Origin: an uncultured Gemmatimonadaceae bacterium
Lineage (GTDB): Bacteria; Gemmatimonadota; Gemmatimonadetes; Gemmatimonadales; Gemmatimonadaceae
Direction of reading: 5' to 3'
DNA length: 64,000 bases
Assembly: GCA_963829055.1 (NCBI GenBank)
Contig: CAWHHI010000011.1
Location: forward strand, 64,001 to 128,000
Shown here: positions 1 through 64,000 of the stretch, one piece after another
Layout: each line of letters begins with the position of its first letter
How positions within the stretch are numbered: the first letter of the stretch is position 1
Translations under genes and position numbers: made by a program
Notes under the pieces: model-generated
Told to the model about the DNA's origin: nothing
Database searches by the model: none
The model's input: the letters and a program-made list of their open reading frames with translations, nothing else

Positions 1-520
1 GTGCAGGGCATTCGCTACGACGACATCCGCGCGGGGCTGCTCTCGTTCTTCCCCTCCCCGGCGTTGACGCCCGGCCGGCTCAACCTCATGCGCGTCGGGC
101 GCGGGCGTCTGCTCGTGGACTACGCGCATAACGCGGCGGCGGTGGGCGGCCTCATGGAGCTCGTCGCATCGCTCGATGCCAGTCGCCGCTTCGGTGTGAT
201 CACCGCGCCCGGCGATCGGCGCGACGAGGACATCCGCGAGCTCGGCCGGCTGGCCGCGGGGCTCGATCGCGTCATCGTGAAGGAAGACAACGACCGGCGA
301 GGTCGTGAGCCTGGCGAGATCGCGCGGCTGGTGCGCGACGGGCTCACGGCCGGCGGCATGTCGCCGGATGCGATCGAAGTCGTCGCCGACGAGATGGCCG
401 CAGTCGATCGCCTGGTAGCGAATGCTCGAGGACCACGACATCGGGGTCGTGCTCGCCGACGATGTGCCGGGTGTGCTCGACCATCTGCAGAGACGCGCGC
501 AGCCCGCGGCGGTGCCATGA
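1..520 (+). CDS. cphA: Cyanophycin synthetase, C-terminal Mur-ligase-like part (5' end outside window; +1 frameshift near 421)
   Basis: PGRLN, LVDYAHNAAA, PGDRRDEDI and KEDNDRRGREPGE motifs are typical of the CphA C-terminus. Removing one base at about 421 gives MLEDHDIGVVLADDVPGVLDHL... ending at TGA 518-520. Upstream of a cyanophycinase. Confidence 0.85.
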
Positions 521-1651
521 CCGTGAGCGACGCCGGCAAGCCCGGTGCGCTTCCGGATCCCGCGACGGAGATCCGGATGACGACGCTGCACGCGACGCGT
601 GGCGCGAACTACTGGTCGCGTCGGCCGGTGACGCGCGTGGACGTGATCGTCGGCGCGTACGACGACATCTCGTCGGCGCACGTACCCGGGGTGACGGCGG
701 CGCTCGTGGGAGCGATGCCCAGCCTCATCGAGCATCGCTGCAGCATCGGAGAGCGTGGCGGGTTCATCATCCGCCTTCGTCGCGGGACGTACATCCCGCA
801 CATCGTCGAGCACGTCGCGCTCGAGCTGCAGACGCCTCATCGGTCATGACGTTGGCTACGGCCGCACGCGCGGTGGCGACGTTCCGGGCGAGTACACGAT
901 CGTGTTCGAGCACATGCACGAAGAAGTCGGGATTCGCGCGGCGGCGCTGGCGCTCGACGTCGTTCAGCGCGCGTTCGCTGGAACGCTCGACTCGGTGGAG
1001 CCCGCGCTGGCCGAGCTGCGCGCGCTCGCCGCTCATCCGCAAGCGGCGCCGCTCAAGGCGCACGTCCTGTGCGGCATCACCGGCGGAGCATGGCGTGCCG
1101 AGACGAGGACGGAGCTTGCGAGCCGAGGCTTCGGCGTCGATGATGATCTGGTGGTGGATGTCGCGCCGGGATACATCCTCCAGGCAGGACTACCCTACTC
1201 TCGATCCGACGCCGCTATCGTGCTCGACGATCAACCGACCGACGTGCCCGAACGGTACCGTGACCCCGAGCGCGCATCGCGCCTCGTGTCTGTCGTGGCG
1301 GACGGCGTGCGCGCTGGCGGCTTGCTCGTCGCGCCGGCGAAATCGTGGGACGTGCAGGATCGCGCCCGCGATGCGGGTTGCCGAGTCGCGGTGTTCGCGA
1401 CGGATGCGAACATCACCGCGCGTGACAAGAAGGTCGCCGGCGCGGCGGCGTGGGTCGAGGATGGTCGCATCGTGTTGGAGCACGTCGATGGCGTCGTCGA
1501 TGGTGGCGCGGTTCGGGACGACGTCGCTCCGACCGTCCAGGTGGCCGCCGCGTTATGCGTCTTCGGCGTCGAGGCCCTGCGGCCCGACCAGCATCCCGGA
1601 CGGGGATCCGCGCGCGCCCTCGAGCACGTGAGCACGCATGGCGTCGGGTAG
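517..1651 (+). CDS. CphA-derived protein: CphA N domain fused to a degenerate Mur-ligase core, no ATP-grasp domain (about 377 aa after correcting a +1 frameshift near 835)
   Basis: ATG 517 overlaps the cphA stop (ATGA). RGANYWS, HRCSIGERGGFIIRLRRGTYIPHIVEHVALELQ and GYGRTR match the CphA N domain. GITGGAWRAET and DVAPGYILQAGLPYSRSDAAIV resemble a decayed M domain. Confidence 0.8.
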
Positions 1652-2594
1652 CGACGGCGCCCGCCGTCCTGCCCAGCGCTCCTCCACGTCCGCCGCGCGA
1701 CGTACTCCGGTCGATACGGCACGTGGCGCGCTCGTCCTCATCGGCGGCGCCTGCAGCCCCGACGGCGACGCGTTAGGTACGTTCATCCGTCTCGCCGGAG
1801 CCGATCGCGGTGCCGGGATCATGGGCTTCACCACGGCGTCGAGCAATCCTGTGCGCGCCGCGGCCGCCTGGCGGAAGGACTTCGCTGCGGCGGGTGTCGA
1901 GAACGTCGAGTTCCCGCTCGTGCAGAACCGCGACGCCGCGAACGACGCTGCGCTAGCCGATCGCGTGCGAGAATCGCCCGGCCTCTTCCTCGGCGGTGGT
2001 GATCAGGTGCACCTCATCGCGACGCTGAGCGGTACGCTGCTGGGCGCCGCGATCCGCGAGGCGTTCGTGCGCGGCGCGGTCGTCTGCGGCACGAGCGCGG
2101 GCGCGGCGGCGCTCACCGAGACGACGATGGCGGGCGGTGAGGTCGACGAGGATGGAAAGGAGGTCGAGATGTACATCGGCCCGGGACTCGGCCTGCTCTG
2201 CTTCGGAACGCTCATCGATACACACTTCGCGCAGCGCCGGCGACTGCATCGTCTCTTCGTGGCGATCGCCGGCTACCCGCAGCTCATGGGCCTCGGTATC
2301 GACGAGGACACGGGCCTGGTGGTGCGCGGCTCGATCGGCGAGGTGGTCGGCAAGGGTGGCGTCACGTTCGTGGACGGTCGCGACACGGTGCGCTTCGACA
2401 ACGCGAGCCAGGTGAAGAAGGGTGGCGAGCTGACGCTGAGTCATCTCCGCGTCGGGCTGGTCGGGACGGGACAGCTGTTCGATCTGGAGGCGAGAGAGCT
2501 CGTTAGGCTCGTTGCGTCGGAGGCCGTCGTCCGGGCCGGCAATGGTGAGGTGGGAACGAGGAACCGGGAACGGGGGACTGGAGCCGCTCGCTGA
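1638..2594 (+). CDS. cphB: Cyanophycinase (peptidase S51)
   Basis: LVLIGG, GGGDQ, GTSAGA nucleophile motif, DTHFAQRRRLHRL and GIDEDT; overlaps the preceding gene by 14 nt. Confidence 0.92.
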   Translation: MASGSDGARRPAQRSSTSAARRTPVDTARGALVLIGGACSPDGDALGTFIRLAGADRGAGIMGFTTASSNPVRAAAAWRKDFAAAGVENVEFPLVQNRDAANDAALADRVRESPGLFLGGGDQVHLIATLSGTLLGAAIREAFVRGAVVCGTSAGAAALTETTMAGGEVDEDGKEVEMYIGPGLGLLCFGTLIDTHFAQRRRLHRLFVAIAGYPQLMGLGIDEDTGLVVRGSIGEVVGKGGVTFVDGRDTVRFDNASQVKKGGELTLSHLRVGLVGTGQLFDLEARELVRLVASEAVVRAGNGEVGTRNRERGTGAAR

Positions 2595-2620
2595 CGGTTG
2601 TCATCCGAGCGAACGTCCGT

Positions 2621-2670
2621 GTCATCCCGAGCGGCAGCGAGGGATCTCCTCGAACGTGATTGGTGGCCAG
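2621..2670. repeat. REP-like family 1, half copy
   Basis: GTCATCCCGAGCGGCAGCGAGGGATCT is identical to the left arm at 36304. Confidence 0.7.
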
Positions 2671-2683
2671 AATTGCTGCGATA

Positions 2684-2802
2684 TCCAACACAGAAGGACG
2701 CGCGTCGCTGCTGCGCCTCGGGTTGCCCGTGCGGCAGTTTTCTGCGTCCTTCTGCGTTGCGCGCGCAGCGCCGCCTGCGTCATTCTGCGTCGCTGTTGGA
2801 CC
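2684..2802. repeat. Partial copy of palindromic family 3 (CAGAAGGACG / TTCTGCGTCGCTGTTGGACC)
   Basis: Right arm is nearly identical to 16656-16722. Confidence 0.75.
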
Positions 2803-2845
2803 TCGATAACCCACTGTATTCCAGAACGGGCAGAACAGCCCTCCG

Positions 2846-4312
2846 TTATCGCACGAAAACCCGGTACCCATTTGCCGGAATCTCGATCTTCCCGTCCGTC
2901 GCGAGCGACGCCGACGCCTTCGTGAACCACTCCGTGTACCCGCCCGGACGCGTTAGGCCGCGGTACGACACCGACGCCGGCTTGTCGGCGAAGTTGAGCG
3001 CCACCAGCACCGTGTTGTCATCCCGCGACCGTGTGAATGCGTACACACGGTCACCGCCATCGGTCGCCAGCTTCACCTGCGGGCCGCCCCACGGGCCGTT
3101 CGCGAGCGCCGCCTGCGTGTGCTTGAGGTCGAACACCGAACTATAGAAGTCCGCGAGCGACGGACCCGTCCAGTCCACCGTGTCCTTCTCGAAGAAGCGC
3201 AGACGCTTCTTCATGCTCACCTCCTGCCCCGTGTACAGGAGCGGCATCGACCGCTGCGCCGTCGCGCTCAGCACGAACGCCGGCTTGTGGTTCGCGCCCA
3301 TGCGCTCGAACTCCGAACCGTTCCAGCTGTTCTCGTCGTGATTGCTCGTGAAGTACATGCGATACGCGCCCGGGCCGTACACGCTATCGTCCTTGGCGAA
3401 GTACGCGTCGAGCGCCGGCGTACCCTGCTTCCCCTGCGCGATGGCGTTCATCAGGTGGTGCAGGTCCCAGCCGTACGTCATGTCGAACGCCGCATGCATG
3501 CGCGGGTCCTCGGCCTCGGCCAACAGGAACAGGGCCGGAGCGCGCACCTTGAGCGCGGTGCGTGCCTCTACCCAGAAGTCGACCGGGACGCCGCCGGCCA
3601 CATCGCACCGGAAGCCGTCGATGCCCGTACTATCGATCCACCACTTCATCTCGGCGATCATGGCCTGACGCAGCGCGGGATTGCGAAAGTCCAATTCGGC
3701 GACGTCCGTCCAGTCGGTCTCCTTCCCCTCGTTGTCACGCGCGTTCATGAGCGAGCCATCGGCGCGCCGCTCGTAGTAGTCGGGATGCGCTGTGACCCAC
3801 TCGTGATCGTACGCGGTGTGATTCGCGACCCAGTCGAGAATGACTCTCATCCCCCGCTGATGCGCGCCGGCCACGAACGCGCGGAAGTCCTCGATCTTGC
3901 CGAACTCGGGATTCACTGCCGTGTAGTCGCTGATGGCGTAGTAGCTCCCGAGCTTGCCCTTCCGGTTCTTGACGCCAATTGGCTGCACCGGCATCAGCCA
4001 CAGGATGTCGACGCCTAGCTTCTCCAATCGCGGCAGGTGCGTCTGCAACGCGGCGAGCGTGCCCTCGGGCGTGTACTGCCTGACGTTCACCTCGTAAATC
4101 ACCGACTTGCGCGACCACGACGGATGGAAATCCGGATCCGCGCTCGGCCGTGAAGCAGCGACGGGATCGTTAGGTCTCGCCGCGCTGCCCGGTGTCGCCG
4201 CCGCGCTCGATGCAGTCGCAGCCGCCGCGGAATCGCCACTCGCTGCCTTGGAAGAGGGCGAACACGCCAGCAGCGCGATCGCGGCGGTCACAGGGGGAAG
4301 AGCGGTGCGCAT
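2846..4312 (-). CDS. GH13 alpha-amylase family lipoprotein
   Basis: GGAG before ATG 4312; lipobox-like ALLAC; IYEVNVRQ, LDWVANHT, DGFRCDVA, LAEAE and NHDE conserved regions. Confidence 0.9.
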   Translation of the reverse strand: MRTALPPVTAAIALLACSPSSKAASGDSAAAATASSAAATPGSAARPNDPVAASRPSADPDFHPSWSRKSVIYEVNVRQYTPEGTLAALQTHLPRLEKLGVDILWLMPVQPIGVKNRKGKLGSYYAISDYTAVNPEFGKIEDFRAFVAGAHQRGMRVILDWVANHTAYDHEWVTAHPDYYERRADGSLMNARDNEGKETDWTDVAELDFRNPALRQAMIAEMKWWIDSTGIDGFRCDVAGGVPVDFWVEARTALKVRAPALFLLAEAEDPRMHAAFDMTYGWDLHHLMNAIAQGKQGTPALDAYFAKDDSVYGPGAYRMYFTSNHDENSWNGSEFERMGANHKPAFVLSATAQRSMPLLYTGQEVSMKKRLRFFEKDTVDWTGPSLADFYSSVFDLKHTQAALANGPWGGPQVKLATDGGDRVYAFTRSRDDNTVLVALNFADKPASVSYRGLTRPGGYTEWFTKASASLATDGKIEIPANGYRVFVR

Positions 4313-4362
4313 ATGAATCTCCGGCTGTGAGTCGTTCGGCCGACCCATCTGGCGATCGAAAA

Positions 4363-6018
4363 TCACGGTGAAGGCGAGAGCTGCACGACGTGCGCCTTCA
4401 TGGGCGCAAGCGTGACCGACGGCACGTAGCCTCGCACGCTTCCATCCGCAGCGACGGAAATTGGAGCGACATTCGCCCCGACCAGGCTCCGCGCCGAGTA
4501 CTGTCCCGCGGGCAACGCACCGCTCGGAAACGTGAGCGTCACGTTCGAGAGCGCCGCCTGCCCTACGTTCGCGACGACGAGCACCACGGTCGTGCCATCC
4601 CGGCGAAGATACGCGGCGACGGCGTCGCTCGACGCAACGAGTGGCAGGAAATCACCGCGGCCGAGCGCAGTGTTGCCTGCCCTGAGGTGAATGAGCGTGC
4701 GGTACGCCGCGAGCAGCGAGGTCGTGTCGGTCTCCTGCGCCGCGACGTTCGTCGTTGGCCAATTCGCGTTGAGCGGCTCCCACGGCGTGCCGCTCGTGAA
4801 CCCCGCCCCGGCCGACGCCGTCCACTGCATTGGCGTTCGCAGTTGCTCGTCCGGCTTATCGCCGGTCATCCCGATCTCCTCGCCGTAGTAGACGAACGGC
4901 GTGCCTGGGAGCGTGAGCAGGAGCGTCGCCGCGACCTTCACGCGCTGGGTGTCGCCGCCCAGGGCGGTCAGCGTGCGCGTCTGGTCGTGATTGCGCAGGA
5001 ACGTCGACCAGCGGGCGTTAGGCACCTCCTGCTGGAAGCGCTGGAAGCGTCGCATCAACGCCGACGCCGATCCCGTCCGCACGGCGGCGAGCAGATCGTC
5101 CGACAGATCGAACGCGAAGTACGACTCGAGCTGATCAGGATAGTAGGGTAGCATCTTGTCGATGCCGTCCCATACCTCACCGACCGTGAACGCCGTCGGC
5201 GCGACGGCCCGAACGTGAGCCGCGTACTCGCGCAGGAATGCGTGCGTCCCCGCCGTGCCGATTTGCTTCGCGCCCTCCTCCACCAGATACGGCACCGCGT
5301 CGAGCCGGAAGCCGTCGACGCCCATCTGCGTGAGCCAGAACGTGGCGATCCGCTTCGCCTCGTCCCGAACGGCCGGCGTATCGTAGTTCAGATCCGGCAT
5401 GCCCTGCCAGAAAACTCCATAGTAGTACTCGATCGCGCAGTGGCGAGCGGTGCCACACTTCCTGCCCCCACGGCCCGAGCTCCGCCGGCTTCGTCGCGGA
5501 CCATCGGAACCAGGCTCGGTGTGGCGCCGTCGGCCCACCTAACGCGTCACGAAAGTATGGATGCTCGCTCGACAGGTGATTCAGCACCATGTCGACGACG
5601 ACGGCGATCCCCCGCCGGTGCGCCTCGACCACGAGTCGCGTGAAATCCGCGTTCGTGCCGTAGTCCGGCTCGATGCGGTAGTAGTTCGTGGCGTCGTACC
5701 CGTGATAGCGTCGGCGACTCGGCCACCGGCATGAGCCACATGCACTGGGCGCCGAGATCCCGGCTCGTGGCGGGATTGCCGTCGTTGATGTAGTCGAGCT
5801 TCTCGGTGAGCCCGCGGAGATCGCCGATGCCGTCGCCGTTGCTGTCGTAGAACGACCGGACGAACACTTCGTAGCACGTAGCGCCGCGTCGCCAGTCAGG
5901 CACGGCGCTCGTCACCGGCGTGGAGGGCAGCAACGTGGTGTCGCGCTGCCGCGTGTTGGTCGGCGCGCCACACCCTACAGCCCGCGGAGAACGCGGCGAC
6001 GCGAGCGGGCGTTGTCAT
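4363..6018 (-). CDS. GH13 alpha-amylase family protein, probably a lipoprotein; split by apparent +1 frameshifts (about 5980, 5710, 5430); start uncertain
   Basis: [56 protein letters not shown] and YYGEEIG are spread over three ORF fragments; AVGC near the N-terminus. Confidence 0.82.
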
Positions 6019-6153
6019 TCCGAGCGCGTCGTCATTCCGAGCGGAGCGCCGAAGGCGCGCGCAGTCGAGGAATGCTCGGTCTTCCGGGTAGCAGGAGCCC
6101 TCTACCGCGGACCGTCACGATTCCTCGACTCGCTGTCGCTCGCTCGGAATGAC
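6013..6153. repeat. REP-like palindromic element, family 2
   Basis: TGTCATTCCGAGCG...GTCGAGGAAT...ATTCCTCGACT...CGCTCGGAATGAC inverted arms; related copies at 62834, 14521 and 53421. Confidence 0.8.
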
Positions 6154-6159
6154 CAACAA

Positions 6160-7734
6160 TCAATAGCCCGTGTTCTGCTTGAGGTTCGGGTTGGCGCTGA
6201 GCTCCGTCACCGGCAGCGGATACAGATTGCGGAATGCCTCCGTGGTCTTCCCCGCGGCCACGTTGCCCTTCCAGGCCCAGATGCCCGCCGTCGTGAAACG
6301 ATCGAAGCGAATCAGGTCCGTGCGCCGATGCCCTTCCCAGAACAGCTCACGCGCCCGCTCGTCGCGGAGGAAGTCGAGCGTCAGCTGTGCATCGGTGATG
6401 TTGCCGGTCGCGTTGCCGTAGGCCCGCGCGCGGAGCGCGTTTACGTAGGTCAGCGCCTGCGCGCGCGATCCACCGCCACCTCTCACGACGGCCTCGGCGT
6501 ACATGAGGTACGCGTCGCCGAGCCGGAACATCGGGAAATCGATGTCGGAGAAGCCCGTGCTCGATCCCGGCGCGCCCGTGGACGTGACGTTGCGATACTT
6601 CGGCGCACCGAGACCGGTGTTGAAGTCGGTGAGGTTCGTCATCGCGAGCGACTGGCCATCCGTGTAGAAGATCCCCGACCGCCGATCACCCGCACCCGTC
6701 GCGTTGGGGAATAGCGCCACGAACTCCGGTCGCGCGCGCAGTCCGTACCAGCCGCCATCGAGGCCGAACGCCGTCGCGTTCATGGTGCCACCGACTGCGG
6801 CATGCGTCAGGAACGTCGTTCCACCGAAGGATTGCGTCTTGGTCCCGTCGAACGGAACCGCGAAGATCAGCTCAGCAGACTTGTTGTTGTCGGCGAGGAA
6901 CAGCCGCTGATAGATCGGTTCGAGCTGGTACGAACCAGCGATCACTTTTTCGAGCTCCGTTCTAGCCTCGGTGGCGCGCTCGGTGCCGGTGTACACCTTT
7001 GCGTTCAGGTACACCTTTGCGAGCAGCATCGCCACGGCACCCTGGTCCGCACGCCCATAGGAAGCGCGCGGCGCCGGCAGCTCGGTCCGGATCGCCGTCA
7101 GCTCGGAGACGATGTAGTTGTACACTTCGGCGCGCGTACTCTGCTTCGGTGGCGTCCTGCCTAACGCGAACTCCTCGGTGACGAGCGGGATGTCGCCGAA
7201 GAGATCAATGCCGTGCCAGTAGCTGAGCGCGCGGAGGAAGCGTGCTTCGGCACGGTACTGCTTCACCTGCGCGAGCAGGTTACCAGTCACGTTGCGCGAG
7301 GCGAGCTTCTCATCGGTCGTTTCGCGGAGGAACTCGTTCACGAGCCCCACCTGGAAAAAAACGCGGCCGTACATCGCCTGCAGGAACTGGTTCGACGACG
7401 ACCACAGCTGCGTGTTGAGCTCCTGCACGCCGGCGTCGTTCCACGCGATCGCCGTTTCATCCGTCGGCAGCTCCTGCATCTGCCAGATCAGGCGGATGTA
7501 GCCACCGAACCCCTCGTCGATACCCTGGATGTCCGGGCGTCCTGCCGGGCCTTCCTGCCCGGACACCTGCAGGCCGCCATAGATCTTGGCGATGAATGCC
7601 TTGTACGAGCTCGGCTCGTTGAACGCGTTCACGTTCGTGAGCGAGCTCTTTGGCGGTGACGTCAGGTCCGTACACGCCGCGACCGTGACGAGTGTCAGTG
7701 CCGCAAAGAGCGTCGTCCGTGCCGTCGTCTTCAT
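6160..7734 (-). CDS. susD: RagB/SusD family nutrient-binding outer-membrane lipoprotein
   Basis: GGAG plus ATG 7734; lipobox VAAC; AEARFLRAL, FRLGDAYLMYAEA, ERARELFWEGHRRTDLIRF and terminal NPNLKQNTGY; downstream of susC. Confidence 0.92.
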   Translation of the reverse strand: MKTTARTTLFAALTLVTVAACTDLTSPPKSSLTNVNAFNEPSSYKAFIAKIYGGLQVSGQEGPAGRPDIQGIDEGFGGYIRLIWQMQELPTDETAIAWNDAGVQELNTQLWSSSNQFLQAMYGRVFFQVGLVNEFLRETTDEKLASRNVTGNLLAQVKQYRAEARFLRALSYWHGIDLFGDIPLVTEEFALGRTPPKQSTRAEVYNYIVSELTAIRTELPAPRASYGRADQGAVAMLLAKVYLNAKVYTGTERATEARTELEKVIAGSYQLEPIYQRLFLADNNKSAELIFAVPFDGTKTQSFGGTTFLTHAAVGGTMNATAFGLDGGWYGLRARPEFVALFPNATGAGDRRSGIFYTDGQSLAMTNLTDFNTGLGAPKYRNVTSTGAPGSSTGFSDIDFPMFRLGDAYLMYAEAVVRGGGGSRAQALTYVNALRARAYGNATGNITDAQLTLDFLRDERARELFWEGHRRTDLIRFDRFTTAGIWAWKGNVAAGKTTEAFRNLYPLPVTELSANPNLKQNTGY

Positions 7735-7793
7735 GACTCCCTCGAGCGCTGTAGTGATCCGCGTGGTCCGCGCGATCCGTGTGGTCGTAGTCA

Positions 7794-10782
7794 TCAGAAC
7801 CCCACCGTGAAGCCGGTCATGAACGTGCGCGACTGCGGGTAGATGTTCCTGTCGATCCCGGTGACGCCGGCCGTCGGATCGATGCCGGAATAATCGGTGA
7901 GCGTGAACACGTTCTGGATCGTGCCGAAGACGCGCAGCTGCTTCAACGATCCGAATTTCGGCAGCCGATATCCGATGGTGACGTTGTCCAGGCGCACGAA
8001 CGACGCGTCCTCGACGTACACGTCGGAGAAGTACTGCGGATTCACGAACCCGGTGTTGAGCACCGAGGCATCGAGGTTGCCCGGGGCGGCGCCTTTGACG
8101 GCGCTGTAGTGTCCGAGGTTCGAGGCAATGTTGTTGTACACGTAGTTGCCGAGATACGCGCGAAGCGTGAAGCTCCCGTCGAAGTTCTTGAAGTTCATCT
8201 GCGACGACGCGCCGAGGATCCACTTCGGTGCCGGACTCTTGTACGGACGGAGATCGTCCTGGTTCACGTTGCCGTCGCCATTGAGATCGACGTACAGGTC
8301 CTTGTCGTCGATGTTCTTGTCGCCGTTCGTGTCGGCGTACACCGGCTTGCCGTTCGCGTCGCGCTTGTGCTGGTACACGAAGAACGAGTTCACGGGGTAG
8401 CCTGGCTTCAGCACTTCGACGTTGCTGCCGACGCCGCCGTCAATGGGGCCGACGAGAATCTGGTTGCCGCCCGTCCCGCCGGCGTTGATCCCCAGCAGCT
8501 TGTTGTCGTTCTTTGCCGCGTTGAGCGACGCGTCCCAGCTGAACGCGCCGTTCGTCCCTTCGAACACGCGGTAGTTCAGTCCGAGCTCGATGCCGCGGTT
8601 TTCCATGCTGCCGATGTTCGTGGTGACGAAGTTCGACAGGTTCGTCCCCGCGGCCACCGGGACGTTGAAGATGAGATCCTCGGTTTTCTTGTAGTAGTAG
8701 TCGATCGTTCCCGTTAGGCGGCTCGACAGGAGTCCGAAGTCGAGGCCGACGTTCGTGGATGTCGTCTCCTCCCACTTGATGTCCGGATCGACCGCGCTCG
8801 GCCGGATGGTCGTCACGAACTCATCGCCGAACTGCACCTGCGCGAGGTTCGTACCGACCGTGTACGTCGAATACGCCAGATAGTTGTTGAACGCCTGGTT
8901 GCCGTTCACGCCCCATGAGAGGCGCAGCTTGAGGTCGCTCAGCCAGCCGACGTTCTTCATGAACGATTCATCGATCACGCGCCATGCGAACGCGGCGGAC
9001 GGGAAGATGCCCCACTGGTTGTCGGGGCCGAATTTCGATGAGCCATCACGCCGCACGCTGCCCGTGAGCAGGTACTTGTCCTTGAACGAGAGATTCGCGC
9101 GGCCGAAGAACGACACGAGCCGGCTCTCCTGCGTATCGAGGAATGTCTGCTGCGTCTTCGACCCCGGAATGCCGTTAGGCCCGAGGAGATCGGTGCTCAG
9201 ACCGACCGCGAGCGCGCGCGTCGAATCGTACTGGAAGTTCTCGTACGTGTAGCCGCCGGTGACGTCGAGATTGCTGCTGTATTTCGTGAACTGGTGGTTG
9301 TAGTTACCGAACAGTTCCAGCAGCGTGTTCAATTGACCCGGCGTGTTCTCGCTGAACGTGCCGCCGGTGCTGTTCTCGAGTTGCCCCTGGGCGGTACTGG
9401 GCGAGAAGCTCGTCCGCTGGGCCGTCGCATAGTCGTACCCGCCGCGAGCCGTGGCTGAGAGGCCGGTGACCCACGGCAGCTGATACTTGGTCTCGAGGTT
9501 GCCCACGCTGCGGTACTCCGTGCCTTCGTCCGTCAGCAGCTCGAGGTCCGACAGCGGGTTATTGGCGCCTAACGGGTCCGCCCACTGGAAGTACGACCCC
9601 GACGCGTTGCGGATCGGCTGCGTCGGCGCGAATGATGTCGCGGCGCCGAGGACGCCGTTTGGCGTGAAACGATCGTCGGTGCGGCTGCCCTTGATGTTCG
9701 CCCGCACGTCCAGCGCGTGGTTGAGCACCAGGTCGCCATACGAGAGGGCAAGGGATGTCCGTTGCGCGGTGCTGCCTTCGAGCACGCCGTCCTGGTTCAG
9801 GTAGCCTAACGATGCGCGGTAATGCAGGTCATCGCGGCCGCCGGCCAGTGCCACCAGGTGATCCTGCCCGAACCCCGAGCGCTGGATCGCGCCGCGCCAG
9901 TCGGTGCTGGCCGTGCCGAGCTTGCTCGTATTCTCCGGGGCATACTGCGTGACCGCCGAACGGAACTGCGTCGCGTCCAGCAGATCCGCCTCACGCGCCA
10001 CCGTCGAAGTGGAGACGGACCCCGAGTACGACAGCTGCATGCCCTGCGCACCCGACTTGGTCGTGATCAGGACGACGCCGTTCGCGCCGCGCGATCCGTA
10101 GATCGCCGTCGCCGACGCATCCTTCAGCACCGTCATGTTCTCGATGTCGGACGGGTTCAGGAAGTTGAGCGGGTTACGGCCCGCGTTCACGCCACCGCCG
10201 ACAGGCAGCGGCACGCCATCGAGCACGAACAACGGCTCGTTGCTGCTCGTGACGGACGTCCCTCCGCGGATACGGATGTTGACGGTCCCACCCGGCTCGT
10301 TGCTCCCAATCACCTGCACGCCCGGGACTTTCGCCTGAATGAGTTGCTCCGGACTGACGACGCGCCCGGTGTTGAACTGCGTCGAGTCGACCGACGCCAC
10401 TGCCCCCGTGCTATTGCGCGCCTCCTGCGTTCCGTACCCGACGACCACGATGTTGCTGAGCGTAGCCGCGGACGTCGCGAGTGAGAAGTCGGCAGTGGTC
10501 TCCCCGTTGGCCGTGACGGTGAGTCCGGTGACGGAATCGGGCGCGAAGCCGAGCCGGAGTCGCGCGCACGGTGTATCTGCCCGGCTGAACGGTGATGGTG
10601 TAGCGCCCGTCGTCACGAGTCACCGCGCCAGTCGTGGTTCCCGCCACGACCACCTGCGCGCCAGGGATGGGCCGGGCTCCTTCAGCGGAGGTGACTTTGC
10701 CGGTGATCCTTCCTGTTTGTGCGAGGACAGGCGCGCCTACGACGACCGTTGCTGCGAGAACGACAAACGCTGTTCGCCACAT
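7794..10782 (-). CDS. susC: SusC/RagA family TonB-dependent transporter (+1 frameshift near 10560)
   Basis: Signal peptide MWRTAFVVLAATVVVGAPVLAQ; carboxypeptidase-regulatory-like N domain; VVVGYG, PLFVLDG, LKDASATAIYGSRGANGVVLITTK and KWEET motifs; terminal F. Confidence 0.92.
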
Positions 10783-10889
10783 GATGGCTCCTGATGAAAC
10801 GGAAGGCGGAGACGACGCCACGTGCGTGGCCACGCCTCGGGGAAAGAATCGCGTGAATGCGTGACGTCGCGGGTGGTCGCGCGGATCGA

Positions 10890-10901
10890 GTAATCGTTTA
10901 C
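10890..10901. promoter_or_regulatory. Putative LacI-family operator
   Basis: GTAATCGTTTAC fits the GTAAnCGnTTAC palindrome; AT-rich site about 110 nt upstream of susC in the divergent intergenic region. Confidence 0.55.
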
Positions 10902-11343
10902 ATCGCACCAGCGATGCGGCGCTGCGGCGCGTCATGGACGGGGCATCATCAGCGACGGATCGCCGAAAGGCAGGGGCGCGCGGAGACCGCCGTCCGCGAG
11001 GGACACGTTAGGCGCGCGACACGGCGCCAGCACGGGCGTTGCCGGTTCATCGGTCCCCTCCTGCGAGCACTGTCCACCCCACCTCACCCCACCCTTCCCG
11101 GCGTGCACGCTACGAACGCACGGGTCCCGACCAACCGGGAATTCGCCTGCAGCGCTGGCTGGCAATCACGTTTCGTCCGAGAGTCGCCGCTGTCAAGGGC
11201 ATTAACGGTCACGAAGCGTCTGCCGCGACGGGCGGTACACCCGCTCGCGCGAATCATCGTCCGGGTATAGTCTCCTCCGACGTGGCCGGCGATCGGCTCG
11301 CCACGCGTTGCTTCACGATCACGTTCAGACCTGCTCCAACCCC

Positions 11344-12810
11344 ATGCGCCTTCCCCGCTCGGCCGGCATTCTTCTGCATCCAACGTCCCTTCCCGGCCCG
11401 AACGGGATCGGCGAGCTCGGTTCAGACGCTCTTCGCTTTCTCGACTTCCTGTCCGCGACTGGCGTGACGCTCTGGCAGGTGTTGCCATTGGGCCCGACCG
11501 GCTACGGCGACTCCCCGTATCAGTGCTTCTCGGCGTTCGCCGGAAACCCGTTGCTCATCGCGATCCCGGGCGACGGCAGCAAGTTTCCCGCGCACACGGT
11601 CGATTTCGAATCGGTGATTCCGCACAAGCGTGCACTCCTCGACAAGGCGATCGCCGAGTGGGTGCCCGACGCCGGCTTCGACGCGTTCGTCGCCGCACAC
11701 GCCTCGTGGCTCGAGGACTACTCGCTGTTCATGGCGCTCAAGGAAGCGCACGGCGGCGTCGCCTGGCCGGATTGGGACCGCGGAGCCGCGGCGCGTGAGC
11801 CGAGCGCACTGGCCAGCTGGCGCGAGCGTCTCGCGCCATCGGTCAGACGGTACAACATCGAGCAGTACCTCTTCTACTCGCAGTTCGACGCCCTGCGCCG
11901 CGCCTCCGCGGCGAGAGGCATTCGCATCATGGGTGACCTTCCCATCTACGTCGCCCACGACTCCGCGGACGTCTGGGCCAACCCTTCGATGTTCAAGCTT
12001 CGCGCGGACGGACGCCCGCTCGTGCAGGCGGGAGTCCCGCCAGACTACTTCAGTGCGACCGGGCAGCTCTGGGGCAATCCGATCTACGATTGGGATGCCA
12101 TGGATCGCGACGGCTACCGGTGGTGGGTGCGGCGGCTCCGCGCGGCGTTCGAGCTGTTCGACGTCGTCCGCATCGATCACTTCCGCGGCTTCGAGGCATA
12201 CTGGGAAGTTCCGGGTGATGCGCCGACCGCGCAGACTGGCCAGTGGGTGAAGGGCCCCGGTGCCGCGCTGTTCGAGGCGGTGACGAAGGCGCTCGGTCCG
12301 GTGCCCATCGTAGCCGAGAACCTCGGTGTCATCACGCCGGCGGTGGAGGCGCTACGCGAGCAGTTCGGCTATCCCGGTATGAGCATCCTGCAGTTCGCCT
12401 TCGGAACCGATCCGGAGAGCGGGCAGTTCAGGCCGCACAACTTTCCGCGCGCACGCGTGGTATACACCGGCACGCACGACAACGACACGACGGTCGGGTG
12501 GTGGGAATCGACCGGCGCCGCCGACTCGACGCGTGCGGCGGAAGACGTGGCGCGCGAGAAGGCGTTCGCGCTAGAGTACCTTGGCGCCGATGGCCGCGAG
12601 ATGAACTGGACGCTGATTCGCACCGCGCTCGCGTCAGTCGCCGACACGGTGATCATCCCGATGCAGGACATCCTCGGGCTCGGCAGCGAAGCACGCATGA
12701 ATCTTCCGGGGAGAGCGTCCGGGAACTGGGGCTTTCGCTTCTCCTGGGATCAGATCACTCCCGAGATCGTCAAACGACTTCGCACGATGGTGGACGTCTA
12801 CGAGCGCTGA
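11344..12810 (+). CDS. malQ: 4-alpha-glucanotransferase (amylomaltase, GH77)
   Basis: RSAGILLHPTSLPG, GDSPYQ, GVPPDYFSATGQLWGNP, RIDHFRGF, AENLG, TGTHDNDT and RMNLPG. Confidence 0.95.
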   Translation: MRLPRSAGILLHPTSLPGPNGIGELGSDALRFLDFLSATGVTLWQVLPLGPTGYGDSPYQCFSAFAGNPLLIAIPGDGSKFPAHTVDFESVIPHKRALLDKAIAEWVPDAGFDAFVAAHASWLEDYSLFMALKEAHGGVAWPDWDRGAAAREPSALASWRERLAPSVRRYNIEQYLFYSQFDALRRASAARGIRIMGDLPIYVAHDSADVWANPSMFKLRADGRPLVQAGVPPDYFSATGQLWGNPIYDWDAMDRDGYRWWVRRLRAAFELFDVVRIDHFRGFEAYWEVPGDAPTAQTGQWVKGPGAALFEAVTKALGPVPIVAENLGVITPAVEALREQFGYPGMSILQFAFGTDPESGQFRPHNFPRARVVYTGTHDNDTTVGWWESTGAADSTRAAEDVAREKAFALEYLGADGREMNWTLIRTALASVADTVIIPMQDILGLGSEARMNLPGRASGNWGFRFSWDQITPEIVKRLRTMVDVYER

Positions 12811-12837
12811 GCGTGGGCGCTAGCGAGGAATCACGAC

Positions 12838-14249
12838 ATGGCTGCGGCACCGCGAACGGCTCCGACGGGCACGTCCTCCGCGAATGCGTCCCCCAATGCA
12901 TCCCCGACGCGATTCCTGACAGTCTGGAACATGAGCTTCGGGTTCCTCGGGATCCAGTTCGGCTGGGCGCTGCAGATGGCGAACATGAGCGCCATCTACG
13001 AGTACCTCGGCGCGAAACCGGATCAGATCCCGATGCTGTGGCTCGCGGCGCCGCTCACGGGACTCATCGTGCAGCCGATCATCGGACAGTGGAGCGACAA
13101 CACGTGGTCGCCGCGCTTCGGGCGCCGGCGACCATTTTTTCTCGTCGGCGCGATTCTGAGCTCGCTCGCGCTGCTCGCGATGCCGACATCGAGCACGCTC
13201 TGGATGGCGGCGGGACTGCTGTGGATCCTGGACGCGTCGATCAACATCTCGCATGGAGCCATTCCGCGCGTTCGTCGCGGATCTCCTGCCGGCGCGGGAG
13301 CGCACGCGTGGCTTCGCGATGCAGAGTCTCTTCATCGGTCTCGGCGCGGTGATCGCATCGGCGATGCCGTGGATGCTGACGAACTGGTTCGGTGTCGCCG
13401 GAAGCACGCCGGGCACGATTCCGCTCACCGTGAAGTTGTCGTTCTTCATCGGCGCCGCGGCGTTCATCGGCGCGGTGCTGTATACGGTGCTGACCACGAA
13501 GGAGCATCCGCCGGAAGACATCGAGGCGTTCAAGCGTCGCCGGAAGGCGAACGTCGGCCTGGCGGCGAACGCCCGCGAGATTCTGCACGCGGCGCGTGAG
13601 ATGCCGGACACGATGCGCCAACTCGCCGTCGTGCAGATTGTCCACGTGGCTCGGCCTGTTCTGCATGTGGTTGTACTTCCCGGTCGCCGTCGCGCGTAAC
13701 GTGTTCGGCGCGCCGGATTCGAGCTCGCCGCTTTACCAGCAGGGCGTGGAATGGGCCGGCGTCTGCTTCGGCGCCTACTCGGCCGTGTGCTTCGCGTTCT
13801 CGTTCTTCCTGCCGTCGATCGCGCGCGCACTCGGACGGACGAAAGCGCACGCGTTCTGCCTGCTGGCGGGCGCAGCCGGCCTGCTCTCGGTCGTCGTGAT
13901 CCACCAGCCGAAGCTGCTGCTCCTCTCGATGGTCGGGGTCGGGATCGCGTGGACGAGCATCCTGTCGATGCCGTACGCGATTCTCGCCGGCTCGCTGCCG
14001 CGGGAAAAGACCGGCGTGTACATGGGCATCTTCAACTTCTTCATCGTCATTCCGGAGATCGTTGCATCGTTAGGCTTCGGCTGGGTGATGTCGCACCTGC
14101 TCGACAACAACCGGCTCTATGCCGTGGTGGCGGGCGGCGGGTTCCTGTTCCTCGCCGCGCTGCTCGTGTGGCGCGTGCGCGACCCGAGTGAGGCGCCGGC
14201 GTCGGTGCCGTCGGGCCAGCCCGTCATGACGACCAGCACGGTCGCGTGA
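12838..14249 (+). CDS. MFS maltose/sucrose-type sugar transporter (+1 frameshifts near 13251 and 13640)
   Basis: [54 protein letters not shown] and [14 protein letters not shown] over three fragments. Confidence 0.88.
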
Positions 14250-14277
14250 AATGCGAGGCACGTAGGTTCAACGGCAG

Positions 14278-14488
14278 ACAGCAGGACAGGATGGCAGGAT
14301 TGACAGGATTGGACGGCTTGCAGCTCGGGCGGCCTCGCGCAACGAGCCGGGAATGAGGGGAACGCCCGGTCGGGACGCCACTCTCCCCGAGATGTGTTCC
14401 TTCATTCGTTAGGCCCGGCGGCGCGCTCCCCGACGCCGCGGCGGTCATCTTCTCAATCCTGTCAATCCTGGCCATCCTGTCTTGCTGT
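14278..14488. repeat. Palindromic element, family 4 (ACAGGAT-type arms)
   Basis: ACAGCAGGACAGGATGGCAGGATTGACAGGATTG is inverted against CAATCCTGTCAATCCTGGCCATCCTGTCTTGCTGT; interior shares CCTCGCGCAACGAGCCGGGA with family 5. Confidence 0.75.
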
Positions 14489-14520
14489 TCCCGCAGTTCC
14501 GCTCCGGATCGACTGCCCAC

Positions 14521-14578
14521 AGCCCTCTACCTTGTCCGGTCGCGATTCCTCGACTCACTTCGTTCGCTCGGAATCACA
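14521..14578. repeat. REP-like family 2, right half
   Basis: GCCCTCTA...CGCGATTCCTCGACT...CGCTCGGAATCAC matches the right arms at 6097-6153 and 62889-62951. Confidence 0.65.
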
Positions 14579-14583
14579 GCCAC

Positions 14584-16418
14584 ATGAGACACGCACTCCT
14601 GGTCCTGATCGCCGCCGGGCATTGCCGGCGCGGCGACGCAATCGGCGGCGCAGGCTCCGACGATCGACAAGGTCGAGCCGCCGAACTGGTGGGCCGGGTA
14701 TTCGATCAATCCGGTTCGACTGCTCGTTCGCGGCAGCGGGCTCGCCGGCGCGAGGATGACGTGTGCGCGCCTAACGTGCGGTAGCCCCAAGGTCAACGCC
14801 GCCGGCACGTACGCGTTCGTGGACGTGACCGTTCCCGCGGGCACGGCTGCCGGCGCGTACCCGCTCGTGTTGCGGACCGCGGGTGGCAGCGCGACGGTGC
14901 CGTTCACGGTCAGCGGCGCACTCCCGAAGGCCGGGCGGTTCCAGGGCTTCGGCCCTGACGACGCGGTGTACCTCATCATGCCGGACCGATTCGCCAACGG
15001 CGACTCGGCCAACGACGACCCGGCCAAGTCCCGCGGGCTCGTCGACCGGAGCAAGACGCGCTTCTATCACGGCGGCGACCTGGCCGGCATCCGCCAGCGG
15101 CTGCCCTACCTCAAGTCGTTAGGCATCACGGCCCTCTGGCTCAACCCCATCTACGACAACAACGATCGGCTGAACGAGAAGGAAGTGTACGACGGCCAGC
15201 CGATCACGGACTATCACGGCTACGGTGCCGTCGACTTTTATGCCGTTGATGAGCATCTGGGCGACGTCGCGACGTTCCGCCAACTCGTCGACGACGCGCA
15301 CCGGATGGGCATCAAGGTCATCCTCGACATGGTGGCCAACCACACGGGGCCATATCACCCGTGGGTGAAGGACTCGCCGACGCCAACGTGGTTTCACGGA
15401 ACGGCCGACAAGCATCTCTCGAACACGTGGCAGATCTGGACGCTCGCGGATCCGCACGCCACGCCCGCGACGCGCGAGGCGACGCTGGACGGATGGTTCA
15501 TCGACATCCTCCCGGACTTCAATCAGGAGGACCCGGAGGTTTCGAAGTACATCATCCAGAACACGCTCTGGTGGGTCGCGATGAGCGGCATCGACGGGAT
15601 CCGTCAGGACACATGGCCGTACGTGCCGCGCGGTTTCTGGCGCGACTGGATGAGCGCGATCCGCCGCCAGTATCCCGCGCTCAAGGTCGTCGGCGAGGTC
15701 TCGGACGGAGATCCGTCGCTCGTCTCGTTCTTTCAGGGCGGGCGCACGCAGTACGACGGCATCGATGACAAGGTGGATGGCCTGTTCGATTACCCGCTGT
15801 TCTATCCAATGCGTCGCGCGTTCGGCGAGGGGAAATCGTTACGCGAGGTCGCACAGATGCTCGGGCACGACTGGCTGTACCCGGATCCCTCGCGGCTCAT
15901 GACGTTCGTGGGGCTGCACGACGTACCGCGGTTCATGAACGAGCGCGGCGCGACGATCAAGGGGCTCGAGCTCGCGTACACGTTCCTGCTCACCGCGCGC
16001 GGCACGCCACTGCTCTACTACGGCGACGAAGTCGCACTCCCCGGCGCGGGTGACCCGGACAATCGTCGCGACTTCCCAGGCGGCTGGTCAGGGGATGCCC
16101 GAAGTGCATTCGATGCATCCGGCCGCACGCCGCCGGAGCAACAGCTGTGGTCACACGTGCAGCGCCTGTTGCAGCTCCGCGCGCAGCGGAGCGATCTCCG
16201 AACCGGACGCATGGAGCATCTCGGTGACGAACGATCAGTCGTTCGTGTACCGCCGAGGGCGCACGGTGGTGGCGCTGAACAACGACACCACCGCGGTCAC
16301 GCTGCGGCTGCCGATCGCGACGTTGCCCGACGATGCGCTGGGCGTGTGTGCCCGTCCACGGAGCGAGAGCGGTGCCGTCGTAGTGGTTGTCCCGCCACGC
16401 AGCGGGTGCGTGTTCTAG
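14584..16418 (+). CDS. GH13 cyclomaltodextrinase/neopullulanase (SusA-like), secreted; frameshifts near 14620 and 16220
   Basis: Signal peptide, then KVEPPNWW; YLIMPDRFANGD, HGGDLAG, YHGYG, DMVANH, DGIRQDT, VGEV, LHDVPRF and DPDNRRDFPGGW. Confidence 0.88.
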
Positions 16419-16448
16419 TGGCTGCCTAACGGACACAGACGTCATCTC

Positions 16449-16724
16449 GCGGTCCAACAGCGACGCAGAAGGACGCAGGCGCGCTGGCGACGCGCGACGC
16501 AGAAGGACGCAGAAAACTGCACCACGCCTCTGGACGACCGTCGCGTCTCGGCGAGCCTGTGAAAAAGGGGAACGACCTCGGGACGGGCATTGGCCAGCCC
16601 GAGGTCGTCCCCCTTTTTCACAGGCTCGGCGCACGCGCCGGCGTCCCGAGCGGCGTTTTCTGCGTCCTTCTGCGTTGCGGCTCGCGCAGCGCGCCTGCGT
16701 CGTTCTGCGTCGCTGTTGGACCGC
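16449..16724. mobile_element. MITE/REPIN-like nested palindrome, family 3
   Basis: About 70-nt imperfect terminal inverted arms (GGTCCAACAGCGACGCAGAA... / ...TTCTGCGTCGCTGTTGGACC) around a near-perfect about 30-bp stem at 16552-16628; partial copy at 2684. Confidence 0.65.
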
Positions 16725-16774
16725 CCGACCAGAGCGTGCCCGTCCCGAACGCCTAACGACGCGAGATCAGGCGG

Positions 16775-16894
16775 TCATCTGCCGCCGCCGGTACTCAGCG
16801 CCTTGAGAACGAGTCCGACAAACATCGCGATCGCGACGATGATGATGAGCCAGCCCCACGCCGGGGTGCGGCTGTCGTGTGAAGCGTCTGGCAC
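16775..16894 (-). CDS. Small single-pass membrane protein, 39 aa (not in the ORF track)
   Basis: AAGAGG then GTG; MPDASHDSRTPAWGWLIIIVAIAMFVGLVLKALSTGGGR*; downstream of mscL on the same strand. Confidence 0.6.
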   Translation of the reverse strand: MPDASHDSRTPAWGWLIIIVAIAMFVGLVLKALSTGGGR

Positions 16895-16984
16895 TGGTCT
16901 GAGCCTCTTTGAGTGATGCGCGAATAATAGTCAGCCCGAAACGCTCGGTCTGAGCTGATGGCTGATGGCCGATGGCTGTTGGCT

Positions 16985-17371
16985 TTACAACTGGCTCGTG
17001 CAATGCGCGCACCGGGTGGCCGCCACATCGATCGTCATCTTGCAGAATGGACAGTTCTTGGTGGCAGGCGCGGCGGCCGCGGGGGCCGGGCGAATGAACG
17101 CCACGCTGATCCGCCACGCGACGAACCCGACGATCACGAAATTCACCAGCGCACTTCCGAAATCGCCGATCTTGAACGGGATCGGGCCTGGCGTCACCAC
17201 CGTCTGCCACGACTTCGGATCCGGGGTCGCCACGGCAACGATCGGCATGATGAAGTCTTCCACGAGCGCCGTCACGAGCTTGTTCAGCGCGCCACCGACG
17301 ACGACCGCGATCGCCAACGCCAGCACGTTCTCTTTCACGAGGAACGTCTTGAACTCCTTCCACATCGGCAT
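16985..17371 (-). CDS. mscL: Large-conductance mechanosensitive channel with C-terminal CxxC...CxxC
   Basis: MWKEFKTFLVKENVLALAIAVVVGGALNKLVTALVEDFIMP; GDFGSALVNFVIV; CPFC...CAHC tail. Confidence 0.9.
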   Translation of the reverse strand: MPMWKEFKTFLVKENVLALAIAVVVGGALNKLVTALVEDFIMPIVAVATPDPKSWQTVVTPGPIPFKIGDFGSALVNFVIVGFVAWRISVAFIRPAPAAAAPATKNCPFCKMTIDVAATRCAHCTSQL

Positions 17372-17534
17372 AGGGGCCTCGCGCAGTCAGGCGCAGTAAC
17401 GGTGGACGGTCGGGGAGCGGAACCCGACGCGGTCTTTTTTTCAGCGTGGGGGAAGTTGCGTCGTAGAGGCCGCTGCGCTAGTGCTCCCTTCGCCATCCGG
17501 CCACGCCTCACGAATTTGCTGTCGTTTCGGAGGC

Positions 17535-17550
17535 GGGCACGGCGGTTGCC
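17535..17550 (+). promoter_or_regulatory. Putative sigma-54 (-24/-12) promoter for the AI-2E gene
   Basis: GGCACGGCGGTTGC is GG-N10-GC and matches TGGCACG-N4-TTGC; about 50 nt before ATG 17599. Confidence 0.55.
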
Positions 17551-17598
17551 TTTGGACATGGAGAAGTCACTCACCCCACGTATTCAGGCCGGAGTAGC

Positions 17599-18804
17599 AT
17601 GGCTGCAGGCACCACTGACGATAGCTCGGTCCTCGCGCCCGACGTCGATGAGCACGCGGAAGCGTCGCCCGCCGCGCCTGGCGCGCCGACGCCCAATCTC
17701 GCGAAGACGGCGTCGGCGCTCGCGACCGTTCGAGCGCGATCGGTGGGCGTCACCATCCTCGCGGTCCTGGCGCTGCTCTACACGCTGTTCTTCGCGCGCG
17801 ACTTCCTGCTGCCGATCGTCATCGCGCTGCTCCTGAACCTGTTGTTCAGTCCCGTCGTTCGTTCACTCACGCGGGTTGGGATCAGCGCACCGATCGGCGC
17901 GGCGGTCGTGGTGCTCGGACTCCTGGGGCTCGTGAGTTTCGGTGTCTACGAACTGTCGACGCCGGTGGAACGATGGGCCGCCGAAGCGCCGAAGACGCTC
18001 GCGAACGTCGAAACGCGCATGAAGAAGCTCATGAAGCCGCTGGAGCGCGTACGGCGTACCGCCGAGCAGGTCGAGACGGCGACGAGCACCGCGGCGCCGC
18101 CGAAGACGACCGAGGTCATCTTACGCGGGCCGGGAATCGTCGCGCGGGTGTTCGGCACGACGCAGCGCTTCGTCGCCGGCTCGCTGCAGGTGCTCATCCT
18201 GCTCTTCTTCCTGCTTGCCTCTGGCGACCTGTTTCTGCAGAAGCTCGTGAAGGTGTTGCCACAGCTGGGCGACAAGCGCAAGGCGGTAGAGATCGCGCGC
18301 GCGGCGGAGTCGTCGATCTCGACCTACCTCATCACGGCCCTGGCGATCAACGTCGGCGAAGGCATCGTGGTGGCCGGCGTGCTGTATCTGCTGAGGATGC
18401 CGAACCCGCTCCTGTGGGGCACGATGGTCGTCCTGCTCGAGTTCATCCCATACCTCGGCGCGGCGACGGTCGTCATCGTGCTGAGCGTCGCGGCGCTCAC
18501 GGCCTTCGACTCGGTGAGCCACGCGCTGCTGATCCCAGCGTCCTTCCTGGCGATCAACCTGCTCCAGGCGAACATCGTCAGTCCGATGCTGTTCAGTCAC
18601 CGCCTAACGCTGAATCCGGTGGCGCTGTTCGTGGGCCTGGGATTCTGGTGGTGGATCTGGGGAGTTCCCGGCGCGTTCATCGCGGTGCCGCTCGTGGCCA
18701 CGTTCAAGATCTTCTGTGACCACATCGCCACACTCGCGCCGATTGGCGAGTTTCTTGGCCAGCGCGATGAGAAGGAACGTCGCGAGACCGTGCGCGCGGC
18801 CTGA
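17599..18804 (+). CDS. AI-2E family transporter
   Basis: GGAG RBS; multiple TM segments; FIPYLG, QANIVSP, LNPV and WGVPGAFIAVPL. Confidence 0.9.
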   Translation: MAAGTTDDSSVLAPDVDEHAEASPAAPGAPTPNLAKTASALATVRARSVGVTILAVLALLYTLFFARDFLLPIVIALLLNLLFSPVVRSLTRVGISAPIGAAVVVLGLLGLVSFGVYELSTPVERWAAEAPKTLANVETRMKKLMKPLERVRRTAEQVETATSTAAPPKTTEVILRGPGIVARVFGTTQRFVAGSLQVLILLFFLLASGDLFLQKLVKVLPQLGDKRKAVEIARAAESSISTYLITALAINVGEGIVVAGVLYLLRMPNPLLWGTMVVLLEFIPYLGAATVVIVLSVAALTAFDSVSHALLIPASFLAINLLQANIVSPMLFSHRLTLNPVALFVGLGFWWWIWGVPGAFIAVPLVATFKIFCDHIATLAPIGEFLGQRDEKERRETVRAA

Positions 18805-18874
18805 TCCGCTGCTCGCTGCTGACGTTCGGGATCGCTGTCTTGTCGGCGGGGGTGTCGCGTCTCCGGCGCCGTAG

Positions 18875-19278
18875 GCGCTTACACGCCCTGAGCCGACGGG
18901 TACCGAACTCCGTGTACGGCTGGCTGGCTCGGCCCCGTCGTCTCGGGGCTACGCGCCAACGACCCCTACGACGCGACACCCCCGCCTCCTGCGTACGCAT
19001 CCCGACCGTCAGGGCAAGCAGCGCGCAGCACCCAGCAAGTGCGCGCCCTAACGCTGACCGCGCCGCCCGCAGAGGGGACGCGGACTTGCTGCGCTGCTGG
19101 CGCGTGGGCCGGTCGCGATGCGTGCGGCGGTGACGAGCGGCCGGCCACGCGAGCGAGCCATGACCGTGGGGCGCGGGCGCTCGGCGTAGGGGGCCTCGCG
19201 CGTAGCCCCGAGACGGCGGGGCCGAGCCACTCTCACAGCATGGAGTTCGGTACCCGCCGGCTCGAGGCGTGTAAGCGC
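18875..19278. repeat. Long imperfect inverted repeat (about 100-nt arms) between convergent genes
   Basis: GCGCTTACACGCC...GGGTACCGAACTCC...GGCTCGGCCCCG...GTCTCGGGGCTACGCG is mirrored at 19183-19278. Confidence 0.75.
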
Positions 19279-19375
19279 GTGGCCACCGGAGCCGAGTGCC
19301 CGCGCCTAGCGCCGCGATGATCTCGACCAGCCCCGCGCGCGCCGATGCAAGCACGCAGCACGCAGCTCGCGCAGC

Positions 19376-21757
19376 CTAGAAGCGCGCCTCGAAATACAAG
19401 TCGAGCAGCGTACGCTTACGCGGCCAGATGCCGCGCGAGAGGTCCGCTCGGAACAGACCGTCCATGACGGACAGCCCCACCCCGGCACCGCTCACCGGGC
19501 GCCCCGGATGACTCCACGCCGAACGATCGCCCGCCCAGCCGAGGTCTCCGAACAGCGACGGACGCACGACCGCGAGTTGCTTGCCGAGCTCCGCGCGACT
19601 CAGCCAGTACGAGTTGCCCGTCTGACCCGGCTCCGTCAGGCTCGGCCGCTGCCCACGCACCGTGTGCGCGCCGCCGATGAAGTACGCGCGCTGCGGCGGC
19701 AACGTGCCGCCCGACGTCCCCGCGCTGCCCGTAACCGCCGCCTCGAAACCGGCGCCCAGGCCGCGCGACAGCGTCGCATCCAGCGCGCCCCGCGTGTAGT
19801 CGAACGTTCCCGCCGCCGCTTCAGCACGCACGTCCGTCAGCAGACGCCACCCCGCGGGGTCGAGACCGAACGTCCGGTTGTAACGCGCCTCGCCCCCGCC
19901 GATCGTTCCGGGCGTCGCTTCGATGTTCTCCATGAACTGCACGTCGTTGATCGAGTTCGCGAGCGAGAACTGCGTCTCGACCTCCGCGTTGCGATGCTGC
20001 TCGCCGAAGAGACGCCACGTGAAGCCGCCGCCACCGACGTTCGATCCCGTGAGCTCGCCACCCCACGTGCGGTAGTAGAAGCCCTCATCCAGACCGAACA
20101 ACACCGCGTTGAGCGAGCTGCCGAAACTCAGCGGCGTGCCGAAGTCGTTCGACGCCTCGAGCCGGCGATAAACGCCGAGCTGAAGTTGGCGCCGCCCATT
20201 CCCGCGCACCGCGTAGAGATCACCGTTGAGCTGCGCGTCGGCAAAACTGATCCGCGGGATGAGTCCGGCTCGATACCCTCGCCCGAATTCCTGTGTCACG
20301 GAGACGCCCGTCGAGAAGCCCTCGACGCGATTGTAGCGCGTCAGGTCCAGACCGTAGTGGATCACCGGTCGCTGCGGCGCCCAGTCCGACTGCAGCGAGA
20401 AGTCGAGAGACTTCATCAACTCGTCGCGCTCCGCTGTCCCGAACAGCTCTTCGCCCGGTTCGTAGATGGAAGCCGGCAAGTCCGGGGAACGCGCGAGCAC
20501 GGTGGAATCGCACGGGACGCGGAACGCCACACGCACCGCGCCGTTGTAGCGCGAGTCATAACGCGTGTACGAGCCTCCGTTCTCGCACTGCGATTTCCTG
20601 AGCGCCTTCTGCTCCTCGTGACGCACCGAATCGGCCTCGGCGAACCGCTTGGCGCGCTCCTTCCGCTGCTCCGGCGTGAGGTCGCGCCACTTCAGGCTGT
20701 CGCCGAATAGCGAGTCACGCAGAGACTTGGGCGTGGGCGGCACGGGCGGCAGGGAGTCGGTGCCGTTGACCGAGGCGTACTTGAAGCTCTCTTCCATCTT
20801 GAACGGCACGCGCATGAACCCGACCTGCGCCGAGCCTTCGGCCGCCTGCGCGCGCGGAAGCCAGAAGCGGCCACCGTACAGACCGTAGTCGATCGTCACG
20901 CCTTCGAGGTTCGCCTTCATGGGCGAGATGATCGCCTTCACGGCGACGGGCACGTCGTCCTCGTCGCCGTCGGCGTCAGCTTCTTCCTTCGCCACCTGCC
21001 AGATGTCCATCTCGACCGACATGCGATAGGCGGCACGTACGAGCTGCCCGCTGCTCACGTCGAACCAGAACGATCCAACTGACAGGCGCCAGTTCGGACG
21101 ACGCGGCTCGACCCGAAGCTCGCGCAGCGCGATCTTCTTACCGTCGGACAGCGTGAACGTGATGGAATCGCCCGTCGCGAAACGGTAGTACGCCTCCGAC
21201 CCGATCGCGATTGGATGGATCAGCTCTTCCGGATCGACCTCGGCCTTCGAGACTCCGGAGCCGATCCAGAGTGCGTCGCGGCCGGGGTAGTACGGGATCG
21301 GTGACATCTCGTGATAGTCGACATCCGCGTCCGCGCCTTTGACCATGGGCATCGCCGTGCGGGCGCCCTTGAGGTCCACCCAGGTGCCGCCGTCGCGCGA
21401 CCATCGAACGCGTGAGGCGTTCTCGGTGCGGAACAGCAGTCGGTCGCGACCGAACGTTCGAAAGCCGAGGCCGGCGGACATGCGCTGGTACGCCGTGGCA
21501 TTGTAGGACAGGAGCGCCGAGTCCTGACGCATGCGAGCCTCGCGTGCCTTGAGGAGGAGCGTCCGCGCTCCCGGGTCGCGGAAGGCAGATTGCTCCAGCT
21601 CCGGTGTCACGGGAATGCGCTTTCGCTCGGGTCGCTTCCCGTGGTCGATCGTATCGAGGGCGGCTTGCGACCGCTCCGTGGTATCGGATTTCGCGCCGAC
21701 GCGAACCGTGACTTGTTGATCGAATGCGAGGGCGAGCGCCAGGACAACCGAAAACAT
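19376..21757 (-). CDS. Secreted/outer-membrane protein with probable C-terminal beta-barrel, function unknown
   Basis: 793 aa ORF with GGAG RBS; hydrophobic N-terminus; RYNRVEG followed by alternating beta-strand pattern; ends LDLYFEARF. Confidence 0.7.
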   Translation of the reverse strand: MFSVVLALALAFDQQVTVRVGAKSDTTERSQAALDTIDHGKRPERKRIPVTPELEQSAFRDPGARTLLLKAREARMRQDSALLSYNATAYQRMSAGLGFRTFGRDRLLFRTENASRVRWSRDGGTWVDLKGARTAMPMVKGADADVDYHEMSPIPYYPGRDALWIGSGVSKAEVDPEELIHPIAIGSEAYYRFATGDSITFTLSDGKKIALRELRVEPRRPNWRLSVGSFWFDVSSGQLVRAAYRMSVEMDIWQVAKEEADADGDEDDVPVAVKAIISPMKANLEGVTIDYGLYGGRFWLPRAQAAEGSAQVGFMRVPFKMEESFKYASVNGTDSLPPVPPTPKSLRDSLFGDSLKWRDLTPEQRKERAKRFAEADSVRHEEQKALRKSQCENGGSYTRYDSRYNGAVRVAFRVPCDSTVLARSPDLPASIYEPGEELFGTAERDELMKSLDFSLQSDWAPQRPVIHYGLDLTRYNRVEGFSTGVSVTQEFGRGYRAGLIPRISFADAQLNGDLYAVRGNGRRQLQLGVYRRLEASNDFGTPLSFGSSLNAVLFGLDEGFYYRTWGGELTGSNVGGGGFTWRLFGEQHRNAEVETQFSLANSINDVQFMENIEATPGTIGGGEARYNRTFGLDPAGWRLLTDVRAEAAAGTFDYTRGALDATLSRGLGAGFEAAVTGSAGTSGGTLPPQRAYFIGGAHTVRGQRPSLTEPGQTGNSYWLSRAELGKQLAVVRPSLFGDLGWAGDRSAWSHPGRPVSGAGVGLSVMDGLFRADLSRGIWPRKRTLLDLYFEARF

Positions 21758-21850
21758 TGAAGCTCCGAGAGTGGGGGGCGGCGCCTGCCTTTACGTCATC
21801 GTTCACAGGGTGGTTTCGATACCCCCATGCCCGTGAGTGTTCCGGGGGCA

Positions 21851-23171
21851 CTAGCCGGCGGGGCGTACCCGCGGGCGCGCCACGGACCGTATCGGCCGCG
21901 GGAGGGGCCTTCTTTGGCATGATGGCCTCGTGCTTCATTCGCCGCCGCCATATCGACGCCTGCCATTCCTGCTCCGCCGTGCGCTCCTTCGCCTCGCCGA
22001 TGGCGAAGAGCATCGCGGTCAGCGCGATCGCGAGCGGCCCGAGCACGGCGATCGGACCCGTCGGCAACACCCTGGCTCGGCCGTCGTCATCGCGATTCAC
22101 GCGTTCCACGAGTGCGGGAAAACGCCGCTGCATCCAGACGGTGGCCACGATCACGAGGAGGCCGAGCGTCGCGAGCGCGACCGGCAGTGCGATGACGCGA
22201 CGGAAGACGTCGAATGCGAGGTAGCCGAGGTACCCGAACGCCGCGACGCCGCCGGCGAGGAGCAGCACGCGTCGTCGGAGATAGAGTGACGCAACGACGA
22301 GCGCCGCGGCGACGAGCGGCATCGCGTGTCGCCAGGCGCCGATCGATGACCAGACCTGCGTGTAGCCGACGCCCAGCGTGATCGAGCCGGCGATGTAGAA
22401 CCAGAGGGCGTAGTCCTCGTCAGGCGGTTGGCGTCGATCCACCGCGTAGGCGATGGCGAACAGCGTGCACGCGATCACGCACTGGTAATACGGGCCCACG
22501 TACCACGACAGGCGCGGGTCGCCTAACGCCCGCCCCAGATGCAGCATCACGCCGACGAGCGCGATGGCGACGGGAGCCGCCAGCCCGAAGAACGGCACGC
22601 GGCGGATCGTGGCGAGCGCGACGCCGATGGTGGCGAGCTCGATGATGATGGCGCGCGATGCCATGTAGGGATCGTACCGCGCGAGCGCGTTGTCCCACGC
22701 GAGCGGATCGGGCCATTCACCGGTAAGGCGGAGCACCGCCCAGCCCCAAACGGGCGTCATCGCAACGGCGAGCACAGCAGCGATCCCACCAGCAAGCTCG
22801 AACCCACGACGGCGGAGCAATGTGGCGGCACCCGCGAACGCCGCCGCATACAGCACCGACACGCCGAGCACGCCGCCGGGTCCGAGCGCGGTCCACCGGT
22901 CGGCGAGCAACCAGCCGAGGGCGAACAACACGAGCAGTGCGCCGAGCGAGTAGGCGATGGTGATGGCGTTGAAGCCGCGGCGCGCCTCCCGACCGATCGT
23001 CGCGCCAGGCGTGGCGGCGGCTATCGCCGCGTTAGGCACCACGGTCGCCAGCTCGACGGCGAGCGCGTGCAGCGCGGTTCGCTGCTCGGCGTCGATGACA
23101 CCGCGGTCAGCAGCAGCGTCGATGAGGGCGCTGGCCGGGACGTTACGGGTGAGTCGGTCGACTTCGGACAC
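21851..23171 (-). CDS. Multi-pass membrane protein (DUF2157-like); natural stop probably TAG at about 21851, masked by a +1 frameshift
   Basis: GVIDAEQ N-terminus and about 11 hydrophobic segments; the extended ORF to 21138 reads as junk overlapping the next gene. Confidence 0.7.
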
Positions 23172-23206
23172 TATTCGCCTGGATCACAAATATTGCTTTC
23201 CACACG

Positions 23207-23222
23207 CGGCATTGGGCTTGCT
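23207..23222 (+). promoter_or_regulatory. Putative sigma-54 promoter for ku-ligD
   Basis: CGGCATTGGGCTTGCT is GG-N10-GC with TTGCT; about 75 nt before the ku ATG. Confidence 0.5.
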
Positions 23223-23297
23223 TACTTTCGCGACCGTTCACCGTCGCGCTGCATGTCGCTGTACCCGTTGCACCACCCTCAACCACAGGTCCGAGCG

Positions 23298-24161
23298 ATG
23301 GCGTCGATTTGGAAAGGATCACTGACCTTCGGACTGGTACACGTTCCCGTCGAGATGAAGCCCGCCGTTCGTGCCGACCAGATCCATTTCCGGCAGTTGC
23401 ACTCGGAAGATCTGTCGCCGATCAAGTACGAGCGGGTCTGCCAGGCCGACGGCTCGCCTGTTCCCTGGAGCGAGATCGTGAAGGGCTACGAGTACGAGAA
23501 AGGCAAATACGTCGTGCTCACCGACGATGACTTCAAGAAAGCCGCGCTCGATACTTCCAAGACCATCGACATCATCGACTTCGTGCGCGAAGACGAGATC
23601 GACCCGAGATTCTTCGAAACTCCCTACTACCTCGTGCCCTCGAAGGGCGGCGACAAGCCCTACGCCCTGCTGCGCGAGGCGATGCGGCAGTCGAACGTCG
23701 TCGGCGTCGGCAAGGTCATCATCCGCCGGACGCAGCATCTGGCCGGTGTGCGCGTGGTCGGTCAAGCGCTGGTCATCGAGCTCATGCGGTTCGCGAACGA
23801 GCTCGTGGACATCGGTGAATACTCGTTCCCGGGCAGCGACGCCCTCCGCGAGCAGGAGCTCACCATGGCGACGCAGCTCGTACAGAATCTGGCCGAGCCG
23901 TTCGATGCGTCGCGCTACACGGACGACTACCGCTCGAACCTGATGAAGCTCATCCGCACGAAGATGAAGGGGAAGAAGGTCACGGCCACGGAGCCGATGG
24001 ACAACGACGACGAGGACTCGAAAGTGCTGGATCTCATGTCGCGACTCCAGGCGAGTCTGGCCGAGGGGCGCGCGGCGAAGGGCGCGGGCGGCGGGAAGAA
24101 GCGCGTCGCGAAGACCCCGCGCGCTGCCGGTACGAGGAGCCGTCAGAAGAAAACGGCATAG
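23298..24161 (+). CDS. ku: NHEJ DNA end-binding protein Ku
   Basis: IWKGSLTFGLVHVPV, EIVKGYEYEKG, PYYLVP, YALLREAM and DLMSRLQASL; basic tail. Confidence 0.95.
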   Translation: MASIWKGSLTFGLVHVPVEMKPAVRADQIHFRQLHSEDLSPIKYERVCQADGSPVPWSEIVKGYEYEKGKYVVLTDDDFKKAALDTSKTIDIIDFVREDEIDPRFFETPYYLVPSKGGDKPYALLREAMRQSNVVGVGKVIIRRTQHLAGVRVVGQALVIELMRFANELVDIGEYSFPGSDALREQELTMATQLVQNLAEPFDASRYTDDYRSNLMKLIRTKMKGKKVTATEPMDNDDEDSKVLDLMSRLQASLAEGRAAKGAGGGKKRVAKTPRAAGTRSRQKKTA

Positions 24162-24165
24162 GAGC

Positions 24166-27001
24166 ATGGAGGGGACACGAGTGACGACACGATCGAAGCC
24201 GGCAGCGAAGCAGACCGCGATGCTCGAGGAGTACCGCGCGAAGCGCGACTTCGAACGGACCGAGGAGCCCGAGGGCGCGACGCGCTCCTCGGGCTCCTCG
24301 AGCACAAAGGCATCGTCGCCCGCGCGACCGCTGCGGTTCGTCATCCAGAAACACGCGGCAAGCCATCTGCACTACGATTTCCGCCTGGAGCTGGATGGCG
24401 TGATGAAGAGCTGGGCGGTGCCGAAGGGTCCGTCGCTCGACCCCACGCAGCGACGGCTCGCGATGGAAGTCGAGGATCACCCGATCGAGTACAACACGTT
24501 CGAAGGCACGATCCCGGCGGGGCAGTACGGTGGCGGCACCGTGATGCTGTGGGACCGCGGGACGTATGACGCCGCCGAGGGCGGCGTCGACGCGTTGCGC
24601 CGCGGGTACGAGCGCGGCGACATGAAGTTCACGATGAACGGCGAGCGGCTGCGCGGATCGTTCGCGCTCGTTCGCATGAAGGGCAAGGGCGAGCGGAAGC
24701 CGCAATGGCTTCTGATCAAACACCGCGATGACGACGCCGTCGCGGACTGGGACATCAGCGCGATCGACACGTCGGTCGCTACGGGACGCACGATGGACGA
24801 GATCGCGAACGGCAAGCGGGCGAAGACAAAGGCCGCAGCGCCAGCCGCCGGCGTGAAGCGCGCCAAGGCGAAGCCCGAACCCAAGGTGACGCCAGCGCGC
24901 GCACCGCGCTCGCCGCGCTCGGTGTCCAGCATCACGCCGATGATGGCGTCGATCGGAACCGAGATCCCCACCGGTGACCAGTGGACGTTCGAGCCGAAAT
25001 ACGATGGCGTCCGCGTGCTCGCCTTCGCATCCGGCTCTGGCGTTAGGCTCGTCACGCGCAACGGCAACGACAAGTCGGCGCAGTTCCCCGAGGTCACGGC
25101 GGCCGTGCGCACCCTCGCGCAGCGGCGCAAGCGCCCGTTCGTGCTCGACGGCGAGATCGTCGCCCTCGAAGGCGATGCGCCGGCACGCTTCCAGGCACTG
25201 CAGGGGCGCATGCACCTCAAGGACACCGAGGACATTTCCGGGCAGCGGACGAGTGCGCCATCGGCGCTCATCGCGTTCGATCTCCTCGTGGACGGGACGG
25301 ACGTCATCGTCGACGAGCCCTGGACGGTGCGCCGGAAACGACTCGAGCGTTTCATCGGCACCAATCCGCCTAACGCTTTGCGACTCGGGGAAACGGGGCC
25401 GGGCAATGGCGAGCAGCTGCTCGCTCGCGCACGCAAGAACGACTGGGAAGGCATCATCGCGAAGCGCACGACGTCCGTGTATCAACCCGGCGCGCGCTCA
25501 CGCGATTGGCTCAAGCTCAAGATCGAGTTCCGTCAGGAGTTCGTGGTCGGTGGCTACACCGAGCCCCGCAACACGCGCGAGCACATCGGCGCCGTGCTCC
25601 TCGGCTACTTCGACGGCGACGATCTCGTGTACGTCGGACACACCGGCGGCGGGTTCAACCGCGAGAGCCTTGCGGACATGGCGCGTCGCCTGCGTCGGCT
25701 CGAGCGGAAGTCGTCGCCGTTCTCGACGACCGTGCGGACGAACGAGAAAGCGCACTGGGTGCGACCGGAGGTCGTGGTCGAAGTGAAGTTCAACGAGTGG
25801 ACGGATGATGACCGACTGCGAACGCCGATCTTCCTGGGTGTTCGCGATGACAAGGACGCGCGCGAGGTCGGGCGCGAAGCGACGAGCGTTCAGAGAGGCG
25901 CTGCCACGCGACGGCGCGTTGGCGCCGCCGCGAGCGCGAAGACCGCGAGGAAGACGACGACGAAGACCGGCGCGAAACCGCGCTTCGACGAAAGCCGCGA
26001 CGAAACTCCCTGCGAAGAAGCAGACGGTCCGCGGCGACGTGTCATCGCTCGAGGGTGAGCTCGAAGCTGCGGAGCGCGAGGGACGCGATGCACACCTAAC
26101 GCTGTCGAGGGGCGTCTCCCTCAAGCTGTCGAGCCTCGGCAAGGTCTGGTTCCCGGGCCGCGCCGGCGGGTTCACGAAGGGTGACGTGCTTCGCCACTAC
26201 GTGCGGGTCGCGCCGTTCATTCTTCCGGTCATGGCCGACCGCCCGATCGTGCTCAAGCGATTCCCGGACGGCATCAACGGTGAAGCGTTCTACCAGCAGA
26301 AAGCGCCGGAGCATCCGCCGGCCGGCGTCCGCGTGGAGACGATCGAGGACGCCGACGGCGATCGGGTGGAGCGCCTCGTCGGCGGCTCGCTCGCGACGCT
26401 GCTGTACCAGGTGCAGCTCGGCACGATCTCGGTGGACCCGTGGCACGCGCGCGTGCAGTCGCTCGACTTCGCGGACTGGTCGGTCATCGATCTCGACCCG
26501 GGACCGCGTGCGAAGTTCGAGCGCGTGGTGGAGGTCGCAACGTGGGTGAAGGAGGAGCTCGACCAGCTGGGGCTCCGCGCGGCGATCAAGACGTCAGGTG
26601 CGAGCGGCCTTCACATTTTTCTTCCGCTGCCACCGCGCACGAGCAACGAGTCGGCGCTGCTCATCGCGCAGATCGTGGCCACGCGAGTGGCACAGGCGCA
26701 TCCGAAGGAGGCGACGGTCGAGCGCGGGGTCGCGGCGCGGCCGAAGTCCACGGTCTATGTCGACTACCTGCAGAACGTCCTCGGCAAGTCGGTGGCGGCG
26801 GCATACGCGGTACGCGCGCGGCCAGGCGCGACGGTCTCGACGCCTCTCGAGTGGAGCGAGCTGACCCCGAAGCTGGATCCCACGGACTTCACGATCGAGA
26901 CGGTGGCAGCCCGCTTCGCGCGGGTGGGCGACCTGTGGGCGGCGGGGCTCAAGGAGCGGAATTCGTCGGCTGCGTTGAAGGCGCTGACTACGAGGCGCTG
27001 A
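24166..27001 (+). CDS. ligD: NHEJ DNA ligase D (phosphoesterase-ligase-polymerase); +1 frameshift near 25980 in a Lys/Ala/Thr linker
   Basis: PE domain QKHAASHLHYDFRLE and EDHP; ligase EPKYDG, LDGE, EGIIAK and WLKLK; polymerase RFPDG, DLDPG, KTSGASGLH and DYLQN. Confidence 0.92.
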
Positions 27002-27010
27002 GCCAGCGCT

Positions 27011-27222
27011 GGGGACTGGGGACTGGGGACTGGGGACTGGGGCTGCACGCTGGGGACATCTGCCGACGGCTGCATGCTGCGGCCGCACGCTGCCCGCTGC
27101 TGCCAATACCGCCCGGTCACCCACGCGCTGCTCGCGCAGCGCCGCACTCAGCGTCACCCAGCAACCAGCACGACCACCCAGCAACCAGCTCGCAGTTCTT
27201 CAGTCCCCAGTCCCCAGTCCCC
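27011..27222. repeat. Inverted pair of heptamer tandem repeats, (GGGGACT)4 ... (AGTCCCC)3
   Basis: 27011-27038 and 27202-27222, read directly. Confidence 0.85.
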
Positions 27223-27252
27223 GTCCCTGCCTCGGCCATTTAGATTGCGCCG

Positions 27253-28191
27253 ATGCCCGCGCCCACCCCCGCCCTCGCAGTCCGTGGTCTGCGAAAGGCC
27301 TACGCCAATGTCGTGGCCGTCGAAGCGCTCGATCTCGAGGTTCGCGCTGGAGAGTGCTTCGGACTCCTCGGCCCGAACGGCGCCGGCAAGACCACCACCA
27401 TCGAGATTTGCGAAGGACTGCTCGCGCCTGATGCCGGAGTGGTCGAAGTGTTCGGCATGCAATGGGCACGCGACGGCAACTCGCTGCGATCGCGGCTCGG
27501 AATTCAGCTGCAGGAAACGCAGCTCTCCGAGAAGCTCACCGTCGAAGAGACCGTGCGGCTGTTTCGCTCGTTCTACCCCGCCGGTCGCACCGTCGACGAA
27601 GTGATCGGGCTCGTACAGCTCGACGAAAAACGAAAAGCGCGCGTCGGGACGCTCTCCGGCGGACAGAAGCAGCGCCTCGCTGTCGCCTGCGCGCTCGTCG
27701 GTGATCCAGATCTGCTCTTTCTCGACGAGCCGACGACCGGACTCGATCCGCAATCGCGGCGACAGCTCTGGGACATCATCGATGCCTTTCGCAACGAAGG
27801 CGGCACGACAGTGCTCACCACGCACTACATGGACGAGGCCGAGCGCCTGTGCGATCGCGTCGCCATCGTCGATCATGGTCGCGTCATCTCGCTCGGCACA
27901 CCTCGCGAGCTCATCGCGTCGCTCGGCGCTGGGCATGTCGTCGAGTTCGGCGTCGATGGATCGCAGGACATCGATGAGCGGACGCTGCTCTCGCTCGCCG
28001 GTGTGAAGTCAGCGAGACGTTCCGGCGGACGCTGGGCACTGCAGGTCGGCGCCGCGCACGAGACCATTCCGCTCCTGCTCGCCGAACTGACCGAGCGCGC
28101 GTTGCCGCTCACGGAGTTGAGCACGCACTCACCGACACTCGAGGATGTCTTCGTCACGCTGACGGGGAGGAGTCTGCGCGATGACGTCTGA
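27253..28191 (+). CDS. ABC-2 exporter ATP-binding protein
   Basis: GPNGAGKTT, LSGGQ, LFLDEPTTGLD and TTHYM. Confidence 0.95.
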   Translation: MPAPTPALAVRGLRKAYANVVAVEALDLEVRAGECFGLLGPNGAGKTTTIEICEGLLAPDAGVVEVFGMQWARDGNSLRSRLGIQLQETQLSEKLTVEETVRLFRSFYPAGRTVDEVIGLVQLDEKRKARVGTLSGGQKQRLAVACALVGDPDLLFLDEPTTGLDPQSRRQLWDIIDAFRNEGGTTVLTTHYMDEAERLCDRVAIVDHGRVISLGTPRELIASLGAGHVVEFGVDGSQDIDERTLLSLAGVKSARRSGGRWALQVGAAHETIPLLLAELTERALPLTELSTHSPTLEDVFVTLTGRSLRDDV

Positions 28192-29269
28192 TCGGATGGT
28201 TGATCGAGCGACCCGCCCGAAGAACACCGCTGGCAACACACCCGCGATCGTCCAGCTCACGCTGTCGCGCTTTCGCGAATTCTATCGCGAGCCCGAGGCG
28301 GTGTTCTGGGTGTTCATCTTTCCCATCCTGCTGGCCGCGGGACTCGGTATCGCGTTTCGGAATAGGCCCGCTGAGGCATCGCACATTGCCGTTGTCTCGA
28401 GCGCCGCGAACAATGCTGTAGTGGACTCGTTGAAGACGGCACCTAACGTCACTGTCGACGTGCTCGACGACACGGCGGCAACCGCAGCGCTGCGAACTGG
28501 TCGAGTGGCACTCGTTGTCATACCGCGTGCGGATGGCGGCGTCGAGTATCGATTCGACGAGGCGCGTCCCGAGTCCCGCACGGCGCGGCTCATCGTCGAT
28601 CGCGCCGTACAACATGCTGGAGGTCAGCAGGATCCGGTGCGCACGACCGACACGCGCGTGAGCGAGCGTGGGTCGCGCTACATCGACTTCGTCGTGCCAG
28701 GGCTGCTCGGCATGAACCTCATGGGAAGCGGCATCTGGGGCATCGGCTTCTCCATCGTCGACGCGCGAAAGAAGAAGCTGCTGAAGCGACTCATCTCGAC
28801 GCCAATGTCGCGCGCGCAGTACCTCGCGTCGTTCCTCATCTTCCGACTGTCGTTGCTCGTGATCGAGGTCGCGACCCTCATCGGCTTCGGCACGCTGGTG
28901 TTCGGCGTGCCGCTCCGAGGGTCGTTCATCCAACTCGTCGCGATCTGCGTGCTGTCGTCACTCGCGTTCGGCGGAATGGGATTGCTGGTCGCGTCGCGCG
29001 CCCGCACGGTCGAGGGCGCGTCCGGCCTCATGAATCTCGTCATGATGCCGATGTGGGTGTTCTCCGGCGTCTTCTTCTCGTCAGGCAACTTTCCGAAAGT
29101 CGCGCAGCCGTTCATTCAGGCGCTTCCCCTCACCGCCGTGAACGACGCGCTGCGCGCCAACATGCTGCAGGGCGCCTCCTGGAACGTCGTGGGCCACGAG
29201 ATCGTGATCATCGCGACGTGGCTGGTGGTCTGCTTCACACTGGCATTGAGACTCTTCCGGTGGCGGTGA
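28181..29269 (+). CDS. ABC-2 exporter permease
   Basis: N-terminal TM, periplasmic loop, RYIDFVVPGLLGM and five further TMs; overlaps the ATPase gene. Confidence 0.92.
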   Translation: MTSDRMVDRATRPKNTAGNTPAIVQLTLSRFREFYREPEAVFWVFIFPILLAAGLGIAFRNRPAEASHIAVVSSAANNAVVDSLKTAPNVTVDVLDDTAATAALRTGRVALVVIPRADGGVEYRFDEARPESRTARLIVDRAVQHAGGQQDPVRTTDTRVSERGSRYIDFVVPGLLGMNLMGSGIWGIGFSIVDARKKKLLKRLISTPMSRAQYLASFLIFRLSLLVIEVATLIGFGTLVFGVPLRGSFIQLVAICVLSSLAFGGMGLLVASRARTVEGASGLMNLVMMPMWVFSGVFFSSGNFPKVAQPFIQALPLTAVNDALRANMLQGASWNVVGHEIVIIATWLVVCFTLALRLFRWR

Positions 29270-30273
29270 ACGCGCGTCGTAGTTGGGTGATCGCGGCATT
29301 CGTCGCGGTCTACCTGATCTGGGGTTCGACCTATCTCGGTATCCGTTTCGCGATCGAGACAATTCCGCCGTTCCTGCTATCGTGCGTGCGCTTCACGCTC
29401 GCGGGAGCGATTCTCCTCGTCATCGCGAAGGTGCGCAACGCTCCGAATCCGACGGCTCCGCAGTTTCGGACCGCGGCGATCGTCGGCTCGCTGCTGATGC
29501 TCGCGAACTCGCTCGTTGGCGTGGCCGAATCGCGGATTCCGTCCGGCATCGCCGCGCTACTCGTGGCGATGACGCCGCTCTTCATGGTGATCCTCGAGTG
29601 GGCGCGTCCTCACGGGAAGAAGCCGACGCTGCTCGTCGCGATCGGGCTCCTGATCGGACTCGGCGGCGTCGTCGCGCTCGTTGGCCCGGGATCGTTCGGC
29701 GGCGGGGGTGGCATCGACCTGATCGGCGCCGGTACGGTCGTGGCTGGCTGCCTGGCGTGGTCCAGCGGCTCGATCTACTCGCGTTATGCGCCACGTCCGT
29801 CGTCGGGGCTGGTGATGACGGGATACCGAATGCTCGTGGGCGGGGTGTTCGTGGGCATCATCGGCGTCATCCGCGGTGAGTTCGCGACGTTCCACCTCGC
29901 GGACGTCTCGATGCGGTCGATCCTCGCGTGGGCGTATCTGCTCGTCTTCGGGTCGCTCATCGCGTTCACGGCGTTCGTCTATCTGCTGCGCGTCTCGACG
30001 CCGGCGCGCGTGGCGACGTATGCGTACGTGAACCCGGTCGTTGCGGTGATCCTTGGCTGGTTGCTGGCAGGCGAAGCGATCAGCTCGCGAATGATCGTGT
30101 CGGCTGTCATCATAGTCGCGGGCGTCGCGCTGATCACGTTCGCTGAAGGGCGCACGCCGGCGCCCGCCAGGGACGAGCGCGTGAAGCGGGTTCGCGCGGA
30201 TGGCACACCGTACTCCGTTCCGGACTCCGTCCTCACGCCCGCCGATGACGTCCCCGCCACCGATCGCGCCTAA
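29266..30273 (+). CDS. EamA/DMT family transporter
   Basis: GTG overlaps the upstream TGA; VYLIWGSTYLGIR and TYAYVNPVVAVILG; 10 TMs. Confidence 0.92.
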   Translation: MNARRSWVIAAFVAVYLIWGSTYLGIRFAIETIPPFLLSCVRFTLAGAILLVIAKVRNAPNPTAPQFRTAAIVGSLLMLANSLVGVAESRIPSGIAALLVAMTPLFMVILEWARPHGKKPTLLVAIGLLIGLGGVVALVGPGSFGGGGGIDLIGAGTVVAGCLAWSSGSIYSRYAPRPSSGLVMTGYRMLVGGVFVGIIGVIRGEFATFHLADVSMRSILAWAYLLVFGSLIAFTAFVYLLRVSTPARVATYAYVNPVVAVILGWLLAGEAISSRMIVSAVIIVAGVALITFAEGRTPAPARDERVKRVRADGTPYSVPDSVLTPADDVPATDRA

Positions 30274-31780
30274 CGTCATGCTCGAGCCGCTGACTCCGAC
30301 CGACCACGACACGCCGTTCCTCGGCGACATTCCGCCTGACGAGTTCCATGCGCAGGCGCGTCGCGTCATCCGGTGGATCGCGGACTACCTCGAGAACCCG
30401 GAGCGCTTTCCGGTGCTCGCGCGCGTCGCACCAGGCGACATCACGGCGAGACTTCCCCTCGAACCGCCCGCGGAGCCGGAGTCGATCGAGGCCGTACTCG
30501 ACGACTTCGAGCGGCTGATCGTGCCTGGCGTGACACACTGGAACCACCCCGGCTTCTTCGCGTACTTCTCGGTCTCCGCATCGGCCCCGGGTATCCTGGC
30601 CGAGATGCTCATCGCGGCGCTGAACGTGAACGCGATGCTGTGGAAGACGTCGCCGAGTGCGACGGAGCTCGAGCTGCGAACGCTGGACTGGCTGCGGCAG
30701 ATGCTCGGGCTCAGGGAGGGATGGTTCGGGCTCATCAACGACACCGCGTCGATCTCCACGCTGCTGGCGCTGGCCGCGGCGCGAGAGGCGAAGCCGGAGC
30801 TCGAGATCCGCGAGCGTGGAATGGCCGGCCGCACTGACCTGCCGCGGCTCCGCGTGTACACGTCGTCGCACGCGCATTCGTCGGTCGACAAGGCGGCGAT
30901 CACGCTCGGAATCGGGCACGAGAACGTCGTGCACATCGACGCCGATGACGCGTTTCGCATGAAGATCGACGCGCTCGAGGCGGCGGTGCGCGCCGATCGG
31001 GAGCGCGGCTATCTGCCACTCGCGACGGTGGCGACCGTGGGAACCACGAGCACGACGAGCATCGACCCGGTGCCGGCAATCGCCGCGTTATGCACGCGCG
31101 AATCGATGTGGCTGCACGTGGACGGCTCGTACGGCGGCGTCGCGGCGGTGGTGCCGGAGATGCGTCACGTGCTCGCGGGCGTGGAGCTCGCGGATTCCCT
31201 CGTCGTGAACCCACACAAGTGGCTGTTCACGCCGATCGATCTGTCGGCGATGTTCACGCGTCGCCCCGACGTCCTCAAGCGCGCGTTCACGCTCGTGCCG
31301 GAGTATCTCGTCACGCGCGAGCAGAGCGATGTCGTGAACCTCATGGATTACGGCGTGCAGCTCGGCCGCCGCTTCCGCGCGCTCAAGCTGTGGATGGTGA
31401 TTCGCGCGTTCGGCGCTCACGGCCTCGCGGCTCGCCTGCGACAGCAGATGGCGATGGCGCAGGAGTTCGCGAGTTGGGTGGACGAAGAACCGGATTGGGA
31501 GCGCGTCGCGCCAGTGCCGTTCTCGCTCGTGTGCTTTCGTTATGCACCGGCTGGTACGAGCGAGGTGGATCGCGACGCCATGAACGCGGCGATTCTCGAG
31601 CGTGTGAACGCGAGCGGCAGCGCGTATCTCTCGCACACGAAGCTCAACGGCCGCTTCGTGCTCCGCCTGGCCATCGGCAACATGCGTACGGAACCGCGAC
31701 ACGTCGCGAATGCGTGGCGGCTGCTGCGTGACATGTCATTGTCAGCCCGAGGAGCAACAGCGACGAGGGACCTTCTGTGA
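30245..31780 (+). CDS. PLP-dependent group II decarboxylase, aromatic-L-amino-acid decarboxylase-like
   Basis: PGVTHWNHPGFFAYF, SPSATELE, AHSSVDKA, WLHVDGSY, NPHKW (PLP lysine) and LGRRFRALKLW. Confidence 0.92.
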   Translation: MTSPPPIAPNVMLEPLTPTDHDTPFLGDIPPDEFHAQARRVIRWIADYLENPERFPVLARVAPGDITARLPLEPPAEPESIEAVLDDFERLIVPGVTHWNHPGFFAYFSVSASAPGILAEMLIAALNVNAMLWKTSPSATELELRTLDWLRQMLGLREGWFGLINDTASISTLLALAAAREAKPELEIRERGMAGRTDLPRLRVYTSSHAHSSVDKAAITLGIGHENVVHIDADDAFRMKIDALEAAVRADRERGYLPLATVATVGTTSTTSIDPVPAIAALCTRESMWLHVDGSYGGVAAVVPEMRHVLAGVELADSLVVNPHKWLFTPIDLSAMFTRRPDVLKRAFTLVPEYLVTREQSDVVNLMDYGVQLGRRFRALKLWMVIRAFGAHGLAARLRQQMAMAQEFASWVDEEPDWERVAPVPFSLVCFRYAPAGTSEVDRDAMNAAILERVNASGSAYLSHTKLNGRFVLRLAIGNMRTEPRHVANAWRLLRDMSLSARGATATRDLL

Positions 31781-31792
31781 TGTCATCGTAGA
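31741..31792. repeat. Degenerate REP family 1 half copy overlapping the decarboxylase 3' end
   Basis: GTCAGCCCGAGGAGC...GCGACGAGGGACCTT.TGTGATGTCATCGTAG resembles the 48048-48150 element. Confidence 0.55.
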
Positions 31793-31829
31793 ACCTCGAT
31801 TGGCTCGTTGCGCGATGGATTCCTGTATG

Positions 31830-32243
31830 ATCGCGCCGCGGTCGGTGGGAACTACGATTGTGCGGATCTGTCCTGCGAAACTACCGGATACGGCTTTGCA
31901 TTCAGGCATCATCGCGGCCGGCCAATGGGAACTGCGATCGCGCCGATGACGCGGAAGAAGCAGGATCGATCGCGTTCGGGACGGCCCCTCGCGCAACGAG
32001 CCGGGATTTGTTGGGAACGGCCGCTCGGGACGCAGGAGTCGACGGAACGGCCGTTCCCATTGTTCGATCAGGGTCCGGCGAGGGCCAGTGTCGGTGCAAA
32101 GCCCGATCCGGCCGTTTTCCGTGTCATCCGCAAAATCGTAGTCCCCACCGACCGCGGCGCGGCGATGCGTGAATGCAAAGCAGTATCCGGTAGTTTCGCA
32201 GTGCAGATCCGCCGAATCGTAGTTCCCACCGGCCCGGCGCGAT
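31830..32243. mobile_element. Composite MITE-like element, family 5 (GGTGGGAACTACGATT ends), with extra outer arms
   Basis: About 78-nt inverted arms enclose an inner unit homologous to 47129 and 56229. Confidence 0.7.
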
Positions 32244-32256
32244 GGCGCCGAGCGGG

Positions 32257-32880
32257 CTAGGCGTCCGGGGTGGACGACTGCGGCGTCGTCGGTGTCTGCT
32301 CCGAGAGCAGCGGCGGGCTCTGGCGACGACGGATGAGCACCACGAAGACCAGCACCACGCCGACGATCAGCAACCCGGCGATGACGTCCTCGTATCGGCG
32401 GATGTGGCCGAGGACGAGCAAGGCTGTTTCGCCGAAGAGCCAGCCGACGAGCGCGAATAGCGTCGACCAGATGATCGACGCCAGCGCGGTACCGATGAGG
32501 TAGACCGGCAACCGCATCCGGGCCGCGCCGCAGGCGATCGGCAGCACGATGCGAATCCCGAACGCGAAGCGAACCGCGAACGTGCTCCGCCAGGGGCTTC
32601 GCCTAACGAAGACGAGCAGCCGGGTCACGTACCGGCCGACCTTCCGGAATCGATTCCGCACCCACTTGCTACGCCAACGGCCGAGTGCGTAGAGCGCGAC
32701 GCCGGCGGCCCAGGTGCCAATGGAACAGGCGAGGACGACTCGCACGAACCCGAGATGCCCTTCGTGCGCCGCGAATCCGCCGACGATCGGGGCGGCCTCC
32801 TCAGTGATGATCCCGGATGCGCCCAGGGTCACGTACGCCCAGGCTTCGGCGAGATGGCTGAGAAGGGTATGGGATTCCAC
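32257..32880 (-). CDS. DedA/VTT family membrane protein
   Basis: EEAAPIVGG, YALGRW and RFAFGIRIVLPIACGAARM. Confidence 0.85.
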   Translation of the reverse strand: MESHTLLSHLAEAWAYVTLGASGIITEEAAPIVGGFAAHEGHLGFVRVVLACSIGTWAAGVALYALGRWRSKWVRNRFRKVGRYVTRLLVFVRRSPWRSTFAVRFAFGIRIVLPIACGAARMRLPVYLIGTALASIIWSTLFALVGWLFGETALLVLGHIRRYEDVIAGLLIVGVVLVFVVLIRRRQSPPLLSEQTPTTPQSSTPDA

Positions 32881-33042
32881 GGCCTAGGAATCTACGTAGG
32901 GCGGGAATGGGAGGGAACGGGACGGGCCTGTCGGAAGGCGGGAACGACGCCTCGGGATCGTCAGCTCTCGCTGTCGCAGACGGCCTCCCGAGGGTCCTCG
33001 TCCGCTCCTCCGCCTACCCGCTCCCCGCTCCCGCCTCAGACG

Positions 33043-36000
33043 TCAGTCACCGGCTTCCGGCGCCAGCGCCGGCACCGGGTACTCGGCCGTCTGCTGCTTC
33101 ACGCGCATACCGAAGCGACGGGCGAAGCTGGTACGCCACTCGTCGAGGATCTCGTAGAACGTCGGGATCGCGACCAGCGTCAGGAGCGTGGACGTGATCA
33201 CGCCGCCGATCACCGAGATGCCTAACGGCGACCGGAACTGCGCGCCCTCGCCCGTCCCGAGCGCGACCGGCAACATGCCGGCGATGAGCGCGACCGTCGT
33301 CATGAGGATCGGACGGAGCCGGATCGCGCCAGCTTCAATGAGCGCCTCGCGCAGACCGAGCCCCTGCTTCTCTCGCGCCCACTTCGCGAAGTCGATCAAC
33401 AGGATCGCGTTCTTCGCCACGATGCCCATGAGCAGGATCACGCCGATGAGACTCATGATGTTGATCGTGTTTCGCGTCAGCGCGAGACCGAGCATCACAC
33501 CGATGAGCGACAGCGGGAGCGACAACATGATCGCGAGCGGATCGAGGAACGACCCGAACTGCATCACGAGGATCAGGTACATCAGCCCAATGGCGACGCC
33601 GAGCGCGAGGAAAATCTGGCCGAACAGCTCGCCCTGTTGCTGGGCTTCGCCGCCCTTCTCCACGCGGACGCCGGGCGGCGGCTGGAGCGCCAGCATCCGA
33701 GCGAAGGCATCCGACGTGACCTCGCCCATGGACCTGCCGGATGTGTTGAACTCGACCGAGACGACCTTGTCGCGGTTCAGGTGGTTGATCACCGCCGGGC
33801 CTACGCCGGCGCTCACCGTCACGACCTGGCCTAACGGGGCCGTGGACGGCAAGCCGTTAGGTCCCTGGATCACGAGCGGGAGCTGACGCAAGTCGGAAGC
33901 GCGCTTCCGCGCCTCAGGCGCGAGACGCACGTACACGTCACGCATCTCGCCGCTCGGATCCTGCCAGTCGCCCGCGTCGATACCGGCGAATGCCGGGCGC
34001 AGCGCCTGCGCGACCTGACCGACCGTGACGCCGATGCTCCCGGCAACACCACGGTTGAGATCCACCGTGAGCTCGGGCTTCTGGCCCTTGGTGGACAACG
34101 AAACGTCCACTGCGCCCGGCACAGCCTCGACTGCCTTGAGCGCGCGCTCGGAGTACGCCGCCAAGTCCTCCGTATTGCTGCCGCGGACCTGCAGCTGCAC
34201 CTGCTTCCGTCCACCGCCCCAGTCGGTGGCGAACACGGCGACTTTCGCGCCGCCCACGGACTTGAGCTCGTTGCGAAGCTGCGCCGATAGCCCCTCGACG
34301 CTGAGATTCCGCTGGCCCTTCGACACGAGGCGCACATAGACCTTCGCGACGTCCACGGCGCCGGTCTGCCCGCCGCCAATGGTCGTGTACGCGTAGCGCA
34401 CTTCCTTGTGCGTCTGAATCTGCCGCACGACTTCGTTCGCCTTGATGCGCGTGTACTCGATATTCGAGCCCGGCGGCGACTCGATCGTCACGTTCAGCTC
34501 GGCCTGATCATCCTCGGGGAAGAAGCCGAAGCCGACCAGCGTGTTGTTGCCGATCTTGATCACGGGCATGAGCAGCGCGAACACGAACGTGCCGGCCGCA
34601 ATCGCGGAGACCGACCAGCGATGGTCGAGCGCCCAGGCGATCACGTGCTTGTAGTTCTGCGCCTGACGATTGAACCAGTGGTTGAACTTGTCGAGCGTGC
34701 GCGTGATCCACGACTTCCGATGTTCTTCGACGTGCGGGTCAGCCCAGTACGCGGAGAGCATCGGGTCGAGCGAGAACGACACGAACAGCGACACCATCAC
34801 CGAGCACGCCATCGTCAGCGCGAACGGTTTGAACCACTGACCACCGATACCCGGCATGAACGCCGATCGGCACGAACACCGCGATGATCGAGAACGTCGT
34901 CGCCGCGACGGCGAGTCCGATCTCGTCGGTACCCTCTCGCGCCGCCGTGTAGTGGTCTTTTCCCATCTCCACGTGTCGCACGATGTTCTCTCGAACCACG
35001 ATCGCGTCGTCGATCAGAATACCGATCGCGAGCGAGAGACCGAGAAGCGACATCGTGTTGAGCGTGAACCCGAACGACCACACGGCCACGAAGCTCGCGA
35101 GCACGGACACCGGAAGCGCGAGGCCCGTGATCACCGTCGAGCGCCACGAATTCAGGAACAGGAACACGACGAATACCGTGAGCAATGCGCCGAGCAACAG
35201 CGACTCCTCGACGTTCGCGACGGAATTCCTGACGCGCTCGCCGCGATTCTTGACGATGTCGATGGCCGTGCCCTTCGGCAGGCGCTTCTTGATCACGTCG
35301 AGTCGCGCGATCACCTGATCGGCGACCTGGGTGGTGCTGTAGCCTTTCGACTTCTTGATGTCGATGCCGACCGACTCGCGGTTGCTGTAGCCCGCGTCGG
35401 GTCCGGTGCGCGTGCTGAACAGCGCGAGCGAGCGCGCCTCCTCGGTCCCATCGAGAATGTCGGCCAACTGGCCGAGCCGGATGACTCTTCCGTTGCGTTC
35501 GGCGACGACGATCTGCATGAACTCTTCGGGGCGCTCGAGGCGTCCGCGGAGACGGATCGAGCGCTCGTCGAGATCGCCCGTGACACGTCCGACGGGCGCC
35601 GCGAGGTTCTGGAGCTGGAGCGCCGCGACGACCTGCGAGACGCCGATGCCCGCCGCCTGGAGCGCCTGCGGCTTGATCTGCACGGTGAGCTCGCGTTCGA
35701 CCTTGCCCGGCACCTCGACTTCGGCCACACCCGGAATGGAGCGGAACTCACGCGTTAGGCCCGGATCGGCGAGCCGCGTGAGCTCACCCGGCGTGAGCGT
35801 GTTCGACGACAGCGCCAACGACACGATCGGGAGATCCGTGTCGTTGAACTTCTTGATGATCGGCTCCTTCATCTCGGTCGGCAGATCCGCACGGATGCCG
35901 GAGATGGCGTCGCGAATGTCCTGCGTCGCCTCGGAGAGCGGCTTCTCGAAAAGGAATTCGACCATCACGGTGGCGAATCCGTCCTCGGCCGTGCCGGTGA

Positions 36001-36238
36001 CGGTTTTCACGCCGCTGATGGACGAGATGGCCTCCTCGACGGGATCGAGGATTTCCTTTTCCACACCGTCGGGCGACCCGCCGGGATACGGAATGCCGAC
36101 GGTGACGATCGGCGGTGCGACGTCGGGAAACTCGTCGGTCTGGAGCTTACCTAACGCGATCAGTCCGAAGACGACGAGCGCCAGCATCGACACCACGGTG
36201 ACGATGGGCCGCTTGATCGCAAAATCCGAGATGAACAT
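33043..36238 (-). CDS. RND efflux permease subunit (+1 frameshift near 34860)
   Basis: MFISDFAIKRP, GILIDDAIVVREN, GIVAKNAILL and RLRPILMTT. Confidence 0.93.
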
Positions 36239-36257
36239 ATCGTACTCTCCAATATGT

Positions 36258-36295
36258 AGCTATCAGCTATCAGCTATCAGCCATCAGCCATCAGC
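36258..36295. repeat. Heptamer tandem repeat (AGCYATC)5
   Basis: Read directly; the reverse form GCTGATG is at about 16953-16977. Confidence 0.8.
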
Positions 36296-36303
36296 GTGCC
36301 CGC

Positions 36304-36400
36304 GTCATCCCGAGCGGCAGCGAGGGATCTTCCCGAACATCATTGTGGTCAGGTCCGCTCCAATGACATCACACGAGATCCCTCGCTGCGCTCGGGATGA
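36304..36400. repeat. REP-like palindromic element, family 1
   Basis: GTCATCCCGAGCGGCAGCGAGGGATCT ... AGATCCCTCGCTGCGCTCGGGATGAC. Confidence 0.85.
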
Positions 36401-36447
36401 CACCGCCCTCCGCCTTCGCCTCCGGCCCTCCGCCCTCCGCCCTCCGC

Positions 36448-37593
36448 TCAGCTTTTCGACGCCGGCGTATCCGACGGCGTGCTCACGCGAACCGGTGTGC
36501 CCGGCGAGATGCCGCGCGCCGCGCCCGTGAGCAGCGTGTCGCCCGGTGTCAGCCCGCTCTTGATCTCCACTCGCTCCGAGTCCTCGTCGCGCAGGCCGAG
36601 CTCGACTTCCACGCGCTCGACCTTGCCGCCCTTGAGCCGGATCACGAACGGCTTGACGCCCGTCACGTCCACTGCCCCCGTCGGCGCGACGAGCGCGTTC
36701 CGCCGCTCGCTCGCGACGCGCCCCTCGGCGAACAGGCCGCCGACGAGGTTGTTGCCGCTGTTCGGAATCGCCACCACCACGCGCACCTGACCAGTGCTCG
36801 GGTCAGCCGTCGGGTTGATGCGCGTGATCTTGCCCGTGAACGTGCGATCGGGATACCCGCTCACGCTGAACGAGACCGGCGAGTTGATCTTGACCGCGGA
36901 TAGCTGCGCCGCGGGCACCGACGCCTCGAGACGCATCGTGGTCGGATCGACGACGGTGAACATCTCGCCACCTGGTTGCACCACGTCGCCAGCCGAGACG
37001 TTCCGCTTCGCAACGATGCCGGCGAATGGCGCCCGCACGTGCGCGTCGGCGAGCTGCTTCTCCTGCAACGTTAGGCGGGCTTTCGCGTCGGCCAGCTGCG
37101 ACTGCGCAGCGTCGTTCTGCGTGCGCGCGGCGTCCAGGTCGCGGTCGGCGATGGCGCCGGCCGTCGACAATCGCTGGTTGCGCTCGAGGTTCCTCGCCGA
37201 CACGTCGGCCGCACTCTGCGCCGACGTCACCGCCGATCGCGCCGAGAGATACTGATCGCGAATCGTACGGTCATCGATGCGCGCGACGAGCGTGCCCGTC
37301 GCGACGCGCTCGCCTTCGTCGACGGCCGTCTGCAGCACCGTACCGCCGATCTGCGCGCGGACGGTCGCCTCCTGCGCCGCCTGCAGGTTGCCGGAGATGG
37401 CCGGCCCGCTGGCGAGATCGGCGAGCGCGACGACGACAATGTTCTCGGTCCCGACCGTCGTCGGGGCTGGCGCGGCTTCGGCCTTGGCGTCGCCGGCATT
37501 GCCGCTCTTGCAGCCAACGGACGACACCGTCAGCGCGAACGCGACGGCGAGCGAGGCGGCGCGAGCACCGCGGCGAGTGATATCTGCTTGCAT
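36448..37593 (-). CDS. RND efflux periplasmic adaptor (MFP)
   Basis: Lipobox SVGC; VDEGERV, RAPFAGIV and VELGLRD. Confidence 0.92.
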   Translation of the reverse strand: MQADITRRGARAASLAVAFALTVSSVGCKSGNAGDAKAEAAPAPTTVGTENIVVVALADLASGPAISGNLQAAQEATVRAQIGGTVLQTAVDEGERVATGTLVARIDDRTIRDQYLSARSAVTSAQSAADVSARNLERNQRLSTAGAIADRDLDAARTQNDAAQSQLADAKARLTLQEKQLADAHVRAPFAGIVAKRNVSAGDVVQPGGEMFTVVDPTTMRLEASVPAAQLSAVKINSPVSFSVSGYPDRTFTGKITRINPTADPSTGQVRVVVAIPNSGNNLVGGLFAEGRVASERRNALVAPTGAVDVTGVKPFVIRLKGGKVERVEVELGLRDEDSERVEIKSGLTPGDTLLTGAARGISPGTPVRVSTPSDTPASKS

Positions 37594-37607
37594 TGGAGTC
37601 GTACTCC

Positions 37608-39365
37608 CTACTGTCCGGGTGCGGAAACGCTGGCGGACTGTCCCGCCCGCGGCTGTTGCTGTGGTTGCTGCTGTTGCTGCGTGCCACCGGCACCCCTCGC
37701 GCCGGCCGGCGTATTCGTGCTGCCGCCGATGTTCGAGCCGCCAGTGGTCGGGCCGCCAGATCCAAGCGGGAGGTCCTTCAACAGCGTTAGGCGAAGGCGC
37801 GCGACCTGGAAGTCGCGCGCGGCCTGCGCCCGGTTGGCCCGCGCCTGCTGCAGCAGCACGCGCGACTCCGTGAGCTCGAGCTGCGTCGATAGCCCCTCAC
37901 GGTAGCGAACCTCGGCAATGGTGTACGCGCGCGTCGCCTGCTGTGCCGTGCCCGAGCTTGCCGCCAGCGTTGCCGCGGCCTGCTCGAGCTGTGCGACGCT
38001 CTGCCGCGCGTCCAGCGCCGCGAACTCACGCGTCTGCTGGAGTCGCGCCCGCGCCTCGGTCACGTTCGCCCCCGCGACCTTGTTCTCGCCGCGAATGCGC
38101 CCACCAGTGAAGATCGGCATCGTGGCACCAAGCGTCACGGACCAGTTGTTCACCCACGAGCTCCAGGCGGGAATGGTCTGGCTCGGAAACGCGACGTGCG
38201 CGTATGACGACGACAACGACACGTTCGGCAGATACTCCGACCTGGTGATCCGGCGCTGCGCCCGCTCCACGTTCACGGCTTCGGTCAGCTGCCTAACGGT
38301 GGACCGCGCATCGGCGCTCGTGTCGGCCTGCTGCACGAGTGAATCCGTGAGCGCCACGACCATGGCCGCGGCATTGGCGGCGGTGTTCGTGTTCGCGGCG
38401 GAGGTGGCCAGACCAGGCGTGTCCATCTCGTCGTTGATCCCATCCGTGAGCGTGAGCGAATCGCTGTACGGCAAGTTCAGCAGCTGTTTGAGGCGCAGGT
38501 AGCTGAGCTCACGCGTCGTCTTCGCCTGCAGCGCGGCCGGCACCTGATTGTCTCGAGTGACGCGCGCCCGCAGCAGCTCGAATTCGGATTGGTTGCCGAC
38601 CTGACGGGCGAGCGACGTCTGGCGGAGCGCCTCCTCAGTCTGCACGAGAGACGAGTCGGCGATCCCGACCAATCGATCGGCGAGCGCCGCGTCGTAATAC
38701 GCCTGTGCCACGTCGAGGCGCAGTTGCGCACGCTGCGCGGCGACCTCGATGTCCGCCGAGCGACGACCGGCCGTCGCGGCCGCGTTCTGTGCGGAGAGAC
38801 GGCCACCGGTGAACAGGTTCAGCGAGCCGGTGAGCCCGAGCTGATATTGATTCTGCGATCCAAATCCGACTTTTGAGAAGTCGATGCCGCCGGTGGTCGA
38901 GCAGCGCGAAAACGTTTCCACTCCCGTGAGCCGGTCGGCCTCCGATGAGCCTTCCGGCGCGAGGTAGCGCGTGCACGGCTGGAAATACCTGGTGGTATCT
39001 GGCGGAGGAGCCCCAGGGACTTCAGGCCCCGGCGCAGTCACCGCCTGCTGCAACGCCGAGAACTGGCTCCTGAGCGTACGCGTGTACTGCGCCGATCCAC
39101 TGATCTGGGGCAGATACTGGCTGCGCGCCTGCATCTGTTGGCCGTTGGCGCGCTCGACACCAGCGCGCGCGATCTGCAGACTCTCGCTCTCACGCTCGGC
39201 GAGGCGCATCGCGTCGTCGAGCGAGAGCGCGCGCGGAGTGCCGGCCGCTGGTCGCGCCGGCGTTGACTGCTGTGCTCGAAGCGTTCCGAGCGACGAAGCG
39301 AGGATCGGCGAAGCGAGCATTGCGGCCGCGGCAACAGCGGCGCGCAGGGATATGCGGAAAACCAT
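37608..39365 (-). CDS. TolC family outer-membrane efflux protein
   Basis: Signal peptide; LSLDDAMRLA, YLPQIS, VAQAYYD, PIFTGG and RYREGLSTQLEL. Confidence 0.9.
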   Translation of the reverse strand: MVFRISLRAAVAAAAMLASPILASSLGTLRAQQSTPARPAAGTPRALSLDDAMRLAERESESLQIARAGVERANGQQMQARSQYLPQISGSAQYTRTLRSQFSALQQAVTAPGPEVPGAPPPDTTRYFQPCTRYLAPEGSSEADRLTGVETFSRCSTTGGIDFSKVGFGSQNQYQLGLTGSLNLFTGGRLSAQNAAATAGRRSADIEVAAQRAQLRLDVAQAYYDAALADRLVGIADSSLVQTEEALRQTSLARQVGNQSEFELLRARVTRDNQVPAALQAKTTRELSYLRLKQLLNLPYSDSLTLTDGINDEMDTPGLATSAANTNTAANAAAMVVALTDSLVQQADTSADARSTVRQLTEAVNVERAQRRITRSEYLPNVSLSSSYAHVAFPSQTIPAWSSWVNNWSVTLGATMPIFTGGRIRGENKVAGANVTEARARLQQTREFAALDARQSVAQLEQAAATLAASSGTAQQATRAYTIAEVRYREGLSTQLELTESRVLLQQARANRAQAARDFQVARLRLTLLKDLPLGSGGPTTGGSNIGGSTNTPAGARGAGGTQQQQQPQQQPRAGQSASVSAPGQ

Positions 39366-39391
39366 GGACGTGTTCCGAACTGAAGAGTGAA

Positions 39392-40036
39392 TCAGCGACG
39401 CGCCGACGTGCCGCGCGGTCGTTGTCTCGAGTGCGCCGCACGGGCGGGGCTGCGTCGTCGCGGAGCGTCGCATCCGACGGCACGGAGGAAAATCCTGGCG
39501 TACAATGCCGCGGCGTCCGACTCCGGCTGTGGGTAGAGCGCGGGCATCATCTCGCGTCCCATGGCGTCGGCGAAGAGCGCGCTGATGAGCATCGTCGCGG
39601 CGGTATGCACTTCGCGCTCGGTGATGGAGCCGACGACGCGATCGAGCCGGCCCGCGTATTCGAGGAGCTCGTGGAACGCGGACTGCGTGCCTTCCGACAT
39701 GCAGGGCGCCATCTCGGGATGCTCTTCGATTTCTCCCATCGCTTTGCGGATCATCGAGCGAGCGCCGCGGAGATGCGTCAGCTGCGCGTCGCACCACGCC
39801 GAGAGCTCACGTTCGGGATCGACGGGCTCGTCAGGCAGCCCGTGCGGATCCGTTCCACGAGGTGCGTGCTCACGGATCGCCTCGGCGATGAGGGCGGACT
39901 TGGAGCCGAAGAGGCGGAAGAGGGTCACTTCGTTGACCCCGGCCTCGTCGGCGATGCGGCGGGTGGTAGCGCCGCGGAAGCCGGACTCGCCGTAGATGCG
40001 TGCGGCGGCGGCGAGGAGTTTCTGTCTGCTGGCCAT
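39392..40036 (-). CDS. TetR/AcrR family regulator
   Basis: GFRGATTRRIADEAGVNEVTLFRLFGSKSAL helix-turn-helix; first gene of the efflux operon. Confidence 0.92.
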   Translation of the reverse strand: MASRQKLLAAAARIYGESGFRGATTRRIADEAGVNEVTLFRLFGSKSALIAEAIREHAPRGTDPHGLPDEPVDPERELSAWCDAQLTHLRGARSMIRKAMGEIEEHPEMAPCMSEGTQSAFHELLEYAGRLDRVVGSITEREVHTAATMLISALFADAMGREMMPALYPQPESDAAALYARIFLRAVGCDAPRRRSPARAAHSRQRPRGTSARR

Positions 40037-40071
40037 AAGGACCGGAAAATTTAGACGGGCACTTTCGTGAA

Positions 40072-40089
40072 TGCAAGTGATTACTTGCA
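40072..40089. promoter_or_regulatory. Probable TetR operator
   Basis: Perfect 7-bp palindrome TGCAAGT-GATT-ACTTGCA, 36 nt upstream of the tetR ATG. Confidence 0.7.
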
Positions 40090-40270
40090 CTGGCGAGCGG
40101 AAGGCGGAAGGAGGCGGTCGGCGGACGGCGGGGATACGCGTTGGGTGCGACTGACGGGCTCACTCTGGGATGCGGATTCGCATTTGCCCTTATTGCGCCA
40201 TCCGCCGTCCGCCTTCCGGCGGCCGCTTTTCCATTCCATGTTCGGGGCGGCTGTAGACAGGAGTAGTACG

Positions 40271-41131
40271 ATGAACCCACTCGCCGATCGGATTCAGAGC
40301 GCGCTCAGCGAGCGATACGTCATCGAGCGCGAGCTCGGCCACGGTGGCATGGCGGTCGTCTTTCTCGCGCGCGATGTGCGGCATGAGCGGCCAGTCGCCA
40401 TCAAGGTGTTCCGGTCGGACATCGGCGACGCCATGGGTGCGGAACGATTTCGCCGAGAGATCCGGCTGCTCGCGCGGCTGCAACATCCGCACATCCTTCC
40501 GCTGTACGACTCCGGCACCACCGGCGAGACGAGCTTCTTCGTCAGCCCATTCGTCGATGGCGAGACGCTCCGCGAGCGGCTACGTCGCGTCGGGCAATTG
40601 ACGGTCGATGAGGCGGTGCGCATCGCGATCGAGGTCGCCGACGCGCTCGACTATGCGCATGCCCACGAGGTCGTGCATCGCGATATCAAGCCAGCGAACA
40701 TCCTGCTGCGAGATGGGCACGCGGTCGTCGCGGATTTCGGGATCGCGCGGGCCATGCGCCGGACGGTCGGCGAGTGGACCACCGCCGCGGGCATGAGTGT
40801 CGGCAGTCCCGCGTACATGAGCCCCGAGCAGGCGAGCGGCGACGGCGAGATCGACGGGCGCGCGGACATCTATAGTCTCGCCTGCGTGCTGTTCGAGATG
40901 CTCGCGGGACAGCCGCCGTTCACCGGGCGATCCGCGCACATGATCATCGTCGCTCGCCTGTCCGGCGTCGCCAGACCCGTACGCGAACTGCGCCCCACAG
41001 TGCCTGTGTCGCTCGACGCCGCGATCGCCAAGGCACTCGAACGCTTTCCGGTCAATCGCTTCGCGACCGCCGGCGACTTCCGCGCCGAGCTGGCGATGTC
41101 CCTTCAGCCATCGATAGCAACGGGGCGCTGA
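40271..41131 (+). CDS. Hanks-type Ser/Thr protein kinase, catalytic domain only
   Basis: AGGAG RBS; LGHGGMAVV, VAIK, HRDIKPAN, DFG, YMSPEQ and DIYSL. Confidence 0.93.
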   Translation: MNPLADRIQSALSERYVIERELGHGGMAVVFLARDVRHERPVAIKVFRSDIGDAMGAERFRREIRLLARLQHPHILPLYDSGTTGETSFFVSPFVDGETLRERLRRVGQLTVDEAVRIAIEVADALDYAHAHEVVHRDIKPANILLRDGHAVVADFGIARAMRRTVGEWTTAAGMSVGSPAYMSPEQASGDGEIDGRADIYSLACVLFEMLAGQPPFTGRSAHMIIVARLSGVARPVRELRPTVPVSLDAAIAKALERFPVNRFATAGDFRAELAMSLQPSIATGR

Positions 41132-41315
41132 TCGACGGGTTCCGACGCGTCAGTGACGTCCGTCACGTTACGCGGGCGCGGCACTGCTCGCTGTCGCGGC
41201 GCGTCGACAGAGCCCAGTCGCCTGTAGTCCACAGCCAACACCGAGCGATCGGTGTGACACGCCTGGCCTACGACTCAACCCGTTGATCGACATCGCGTTA
41301 GGTCCCGTGCCACCG

Positions 41316-41332
41316 CTGGCACCGGACCTGCC
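41316..41332 (+). promoter_or_regulatory. Putative sigma-54 promoter for the pilin gene
   Basis: CTGGCACCGGACCTGCC is TGGCAC-N5-CTGC; about 58 nt before the ATG. Confidence 0.5.
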
Positions 41333-41389
41333 CTCCGTCACGGCGCAGACACGAACTCTCACACGCCAGACACACGCGAGACGGTGATC

Positions 41390-41809
41390 ATGAGACGCTT
41401 CAACCGGCGGGGCTTCACGTTCATTGAACTGCTCATGGTCATGGTGGTCATGGGCGTGCTTGCAGGCATTGGCGTTCCGCGGATTCGGTCGATGAAGGAG
41501 CGCTCGTACCAGGCGACGCTTCGCAGCGACCTTGGCGCGCTCCGCACGGCGCAGGAGGCGTACTACGCCGAGAACCTGCGGTACGCGACGGATATCTCGC
41601 AGCTCGAGTTCCGGTTGTCGACGAACGTGTCCATCGACGTCGAATCGACGGACCCGCTCAAGGGGTGGAGAGCGTCGGCGCGGCATGTGTGGCTCGCGAC
41701 GCCGTGCACGACGGCGGCTGGCCCGGATGCGCTGGGGGTCGAGGCCGGCGCGATCGTCTGCTCGAACATCGCGGCACCATCGTCGGGAGCGATGCAGGCT
41801 GGGAACTAG
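41390..41809 (+). CDS. Type IV pilin-like protein
   Basis: [25 protein letters not shown] prepilin site; C-terminal Cys pair. Confidence 0.9.
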
Positions 41810-42105
41810 GGGACTGGGGACTCGGGACTGGGAACTACCGGCTCTCTGAGAGAGTAGAGCAGTTGCAGGTGTTGGGATCGGAAATTCGCCTGAGGGGGCC
41901 TACTACGATCCATACACGCCGCGGGGCGCAAGCTCCGCGGCGTGTATCGCATCCATACGCGGTGACCGAATACTCTGGTCACGCCTCCAGCGGCGACCAG
42001 CGACCAGCACGAGCGACGAGCGACACAGCTGCAGTTGTTGTTCGCCTCCCTACCGCGGGCCACGTGCGGCGACATATGCTGCGATGTGAACCAGCGACAC
42101 GGCGC

Positions 42106-43488
42106 ATGAGCGACTCGACGGTGAAGGAACGAGAGCGGGCGGCGATACGCGGAGCGACGCCACCAGGCCCGCGACGCAGAGTTCCCGCGCTCAACGCGCT
42201 GCGCATGGGCCGCTCCCCGCTCACGTTCCTCACGGAGCTCCGCGACCGCTACGGCGACATCGCGCGCGTCCCGTTAGGCTCCGAGACGCTCTACCTGTTC
42301 AGCCATCCGGACCTCGTGCGCGATGTGCTCGTCACGAATCACCGGAACTTCCACAAGGGGCGCGGCCTCGAACGGGCGAAGATATTGTTAGGCGAGGGGC
42401 TGCTCACGAGTGAAGGCGACTTCCACCTGCGACAGCGACGGCTCGCCCAGCCCGCGTTTCATCGCCAGCGCGTCGCGGCCTACGGAACGACGATGGCGAC
42501 GTACGCGGCCTCGCGACGTGACCGGTGGCAATCGGGAGCAACGATCGACGCGCATCAGGAGATGATGGCATTGACGCTCGCCATCGTCGGCAAGACGCTG
42601 TTCGACGCCGACGTCGAGCACGAAGCGGCGGAGATCGGGGCCGCGCTGGCGACGACGTTCGAGTCGTTCAGCTTCGGATTTTTCCTGCCGTTTGGCGAGC
42701 TGCTCGAGCGCTTGCCACTGCCGGCGACGCTGCGCTTTCGCAAGGCGAGAGCGCGCCTCGACGCGACGATCTACCGGCTCATCGAGGAGCGGCGTCGCAC
42801 TGGCGGCGATCGCGGCGACCTGTTGTCGATGCTGCTGCTGGCGCAGGACACGGAAGGCGACGGCGGCGGGATGACGGATCTCCAGCTCCGCGACGAGGCG
42901 ATGACGATCTTCCTCGCCGGCCATGAGACGACGGCGAATGCGCTGACGTGGACGTGGTACCTGCTCTCGCAGCACCCCGCCGTCGAGGCACGCCTGCACG
43001 CCGAGATCGATTCGGCGTTAGGCGGGCGGTTGCCGACGGCGGACGACCTCGCGCTGCTGCCGTACACGCGGATGGTGCTGGCCGAGTCGATGCGACTCTA
43101 TCCGCCAGCGTGGCTCGTGGGGCGGCGGGCGCTCGGCCCATTCGAATCGAACGGGTACACGATTCCCGGCCGCTCGATCATCCTGGTCTCGCAGTACGTG
43201 ATGCACCGCGACGCGCGCTGGTTCCCGGACCCGGAGCGGTTCGACCCGGAGCGCTTCACCCCCGAGCGTCAGGCGGAGCGGCCGAAGTTCGCGTACTTCC
43301 CGTTCGGCGGCGGGCCGCGGGTCTGCATCGGCGAGCAGTTCGCGTGGATGGAGGGGATCATCGCCCTTGCTACGATCGCTCAGCGCTGGAAGCTGCGGCT
43401 CGTGCCGGGGCATCCCGTCGCGCTGCAGCCGATCGTCACGCTCAGGCCGAAGCACGGGATACGCATGACCGTCGAGGCGAGGCGTTGA
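42106..43488 (+). CDS. Cytochrome P450
   Basis: AGHETT, ESMR, PERF and [10 protein letters not shown] heme motif. Confidence 0.95.
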
Positions 43489-43529
43489 ATTCTGCCGCCA
43501 ATCGTTAGGCCGGCACTAACGCGGCGGCA

Positions 43530-43692
43530 TGGCCAGTACCAAGTGCGTCAGCGACTGATCAGCAGCAGGTGTCAGGCATCAGGTCCCGTATCCGCCGGCT
43601 TGGGGCGCGCGTGCGCGGTGGACTCCCGACTGGGCTCGGAGACTGATGCCTGACACCTCGTACTCAACGCTGACGTGCTGAGTGACTGGCCA
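43530..43692. repeat. Palindromic element between convergent genes
   Basis: TGGCCAGT...CGTCAGCG...GGTGTCAGGCATCAG is mirrored by CTGATGCCTGACACC...CGCTGACG...ACTGGCCA. Confidence 0.75.
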
Positions 43693-43717
43693 GGACGCCG
43701 AGATGATGCCAACTCCG

Positions 43718-44332
43718 TCACTTTCGCAGTTTCACAGGCACAACAAGCTTCTCGGCAGTATGCGTCGGCGAGAACGCCGCGACTTTCACGTCGACCAGCC
43801 CGGCCTGCTTCGCGGCAGCGAATACATCGACGTCCTTGAACGCCGCGCCCTTCCCTTTCGTGTGCACGACCCAGATCGCGCCGGCCGGCGTTAGGTAGCC
43901 GCGGAGCTTCTCCAGGCGCGAGAGGTCTGTGACGGAATTCGCTCCGAAAACGATGACGTCCGTGTCCTTCTTCGGCGTGCGGCGCGCGATATCGCTCGTA
44001 CGCTCGGCGAGCTGCTCGAGAAACGCGTCGTCATCGACGCCAAGCACGGCGACGCGCATATCGGGCTTCACGCCGAGCTTGTCGAGCAGTGATGGCGGAT
44101 TGCGAATCTTCTCCGCCCATTTGGCTGCTGAGGGGCCGAGCTCGAAAGCTGCCGTGCCATCCGGGAACGTCACACGCAACGTCCCTGCGTCCGCCTCCGC
44201 CTTCGTAATGGCCTTTCGCGGAATGTTCAGCCGAATCGTCCCGCGGAAGATGAGATGATCGGTCTCGAGCAGCGCCTTTCCTTCGGAGCGCTTCCCGTCG
44301 AAGTGCACGGTACACTGGGACTCGGAACCCAT
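43718..44332 (-). CDS. Hypothetical protein, DUF3052-like C-terminal domain
   Basis: LLDKLGVKP, GAIWVV and AGLVDVKVAAFS. Confidence 0.65.
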   Translation of the reverse strand: MGSESQCTVHFDGKRSEGKALLETDHLIFRGTIRLNIPRKAITKAEADAGTLRVTFPDGTAAFELGPSAAKWAEKIRNPPSLLDKLGVKPDMRVAVLGVDDDAFLEQLAERTSDIARRTPKKDTDVIVFGANSVTDLSRLEKLRGYLTPAGAIWVVHTKGKGAAFKDVDVFAAAKQAGLVDVKVAAFSPTHTAEKLVVPVKLRK

Positions 44333-44467
44333 GGATTCTCGCTGCGTGCTGGTTGTCGCTTACAGCTTGCTGGGGCGACGCGCGCTGCGCAACCAGCCAG
44401 CCAGCGGCGAGGGCTCCGGAGGACGGACGGCGGTGAACAGGCGTGCCATCCCGAGCGGCAGCGATTG

Positions 44468-44570
44468 TCATCCCGAGCGGCAGCGAGGGCATCGAGCTCC
44501 TGTGACGTCACCGTAGTCAGTCCGGCCACGATGACGTTCGAGAAGATCCCTCGCGGATGCTCGGGATGAC
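44468..44570. repeat. REP-like palindromic element, family 1
   Basis: GTCATCCCGAGCGGCAGCGAGGG ... GATCCCTCGCGGATGCTCGGGATGAC, preceded by a tandem partial arm. Confidence 0.8.
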
Positions 44571-44615
44571 AACGCTTTTCTCCGCCCGTCCGCCCTCCTC
44601 CTTCCGCCGTCCTCC

Positions 44616-47030
44616 TCAGTCCCGACGCAACGCGATGATGGGATCGACGGCCGTTGCGCGGCGGGCCGGAATCCAGCTCGCCAGCGCGGCGACGGCGACG
44701 AGGAACAGCGTGATCATGCCGAAGCTCAGCGGATCCGTCGGCGTCACACCGAACAGCAGCGAGCGGACGACGCGCGTGATGCCTAACGCGCCGACGAGGC
44801 CGATCCCGAGCCCGATCCCCGCCAGCCGCATGCCCTGTCCGACGACGAGCCGCAGTACATCGACGCGACGGGCACCGAGCGCGACGCGCACGCCGATCTC
44901 CTGCGTGCGCTGCGAGACGCTATAGGAGATCACGCCGTACACGCCGATCGCCGCCAGCAGCAACGCGATCACACCGAACACCGAGAACATCGAGCCGAAC
45001 AGTCCGTACTGCCAGAATCCCAGTTGCCGCACCTTTTCCATCGTGTTGATCTCGTAGAGCGCGAGCGTCGGGTCGGCATCACGCACCGCGCGACGCAGCG
45101 CCGGCGTGATGGCCGAGGGCTCGCCGGTCGTTCGCACCACGAGCCCGAGCCCGCGCCACACGCCGAAGCGGAGCGGCAGGTAGGCGAACGACTCCGGTTC
45201 CTTGTTGTCGAGGTCATCGTTCGCGATGTCGGGCGCGAGACCGACGACCGTGAACCACGGGCCCGTGGAATCGTTGGCGTAGCGGAAACGATGGCCGAGC
45301 GGGTCGGCGCCCGGCCACATGCGCTTCGCCATCGTCTGATTGATGATCGCCACCGGTGTGCTGTCCCGCGCCTCGGCGTCCGTGAACATGCGACCGCTCA
45401 CGAGCCTAACGCCGAGCGTGGAGAAGAAGTGCGCGCTGATGCCGGCGTAGAGGCCGAAGGGCTCGTCACCCTTCTGAATGGCGCGCCCCTCGATGACGAG
45501 GCCGCCGCCACCTGCGCCGCCGGTCGCCGGGATGAGCCCCGACACGAACGCGGACTGCACGCCCGGTAATGCCTCGACGCGCTGCACGATGTCCTCCGCC
45601 CGCTGCGCGCGCAGCCCGAGCGAATCGTAGCGCGAGCCCTGCATGTAGAACCGCGTCGTCATGATCGACGTCGTCTCGAAACCGGCGCTGGTGTTCTGCA
45701 ACGACAGGAAGCTGCGTACGAACAGTGACGCGCCGACCAGCAATACGAGCGAAAGCGCGATCTCGGCGATGACGAGGCTGTTCCGAAGGCGGTTCTTGCG
45801 CACACCCGAGCCGCTGCCGCGCGCGCCATCGCGCAGTGCCTCCTGCAGACTCCCGCTGGCTGCCTGCACCGCCGGCGCGAGCCCGAACAGCAGGCCGGTC
45901 ACCACGGAGATGACCACCGTGTAGATCAGCGTCGCACGGTCGAGGCTCCACTCGATGTAATAGGGCAGCGCGTCCGTGGCCGGGATACCGGCATCGATGA
46001 GCTTGAGGCCCCACGCCGCGAGCGGAATGCCGAGCGCCCCGCCCACGACGGCGAGGATGAGACTCTCGGTGAGCAGCTGACGAACGATGCGATGCCGCCC
46101 GGCGCCTAACGCCGACCGGATCGCGATCTCGCGCGAGCGCGCCGTGGCGCGCGCGAGCATCAGGTTCGCCACGTTCGCGCACGCGATGAGCAACACGAAT
46201 GTCACCGCGCCCATCATCGTCAACGTGATGAGCTTGACATCGCCGGGAATGAACACATCGCGAAGAGGCCTGAGCTTCGCCGTCCACGTGTTGTTCTCGG
46301 GATATTCGGTCGCGAGCCGAGCGGAGACCTGGGTGAGCGCGGTGCGCGCTCCCTCGATGGTAACGCCGGGCGCGATACGACCGAACGTGAACAGATTCTT
46401 CGCCCCGCGGCTCAGCTGACCTTCGTTCTCACGGAGCGGAACCCATAGCTCGCTCTGCTCCGGGAACTTGAACCTGGGCTCCATCACGCCGATCACCGTG
46501 TAGGCGACCTCGTTGAGCATGAGCGTCTTGCCGACGATCGTCGGATCGCGTCCGAAGCGTCGCTGCCAGAGCCCGTCGCTCAGGAGGACCACCCGGTCGC
46601 CGCCTGGCTTGTCCTCGTCGGCGCGAATCAACCGTCCCAGCGCGGGCTTGACGCCGAGCATTGGGAACAGATTCCAGGAGATGGCGCTCCCCTCCAGTCG
46701 CTCCGGCTCGTCGACGTTCGCGAGCGTCATGCTCCGCCCCTGCACGGCGCCGATGTCCGAGAACGCCTTCGACTGGGTCTGCCAGTCGACGAGGTTCGGC
46801 CAGGCAACTCCGGCGGTGCCGTTGTTGCGCGTGTTCACCTCCTCGAGCACGACGAGGCGCTCCGGATCGGTGAACGCGAAGGGACGGAGCAGGATCGCGT
46901 TCGTGACGCTGAAGAGCGTGGTGTTGACGCCGATCCCGATGGCCAGGCACGCGACGGCAATGAGCGCGAACATCCGACTTCGGGACAGCGTGCGAAACGC
47001 GTAGCGAATGTCCTGCAGAAGCGTGTCCAT
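44616..47030 (-). CDS. Duplicated MacB/FtsX-type ABC permease (ADOP-like), no adjacent ATPase
   Basis: LLQDIRYAFRTL, LLIACANVANL, REIAIRSALGA, RTQEIGVRVALGA and PARRATAVDPIIALR. Confidence 0.92.
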   Translation of the reverse strand: MDTLLQDIRYAFRTLSRSRMFALIAVACLAIGIGVNTTLFSVTNAILLRPFAFTDPERLVVLEEVNTRNNGTAGVAWPNLVDWQTQSKAFSDIGAVQGRSMTLANVDEPERLEGSAISWNLFPMLGVKPALGRLIRADEDKPGGDRVVLLSDGLWQRRFGRDPTIVGKTLMLNEVAYTVIGVMEPRFKFPEQSELWVPLRENEGQLSRGAKNLFTFGRIAPGVTIEGARTALTQVSARLATEYPENNTWTAKLRPLRDVFIPGDVKLITLTMMGAVTFVLLIACANVANLMLARATARSREIAIRSALGAGRHRIVRQLLTESLILAVVGGALGIPLAAWGLKLIDAGIPATDALPYYIEWSLDRATLIYTVVISVVTGLLFGLAPAVQAASGSLQEALRDGARGSGSGVRKNRLRNSLVIAEIALSLVLLVGASLFVRSFLSLQNTSAGFETTSIMTTRFYMQGSRYDSLGLRAQRAEDIVQRVEALPGVQSAFVSGLIPATGGAGGGGLVIEGRAIQKGDEPFGLYAGISAHFFSTLGVRLVSGRMFTDAEARDSTPVAIINQTMAKRMWPGADPLGHRFRYANDSTGPWFTVVGLAPDIANDDLDNKEPESFAYLPLRFGVWRGLGLVVRTTGEPSAITPALRRAVRDADPTLALYEINTMEKVRQLGFWQYGLFGSMFSVFGVIALLLAAIGVYGVISYSVSQRTQEIGVRVALGARRVDVLRLVVGQGMRLAGIGLGIGLVGALGITRVVRSLLFGVTPTDPLSFGMITLFLVAVAALASWIPARRATAVDPIIALRRD

Positions 47031-47128
47031 TGCCGGCTCGGGACGAGAGGGGTGCGGGCCCTACGGTGAGTGGCCGCTTGGCGGTTTCATGATGGGACGA
47101 TTGGCGCGGATGCCGGACGTTCGAGATC

Positions 47129-47460
47129 ATCGCACCGGGGCCGGTGGGAACTACGATTTTACGGATGACACGGAAAACGGCCGGATACGGCTTTGCATCG
47201 ACGCTGGCTGGTGGCGGGCCATGAATGAAAAGGGAACGGCCGCTCGGGAGACTCCTGCGTCCCGAGCGGCCGTTCCCAAAGAATCCCGGCCCGTGGCGCG
47301 AGGGGCCGTCCCGAACGCGATCGATCCTGCTCCTTCCGCGTCATCCGCGAGATCGTCGTTCCCCCAAGCCGCGGCGCGATGAGGCCTGAATGCAAAGCCG
47401 TATCCGGCAGTTTCGCAGTACCGATCCGCCCAATCGCAGCTCCCACCGGCCCGGCGCGAT
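47129..47460. mobile_element. MITE-like element, family 5, with one extra arm
   Basis: GGTGGGAACTACGATTTT..GGATGACACGGAAAACGGCCGGATACG start; core hairpin GGGAACGGCCGCTCGGGA...TCCCGAGCGGCCGTTCCC. Confidence 0.72.
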
Positions 47461-47468
47461 GACCTCGA

Positions 47469-48023
47469 CTACGGGGTGACCTGCCCCAGCTTGAGGAGGA
47501 CTCCCTTTCGGATACGCTCCTCGAGCTTGCCGGTGGATCCACACGCGATACGATCGGCGCTCGAGCCTTCCATGTTCTGCGCCGCGGCCGAGAATGCCGT
47601 CTCGAGCTCGGACGCGCCCTTCCCGTCCGGACGAATGACAGACAGGAGCGAGATGTAGATCCGGTAGTTGTTCGCGACCGGGCCGCTGAACGACTCACCG
47701 CAGTTGAGGTAGCTCGCCATCGCCTCGTTGCCCAGTCGCCGCGTTTTATAGAAATCGGTGTTCCCATACCGACCGGTAGCCGGGTCGTGCGTTCCGGGCG
47801 GAACCCCGAGCTCGTCGTACACGGCCTTCAGCGCCGCGAATGCGCGGCCGGGTGGTGCGGCGACGGGAGCCTTGGCATTCGCGAGTACGGTCGTGCGGTA
47901 CACCTGCTGGTCGTCGACGGCCACCATTCGGTCGCTCGGCAGCGCGACGTCCGGGCCCCGTGACGACGATGACGCGCACGACGTGGTGCCTAACACGAGG
48001 AACAGAAACGCGGTGCGGTGCAT
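47469..48023 (-). CDS. Hypothetical lipoprotein
   Basis: GGAG RBS; signal MHRTAFLFLVLGTTSC; YLNCG and ACGSTGKLE Cys pair. Confidence 0.7.
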   Translation of the reverse strand: MHRTAFLFLVLGTTSCASSSSRGPDVALPSDRMVAVDDQQVYRTTVLANAKAPVAAPPGRAFAALKAVYDELGVPPGTHDPATGRYGNTDFYKTRRLGNEAMASYLNCGESFSGPVANNYRIYISLLSVIRPDGKGASELETAFSAAAQNMEGSSADRIACGSTGKLEERIRKGVLLKLGQVTP

Positions 48024-48047
48024 GAACACTCCGACGATTGGTGGAAT

Positions 48048-48150
48048 GTCATCCCGAGGAGCGGCGCGACGAGGACTTCTCGAATGTCATTGTGACTAGA
48101 TCGGCTACGATGACATCACACAAGGTCCCTCGCTGACGCTCGGGATGACA
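48048..48150. repeat. REP-like palindromic element, family 1 variant
   Basis: GTCATCCCGAG ... CCCTCGCTGACGCTCGGGATGAC; spacer ATGACATCACAC is shared with 36304. Confidence 0.75.
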
Positions 48151-48183
48151 CCTGCTGACGTTCGGGACGACGCTCTCCCTCAG

Positions 48184-51069
48184 CTATCCCTCGGGGAGCA
48201 GACGGACCTGCACATAACGCGACTCATTGAGATACTTCCTCGCAATGTCGCGCACCAGCGTCGGGGTCAGCATGGCCCGCAGTTCCCCCCTTCGCAGCAC
48301 CATCCGCGGGTCCTGCCCATACCGAGCCGAGGCCGCGAGTGAGTTGAGCCAGAAGCCATTCTGACGAATCTCGGTCTCCTCGGCACGACGCTGGATCTCA
48401 CGCACCTTCTCGATCTCGTCGGCTGTCGGGCCATCCGTCTTGATGCGCTCGATCTCGCGGAACACCGCCGCGCGCAGCGAATCGACGCGCTCCGGCGCCG
48501 AGCCGAAGTCGATGGAGAACTGGTACTCCTGACGCGGATCGCGCTCGCTGCTCTGGCTCACCGACACGTCGTATGTCCCGCCTAACTGCTCGCGCAGCAC
48601 GTCACGGAAGCGCATGCGGAGCACCTCGGCCAGCGACGCCATCGCATAACGATTCTCGCGCGTCCACTCGAACGGGCCATTGAACACGATCACCGTTCGC
48701 GCCTTGGGCTCGGTTCCGCGTTTCACATCGCGCGTGACGATTCCCTCGGGCGTGTGCAGCCCGACGTCCTTCCACGTTTCCTTCCGACGAATCGACGGCA
48801 GGCCACCAAGCCACGTCAGCACGAGCGGTTTGATCGAATCGACCGTGAAGTTGCCGACGATCACGAACGTGAAGTCGCTCGCGTCCGCGAAGCGATCGCG
48901 GTAGAACCGCAGCGACGCCCCGAGGTCGAGCGAGTCGACGGTCGCGACGGTAACGGGAGTCGTGCGCGGGTGATGACTCGACAGGATGACCGAGAGCGAG
49001 TCATCGAACGCCTGCTCCGGCGACACACCGCGATTCGCGAGCGCCGCGCGCAGTCGCTGCTTGAGCGCCACGACAGCGGTGCTGTCCGGGCGCGGCGACG
49101 TGAAGTACAGGTACATGAGCTGGAACACGGTCTCGAGATCCTTCGGAGAACCGCGACCGAACATCTGCTCCGAGAGCTCGCCGATGCCGGGGAACGCGCT
49201 CGCCGCCTTGCCCGCGAGCGCCTTCTGCAAGTCGATCTGACTGAAGGCCCCGACTCCGCCTTCGGTGACGAGCGTCGTTGCCTCACGCGCGCGCGCGAAC
49301 TCGGCCTGCGAGAGCGTCGACGCACCGCCGGGACTCGTGCCGAGGATGAGGACTTCGTCGGCCTTGAAGTCGGTGGGCTTGAGGATGACGCGGACGCCAT
49401 TCGAGAGCGTCCAGTTGGTGACGCCCACCTCCGGCACGCGTGTCGTTGCGACGACCGTCGCTGCTTTCGGCGCCCGTGGCACGAGCGGGCGCGACGCGTT
49501 GCCATCGTCGTACGCCGCGAGATCTCGGCCAGCCACGGAGTCGAACACCGCGAGCAGTTGCGAGGCACTCGGCACCGTCACGCCCGCCTTCTCAGGCGCG
49601 TTCACGGCGATCACGCGGTTCTTCTGACCCAGCCAGTCGCCCGCGAGTCGATTCACTTCGTCGAGCTTGATTCCGGGCACGAGCCGCTGCGCCAGCGGGT
49701 ACTCGTACTCGATGCCCGGAATCGCTTCCTGGTTCAGGAAGTTGCGAACGAGCTCGCCCACGAGCGCCGCCGACTGACGCTTGTCGCGCTCGGCGAACGT
49801 TCTCTCGTACGACCGCAGGAGATTCTGCTTCGCGCGGTTCAGCTCCGTGGCCGTGAAGCCACGTTTCTGCACGCGGACCGCCTCGGCAAGCACGGCATCG
49901 AGGCCTTTGAGGACGCCGCCGTCGGGGACGAACGCGGTGAGCGTGAACGCGTCACGGTCGCCGAGGAACGTGCTCTTTCCGCCGCCAGCGCCGATGAACG
50001 GCGCGTCCGGCTTCTGACGGATCTCATCGAGGCGGTCGTTCAGCATCTGCGTGAACAGCGACTCGGTGAGGTCCTGCCGGTAGCCGCCGACGGTCGTCGA
50101 GTTGCGGTGCGGCATCTTGAAGTACACCGACGTCGTCGTGTACTCGGCTTCCTTGTCGGTGGCGATCGCGACGAGCGTCGAGTCCTGGTCGGGCACGCCG
50201 TACTTCGTGCGGGCGCGCGCGTTAGGCTTCGCCGGGAAGTCGCTCAGGTGACTCTTGATGAGCTGCTCGACGTGGGCCGCATCGAAGTCGCCAACGGCCA
50301 CGATGGCCATGAGGTCCGGGCGATACCAGTCGGCGTAGAAGCGCGAGAGTGCCGTCGGGTTGAACGTCTCGAGCGTCTTCTTGTCGCCAATAGGCAATCG
50401 CTCGGCATACCGGGAGCCCTTGAGCAGAATCGGCAGCTGCTTGTCGGCCATGCGGGCGTCCGCGCCGCGACCGAGCCGCCACTCCTCGATGACGACGCCG
50501 CGTTCCTTGGTGATCTCCGCCGTGTCGAGAGCGATCGCGCGAGCCCAGTCCTCGAGGATGTCGAACGCCTTGCCTTCGATGCTCGCGGAATCGGTCGGGA
50601 TCTGCAGCTCGTAGATGGTCTCGTCGAAGCTCGTGGAGGCGTTGATGTCGGGACCGAAGCGCATCCCTACCGACTCGAGATAACTCACGAGCGCGTTCTT
50701 CGGGAAACGCGCGGTGCCGTTGAATGCCATGTGCTCGAGGAAGTGCGCGAGACCGCGCTGGTCGTCATCCTCGAGGATCGAACCGGCGTTGACGACGAGG
50801 CGGAGCTCGGCCCGTTTTTCCGGTTTGGCATTTCGCCGGATGTAGTAGCGCAAGCCGTTAGGCAGCGTGCCGACGACGACCTGAGGGTCGCGTGGAAGCG
50901 GCGTGGCGCTGGCGGTATCGATGGTCGCGCGCCCAGCGGCGCCGCCGACCGCCGGCTGCGCGGTCGCCGTTAACGGCGTGAGTGCGCCGGCCGCGAGCAC
51001 GGCCGCGGCGACGGGGGCAGAGGCTAAGACGGCGGCGAGGAAAGCGCGCCGCCACGAATGTGCTGGCAT
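48184..51069 (-). CDS. M16 family zinc protease (PqqL-like), secreted
   Basis: LPNGLRYYI, GLAHFLEHMAFNGT (HxxEH), NASTSFDET and second-half LSNGVRV. Confidence 0.93.
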   Translation of the reverse strand: MPAHSWRRAFLAAVLASAPVAAAVLAAGALTPLTATAQPAVGGAAGRATIDTASATPLPRDPQVVVGTLPNGLRYYIRRNAKPEKRAELRLVVNAGSILEDDDQRGLAHFLEHMAFNGTARFPKNALVSYLESVGMRFGPDINASTSFDETIYELQIPTDSASIEGKAFDILEDWARAIALDTAEITKERGVVIEEWRLGRGADARMADKQLPILLKGSRYAERLPIGDKKTLETFNPTALSRFYADWYRPDLMAIVAVGDFDAAHVEQLIKSHLSDFPAKPNARARTKYGVPDQDSTLVAIATDKEAEYTTTSVYFKMPHRNSTTVGGYRQDLTESLFTQMLNDRLDEIRQKPDAPFIGAGGGKSTFLGDRDAFTLTAFVPDGGVLKGLDAVLAEAVRVQKRGFTATELNRAKQNLLRSYERTFAERDKRQSAALVGELVRNFLNQEAIPGIEYEYPLAQRLVPGIKLDEVNRLAGDWLGQKNRVIAVNAPEKAGVTVPSASQLLAVFDSVAGRDLAAYDDGNASRPLVPRAPKAATVVATTRVPEVGVTNWTLSNGVRVILKPTDFKADEVLILGTSPGGASTLSQAEFARAREATTLVTEGGVGAFSQIDLQKALAGKAASAFPGIGELSEQMFGRGSPKDLETVFQLMYLYFTSPRPDSTAVVALKQRLRAALANRGVSPEQAFDDSLSVILSSHHPRTTPVTVATVDSLDLGASLRFYRDRFADASDFTFVIVGNFTVDSIKPLVLTWLGGLPSIRRKETWKDVGLHTPEGIVTRDVKRGTEPKARTVIVFNGPFEWTRENRYAMASLAEVLRMRFRDVLREQLGGTYDVSVSQSSERDPRQEYQFSIDFGSAPERVDSLRAAVFREIERIKTDGPTADEIEKVREIQRRAEETEIRQNGFWLNSLAASARYGQDPRMVLRRGELRAMLTPTLVRDIARKYLNESRYVQVRLLPEG

Positions 51070-51186
51070 GAGACGATCCCAGTTGACGAGGAGAAACGTC
51101 TCGTAGACTACGCCGAGGTACGCATCACCGACAGGGAGCGACCGTCCCGAAACGGGCTGTTGGCGTGTCCGTCTCTGGTAGCCGGG

Positions 51187-53068
51187 TTAGCCCGCGCCCG
51201 CGGCAACCGTCCCGTTCGCGTTGCCGGCGGCTGCTCCGGTCGCGGGCCTACGGGCAACCGGAAGCGTCACGGTGAACCTCGCCCCGTTCGTTCCGTCACT
51301 CTCTCCGGTCAGGTCGCCACCCATGGCCCTGGCAAGCGAACGGCTGATCGTCAGCCCGAGCCCCGTTCCACCGACCGTCCTCGTTAGGCCGCTCTCCACC
51401 TGAACGAACGGCTCGAAGATCGCGGCCAGCTTCTCGGGCGGGAATGCCGATTCCAGTATCGACGACCGAGATCTCGACGCACCCGTTGGCCTGCCCGACT
51501 GTCACGGTGACGAGACCGCCGGCTGGTGTGAACCGAACCGCGTTCGACATGAGGTTGAGCAGGATCTGCTCGAGTCTCGCGCGGTCGGCGCGCGCGAGCA
51601 CCGTCGCCTTGCACCCATTGCACTCGCGGCGAAGCGCTTTCGCGTCGAGCAGCGGCGCCACCGACGTGAGGACGTCATCGATGACACTGCCCACCGGGAC
51701 GTCGGCCATATCGAACGGCAGCTTCTGCGCGTCGAGCCGCGCGAAATCCAGAATGTTGCCGATCAGCGTCAGCAGATGGCGCTGATTGTGTCGCACGCGA
51801 TCCAGATCTCGACGCTGATCCTCATTGACCGGCCCGCGCACACCGAGGTCGATCAGCTCGACGTAGCCACCGATGGCGTTGAGCGGCGTACGAAGCTCGT
51901 GCGACATGGTCGCGAGGAAGTCGGCCTTCGCGCGATTCGCTTCTTCCAGCCGCGCGGCCAGCGAGCGCGACTCCGCGATCTGCCGCTCCAGGTCATCGTG
52001 CGATCGCTGCACCTGCTCGGCCATCGAGTTGAATGCAGCGGCGAGGCGGCCCGTCTCGTCGTGGCGGCCCACCGGAGCGCGGTGATTGTAGTCGCCGGCG
52101 GACAATGCATCCGCGGCGACGGTGAGATCGCGGATGGGGCGCGTGATGCGACGGCTCAGGAGCCATGCCGCGATGATCGCGACGACGAGCAAACCGAACG
52201 CCACCATGATGCTTCGCTGCAGATAGGCCCTCGGTCGCTCGAGCAGCGAGGCATAGGGCACTTCCGCGATCAGGCGAATCGGCGTGTTCGCGACACGCGC
52301 GAAGACGCCGACGAAGCGTTCGTCGGGTGAGGTGCGCGTGTACCGGACAACGTTCGGTGGATCGCCAGCATGCGGCTCGAGCGTAGGCACCGGTGTGGGC
52401 TTGCCGGTCAGGCTCACCCACGTATCGCCGCTGTCGCTCGCGATGTAGATCGTGACGCTATCGCCGCCGGCCAGATCGCGGAGTTGCTGTTGCGTGCGCG
52501 GACTCGACCCAAGCATTCGCCGCTGCATCACGTAGCCGAGGATGCGTCCGTTCGCCGTGACCGGTGCACCGACCCAGTAGAACACCGAATCACCACGGCG
52601 GTACAGGTTGCCCATCGCCGCCTGGCCGCGCGCGAGCGTATCGATGAGGGTCGCCACCGGGTCGCCGTCATCGCCGAGCTCCGGGCGAGTCGCGATGCGC
52701 CTGGTCTCGCTCGCGGAACGGACCTCGGCGACGAGGACGCTGTCGGAAGGGGCGATCGAGAGCCCGCGCAATGCGTGCAGGGCGGCGCCTTGAGCACCAG
52801 GGTTGTCCCCCGGGCTGGCCAGACTCGCGATCACCGAGCTGTCGGCGGCGACCCGACGGAGAGCGGCGAATCGCTGCTGGGTGCTCGCATTCGAGAGCTC
52901 GGCGAGCTGACCCGTGAGCCGTCTCATGCGCTCGATGCCGCGCATCTCGGACGCCTGACGCACTTCGTGATAACCCGCGGCCGTGAGGCCGACGGCGAGC
53001 GCGACGAGGAAAACCGATATGAGGAGCGGGAGCTTTCGCTCCAGGGACAAAGCTGCGGAGCCACGCAT
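51187..53068 (-). CDS. Membrane sensor histidine kinase with HAMP domain (+1 frameshift near 51437)
   Basis: Two TMs; HAMP; SHELRTPL, NLMSNAVRFT and DTGIGI; after the shift IFEPFVQ and GTGLGL. Confidence 0.9.
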
Positions 53069-53420
53069 CACGGCGAATGTGAACGCTCCTCGACGCGAGT
53101 GCAAGGACGATGACACGCCCGGCAACCCGCGCGGCAACAAGGCTGACTAATGTCCGGACATGACTCGTCCACTCGCTTGACTGGAGCGTCCGCATGAGCC
53201 GTCTCAAATCGTTTATTCTTGGCTTCCCGAGCATTGTCGGCGCCCTTCCGCTCGTGCCGTTCCTCCCGCAGGCAAATCCAGTTGCCATGGCGCGCAGGTC
53301 CCGCGGATCGAACGTCTCGTCGAGATCGGCGGACTCGGTGACGCGCGTCAATCGAGCGAATCCGGCGTCGGGTCATCCGACGGACGAGCAGCGATTCGTC
53401 TCGATCATCGGGCATACGGG

Positions 53421-53456
53421 CCTCGCTCGGAATGACAACCGCTCGCTCGGAATGAC
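53421..53456. repeat. Two tandem REP family 2 termini
   Basis: CTCGCTCGGAATGAC occurs twice. Confidence 0.6.
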
Positions 53457-56126
53457 TACCGCTTCGGCGCCGCCCAGAAACCCGCCGTTCCGCTCGCCCC
53501 GTCCGCGATATCGCGACCGAACAGCGCCGCGTTGAAGACCGTGCGGAACGTCCCGAACGGCTGGCCGCGCCACTGCGGACGGAAGCCGATGAGCACAACG
53601 CGGCCGCGGCCGTGCTTCACGTCGAGCGCCGCCGCGTTGCCCTGGAGGTATTTCTCACCGAGCAAATAGCCCGACAGGCGCGGTGAGCCGGACGGCGCGT
53701 ACTTCGCGAGCGCGGATCCCTCGAAGCCGTCGAGCGTCGTGAACACCGGACTCCCGTCCACGAACACCTTGGCGTGCTCCGGCATGCCCGCCATGAGCGG
53801 ATGCGCCTGATCCGTGATGACCTCCAGAATCGATCCGCTGGCGAAGAAGTCCTTCCGCGCCACGCCGGCCACGACGTTCTTGACCGGCAGGTCGAGCGCG
53901 TCGATCGCAAAGTTCGCGCTCTGGTTGAGGCACACGAGCGTGCCGCCAGCACGCACGAACGCGTCGAACGCACGAGCGCCGGCGTCGCCGATGCCGCCCG
54001 CATAACGCGGCGGGACCGTGCCACTCCCGAACCCATCGGTGATGGCGCGCGGCGAGTCGGACGCCATGAGAATCACGTCGAAGCGCGTCGCGAGGTCGCC
54101 AGCGCGAACATCCGTCGGTGCGATCACGGTGTAGCGGAAGCCATACTGATCGAGCAACCACTCGGTCCAGCCTTCGTCCATGCTCGCGGTCCACGGCTTG
54201 AACAGCGCGATTCGCAGGCGGGCCGCCGGGACACCAGCGCTCCCGCCTAACGATACGCGTTCCGCGCGCAACGAGAGCTCGCGCGCCCACCCCTCGAGGC
54301 GCGACATCGGCACGCCCGAGACGACGTAGCGCACCCCCTGCCCTCGCGCGGCCGGCGCGACGCGCACGGCACCGCCGGCGGCGAGCGCCTGGCTGATGAG
54401 GCGGAATGCGTCGTTCTGTGCAGGGTCGACGGCGAGCCGATCGCCCGACCCGGTGATCACCGACGGTGGCGCCGTGATGCCGGATGCGACCGAATCGGTC
54501 GAGAACGGCGCATCGGCGGACGCGCGCCAGTCCGTCGGCTTCCCCCGCACGGGACGGAGGGCAGCGCGGGTTTCGTTAGGCACCGGCGAGCGGACCTCGA
54601 TGGCGTTGACGCCCATCTGGAACGGCAGCGTCCAGCCCGCGGCGTCGTACGGCTGCTCTGGCGGACCCTCCGGGTATTCGCGCAGGTCGGGATACTCCTG
54701 CACCTCGAACAGCTGCCTGACGAGCTCGGAGAACTCCTGGTCCATGGGGATGACCCAGTCGCCGCGACGATACGTCGTGCCGTCGAAGGCAGCGTCGCGA
54801 TCGAGCTGGCTCACGCGCACACCGTTGAACGCGAGGCGGCGAAGCATCTCCACCGCGGCGCCCGGATCACGTTGCGACTGCGGGATCACGTACGCATACG
54901 GCGGCTCGGCCGCATAACGCTTGATGGCGTTGCGGCCAGCCTGGTAGCGGTTGTAGAGGATGTCCTCGCGATACTTGCTTGCGTAGTCGAGCGTCGCCAT
55001 GGACGCCGTACGCATGTAGTCCACCGCGTCCTTGAGCCGCCACCAGCCGCCGGGCCATGGGCTCGGGTAGAGCGACTGCGGTCGGAGGTCGCGCATGTCG
55101 CGCGGGAAGTCGTCCAGCGTGTAGAAGTGCGGCGTTGCATAACGATAGAGCGCCGTCTCGGTCCAGTACGACGTTGATGTTCTGCAGCATCGGCATGTAG
55201 TCGATGTAGCCGGGATACCAGGCGTCGAAGCCGGTGCCCATGTGCGTCGCGCCCACCTGGCCGTTGCTCTCCAATGCCTGCGCGATCGTCATGCCGATCG
55301 TGTTCACCTGACGCGACATCAGCGCCGGCACGCGCGGCGCGATCGGCTCGGCGAACGGCGGCAGCCAGATGCGTGTGGGGAACGGCGCGGTCTGATGCTG
55401 CACGTAGATGATCTGCGGCTCCCACTCGCGCCACGTGCGCGCGACCACGCGCGACTCGACGACGTTCAGCATGTACGCGTCGCGGTTGTTGTCGTGGCCG
55501 ATGTACTTCTGATACACCTCGTGCAGTGGCGAAATCTCGTACGGCGTGCCGACGTTCTCGCGATACCAGTTGACGACGATGTTCTGACCATCGGGGTTGA
55601 TCGATGGCCAGAGAAAGAGCACGGTGTTGTCGAGGATCGCTTTGACCTTCGGATCGTCGGGCCGCGAGAGCAGATCGTACGCGAGCTGGATGGTGTGCTG
55701 CGAGCCGGCGATCTCCGACGCGTGCAGACCGCCACTGATGTCGACGAAGACCTTCCCTTCCGCGGCGAGACGATGGGCCTCGGCGTCCGTGAGCCCTGTG
55801 GGATGCGCGATCCGCTGCGCGATCTCCTTGAGGCGATCGAGGCGGGCGAGATTCTCCGGAGACGAGATGACCGCGAGCGTCCACGCGTGGCCGGTGGACG
55901 TCTTCCCGACATCGATCAGATGGATGCGGTTCGTCGCGGCGGCCAGCTTCTGGAAGTAGGCGATTGACTCATCGTACGTCGCGAGCTTGAAGTCCGCGCC
56001 GACGGTGAAGCCCAGCGACGATTCCGGGGTGGGGATTGCTGGTTGCTGGGCGCTGGTGGCTGTGGCGCTGGCCAGAGTGGCGATGATCGATACCAGGACG
56101 GCGATTTGACGGATAAAGCGGTGCAT
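53456..56126 (-). CDS. M14 family zinc carboxypeptidase-like protein, secreted (+1 frameshift near 55172)
   Basis: Signal peptide; GGLHASE (HxxE), NPDG, GHDNNRD, PYDAAGWTLP and SMDEGWTEWLL. Confidence 0.87.
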
Positions 56127-56228
56127 GGCGCAGGCGCAGAGGGGGCTGAGTTGACGGGCTGCGCAATATGCGCTTTGGATCCCGGTGCGCGTAATGCGTT
56201 CGCATTCGGGCATTATCGCTCACGCATC

Positions 56229-56470
56229 ATCGCGCCGGGGCCGGTGGGAACTACGATTTTGCGGATGACACGGAAAACGGCCGGATACGACTTTGCATGG
56301 ACGCTGGCTCATCGCCGGACTCTGAAATAATGGGAACGGCCGCTCGGGACGCCATTGCGTCCCGAGCGGCCGTTCCCAAGAAATCCCGGCTCGTTGCGTG
56401 AGGAGCCGGACCTACCGAGCGGTATCCTGATTCTTCCGTTTCATCCGCAAAATCGTAGTTCCCACCGGCC
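56229..56470. mobile_element. MITE-like element, family 5, basic unit
   Basis: GGCCGGTGGGAACTACGATTTTGCGGATGA ... TCATCCGCAAAATCGTAGTTCCCACCGGCC (30-bp perfect inverted arms) plus the central hairpin. Confidence 0.78.
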
Positions 56471-56533
56471 GCTTGCGCGACGCAACAGTACAGATTTGGA
56501 TCACCAGTCGTCCCTACGGACTGAACAGGCGTA

Positions 56534-57640
56534 ATGAGAGTCGCACGACCGAGGCCAGCACATGCACTCATCGACGAAACCGGGATTCGATGGGTATCCG
56601 CGATCATCACAATCGCGATCGCGGCCGCCACCGCGTGCCAACAGGCGCCCAGCAAGCCTGCGATCGAATCGAAGGTCGTCTACTCGGACGCCTTCACGAT
56701 CGACACCATGTGGTCATCGATGCAGGGGCCGTATCGCGTGATGAAGGTCGAGCTCACGGACAGCACGACCCACGATCTCGTGTGGGTCGTCGGTTACGAC
56801 GCGGCCATCGTCGACGCGGACACGCGCGCGCCAAAGTCATCGGAGTTCATGTGCCACTCCAATGTCGACCTCGACATGGCTCGGCATCGACAGATCTTCG
56901 GCTGGGAGAAGTATCCGAGCCGGCGGCTGTTCACGTTGAGTGAAGGGCAGACGAACGTGCAGCTCCCCGAAGGCTTCGGGATCCCGCTCCGCTCGGACGA
57001 GCCACTGTCCGTGACGGCGCAGGTGCTGAATCACAACTATCATGGTCCGGCCATCCGCGTCAGGCAGCGCGTGACGGTGCACTTCATCCGCGATCGCGCG
57101 CTCAAGCATTCACTGATTCCTCTGTATCAGCGCGGCGTCAATACGCTCGTGCGACTGGACGGCCCCGACGGCGCGTTCAACACCGAGGTCGACGAGCACG
57201 CCATGCACGATCACGGCGGCGCCGAAGGCATGGCAGCGGACACGATGCCGTATCACGATCGCGAGGGCCGCACGTTCGCGGGCCACTGGGTCGTGAAGCC
57301 GGGCCGAGAGGTGCGGACGACGCCGATCAATGGCTGGCTGCAGATGAAGGAAGACATGAAGATCCACTACGTGAGCGTGCACCTCCACCCGTTCGCCGAA
57401 TCGCTCGAGCTCCGCGATGCGACGACGGGAAAGACGCTGCTCGCGAGCGCCGCGGAGAATCGACCGGAGCGCATCGGGCTCGCGCGCGTCGATCAGATCG
57501 CGTCACGTGAAGGGATCACGCTACACAAGGATCACGAGTACGAGCTCGTGAGTGCCTACAACAACACGAGCGGCGGCAACCGGACCGCCATGGCCGTCAT
57601 GTACCTGTACGTCGAGGACACGGAGTTCAAGCGCAGGTAG
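56534..57640 (+). CDS. Hypothetical lipoprotein, possibly of the copper type II monooxygenase (PHM/DBH) fold
   Basis: Lipobox AATAC; MCHSN, PEGFGIP, LNHN, VHLHPFA and YNNTS...AMAVMY; His/Met-rich linker. Confidence 0.55.
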   Translation: MRVARPRPAHALIDETGIRWVSAIITIAIAAATACQQAPSKPAIESKVVYSDAFTIDTMWSSMQGPYRVMKVELTDSTTHDLVWVVGYDAAIVDADTRAPKSSEFMCHSNVDLDMARHRQIFGWEKYPSRRLFTLSEGQTNVQLPEGFGIPLRSDEPLSVTAQVLNHNYHGPAIRVRQRVTVHFIRDRALKHSLIPLYQRGVNTLVRLDGPDGAFNTEVDEHAMHDHGGAEGMAADTMPYHDREGRTFAGHWVVKPGREVRTTPINGWLQMKEDMKIHYVSVHLHPFAESLELRDATTGKTLLASAAENRPERIGLARVDQIASREGITLHKDHEYELVSAYNNTSGGNRTAMAVMYLYVEDTEFKRR

Positions 57641-57821
57641 GGCCCCACCCGACCAGCGACCAGCTCCATCCCAGCGGCAGACTGGACTTTCTATTCGTCC
57701 CGCCTAACGGTCGTCTCGTCACCGCGCGTCACGACTCGCAGATCGCGAACAGCGCGCGCGGTGCCCGCGCCGCATCTTGGAAGCGTCCAGGACCGTCCAC
57801 CTCCATTCAAGGGCGCCGGCC

Positions 57822-58259
57822 GTGCCGATTTCGTTCACTATCGAGCCAACCACCGGGCTGCTGCGAACCGTCATCACCGGGCGGTTCAGCCGCGATGACA
57901 TGGTTGGGTATACGAACCAGATACGCTCGCATCCCTCGCTCGATCGTGTCGAGCGACGACTCGTGGACGTACGCCCGTCCGCGCTCGTGACGGCGGATGA
58001 GTTGCTCGAGCTCCTCGTGCTCGAGCACGATGTCGCCGGCAGTACGCGTCGCACGGACCGTCGCGCGATCCTGCTCAGCTCGGACAGCGGGCCGGCGCTC
58101 GGCCGCGAGCTGGTGGTGGCGGATCGCCGACATTCGGGAGTGCCGATCGCGTATCGCGTCTTCCGATCGGCAGCGCACGCATACCGCTATCTGCACGTCG
58201 AGCCGTCTCGGCTGGTGAACGCGAGACAGAGGCAGCCGATCGGGCGCCATGTGAACTGA
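57822..58259 (+). CDS. Small hypothetical protein (STAS/SpoIIAA-like)
   Basis: PISFTIEPTTGLLRTVITG, LVDVR, RRAIL and YRVFRSAAHAYRYL pattern. Confidence 0.55.
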   Translation: MPISFTIEPTTGLLRTVITGRFSRDDMVGYTNQIRSHPSLDRVERRLVDVRPSALVTADELLELLVLEHDVAGSTRRTDRRAILLSSDSGPALGRELVVADRRHSGVPIAYRVFRSAAHAYRYLHVEPSRLVNARQRQPIGRHVN

Positions 58260-58438
58260 CCGGCCGCGCGCACTTGGGCTCGGCGGTGCAGATCGCCTGA
58301 AGGAAGGCCCGGAGTATCTGGGGTCGCAATGCCGGTTGCCGGTGGGCTGTCACCGCCCGGTTGTCATCCTGAGCACAGCGGCCGATCTTCTCGGGCGTCA
58401 CCCCTTCCCGCGCTGCCCACGCCATTCGTGCCCGCCGC

Positions 58439-60422
58439 ATGATCAACCCAGCCGCCGAGTGGCTCGAGGCCGACGGGCTCGGCGGCTTCGCGTTTGGTCG
58501 CGCCGACGGCGTGCGCACGCGGCGATATCACGCCACGCTGGCAGTCGCGACCACGCCGCCTACCGGACGCGTCGTGCTCGTGAACGGCTACGACGCCTGG
58601 ATCGAGACCAGAGAGGGACGGTTCGCCATCTCATCGCAGCGGTACACGCCCGACGTGACGCACCCGGACGGCGCCGCTCGCATCGCGCGATTCACGCGCG
58701 ACCCGTGGCCCACGTGGACCTACGTGCTGCCTAACGGGATCGAGGTGATCCACGAGCTCGTCGCGGTTCGCGGTGCACCGGTCGTTGCGCTCTCGTGGCG
58801 CGTGAATCGCCAGGATGACGCACGCCTCATCGTCCAGCCGTACCTCTCCGGACGCGACATCCATGCGCTGCACCACGAAAACAGCGCATTTCGGTTCGAC
58901 GCACGGGTCGATGGGCACCGTGTCGCCTGGCAGCCGTATTCCACGCTACCGCCCGTCGTCGCGCTGGCGAGCGGCGACTACGAAGCAGACCCGGCGTGGT
59001 ACCGTCAATTCCAGTATGACGAGGAGCGCGCGCGCGGCCAGGACTTCGTCGAGGATCTCGCGATGCCTGGGCGCTTCACATTCTCCCTGAGGCAGCGCGC
59101 CGTGCTCGCGTTAGGTGCAGGTTCCGGTGCGGGTGAGCCGCATCGTACTCGATCTACTCTCCGCATCGCCGGAGCAATGCTGGGACTCGATCGGGACGAG
59201 CGAACGCCAACGGCGCGCGTCGTTCCCGTCCGCACTGCACCGAGCCGCCGACGACTACATAGTCGCGCGCGGCGCCGGAAAGACGATCATCGCCGGATAC
59301 CCGTGGTTCTCGGACTGGGGCCGCGACACGTTCATCGCGATGCGCGGTCTCTGCATCGCGGGCTCGGAGGCAGGCCGGCGACTCGACGACGCCCGCGAGA
59401 TCCTGCTCGAGTGGGCCGAGCATGTGAGCCACGGCATGCTGCCGAACTTTTTCCCGGAGGGCGGGAAGGCCGCCGAGTACAACTCGGTGGACGCATCGCT
59501 CTGGTATGTCATCGCCGTCTACGACTTTCTGAGTCGAGCTTCGTCGGCGCGTCCCGTCGCAGCGGCCGATCGACGCACGCTGCTCGGAGCGGTCGACGCC
59601 ATCGTGAACGGCTATGCCCGAGGCACTCGTTATGGAATCCGCGCCGACGGCACTGGTCTTCTCGCCGCCGGCGAGATGGGCGTCCAGCTCACGTGGATGG
59701 ACGCGAAGGTCGGTGACTGGGTCGTGACTCCGCGCATTGGTAAGCCGGTCGAGATCCAGGCGCTATGGATCAACGCCCTTCGTATGGCGGGACAACGATC
59801 CGATCGCTGGGCCGCGCTCGCGACGCTCGCGCAGGCGACGTTCGCGGAGCGGTTCTGGAATGACGAGCGCGGCTTCCTGTTCGATGTCGTCGACGTCGAT
59901 CATACGGACGGCGTGAACGACGCGAGCCTGCGTCCGAATCAGATCTTCGCCGTTGGCGGTCTCCCGTTCCCGATCCTCGACGGAGAACGCGCTCGACGCG
60001 TCGTGGACATCGTCGAGCATCAGCTCTGGACGCCGGCTGGCCTTCGCTCGTTAGGCCGCACCGAGCCGGGGTACACTGGTCAGTACCGCGGCACCGCCCG
60101 TGAGCGCGACGGGGCGTACCATCAGGGTACGGTGTGGCCGTGGCTCATTGGCGCATTTGTCGAGGCGTGGCTCCGCGTTCGTGGAGACACCGCGGACAAC
60201 CGGCGTGAAGCGCGCAGGCGGTTCCTCGATCCGCTGCTCCGGCACTTCGACGCGAGCGCGCCGGGACACGTGGGCGAGATCGCGGACGGCGACGCCCCGT
60301 ACCGCGCACAGGGATGTCCGTTTCAGGCGTGGTCGGTGGGTGAGGCGCTGCGACTGAGCGAGGAGGTCCTGCGCGAGCCAAGCGAATCACCGAACGCGAG
60401 CGCGCCGGGCAGAAACCGCTGA
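58439..60422 (+). CDS. Amylo-alpha-1,6-glucosidase (glycogen debranching enzyme); +1 frameshift near 59132
   Basis: EWLEADGLGGFA, TRRYH, IIAGYPWFSDWGRDT, YNSVDASLW, LTWMDAK, LRPNQ, YHQGTVWPWL and GCPFQAWS. Confidence 0.92.
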
Positions 60423-61198
60423 TACAGCCGACGAGCGAGCACGCGGGCCTTCACTCCCGCCCATCGCGGCGGAAGCATCGACGCCGGCAACTCGGGGTCC
60501 TTCCACGCGACCTCGAGAAACGAGAGGACGACCGCGAACCGGAGCCCGAACTGCGTCGCGAGCGGGATCGTCGCCGCACGCCGACGGCCAAGCGGGTCGA
60601 AGCGTCGCAGGAACACAGCGTATTCCTCGCCGAGTCGCTCGAGGTCCCAGTAGGCGTAGGCGAAGTCGCGGTCGGAAACACCGTGGATCTTGTCGGCGCG
60701 AAATGCCGTCACGAACTCGGCGACGCCAAGATCGCCGACCGCTCGGCGAAGGCGCTCGGCGCGATCGCGGGCGTGGACGTAGGTGCCGTTGCCCAGCGGA
60801 GCAAAGCCTTCGACCTGGAGGATGTTCCGCACGCGCTCGCGCTCCAGGCGCATCTCCGTCGGAAAGCGCGTGAGCACGAGCGTCCAGTAGCCGTCCCATC
60901 CCGTTTCGGGCGTCGCGAAGATCTTCTGCACGCCGGCACCAATCTCGGCGCGCGCGTACGGGGACGCCTTGTACATCTTCACTCGACCGACCCGTCGGCT
61001 GATGAGCTCTTCGTCGCGTTCCATGCGAAAGAGCGTCTGGCGGACCGCGGCGGGCGAGACGCCTAACGACTCGAGGGCGGCGACGAACCAGGTGCCGGCG
61101 ACTTCCCCACCTCGCCGGTCGCCATAGAAGCTCAGCGCCGAGTAGATGAGGTAACTGACCGGAGCATCGGTGACGGTGGACAGCAGGGCGTCGAACAT
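60323..61198 (-). CDS. PaaX family transcriptional regulator
   Basis: AVRQTLFRM winged helix; WDGYWTLV, YWDLERL and DPELPASMLPPRWAG; 3' end overlaps the convergent gene by 100 nt. Confidence 0.85.
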   Translation of the reverse strand: MFDALLSTVTDAPVSYLIYSALSFYGDRRGGEVAGTWFVAALESLGVSPAAVRQTLFRMERDEELISRRVGRVKMYKASPYARAEIGAGVQKIFATPETGWDGYWTLVLTRFPTEMRLERERVRNILQVEGFAPLGNGTYVHARDRAERLRRAVGDLGVAEFVTAFRADKIHGVSDRDFAYAYWDLERLGEEYAVFLRRFDPLGRRRAATIPLATQFGLRFAVVLSFLEVAWKDPELPASMLPPRWAGVKARVLARRLYQRFLPGALAFGDSLGSRRTSSLSRSASPTDHA

Positions 61199-61203
61199 AG
61201 CGG

Positions 61204-61329
61204 ATGTTGAGGGCAGGCGGTGCAGGCCCTATAGCCAGATTTGGCAAAGAGCAGGCTTACGTAACGGGCGAGCGGCCTAGCGCGTTTGCCAAATCTGGCT
61301 ACGGGGCCGGAACCGCCTGCCCTCAACAT
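61204..61329. repeat. Inverted repeat (about 45-nt arms) in the divergent promoter region
   Basis: ATGTTGAGGGCAGGCGGT...TAGCCAGATTTGGCAAA is mirrored by TTTGCCAAATCTGGCTA...ACCGCCTGCCCTCAACAT. Confidence 0.8.
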
Positions 61330-61457
61330 TGCTGACGCGTTCCACCAGTGTGCTGCCAGCTCGGCTAGTCACACTACAGTTGACAATATTGCGTCTTTCG
61401 CCGACCGTCTGGTAAGTGTCCACGCTGTAGAAGATCGGAGTCACTCGGTCCACCGCC

Positions 61458-62831
61458 ATGATCGTCGCTCGCACCGCTGTCGCCGGCATCATTGCCGGCT
61501 CGCTCTACGCTCTCGCCGGCGATGTGCCGTCGCGAGACGCGCAACACCAGGCCGACGCGCCGTTGGCTATCGTGGACGTCACCGTCATTCCCGTCGTCAC
61601 CGCGGGAACGCTCCCGCGTCAGACGGTGCTGATTCGAGACGGCAGAATCATCGCCGTCGGGCCCAGAGCGTCGGTTCGCCTTCCCGGCAATGCACGTGTG
61701 ATCGATGGGCGAGGGAAGTTTCTCGTCCCGGGTCTCGTTGACGCGCACGTTCATCTCGAAGAAGTGGCCGACCTCCCGCAGTTCGTCGCAGCGGGCGTGA
61801 CGACCGTTCGTGATCTCATGGGTTCTCCAGAAACGCTCGCGTGGCGCAAGAACACCGCTGACGGAACGGTGGTCGGCCCTCGCGTCATTGCCGCCGGGCC
61901 GCTGTTCGCCGGCCCTCAGGTCCCGTGGCGGAAGAAGTTCGTGACGGAGGATCCCGACTCGGCCCGTGCCGAGGTGCGGCGTCAACACGCGGCGGGCTAT
62001 GACCTGGTGAAGATCTACGACGGACTCACCGCGCCAGTGTACGCGGCGGTGATGGACGAGGTGCACGCGCTCGGAATCACGGCGACCGGCCACATTCCCG
62101 CGGCTGTGCACCTGAGCGGCGTGCTCGCCGCGAAGCAGAATCTCGAGCACACGGACAAGATCGCGTTCGACGTGTTCAATGGCACACCCGATACGACGCG
62201 TATCGATTCCGTGGCTCGGGCGATCGCAGCGGCAGGCGTATTCGTGACGCCGACCATCGCGAGCATGCAGCAACTGGCGCGTGTCGGGTCGGGCGCATTC
62301 GATTCGCTGCTCGCGCGGCCCGAAGCGCGGCGCGCGGGTCCGGTGACGCTCGACGTCTGGTGCACGTACACGGTGCGGCTGCGCGGCACCCGCACGGTAC
62401 CAGCGGGGACTCGCTACAACCGCGGGACCGACTTTCAGATGAGGATCGTGGACGCGGAGCGGCGGGCGGGCGTCGCGATACTCGCGGGAACCGACTACCC
62501 GAACGCGATGCTCGCGCCTGGTGGAAGTCTGATCGAGGAGATGATCGCGTTGCGCGAGGCCGGCCTCTCGAGCGCCGATGCACTCCGCGCGGCGACGCTC
62601 ACGGCCGGGCGCGCGATTGGCGATAGCACCTCGGGGCTGATCAGGGCGGGAGCGCGCGCCGATCTCGTTCTCGTCGGCGGCAATCCCCTGGACGATCTGC
62701 ACGCGCTCTCCCGAGTGGACGCCGTGGTTCTGAATGGCCGCTGGCTCTCGCGCGCAGTTCTCGACTCGATTGCGCCGCTTCCTGCCGCTGCGCCCAGTTG
62801 CCCTGGAAGCGCGCCGCGGTCGTTCGAGTGA
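61458..62831 (+). CDS. Metal-dependent amidohydrolase family protein, probably secreted
   Basis: GGAG RBS; PGLVDAHVH, GVTTVRD, VKIY, GH, EH, AGTD and ADLVLVGGNPL. Confidence 0.9.
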   Translation: MIVARTAVAGIIAGSLYALAGDVPSRDAQHQADAPLAIVDVTVIPVVTAGTLPRQTVLIRDGRIIAVGPRASVRLPGNARVIDGRGKFLVPGLVDAHVHLEEVADLPQFVAAGVTTVRDLMGSPETLAWRKNTADGTVVGPRVIAAGPLFAGPQVPWRKKFVTEDPDSARAEVRRQHAAGYDLVKIYDGLTAPVYAAVMDEVHALGITATGHIPAAVHLSGVLAAKQNLEHTDKIAFDVFNGTPDTTRIDSVARAIAAAGVFVTPTIASMQQLARVGSGAFDSLLARPEARRAGPVTLDVWCTYTVRLRGTRTVPAGTRYNRGTDFQMRIVDAERRAGVAILAGTDYPNAMLAPGGSLIEEMIALREAGLSSADALRAATLTAGRAIGDSTSGLIRAGARADLVLVGGNPLDDLHALSRVDAVVLNGRWLSRAVLDSIAPLPAAAPSCPGSAPRSFE

Positions 62832-62833
62832 GT

Positions 62834-62952
62834 TGTCATTCCGAGCGAGCGAAGCGAGTCGAGGAATCGCGATTGTGATGGGTAGAGGGCCCTCTATCCG
62901 TATGATCGCGATTCCTCGACTGCGCCGCTCCGCGGCTCCGCTCGGAATGACA
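62834..62952. repeat. REP-like palindromic element, family 2
   Basis: TGTCATTCCGAGCGAGCGAAGCGAGTCGAGGAATCGCGAT ... ATCGCGATTCCTCGACT ... CGCTCGGAATGACA; central TAGAGGGCCCTCTA. Confidence 0.85.
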
Positions 62953-63068
62953 ACGCGCTCGTCCCCGCTTTGCGACGAGCGGGCCCACCGACGCTGACGC
63001 AGCCCAATGACCGCGCGATAGATTCGGCATACGCGTTCGATCTACTGCCGCCTCCTCCGGAGAGCTGA

Positions 63069-64000
63069 ATGGACCGCGTCAGGCACGACATCCGCTTCGC
63101 CCTCCGCGGCTTCCGCCGCTCACCGTCGTTCACGATCACGTCCGTTCTGATCCTCGCCATTGGAATCGGCATGGCCGTGGCGATGTTCACCGTGTTCGAC
63201 GCGGTCGTCATCCGCCCGCTGCCCGTCACCAGCCCCGACCGGGTGGTGGAGCTGTTCACGTACAAGGGCGACCCCAACACCGACTACTACGTCCTGCGCG
63301 AGGATCTGACGAAGGTCGCCGCCACGAGCAAGACGATGCGTGACGTCGCGGGCGTAGCGCACTGGGGCGCGCCCTCCGCGCCGCTCGTCGACGGCGACCG
63401 GCCGCTCGTGCTCAATCGGACGCTCGTCACCGGCAACTTCTTCAACGTGTTAGGCACGCGACCGCTGCTCGGCCGGCTGGTGCAGCCGAGCGACGAGGCG
63501 CCCGGCGCGGAGCTCGTGCTCGTGCTGAGCTACGGCGCGTGGCGGAAACACTTCGGTGGCGACCCGAAGATCGTCGGACGCCGGCTGATGGAGCCGTACG
63601 GCCGCAAGGATTACCGGGTCATCGGAGTCGCGCAGCCGGGGCTCGAGTACCCTGCAGCGGTCGACGTCTGGATGCCGGCGTGGCAGCCATCGGCCAACCT
63701 GTCGGTCATCGCCGTCGCGCGGCTCGCACCTAACGCGACGCCGCGGATGGCGCAGAGCGAGTTTCTGCGGATCATGAAGAGCCTGTCCGCGGACCGCGAG
63801 TACGACGGCGCGCACGTCGAGACGTTCACGCACGCGGTGGTCGGCGATGTGCAGCCCATCCTCGTCGTGCTGGCTGCCGCGGTTGGTCTCCTGCTCCTCA
63901 TCGCGTGCGTCAACGTCGGCAACCTGCTACTCCTCCGCGCAGCCAGTCGCGCCCGCGAGCTCTCGGTCCGGCGCGCGCTCGGCGCAACGTACGGCGACGT
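63069..64000 (+). CDS. MacB/FtsX-type (ADOP-like) ABC permease, 3' truncated by the window edge
   Basis: GGAG then ATG 63069; MDRVRHDIRFALRGFRRSPSF, LLLIACVNVGNLLL and RELSVRRALGA. Confidence 0.88.
   Translation, partial: MDRVRHDIRFALRGFRRSPSFTITSVLILAIGIGMAVAMFTVFDAVVIRPLPVTSPDRVVELFTYKGDPNTDYYVLREDLTKVAATSKTMRDVAGVAHWGAPSAPLVDGDRPLVLNRTLVTGNFFNVLGTRPLLGRLVQPSDEAPGAELVLVLSYGAWRKHFGGDPKIVGRRLMEPYGRKDYRVIGVAQPGLEYPAAVDVWMPAWQPSANLSVIAVARLAPNATPRMAQSEFLRIMKSLSADREYDGAHVETFTHAVVGDVQPILVVLAAAVGLLLLIACVNVGNLLLLRAASRARELSVRRALGATYGD

Follow-up and report, generated by a model that had tools for sequence, protein, structure and literature searches.

The best-described relative of the gene considered here is the cyanophycin synthetase CphA1, represented by SuCphA1 (PDB 7LG5, 7TXV; TIGR02068; PF18921; PMC9262961), whose N-domain site cuts long chains of the nitrogen-storage polymer cyanophycin internally; cutting into primers has so far been known only within the full CphA enzyme. 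According to the portions of PMC9262961 available to us, the polymer is held in this site by the side chains of S60, R70, E90 and Y110, and in the complex of the E82Q variant it is also contacted by S603 and E607 of the M domain. The R100A mutant described there had no effect, and those portions of the text and supplements report no mutants of Y110 or E607. The same account states that the excised N domain was insoluble until the hydrophobic loop that packs against the M domain had been mutated, and that the solubilised, isolated domain primed a primer-dependent CphA1 in trans. It also reports that a shortage of primers held back the yield of cyanophycin in E. coli about two-fold, and it argues that, since hydrolysis and synthesis are housed in one protein, expression cannot set the balance between them.

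Within the window, the whole 64,000-nucleotide stretch of DNA from a soil bacterium of the Gemmatimonadaceae analysed here, a gene that we call X lies between cphA and cphB. X is a real, conserved and so far undescribed CphA derivative; it is no CphA1, CphA2 or Mur ligase. A search of the open literature, with subscription papers such as the 2021 CphA1 structure paper outside its scope, found no description of it. X is unmentioned in the accessible parts of PMC10206079, PMC10687191, PMC10273328 and PMC12661447, and the string "Gemmatimonad" does not occur in those of PMC10206079 or PMC10687191. The features of the locus are as follows.

1..520, + strand: 3' end of cphA (CphA1, M lid); gene start ~2.15 kb before the window
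517..1651, + strand: gene X, a CphA N domain plus an M core predicted to be catalytically dead; 377 aa in the intact allele P0002
571..1033, + strand: N domain of X, residues ~19-172 (PF18921)
739..813, + strand: Cx19HxxEH metal site of X; C75, H95, E98 and H99 correspond to SuCphA1 C59, H79, E82 and H83
739..813 (same entry), + strand: X residues H73, S76, F83, R86 and E103, at the positions of SuCphA1 H57, S60, F67, R70 and E87
834..834, + strand: extra base causing an apparent frameshift in X; missing from independent contigs
893..895, + strand: Y126 of X, equivalent to SuCphA1 Y110, a substrate contact that X retains and the adjacent CphA has lost
1064..1576, + strand: pseudo-M core of X, residues ~183-353; Mur-ligase central fold, DH pair lost
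1070-1105, + strand: decayed P-loop of X, inside the pseudo-M core
1289..1303, + strand: S258 and D262 of X, equivalent to SuCphA1 S603 and E607, the M-domain contacts to N-site cyanophycin
1638..2594, + strand: cphB cyanophycinase; TIGR02069 above cut-off, 177.5 vs 126.6

Architecture of gene X

X overlaps both of its neighbours: its start codon (ATG, 517-519) runs into the stop codon of cphA (TGA, 518-520) as ATGA, and its own stop (1649-1651) closes a 14-nt overlap with cphB, which begins with the ATG at 1638. These overlaps had been part of the original prediction and are confirmed, as are the motifs that it had listed, namely Cx19HxxEH followed directly by GYGRTR and, at the later P-loop position, GITGGAWRAET. 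In the assembly, the gene is interrupted by the extra base at 834. The first frame holds the N domain as far as HIVEHVALELQT and the second resumes at GHDVGYGRTRGG before continuing into the M-like half; the PF18921 match is broken at this point into model positions 2-67 and 70-112, with scores above cut-off in both halves. Base 834 is missing from contigs of two of the four DNA runs and one of the four RNA-library runs, the remaining runs having no long contig that spans the site. The intact allele P0002 encodes 377 aa without interruption, at 99% identity over the second half of X, and among the 15 listed members of its 90% cluster 13 have 377 aa, one 374 aa and one 245 aa. The frameshift is an assembly error: the break that had been placed at about 835 exists in the assembly, but the contigs and cluster members without it show that the gene itself is not broken. 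The cphA gene likewise carries an extra base, at 420, that is missing in three of four runs and is again an error of assembly, and another frameshift upstream of the window, read from the assembly sequence alone. In the four RNA libraries, short contigs match portions of X with 97-99.6% identity, for which DNA carry-over is a possible source. An apparent fusion of X to cphA or cphB in two other genomes (G011, G015) was rejected: the long frames there come from GC-rich DNA that stays open on the upstream side, and cphA and cphB occupy frames of their own.

Alignment of X to CphA1 leaps from residue 171 to about 555, with no match to the G domain, and the structural match ends at about residue 709; the M lid of CphA1 begins at residue 724 in the available text of PMC9427784, and X has none. 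The absence of both an ATP-grasp domain and a lid, as originally predicted, is therefore upheld by the alignment and the structural match, which skip both. Against solved structures, X matched SuCphA1 residues 8-171 strongly and 555-663 weakly. The AlphaFold2 weights that we used are older than the CphA1 structures, which were released in 2021-2022. The resulting model of X, built from 98 sequences and no templates, has a mean pLDDT of 89.1 and a pTM of 0.73. Its best structural match is 7TXV, the SuCphA1 E82Q complex with cyanophycin bound in the N-domain site (Z 27.7 over 325 residues), and this match covers CphA1 1-709, both domains, in one superposition. The model thus suggests that the N domain and M core of X pack roughly as in CphA1, at an rmsd of 4.5 Å.

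Taken by itself, the pseudo-M core superimposes on MurC/D/E/F with Z scores of 13-15.5 over ~155-165 residues, and X has no match to the Mur Pfam families. The GxxGKT/S P-loop and the C-terminal lid of the Mur ligases are lost; Arg replaces the P-loop Lys in 98 of 98 X sequences, Pro stands at the R561 position and Asp at the E558 position, and neither DH[LIM]G nor E[TV]ARG occurs in any of 121 X sequences. The core is about 40 residues shorter than the CphA1 M core, and the two halves of X score 93 and 48 bits with TIGR02068 against a cut-off of 850. Inspection of the fold and of the P-loop Lys-to-Arg replacement bears out the earlier description of a Mur-ligase-like core with a decayed P-loop. 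Judged by its residues, the M core is catalytically dead as a ligase, and both building sites of CphA are lost.

Compared with CphA1, X retains the N fold, Cx19HxxEH, the H57/S60/F67/R70/E87/Y110 set and the hydrophobic N loop, together with an M core in roughly the same position that bears the S603/E607 equivalents, but it lacks the G domain, lid, P-loop and DH pair, and it is a separate gene beside a complete cphA rather than a synthetase domain. CphA2 (PDB 7TA5, 8FXH), as presented in the accessible part of PMC10273328, is also a CphA1 derivative with a truncated, inactive M domain, yet it is a mirror image of X: its G domain is active and its N domain motif-less and non-catalytic, whereas X has kept the N site and deleted G. 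The engineered SuCphA1 N domain (Y14S I17T), free-standing and able to prime in trans in the available account of PMC9262961, plays the role that we propose for X; it is artificial and needed solubilising changes, whereas X keeps the aromatic-Trp loop and an M core. The paired CphA proteins of Oxalobacteraceae resemble X as a second CphA-derived gene beside cphA, but they keep their G domains. A further comparison is offered by G-less N'+M ligase-like paralogues, again second CphA-derived genes beside cphA and the opposite of X in that P-loop, ETARGG, DH and lid are kept and the N-like part is motif-less. CphB and CphE (peptidase S51), by contrast, hydrolyse the cyanophycin backbone as serine exo-enzymes of unrelated fold; X, which they adjoin, would be a metal-dependent endo-enzyme.

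Copies of the G-less paralogue were seen beside cphA genes at L125:9064-10764, L126:10058-13099 (-), L127:5958-7757 (-), L128:11436-13199 and L129:3-1331 (-). These proteins combine the motif-less N-like part with an apparently active M domain, P-loop and ETARG being present in 5 of 5 and DH and lid in the 4 complete copies.

The predicted cleavage groove in X and in the adjacent CphA

Positions of X were mapped onto SuCphA1 by sequence alignment. All 52 distinct N-sites of X carry the equivalents of H57, C59, S60, F67, R70, H79, E82, H83, E87, R102 and Y110, and all 52 keep the aromatic-Trp loop, that is, the hydrophobic N loop. E90 is kept in none of the 52, and in only 4 of 57 other CphAs; in 8 of these 57, which have Cx20H spacing, the H57/C59/F67 columns of the residue table are off by one. 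In the M-like half, the E607 position is Asp in 120 of 120 listed homologues and acidic in 47 of 49 parsed locus rows (one His, one mis-parsed; 8 further rows unparsed), and an S603 equivalent is present in 77 of 98 X sequences. The pseudo-M core may have been retained because it buries the hydrophobic N loop, as the CphA1 M domain does, and because S258 and D262 complete the N-domain cleavage groove. With the N loop, S60/R70/Y110 and S258/D262 all kept, X would be near the smallest unit that holds the whole groove. With both the motif and the second shell around it intact, X is best read as an endo-cyanophycinase.

The CphA encoded next to X presents a reciprocal picture. Whether this upstream protein keeps its own Cx19HxxEH had been raised with the original prediction, and the answer is divided: the motif stands in 33 of 34 sequences, one having an E-to-Q change, and H57, F67 and E87 are found in 27 of 27, but the surroundings have changed. 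None of 27 sequences has Y110 (24 have Trp instead), all 27 carry Val at both T101 and R102, and none of 50 has an acidic residue at E607. Other CphA-like proteins have Y110 in 52 of 57 and an acidic E607 in 45 of 57. The synthetic motifs R309, R323, N394/S396, R458, K499/T500, E558/R561 and D585/H586 occur in 34 of 34 X-adjacent CphAs, the E215 pattern in 29 and the H267 pattern in 30 of 34. The partner cleavage site, with W for Y110 and A for E607, may be weakened or retuned, which would mean that chain cutting has moved at least partly to a separate gene. Because the changed residues are themselves conserved, the site may have been retuned rather than weakened, and because the isolated N domain works without an M domain, loss of E607 need not inactivate the partner. 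The natural E-to-Q change in HxxEH (L077:3299-5986) is the one used to inactivate SuCphA1; the X of that locus keeps the Glu.

Among 401 genomes drawn from the phylum Gemmatimonadota, the W-type CphA occurs in 19, X in 16 and both in 15; in the sixteenth X genome, the locus ends inside a W-type cphA. Four W-type CphAs without X each adjoin a second CphA that keeps Y110 and E607, and both X and the W-type protein are lacking from the remaining 93 genomes that gave a CphA N-domain match. The W-type profile was built partly from these same genomes, which are related, so the co-occurrence is a consistent pattern and not a statistical test; it probably reflects a single event in related genomes.

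The genome containing the window has a single cphA. Four genomes (L125-L128) have two full cphA genes per cluster, one W-type and one canonical, with cphB and the G-less ligase. Eight loci (L012, L013, L036, L037, L039, L040, L042 and L044) contain another Gemmatimonadota CphA clade, with Cx20HxxEH and a different N-terminal loop.

Distribution, selection and origin of the X family

With the second half of X as query, 1373 proteins were matched among 8000 candidates; the 120 matches listed have a median length of 365 aa, and 116 of these contain Cx19HxxEH, the four others being either N-terminally cut (3) or internally deleted (1). The gene is present in 10 of 41 near genomes. A GTDB scan yielded at least 37 X-type loci among the 80 loci kept, 36 of them with Gemmatimonadota titles (to Gemmatimonadaceae, to Longimicrobiaceae or only to phylum) and one of unidentified source; ordinary CphAs from other phyla make up the remaining 43. 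No X outside Gemmatimonadota was found among these 80 loci and the 120 listed of 1373 homologues; one match labelled Geminicoccaceae falls in the same 90% cluster as a Gemmatimonadaceae protein. A divergent pseudo-M core, used as a query, matched only itself. Among the annotated phages searched, there was no match to X, and the plasmids searched gave CphA N-domain matches only. In the Atlas, X forms three clusters of 66-121 members, auto-named after cyanophycin synthetase. Databases often mislabel members of the family as 'cyanophycin synthetase', an error that would make cphA counts too high.

The order of the genes is conserved. A cphA of the same type lies upstream of X in all 36 loci with upstream sequence, directly adjoining it in 30 and separated by insertions in 6 Longimicrobium loci, and a cphB of the same type follows directly in 29 of 30 loci with downstream sequence; in one genome (G294), X has no cphA within 7 kb upstream. 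Ten pairs from five same-genus genomes gave dN/dS values of 0.05-0.17 for the N half of X and 0.07-0.22 for the pseudo-M half, beside 0.06-0.17 for the cphA M domain and 0.08-0.22 for cphB. The X family is under purifying selection. The N plus pseudo-M architecture recurs together with the cphA-X-cphB order, and the proposal of a third, conserved and selected component of the cyanophycin locus is supported by homologues, gene order and dN/dS; absent or randomly degraded homologues, which would have spoken for a cphA remnant, are at odds with the 120 listed proteins of median length 365 aa and with the low dN/dS. In two of the Longimicrobium loci (L070:4929-5909, L073:3587-4588), a two-repeat, probably secreted protein is encoded between cphA and X.

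X and the W-type CphA were grouped at an SH-aLRT of 88 in a quick tree of 146 N domains, but a careful tree of 54 of those domains gave the grouping no more than 74/25, and the alternative, X with the other Gemmatimonadota CphA clade, was not rejected (p-AU 0.26). The stem of X is too long for a tree of the M core (56 of 131 rows) to place it. Given this weak sister relation, an origin of X by tandem duplication of the adjacent cphA is a guess.

A possible primer generator and its alternatives

Whatever its physiological direction, X is probably a stand-alone zinc endo-cyanophycinase: C75, H95 and H99 would bind the metal, E98 would serve as the general base, and X would cut long cyanophycin internally, as the SuCphA1 N site does. 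The reading that we prefer, to which we give a chance a little below even, is that X serves mainly to prime the neighbouring CphA, the resulting short pieces acting in trans as primers for the adjacent synthetase. The dead M core would cover the hydrophobic N loop and supply S258 and D262 to the groove, while the partner site would be weakened or retuned. Priming is favoured as the main use because the partner has, reciprocally, lost Y110 and E607. Against it stand the Cx19HxxEH (33 of 34) and the H57, F67 and E87 (27 of 27) that the partner retains, the activity of an isolated N domain with no M domain, the overlap of X with cphB as well as with cphA, and the missing E90, though this residue is rare in other CphAs also.

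The same endo-cyanophycinase might instead work mainly in breakdown, nicking chains or granules to make ends or oligomers for the exo-enzyme CphB, a role that we regard as unlikely, though it is the main rival to priming. It would account for X staying with its own type of CphB in 29 of 30 loci with downstream flank and for X-cphB being kept where cphA is displaced (the 6 Longimicrobium loci and G294), and it would suit a partner CphA that retains its own metal motif. The co-encoded CphB has diverged, too: the acidic GGAEDK-type loop, present in 35 of 39 other CphB-like proteins, is missing in 49 of 49 X-type CphBs, all 49 of which have DTHF. A role in breakdown would nevertheless leave the reciprocal Y110/E607 loss unexplained, and CphB is fast on granule strands unaided in the available text of PMC9262961. 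Rather improbable, in our judgement, is a non-catalytic or weakly catalytic subunit or regulator that uses its M core to dock onto G cores of CphA, onto CphB or onto granules, while its metal site holds polymer uncut. The CphA1 M core does touch three G cores in the tetramer (PMC9427784, as far as accessible), and the pseudo-M core has invariant residues of its own (R193, D237, V243-P244, Y247, Q280, R284 and D303), among them the Arg for the P-loop Lys and the Asp for E558. As these follow a stem branch of great length, they hint at a new binding surface. But the general-base Glu and all second-shell residues of X are invariant in 52 of 52, the N domain of CphA2, which is non-catalytic, has no motif (in the accessible parts of PMC9262961 and PMC10273328), and charged residues are fewer in the tethering helices of X (means of 7.0 acidic and 2.9 basic) than in their CphA counterparts (~10 and 5).

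We consider it improbable that the whole operon now makes a variant polymer or a short product of defined length, with X acting as a metallopeptidase for that or another isopeptide-linked substrate. The CphA N-site (RVVxSGD..VWW), X and CphB do all differ conservedly from the studied cutting sites, and the N domain is also found beyond cyanophycin loci, in stand-alone genes of phage contigs. The synthetic motifs of the partner CphA are, however, largely intact, most in 34 of 34, and since they and the arginine cluster of the X-locus CphB are kept, ordinary cyanophycin is the likely product. A functionless X, whether a cphA duplicate in decay or an artefact of assembly, is barely credible. The copy in the window does contain a frameshift, and of the three domains two are lost or dead, but the frameshift is missing from independent contigs and cluster members, the 120 listed homologues keep a median of 365 aa with dN/dS at or below 0.22 in both halves, and X forms one clade (support 99-100) across two families. 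A pseudogene or genuine frameshift is ruled out by the intact relatives, the dN/dS and the contigs without base 834.

If X does prime the neighbouring CphA in trans, a separate gene product would govern priming and chain length. We tentatively propose, with more doubt than confidence, that Gemmatimonadota have split CphA1, a duplicated cphA having been cut down to an N plus M-core cleavage module, a natural endo-cyanophycinase dedicated to that task, and the synthetase having surrendered part of its cleavage groove. Besides CphA1 and CphA2, X would make a third kind of CphA derivative, and it seems a natural exception to the argument, as available to us in PMC9262961, for hydrolysis and synthesis in one protein. 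The pair formed by X and its partner makes testable which residues (Y110, E607) set cutting rate and product size, and X makes testable in vivo whether endo-cutting serves priming or mobilisation. As primer supply limits yield, a natural free-standing and probably soluble primer generator would be of practical use.

Stand-alone CphA N domains with an intact Cx19HxxEH and GFGRTR were also seen in ten viral loci of IMG/VR (L139-L148; for example L140:2956-3504, L142:2950-3495 and L145:2941-3486). They are ~181 aa long in nine, the remaining one lying at a contig start, and the contigs, up to 436 kb, have tail-tube, SSB and SbcD-like neighbours. They had no match in PHROG, and the literature searched gave no account of them. 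Their NYW loop has become NKW, a change from aromatic to Lys in keeping with the view that N domains either retain an M core or alter the loop; they are possibly phage cyanophycin-cutting enzymes. Together with X, if the split that we propose is real, they would make the Cx19HxxEH domain a mobile peptidase family of its own.

Further observations concern the surroundings of X. The cphB of the window has intact GTSAG/DxHF/GIDE motifs, a replaced GGAEDK loop and DTHF for DQHF; the same genome has two more S51-family genes (C20:794781-795563 and C11:574773-575306), the former with the canonical cyanophycinase motifs GGHEDK and DQHF. Upstream of the window (L001:8749-11581), pruA-like and PhzF-like genes precede cphA, the former presumably a glutamate semialdehyde dehydrogenase; relatives of the two occur in 13 and 7 X loci, respectively, this one included, and a link of X loci to arginine catabolism is possible. 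After cphB, a short repeat at 2610-2665 reaches a summed contig depth of hundreds to thousands and resembles REP-type elements. On the opposite strand, 2846-10616 (-) holds a starch-utilisation-like cluster with SusC/SusD-like and alpha-amylase-like ORFs, judging by their translations, and more apparent frameshifts lie at ~5540-5640 within it.

Follow-up and report, generated by a model that had tools for sequence, protein, structure and literature searches.

Among the repeated words described from bacterial genomes, Chi and KOPS are read by polar readers (RecBCD and FtsK, respectively) that leave strong strand skews, while the cyanobacterial HIP1 is a palindrome for which a methyltransferase link has been proposed. 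Uptake sequences, the self-recognition tags of Neisseria and Haemophilus, have no orientation bias or gene-end bias and accumulate gradually by molecular drive, according to an excerpt of PMC1939737. Integrons have a short core site published as GTTRRRY (PMC3053210, in excerpt), and single-stranded DNA acquired by natural transformation is a source of cassettes for chromosomal integrons (PMC12614218, in excerpt). Here we describe a single eight-letter word, CGTTAGGC, present in ~5,000 copies in the genes of a soil bacterium and written against that bacterium's own codon habits. Its pattern is similar to that of the Neisseria and Haemophilus tags, with matching density and strand symmetry, and it has the same properties as those listed for uptake sequences in the excerpt of PMC1939737, but it lacks the inverted pairs that Neisseria uptake sequences form at terminators. 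Unlike HIP1 it is non-palindromic, as an earlier note on this DNA had pointed out, and it is without the skew of Chi and KOPS. The word also coincides with the attC R' core of integrons extended by a single base, which the earlier note had overlooked. That note had not recognised the motif as described, and the literature searched gave no earlier description of CGTTAGGC as such a genome word.

Abundance and specificity of the word

The window, i.e. the whole stretch of 64,000 nucleotides analysed, holds 54 copies of CGTTAGGY, 28 on the + strand and 26 on the - strand, exactly as the earlier note had counted by hand and with every coordinate it listed matched; 43 are CGTTAGGC and 11 are CGTTAGGT. 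Dinucleotide-preserving shuffles of the window (n = 100) gave a mean of 1.68 copies and a maximum of 5, with 0 of 100 reaching 54. In the 7.78-Mb genome CGTTAGGC occurs 5,004 times (2,547 on + and 2,457 on -), 19 times the number given by an order-3 Markov model and ~330 times that of a background trained without the word. Most TTAG/CTAA tetramers fall within the motif (54 of 65 in the window, as noted before, and 5,831 of 8,933 genome-wide). Copies within genes number 1,680 in sense and 1,462 in antisense orientation, against 40–57 and 77–125, respectively, in synonymous-codon shuffles (n = 10) and 35–40 and 37–56 in codon-order shuffles (n = 5). Enrichment thus holds under both Markov and codon-preserving nulls, bearing out the view that the constraint acts on DNA and not on protein. 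Orientation is balanced, with 87,141 forward and 86,768 reverse copies when the family's 78 rich genomes are pooled, and opposite GC-skew classes (377 + and 327 - copies at skew > 0.01; 603 + and 624 - at skew < -0.01) agree with the earlier statement that a Chi- or KOPS-like strand bias is lacking.

Nothing outside the 8 bp is informative (largest flank value 0.13 bit). Substitution is tolerated only at positions 1 and 8 and as G6T (16–78-fold enriched), with positions 2–5 and 7 intolerant (0.7–3.7-fold), a protein-like profile of specificity. The frequent variants TGTTAGGC and CGTTAGGT have 435 and 827 copies in the genome. With both strands counted, 63 sites in the window differ from CGTTAGGC by one base, the 11 of CGTTAGGT included, and the earlier figure of about five such variants was too low.

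Placement in genes and spacing

The word is present in coding and non-coding DNA and in all frames that avoid an internal TAG or TAA. In the window, sense copies of CGTTAGGC read GCG TTA GGC at 7159..7166 (-), 43016..43023 (+), 44781..44788 (-; MacB/FtsX gene, kept in congeners G002 and G005) and 46104..46111 (-; kept in three of four aligned congeners); CCG TTA GGC at 9567..9574 (-), 42272..42279 (+; P450 gene), 33220..33227 (-; AcrB-type gene) and 33829..33836 (-), the last two both kept in G001 and G002; and TCG TTA GGC at 9804..9811 (-), 14068..14075 (+; kept in four of five congeners, the fifth having CGTTAGGT), 15117..15124 (+; kept in all five), 54245..54252 (-) and 60049..60056 (+). 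The sense copy of CGTTAGGT at 1771..1778 (+) reads GCG TTA GGT. In another frame, sense copies of CGTTAGGC read CTC GTT AGG CTC at 2501..2508 (+), CGC GTT AGG CAC at 23030..23037 (+; absent in four aligned congeners), GGC GTT AGG CTC at 25041..25048 (+; LigD-like gene, kept in G001, G002 and G005) and 45404..45411 (-; absent in four aligned congeners), TTC GTT AGG CGA at 32601..32608 (-) and ACC GTT AGG CAG at 38291..38298 (-; kept in G003 and G004).

Antisense copies place CTA ACG in the gene, as GGC CTA ACG at 2951..2958 (+; kept in G001 and G002) and as CGC CTA ACG at 8712..8719 (+; TonB-dependent receptor gene), 14769..14776 (-) and 37785..37792 (+), the latter two kept in G001, G002 and G005, 18602..18609 (-; kept in G001 and G005) and 37069..37076 (+; four congeners have CGTCAGGC, one step off), with CGTTAGGT giving CAC CTA ACG at 26094..26101 (-) and TAC CTA ACG at 43889..43896 (+). 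Others read CCT AAC G, at 5016..5023 (+; absent in all five congeners, by lineage gain or repeated loss), 9173..9180 (+), 25368..25375 (-) and 54574..54581 (+), these two also absent in all five, 30268..30275 (-; kept in G002 and G005), 50220..50227 (+; M16 peptidase gene, kept in all five), 50856..50863 (+; kept in three of four aligned) and 51382..51389 (+), and for CGTTAGGT at 4168..4175 (+), 28441..28448 (-), 63728..63735 (-) and 33855..33862 (+), the last forming a rare close pair with the copy at 33829, at a distance of 26 bp.

Several copies touch gene ends: the complement of CGTTAGGC, GCC TAA CG, supplies the TAA stop of genes 14756-16429(+) and 60683-61066(+) at 16424..16431 (-) and 61061..61068 (-), CGTTAGGC read as CGT TAG at 35753..35760 (+) supplies the TAG stop of 34856-35758(+), and CGTTAGGT overlaps the edge of gene 4363-5538(-) at 5537..5544 (-) and the start of 59115-60422(+) at 59109..59116 (+). 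Between gene calls lie CGTTAGGC at 11006..11013 (+), 14407..14414 (+), 16751..16758 (-), 22521..22528 (-; kept in all four aligned congeners), 43503..43510 (+) and 57702..57709 (-; kept in G001 and G005), and CGTTAGGT at 36149..36156 (-) and 41296..41303 (+). Independent gene calls reproduced the codon readings proposed earlier at 1771, 2501, 18602 and 25041, whereas the copy of CGTTAGGC at 58729..58736 (-; kept in G001 and G002), previously read as CCT AAC GGG, falls outside them.

Genome-wide, density is 0.80 per kb in intergenic and 0.55 per kb in coding DNA. Writing the word into genes carries a cost: 1,222 of 2,752 TTA codons (44%) lie inside CGTTAGGC, which also forms 427 stop codons (218 of 888 TAA and 209 of 1,986 TAG) and writes 21.8% of [SPTA]LG, 19.9% of [SCRG]LT, 45.9% of PN[VADEG] and 9.6% of VR[LPHQR] tripeptides. 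For the next copy, the hazard rises from 0.14 per kb at 0–100 bp to 0.29 at 100–200 bp and 0.50 at 200–300 bp and levels off at 0.65–0.80 per kb beyond ~500 bp in all four orientation pairs, and opposite-strand pairs closer than 100 bp number only 14 and 16. Copies therefore repel each other below ~500 bp, with diminishing returns at short range.

Conservation, distribution and foreign DNA

Orthologous copies are identical in congeners (72–85% DNA identity) in 59 of 115 cases, compared with 452 of 3,910 (11.6%) flanking same-phase 8-mers. In genus g56, 28 of 41 copies are kept among rich congeners and 0 of 6 in the word-poor congener G124, where CGCTGGGC is among the forms seen, as would fit a commoner Leu codon if the g56 frame is as in G000. 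Gain of the word is ongoing: several window copies are missing from every aligned congener, and the usual neighbouring states at aligned sites are CGTCAGGC and CGTTAGGT. Point substitutions rather than insertions gave rise to the copies. Richness is bimodal in the family (probably Gemmatimonadaceae), with 78 of 251 genomes rich and 158 poor, and 24 of the 77 sampled genera are uniformly rich. With about a third of the sampled genomes rich, the term lineage-specific used in the earlier note has to be qualified. Mean genome size is 4.3–5.2 Mb in rich genomes versus 3.9 Mb, and 400 kb of a word-poor relative with similar GC contain 2 copies, in line with its own expectation of 1.6. G010 (genus g5) has a dialect, with 925 copies of CGTTTGGC versus 110 of the reversed control besides CGTTAGGC; the other 30 relatives showed no enrichment of CGTTTGGC.

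Foreign DNA is without the word, and the depletion that the earlier note proposed to look for is seen, the largest desert being G000 C6:5440-55037, which carries housekeeping genes with second copies elsewhere in the genome only 47–56% identical. The assembly appears to hold frameshifts, one example being the chorismate synthase gene of this desert, which is split in two; these would affect gene calls and not word counts. Dispersed copies, mostly non-attC, do occur in two genuine phage regions, which have 10 and 19 of them (0.49 and 1.25 per kb). Terminase, portal, head and holin genes, as well as repressor-like genes, are present in L287, and head, sheath and baseplate genes in L283.

Candidate readers

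Of the readings considered, we tentatively prefer CGTTAGGC as an uptake-sequence-like tag read by a protein, a reading that is plausible while falling somewhat short of an even chance. It is hardly credible that the word has no reader and that the excess comes from codon or dipeptide usage, biased mutation, faulty assembly or a repeat family that went unnoticed. No evidence for this was found, and it is contradicted by the codon shuffles (35–125 copies versus 1,462–1,680 observed per orientation), by uninformative flanks, which speak against a longer repeat, by the word-poor relative at its own expectation, by short-range repulsion, which mutation bias would not produce, by recurrence in 78 independent assemblies and by the conservation of copies at orthologous positions. 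A target of DNA modification, by an orphan or restriction-linked methyltransferase or by phosphorothioation, with abundance due to an epigenetic or repair role such as has been proposed for HIP1, is very improbable. Asymmetric 6–8-bp sites are typical of some modification enzymes, and the frequent variants TGTTAGGC and CGTTAGGT are C-to-T changes on the top strand, but restriction targets are normally avoided rather than enriched. In a search of three methyltransferase families, PF00145 (C5) and PF01555 (N4/N6) were each found in 0 of 7 genus genomes and PF02384 (N6) in 1 of 7 (MAGs 77–92% complete), while many word-poor relatives do carry them. Of the functions first listed (uptake, recombination or repair, modification and nucleoid-protein binding), modification is thus the disfavoured one, and in the families and genomes searched neither a methyltransferase matching the word nor a ComP-type pilin was found. 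Ties to integrons, in which the reader would be a protein of the integron-integrase family or a DNA-capture system tuned to the attC R' end, and genome copies its sites or a by-product of cassette-capture preference, are improbable to a lesser degree. A tie of this kind would account for unrelated lineages converging on one word. The copies of word-poor relatives are almost all attC R' ends, which lie next to intI in same-strand arrays and are arranged as GCCTAACA, a palindromic stretch and YCGTTAGGC, 80–95 bp apart in 36 of 46 listed sites; 30 of 38 attC sites found by their L' arm end in CGTTAGGC, all 38 having C before GTT. Cassette arrays on virus-labelled contigs (GC 0.48–0.67) use the same 8-mer, at least 70% of copies being attC-like in 15 of 22 loci with at least 5 copies, and the 7-mer of CGTTAGGC fits the core site excerpted from PMC3053210. 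However, IntI (E <= 1e-60) does not track richness, occurring in 54 of the 78 rich genomes and in 87 of the 158 poor ones (an odds ratio of 1.8 with no correction for relatedness); the only intI of G014, the richest relative, is frame-broken and split into three, and a search of G002, G004 and G010 gave no intI match. Of 43 window copies, only 1 passes an attC anatomy test that 22 of 23 and 7 of 8 copies pass in genuine arrays. Close pairs are depleted, and CGTTAGAC, an attC variant that accounts for 6 of the 38 sites, shows no genomic enrichment (24 observed versus 21 expected). The attC sites have Y at position -1, where genome copies are depleted in C (0.16), copies arose by substitution and not insertion, and off-site insertion by integrases needs only GWT, as stated in an excerpt of preprint 10.1101/2022.09.11.507474.

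A more serious candidate, although still rather unlikely, is an abundant DNA-binding protein reading the word inside the cell, such as a factor that structures the nucleoid or serves segregation, or a cofactor of repair or recombination, or else the word would be a 'self' tag sparing DNA from a host nuclease, with each copy slightly benefiting its segment and selection rather than uptake keeping about one per 1–2 kb. Strand and frame independence, repulsion, maintenance, dialect and absence from foreign DNA fit this as well as they fit uptake, and the tendency of rich genomes to be larger also favours it, as do the phage copies, which would follow if the word were of benefit to whatever DNA replicates in such hosts. 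The repressor-like genes of L287, however, suggest that these copies may just reflect long prophage residence. We know of no nucleoid or segregation protein with a strict 8-bp asymmetric word at ~5,000 sites, the counts by GC skew show nothing like the marks of RecBCD and FtsK, and without drive it is difficult to imagine a per-copy benefit large enough to have fixed rare codons 5,000 times.

Several observations speak against uptake itself: the identity with the attC R' end is real and unexplained by an uptake model alone, a receptor of arbitrary specificity not being expected to arrive at just this word repeatedly, and phage copies would be predicted only for long-resident prophages, yet two phage regions carry the word. 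Competence genes are present (ComEC, DprA, a ComEA-type HHH_3 fragment and secretins), but they do not discriminate rich from poor, HHH_3/ComEA-type genes occurring in 31 of 31 relatives. A ComP_DUS-type pilin was found in 0 of the 8 richest of 31 genomes searched (7 of g1 and G014), with a model that matched 0 of 14 controls, none of them Neisseria. On the uptake reading, CGTTAGGC would be the recognition word of a sequence-specific DNA-binding protein, and a process that works on stretches of DNA of a few hundred bases, blind to strand, reading frame and gene, would drive and hold about one copy per 1.5 kb. Such a process would most likely be the one that operates on uptake sequences in Neisseriaceae and Pasteurellaceae: the uptake apparatus would prefer fragments bearing the word, DNA imported from relatives would replace resident alleles by homologous recombination, and alleles with CGTTAGGC would thereby become more frequent through molecular drive, perhaps with selection assisting.

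Abundance, tolerance and coding context of the word

The window contains 54 instances of CGTTAGGY (28 on the plus and 26 on the minus strand), with all coordinates of the earlier note matched; 43 of these copies are CGTTAGGC (hereafter the word) and 11 are CGTTAGGT. Dinucleotide-preserving shuffles of the window gave a mean of 1.68 copies and a maximum of 5, and none of 100 attained 54. The studied assembly (GCA_963829055.1, here G000), in which the window spans 64001–128000 of contig C11, comprises 7,784,024 bp in 20 contigs with a GC content of 65–67.5% and carries 5,004 copies of CGTTAGGC (2,547 on the plus and 2,457 on the minus strand; 0.64 per kb), which ranks it 14th by count among the 8-mers of a genome otherwise dominated by CG-rich words. 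The enrichment proposed from the window alone extends to the whole assembly, as an order-3 Markov model predicts 257.5 copies, of which the observed number is 19-fold, and the word has the top z-score of all 8-mers under this model, with its own overlapping sub-words ranking next. With the word and its one-mismatch neighbours masked in the training of the background, 15.2 copies are expected and ~330-fold as many are observed. The informative comparisons are those with the lower-order and masked models; a maximal-order Markov test was rejected as a measure, leaving the word unflagged because its 7-mers hardly exist outside it.

The 12 bases on each side of the word carry ≤0.13 bit per base in G000, and it is therefore no fragment of a longer repeat. 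Relative to the masked background, one-mismatch variants are enriched at position 1 (T 65-fold, A and G each 16-fold), at position 8 (T 78-fold, G 51-fold, A 11-fold) and for the change of G to T at position 6 (16-fold), while changes at positions 2, 3, 4, 5 and 7 remain at 0.7–3.7-fold. This tolerance profile looks like that of a protein that would be strict about GTTAGG and more lenient about the C at either end. The sole enriched variant altered at an inner position, CGTTATGC (583 copies in G000, 16-fold over the masked background), may be a second tolerated form.

Genes of G000 were called crudely, from our own open reading frames scored with a codon model, and coding fractions are approximate because the assembly seems to contain frameshifts. 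The proposal that the constraint acts on DNA rather than on protein was borne out: a first set of 5,708 genes contains 1,680 sense and 1,462 antisense copies, with 40–57 and 77–125, respectively, in 10 synonymous-codon shuffles of these genes and 35–40 and 37–56 in 5 codon-order shuffles. In the same gene set, 1,222 of 2,752 TTA, 584 of 4,164 CTA and 458 of 7,159 AGG codons fall within the word, and 5,831 of the 8,933 TTAG tetramers of the assembly lie inside CGTTAGGY. A second set of 7,431 genes (82% coding) places 3, 1,333 and 522 sense copies and 8, 641 and 978 antisense copies in frames 1, 2 and 3, respectively, with 1,128 copies between genes and 391 crossing a gene boundary; frame 1 is barred because the word reads CGT TAG GC and GCC TAA CG on its two strands. 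Density in this set is 0.55 per kb in coding and 0.80 per kb in intergenic DNA. The word supplies 218 of 888 TAA and 209 of 1,986 TAG stop codons in G000, these being the two commonest stop contexts, and encodes a considerable share of particular tripeptides, namely [SPTA]LG (1,336 of 6,127), [SCRG]LT (645 of 3,245), PN[VADEG] (985 of 2,147) and VR[LPHQR] (528 of 5,508).

Spacing, strand and evolutionary turnover

Copies in G000 are separated by 1,529 bp on average, and in all four orientation pairs the hazard of a further copy climbs as one moves away from the previous one, from 0.14 per kb at 0–100 bp through 0.29 at 100–200 bp and 0.50 at 200–300 bp to 0.65–0.80 per kb beyond ~500 bp; copies therefore shun each other at short range. 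Intervals <100 bp are ~5-fold depleted genome-wide. This avoidance points to diminishing returns per DNA segment and is unexpected under mutation bias. One rare close pair is found in the window itself, where two facing copies lie 26 bp apart within an AcrB-type gene (33829–33862).

Of 4,984 adjacent pairs of copies in G000, 2,589 lie on the same strand. Chi (read by RecBCD or AddAB) and KOPS (read by FtsK) are likewise over-represented asymmetric 8-mers recognised by a DNA-processing protein, but they show a strong leading-strand skew and far lower enrichment than the word, whose strand split is at most 54:46. Stretches of G000 with GC skew >0.01 contain 377 plus and 327 minus copies and those with skew <−0.01 contain 603 and 624, so that the absence of a Chi- or KOPS-like strand bias seen in the window holds across the genome; a replichore check over 137 windows of 50 kb gave a correlation of 0.19, and the connection of word strand to replication is weak. 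An apparent strand polarity in another genus, g55, with 12–15 same-strand matches in series, was an artefact of listing order, as copies on contigs of this genus are intermixed by strand (27 plus and 23 minus; 44 plus and 25 minus).

The window was aligned to five congeners at 72–85% DNA identity. Copies are identical at the orthologous position in 13 of 23 (G001), 18 of 27 (G002) and 14 of 25 (G005) cases in the genomes with a word density similar to that of G000, and in 7 of 19 (G003) and 7 of 21 (G004) in those with about half its density. Conservation in orthologues, which the earlier note had named as a check, was thus found: 59 of 115 copies are identical vs 452 of 3,910 same-phase 8-mers within 60 bp to each side of a copy (odds ratio 8, with pairs non-independent). 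Orthologous positions without the word usually differ by one step, for example CGTCAGGC or CGTTAGGT, and copies differ between congeners by substitutions, not insertions. The window copies at 5016, 23030, 25368, 37069, 45404 and 54574 are carried by none of the aligned congeners and every congener has private copies, indicating that gain is ongoing. A further rich genus, g56, retains 28 of 41 copies among four rich congeners, and a more divergent, word-poor member (G124) has none at 6 aligned positions, with forms such as CGCTGGGC in their place. This form would be consistent with use of the commoner leucine codon, CTG for TTA, if the reading frame in g56 is as in G000.

The largest word-free gap in G000 (contig C6, 5440–55037; 49.6 kb, GC 0.70) encodes AroC, DAHP synthase, TrpG, FtsK, a peptidase M17 and other housekeeping genes, each of which has a second copy elsewhere in the assembly that is only 47–56% identical. 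Several genes in this segment look split by frameshifts. It is either foreign DNA from a large transfer or sequence of another organism joined in error, and in both cases it serves as an internal negative control; its lack of any copy agrees with the expectation that the word is scarce in foreign or recently acquired DNA. Two ~15-kb deserts on contig C4 were considered as mobile DNA and rejected, containing ordinary metabolic genes without a mobile-element hallmark.

Distribution in the family and candidate genes

Among 31 relatives, all 7 genomes of the genus of G000 are rich in the word (2,501–5,112 copies), as is G014 (6,360 copies in 5.1 Mb); G010 and G030 are moderate and 20 others have 5–65 copies. 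A survey of 251 genomes in 77 genera of the family revealed a bimodal density, with 158 genomes at <0.03 per kb (poor) and 78 at 0.1–1.34 per kb (rich), and of the genera 24 are rich throughout, 43 are poor throughout and 10 are intermediate or mixed. These tallies include four unpublished genomes (G013, G051, G052 and G150), on which the conclusions do not depend. For one window protein, the nearest named relatives come from Gemmatimonadaceae and Gemmatimonadetes MAGs at 49–52% identity, and none of the 78 loci retrieved through relatives of this protein contains ≥2 copies. The word-poor G008, of similar GC content, has 2 copies in 400 kb vs 1.6 expected from its own composition and no hyper-abundant 8-mer (top ratio 4.6). 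The idea that poor genomes with integrons avoid the word specifically was rejected on this count, which is like that of other SSTTAGSS words; low counts in poor genomes reflect a general scarcity of TTAG.

A second word, CGTTTGGC, is present in G010 (genus g5) in 925 copies vs 110 of the reversed control, on both strands and scattered among copies of CGTTAGGC, with a preceding T in 27 of 44; it is enriched in none of the other 30 relatives. We read it as a dialect, in which the specificity of the reader (the protein thought to recognise the word) would be altered at position 5. A different dialect suspected in G029 was rejected, as the top 8-mers of this genome are tandem heptamer microsatellites; GGTAAGA/GGTGAGA-type tandem heptamers occur at several places in this 70% GC genome (loci L068–L076).

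Genes that might account for the trait were sought among the same relatives. Methyltransferases co-occurring with the word, a possibility raised in the earlier note, did not materialise: families PF00145 and PF01555 are found in 0 of 7 genomes of the genus and PF02384 in 1 of 7, G000 has no member of any of the three, and many word-poor relatives encode them. A ComP-like pilin fared no better, with PF16732 in 0 of the 8 richest genomes among the 31 (14 control genomes included no positive control) and weak matches alone, in 4 word-poor genomes, across the 31 searched. The DNA-uptake machinery of G000 includes ComEC (144.9 bits), DprA (240.2 bits), a secretin (152.7 bits) and a ComEA-type HHH_3 fragment (35.4 bits), and HHH_3/ComEA-type genes are non-discriminating, being present in 31 of 31 relatives, rich or poor. 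These methyltransferase families, ComP_DUS and ComEA were accordingly rejected as discriminating genes, since none follows the trait.

Integron attachment sites

In the poor genomes G019, G021 and G029, copies of the word occur in same-strand arrays beside the integrase gene intI, 500–800 bp apart, and at 36 of the 46 array sites shown the word forms the 3′ terminus of a classic attC site (GCCTAACA, a palindrome and YCGTTAGGC, 80–95 bp apart). When attC sites were found through their L′ arm (n = 38), 30 ended in CGTTAGGC and 6 in CGTTAGAC, and a C preceded GTT in all 38. The attC core site is given as GTTRRRY in the accessible text of PMC3053210. The last seven letters of the word, GTTAGGC, match this core perfectly and, given the R′ ends that carry it in integrons of this order and in arrays from other organisms, the word amounts to the general R′ core of attC sites (GTTRRRY) with one base added.

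The genomic copies are themselves not attC sites. Both have the GTTRRRY core at the 3′ end, but genomic copies are without the inverse core RYYYAAC, the upstream imperfect palindrome of 57–141 bp and the same-strand arrays beside intI, and lie inside conserved genes, where they have arisen by substitution. An attC test accepts 22 of 23 and 7 of 8 copies from established arrays and 1 of 43 from the window. A full-length intI lies on contig C20 of G000 (208041–208958, minus strand; 265.7 bits, just at the family cut-off). A cassette array beside it was rejected, with an inverse-core-like heptamer properly placed in 2 of 8 copies and the rest ordinary, as was a stand-alone IntI N-terminal domain as reader (contig C4, 2862–3170, minus strand; 105.5 bits), which is a truncated remnant with two stop codons at its end.

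IMG/VR viral contigs were scanned for two copies 300–329 bp apart, giving at least 120 stretches, of which 80 were examined (L259–L338). The matches listed are mostly cassette arrays from organisms with GC contents of 0.48–0.67, and among them 15 of 22 loci with ≥5 copies have ≥70% attC-like copies. Many of the listed virus-labelled contigs are largely integron cassette arrays, such as L292, with 11 attC ends on one strand within 20 kb, and L317, with 10 within 4.5 kb; in the AT-rich L307 (GC 0.30), 8 copies follow one another on a single strand at intervals of ~108 bp, and most of these are not attC-like. Two of the listed matches are genuine phage regions with dispersed, mostly not attC-like copies: L287 (holin, large terminase, portal, head and repressor-like genes) with 19 copies in 15.2 kb (6 plus, 13 minus; 3 attC-like), and L283 (head, neck, sheath and baseplate genes) with 10 copies in 20.3 kb (9 plus, 1 minus; 1 attC-like). 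As both were chosen through the two-copy requirement, they prove the existence of such phages and not their frequency. In the myovirus-like L283, all but one of the 10 copies share the strand of the scanned structural genes, unlike the strand balance of the host genomes. L287 looks temperate from its gene content, and long residence as a prophage could explain its copies; no PF05065 or PF03237 match was found for a prophage in G000.

Possible readers and their meaning

Viable readings share a common core, namely a protein-read word occurring ~1 per 1.5 kb and a process that operates on stretches a few hundred bases long. By analogy, we tentatively favour an uptake-sequence mechanism, while holding it at somewhat below even, because it is the only known process that would yield the whole signature and because molecular drive, as described in the accessible text of PMC1939737, would explain the accumulation of thousands of costly copies. 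Like the uptake sequences DUS and USS, the word is short, non-palindromic, present at ~1 per kb equally on both strands and in several frames at coding cost, somewhat denser between genes and accompanied by one-mismatch forms enriched at tolerated positions; it is also common to related species, with the dialect CGTTTGGC in genus g5, and missing from foreign DNA. The same list of properties is given for DUS and USS in that text (PMC1939737). The word differs from them in its length of 8 bp without an extended consensus, in the lack of inverted pairs at terminators, in the lack of a ComP_DUS pilin match in the 8 richest genomes, in its coincidence with the integron attC core and in its patchy occurrence, in some genera of one family and not throughout it. 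The minor pilin ComP reads the DUS of Neisseriaceae, which have dialects. We know of no receptor for USS, the uptake sequences of Pasteurellaceae, and the missing ComP_DUS pilin is for this reason compatible with an uptake role; we also know of no case of natural transformation in the phylum.

An intracellular DNA-binding reader is a possible alternative to which we give less weight, the sequence data fitting it as well as they fit uptake and the phage copies fitting it better. A reader linked to integrons would best account for the identity of the word; this reading is nevertheless unlikely, since the distribution of IntI gives it no support, and against it also stands that off-site insertion by integrases requires only GWT according to the accessible part of a preprint (10.1101/2022.09.11.507474). 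At E ≤ 1e-60, IntI is present in 54 of the 78 rich genomes and in 87 of the 158 poor ones and does not follow the trait, and in the rich G014 the integrase gene is frame-broken with no other copy. That the word is a DNA modification target is improbable and disfavoured. HIP1, the highly iterated palindrome of cyanobacteria, is an octamer found at ~1 per kb across genes, maintained across species and linked to cognate methyltransferases; it is not known to have a settled function. The word resembles it in length, density across genes and cross-species maintenance, but is non-palindromic, as the earlier note had recognised (CGTTAGGC differs from its own reverse complement), and the genus of G000 is almost without the three methyltransferase families searched (0 of 7, 0 of 7 and 1 of 7). 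The site of a restriction-modification system is, moreover, usually avoided, whereas the word is enriched in G000. The absence of any reader is scarcely credible and likewise disfavoured.

Returning to uptake, a speculative extension, to which we attach slightly less weight than to an integron-linked reader, is that the word marks a DNA-capture preference set on integrons, which fills kin-exchanged chromosomes by molecular drive. An uptake step, or another step reading incoming DNA, would have evolved in some soil lineages and would recognise the attC R′ end CGTTAGGC, a sequence common to all gene cassettes. Cassette arrays would be preferentially imported as a result, and the cells' own chromosomes, swapped among kin by the same route, would fill with the word through molecular drive. 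Chromosomal integrons can recruit cassettes from DNA acquired by transformation, according to the accessible text of PMC12614218. If true, this scheme would tie cassette traffic in integrons to natural transformation and to the evolution of sequence across whole genomes, and would also account for a convergence of unrelated lineages on one octamer.

Within the literature covered, which leaves most subscription journals outside, the word strings matched primers or unrelated uses among the matches listed, nothing linked Gemmatimonad names to an uptake sequence, and matches combining Gemmatimonadetes, integron and attC were unrelated. Results that this analysis adds are the repulsion between neighbouring copies, their use as stop codons, the saturation of particular tripeptides, the bimodal density across the family, the comparison with IntI, the CGTTTGGC dialect and the contrast shown by G124. 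To our knowledge, genome words of the uptake type are known experimentally from two host-associated families of Proteobacteria only. The same genomic signature is now seen in uncultured soil Gemmatimonadaceae, on in about one-third of the sampled genomes and off in the rest, and the reader should therefore be findable by comparative genomics, the contrasts being 78 rich vs 158 poor genomes, a genus whose members are rich apart from one poor outlier, and a genus in which the word has changed. The identity of the word with the attC core was unexpected and may connect cassette traffic with DNA uptake or another genome-wide DNA-reading system. The reader, if found, would be a new sequence-specific DNA-binding protein and would open a route to studying gene exchange in this major soil phylum, which is hardly cultured.
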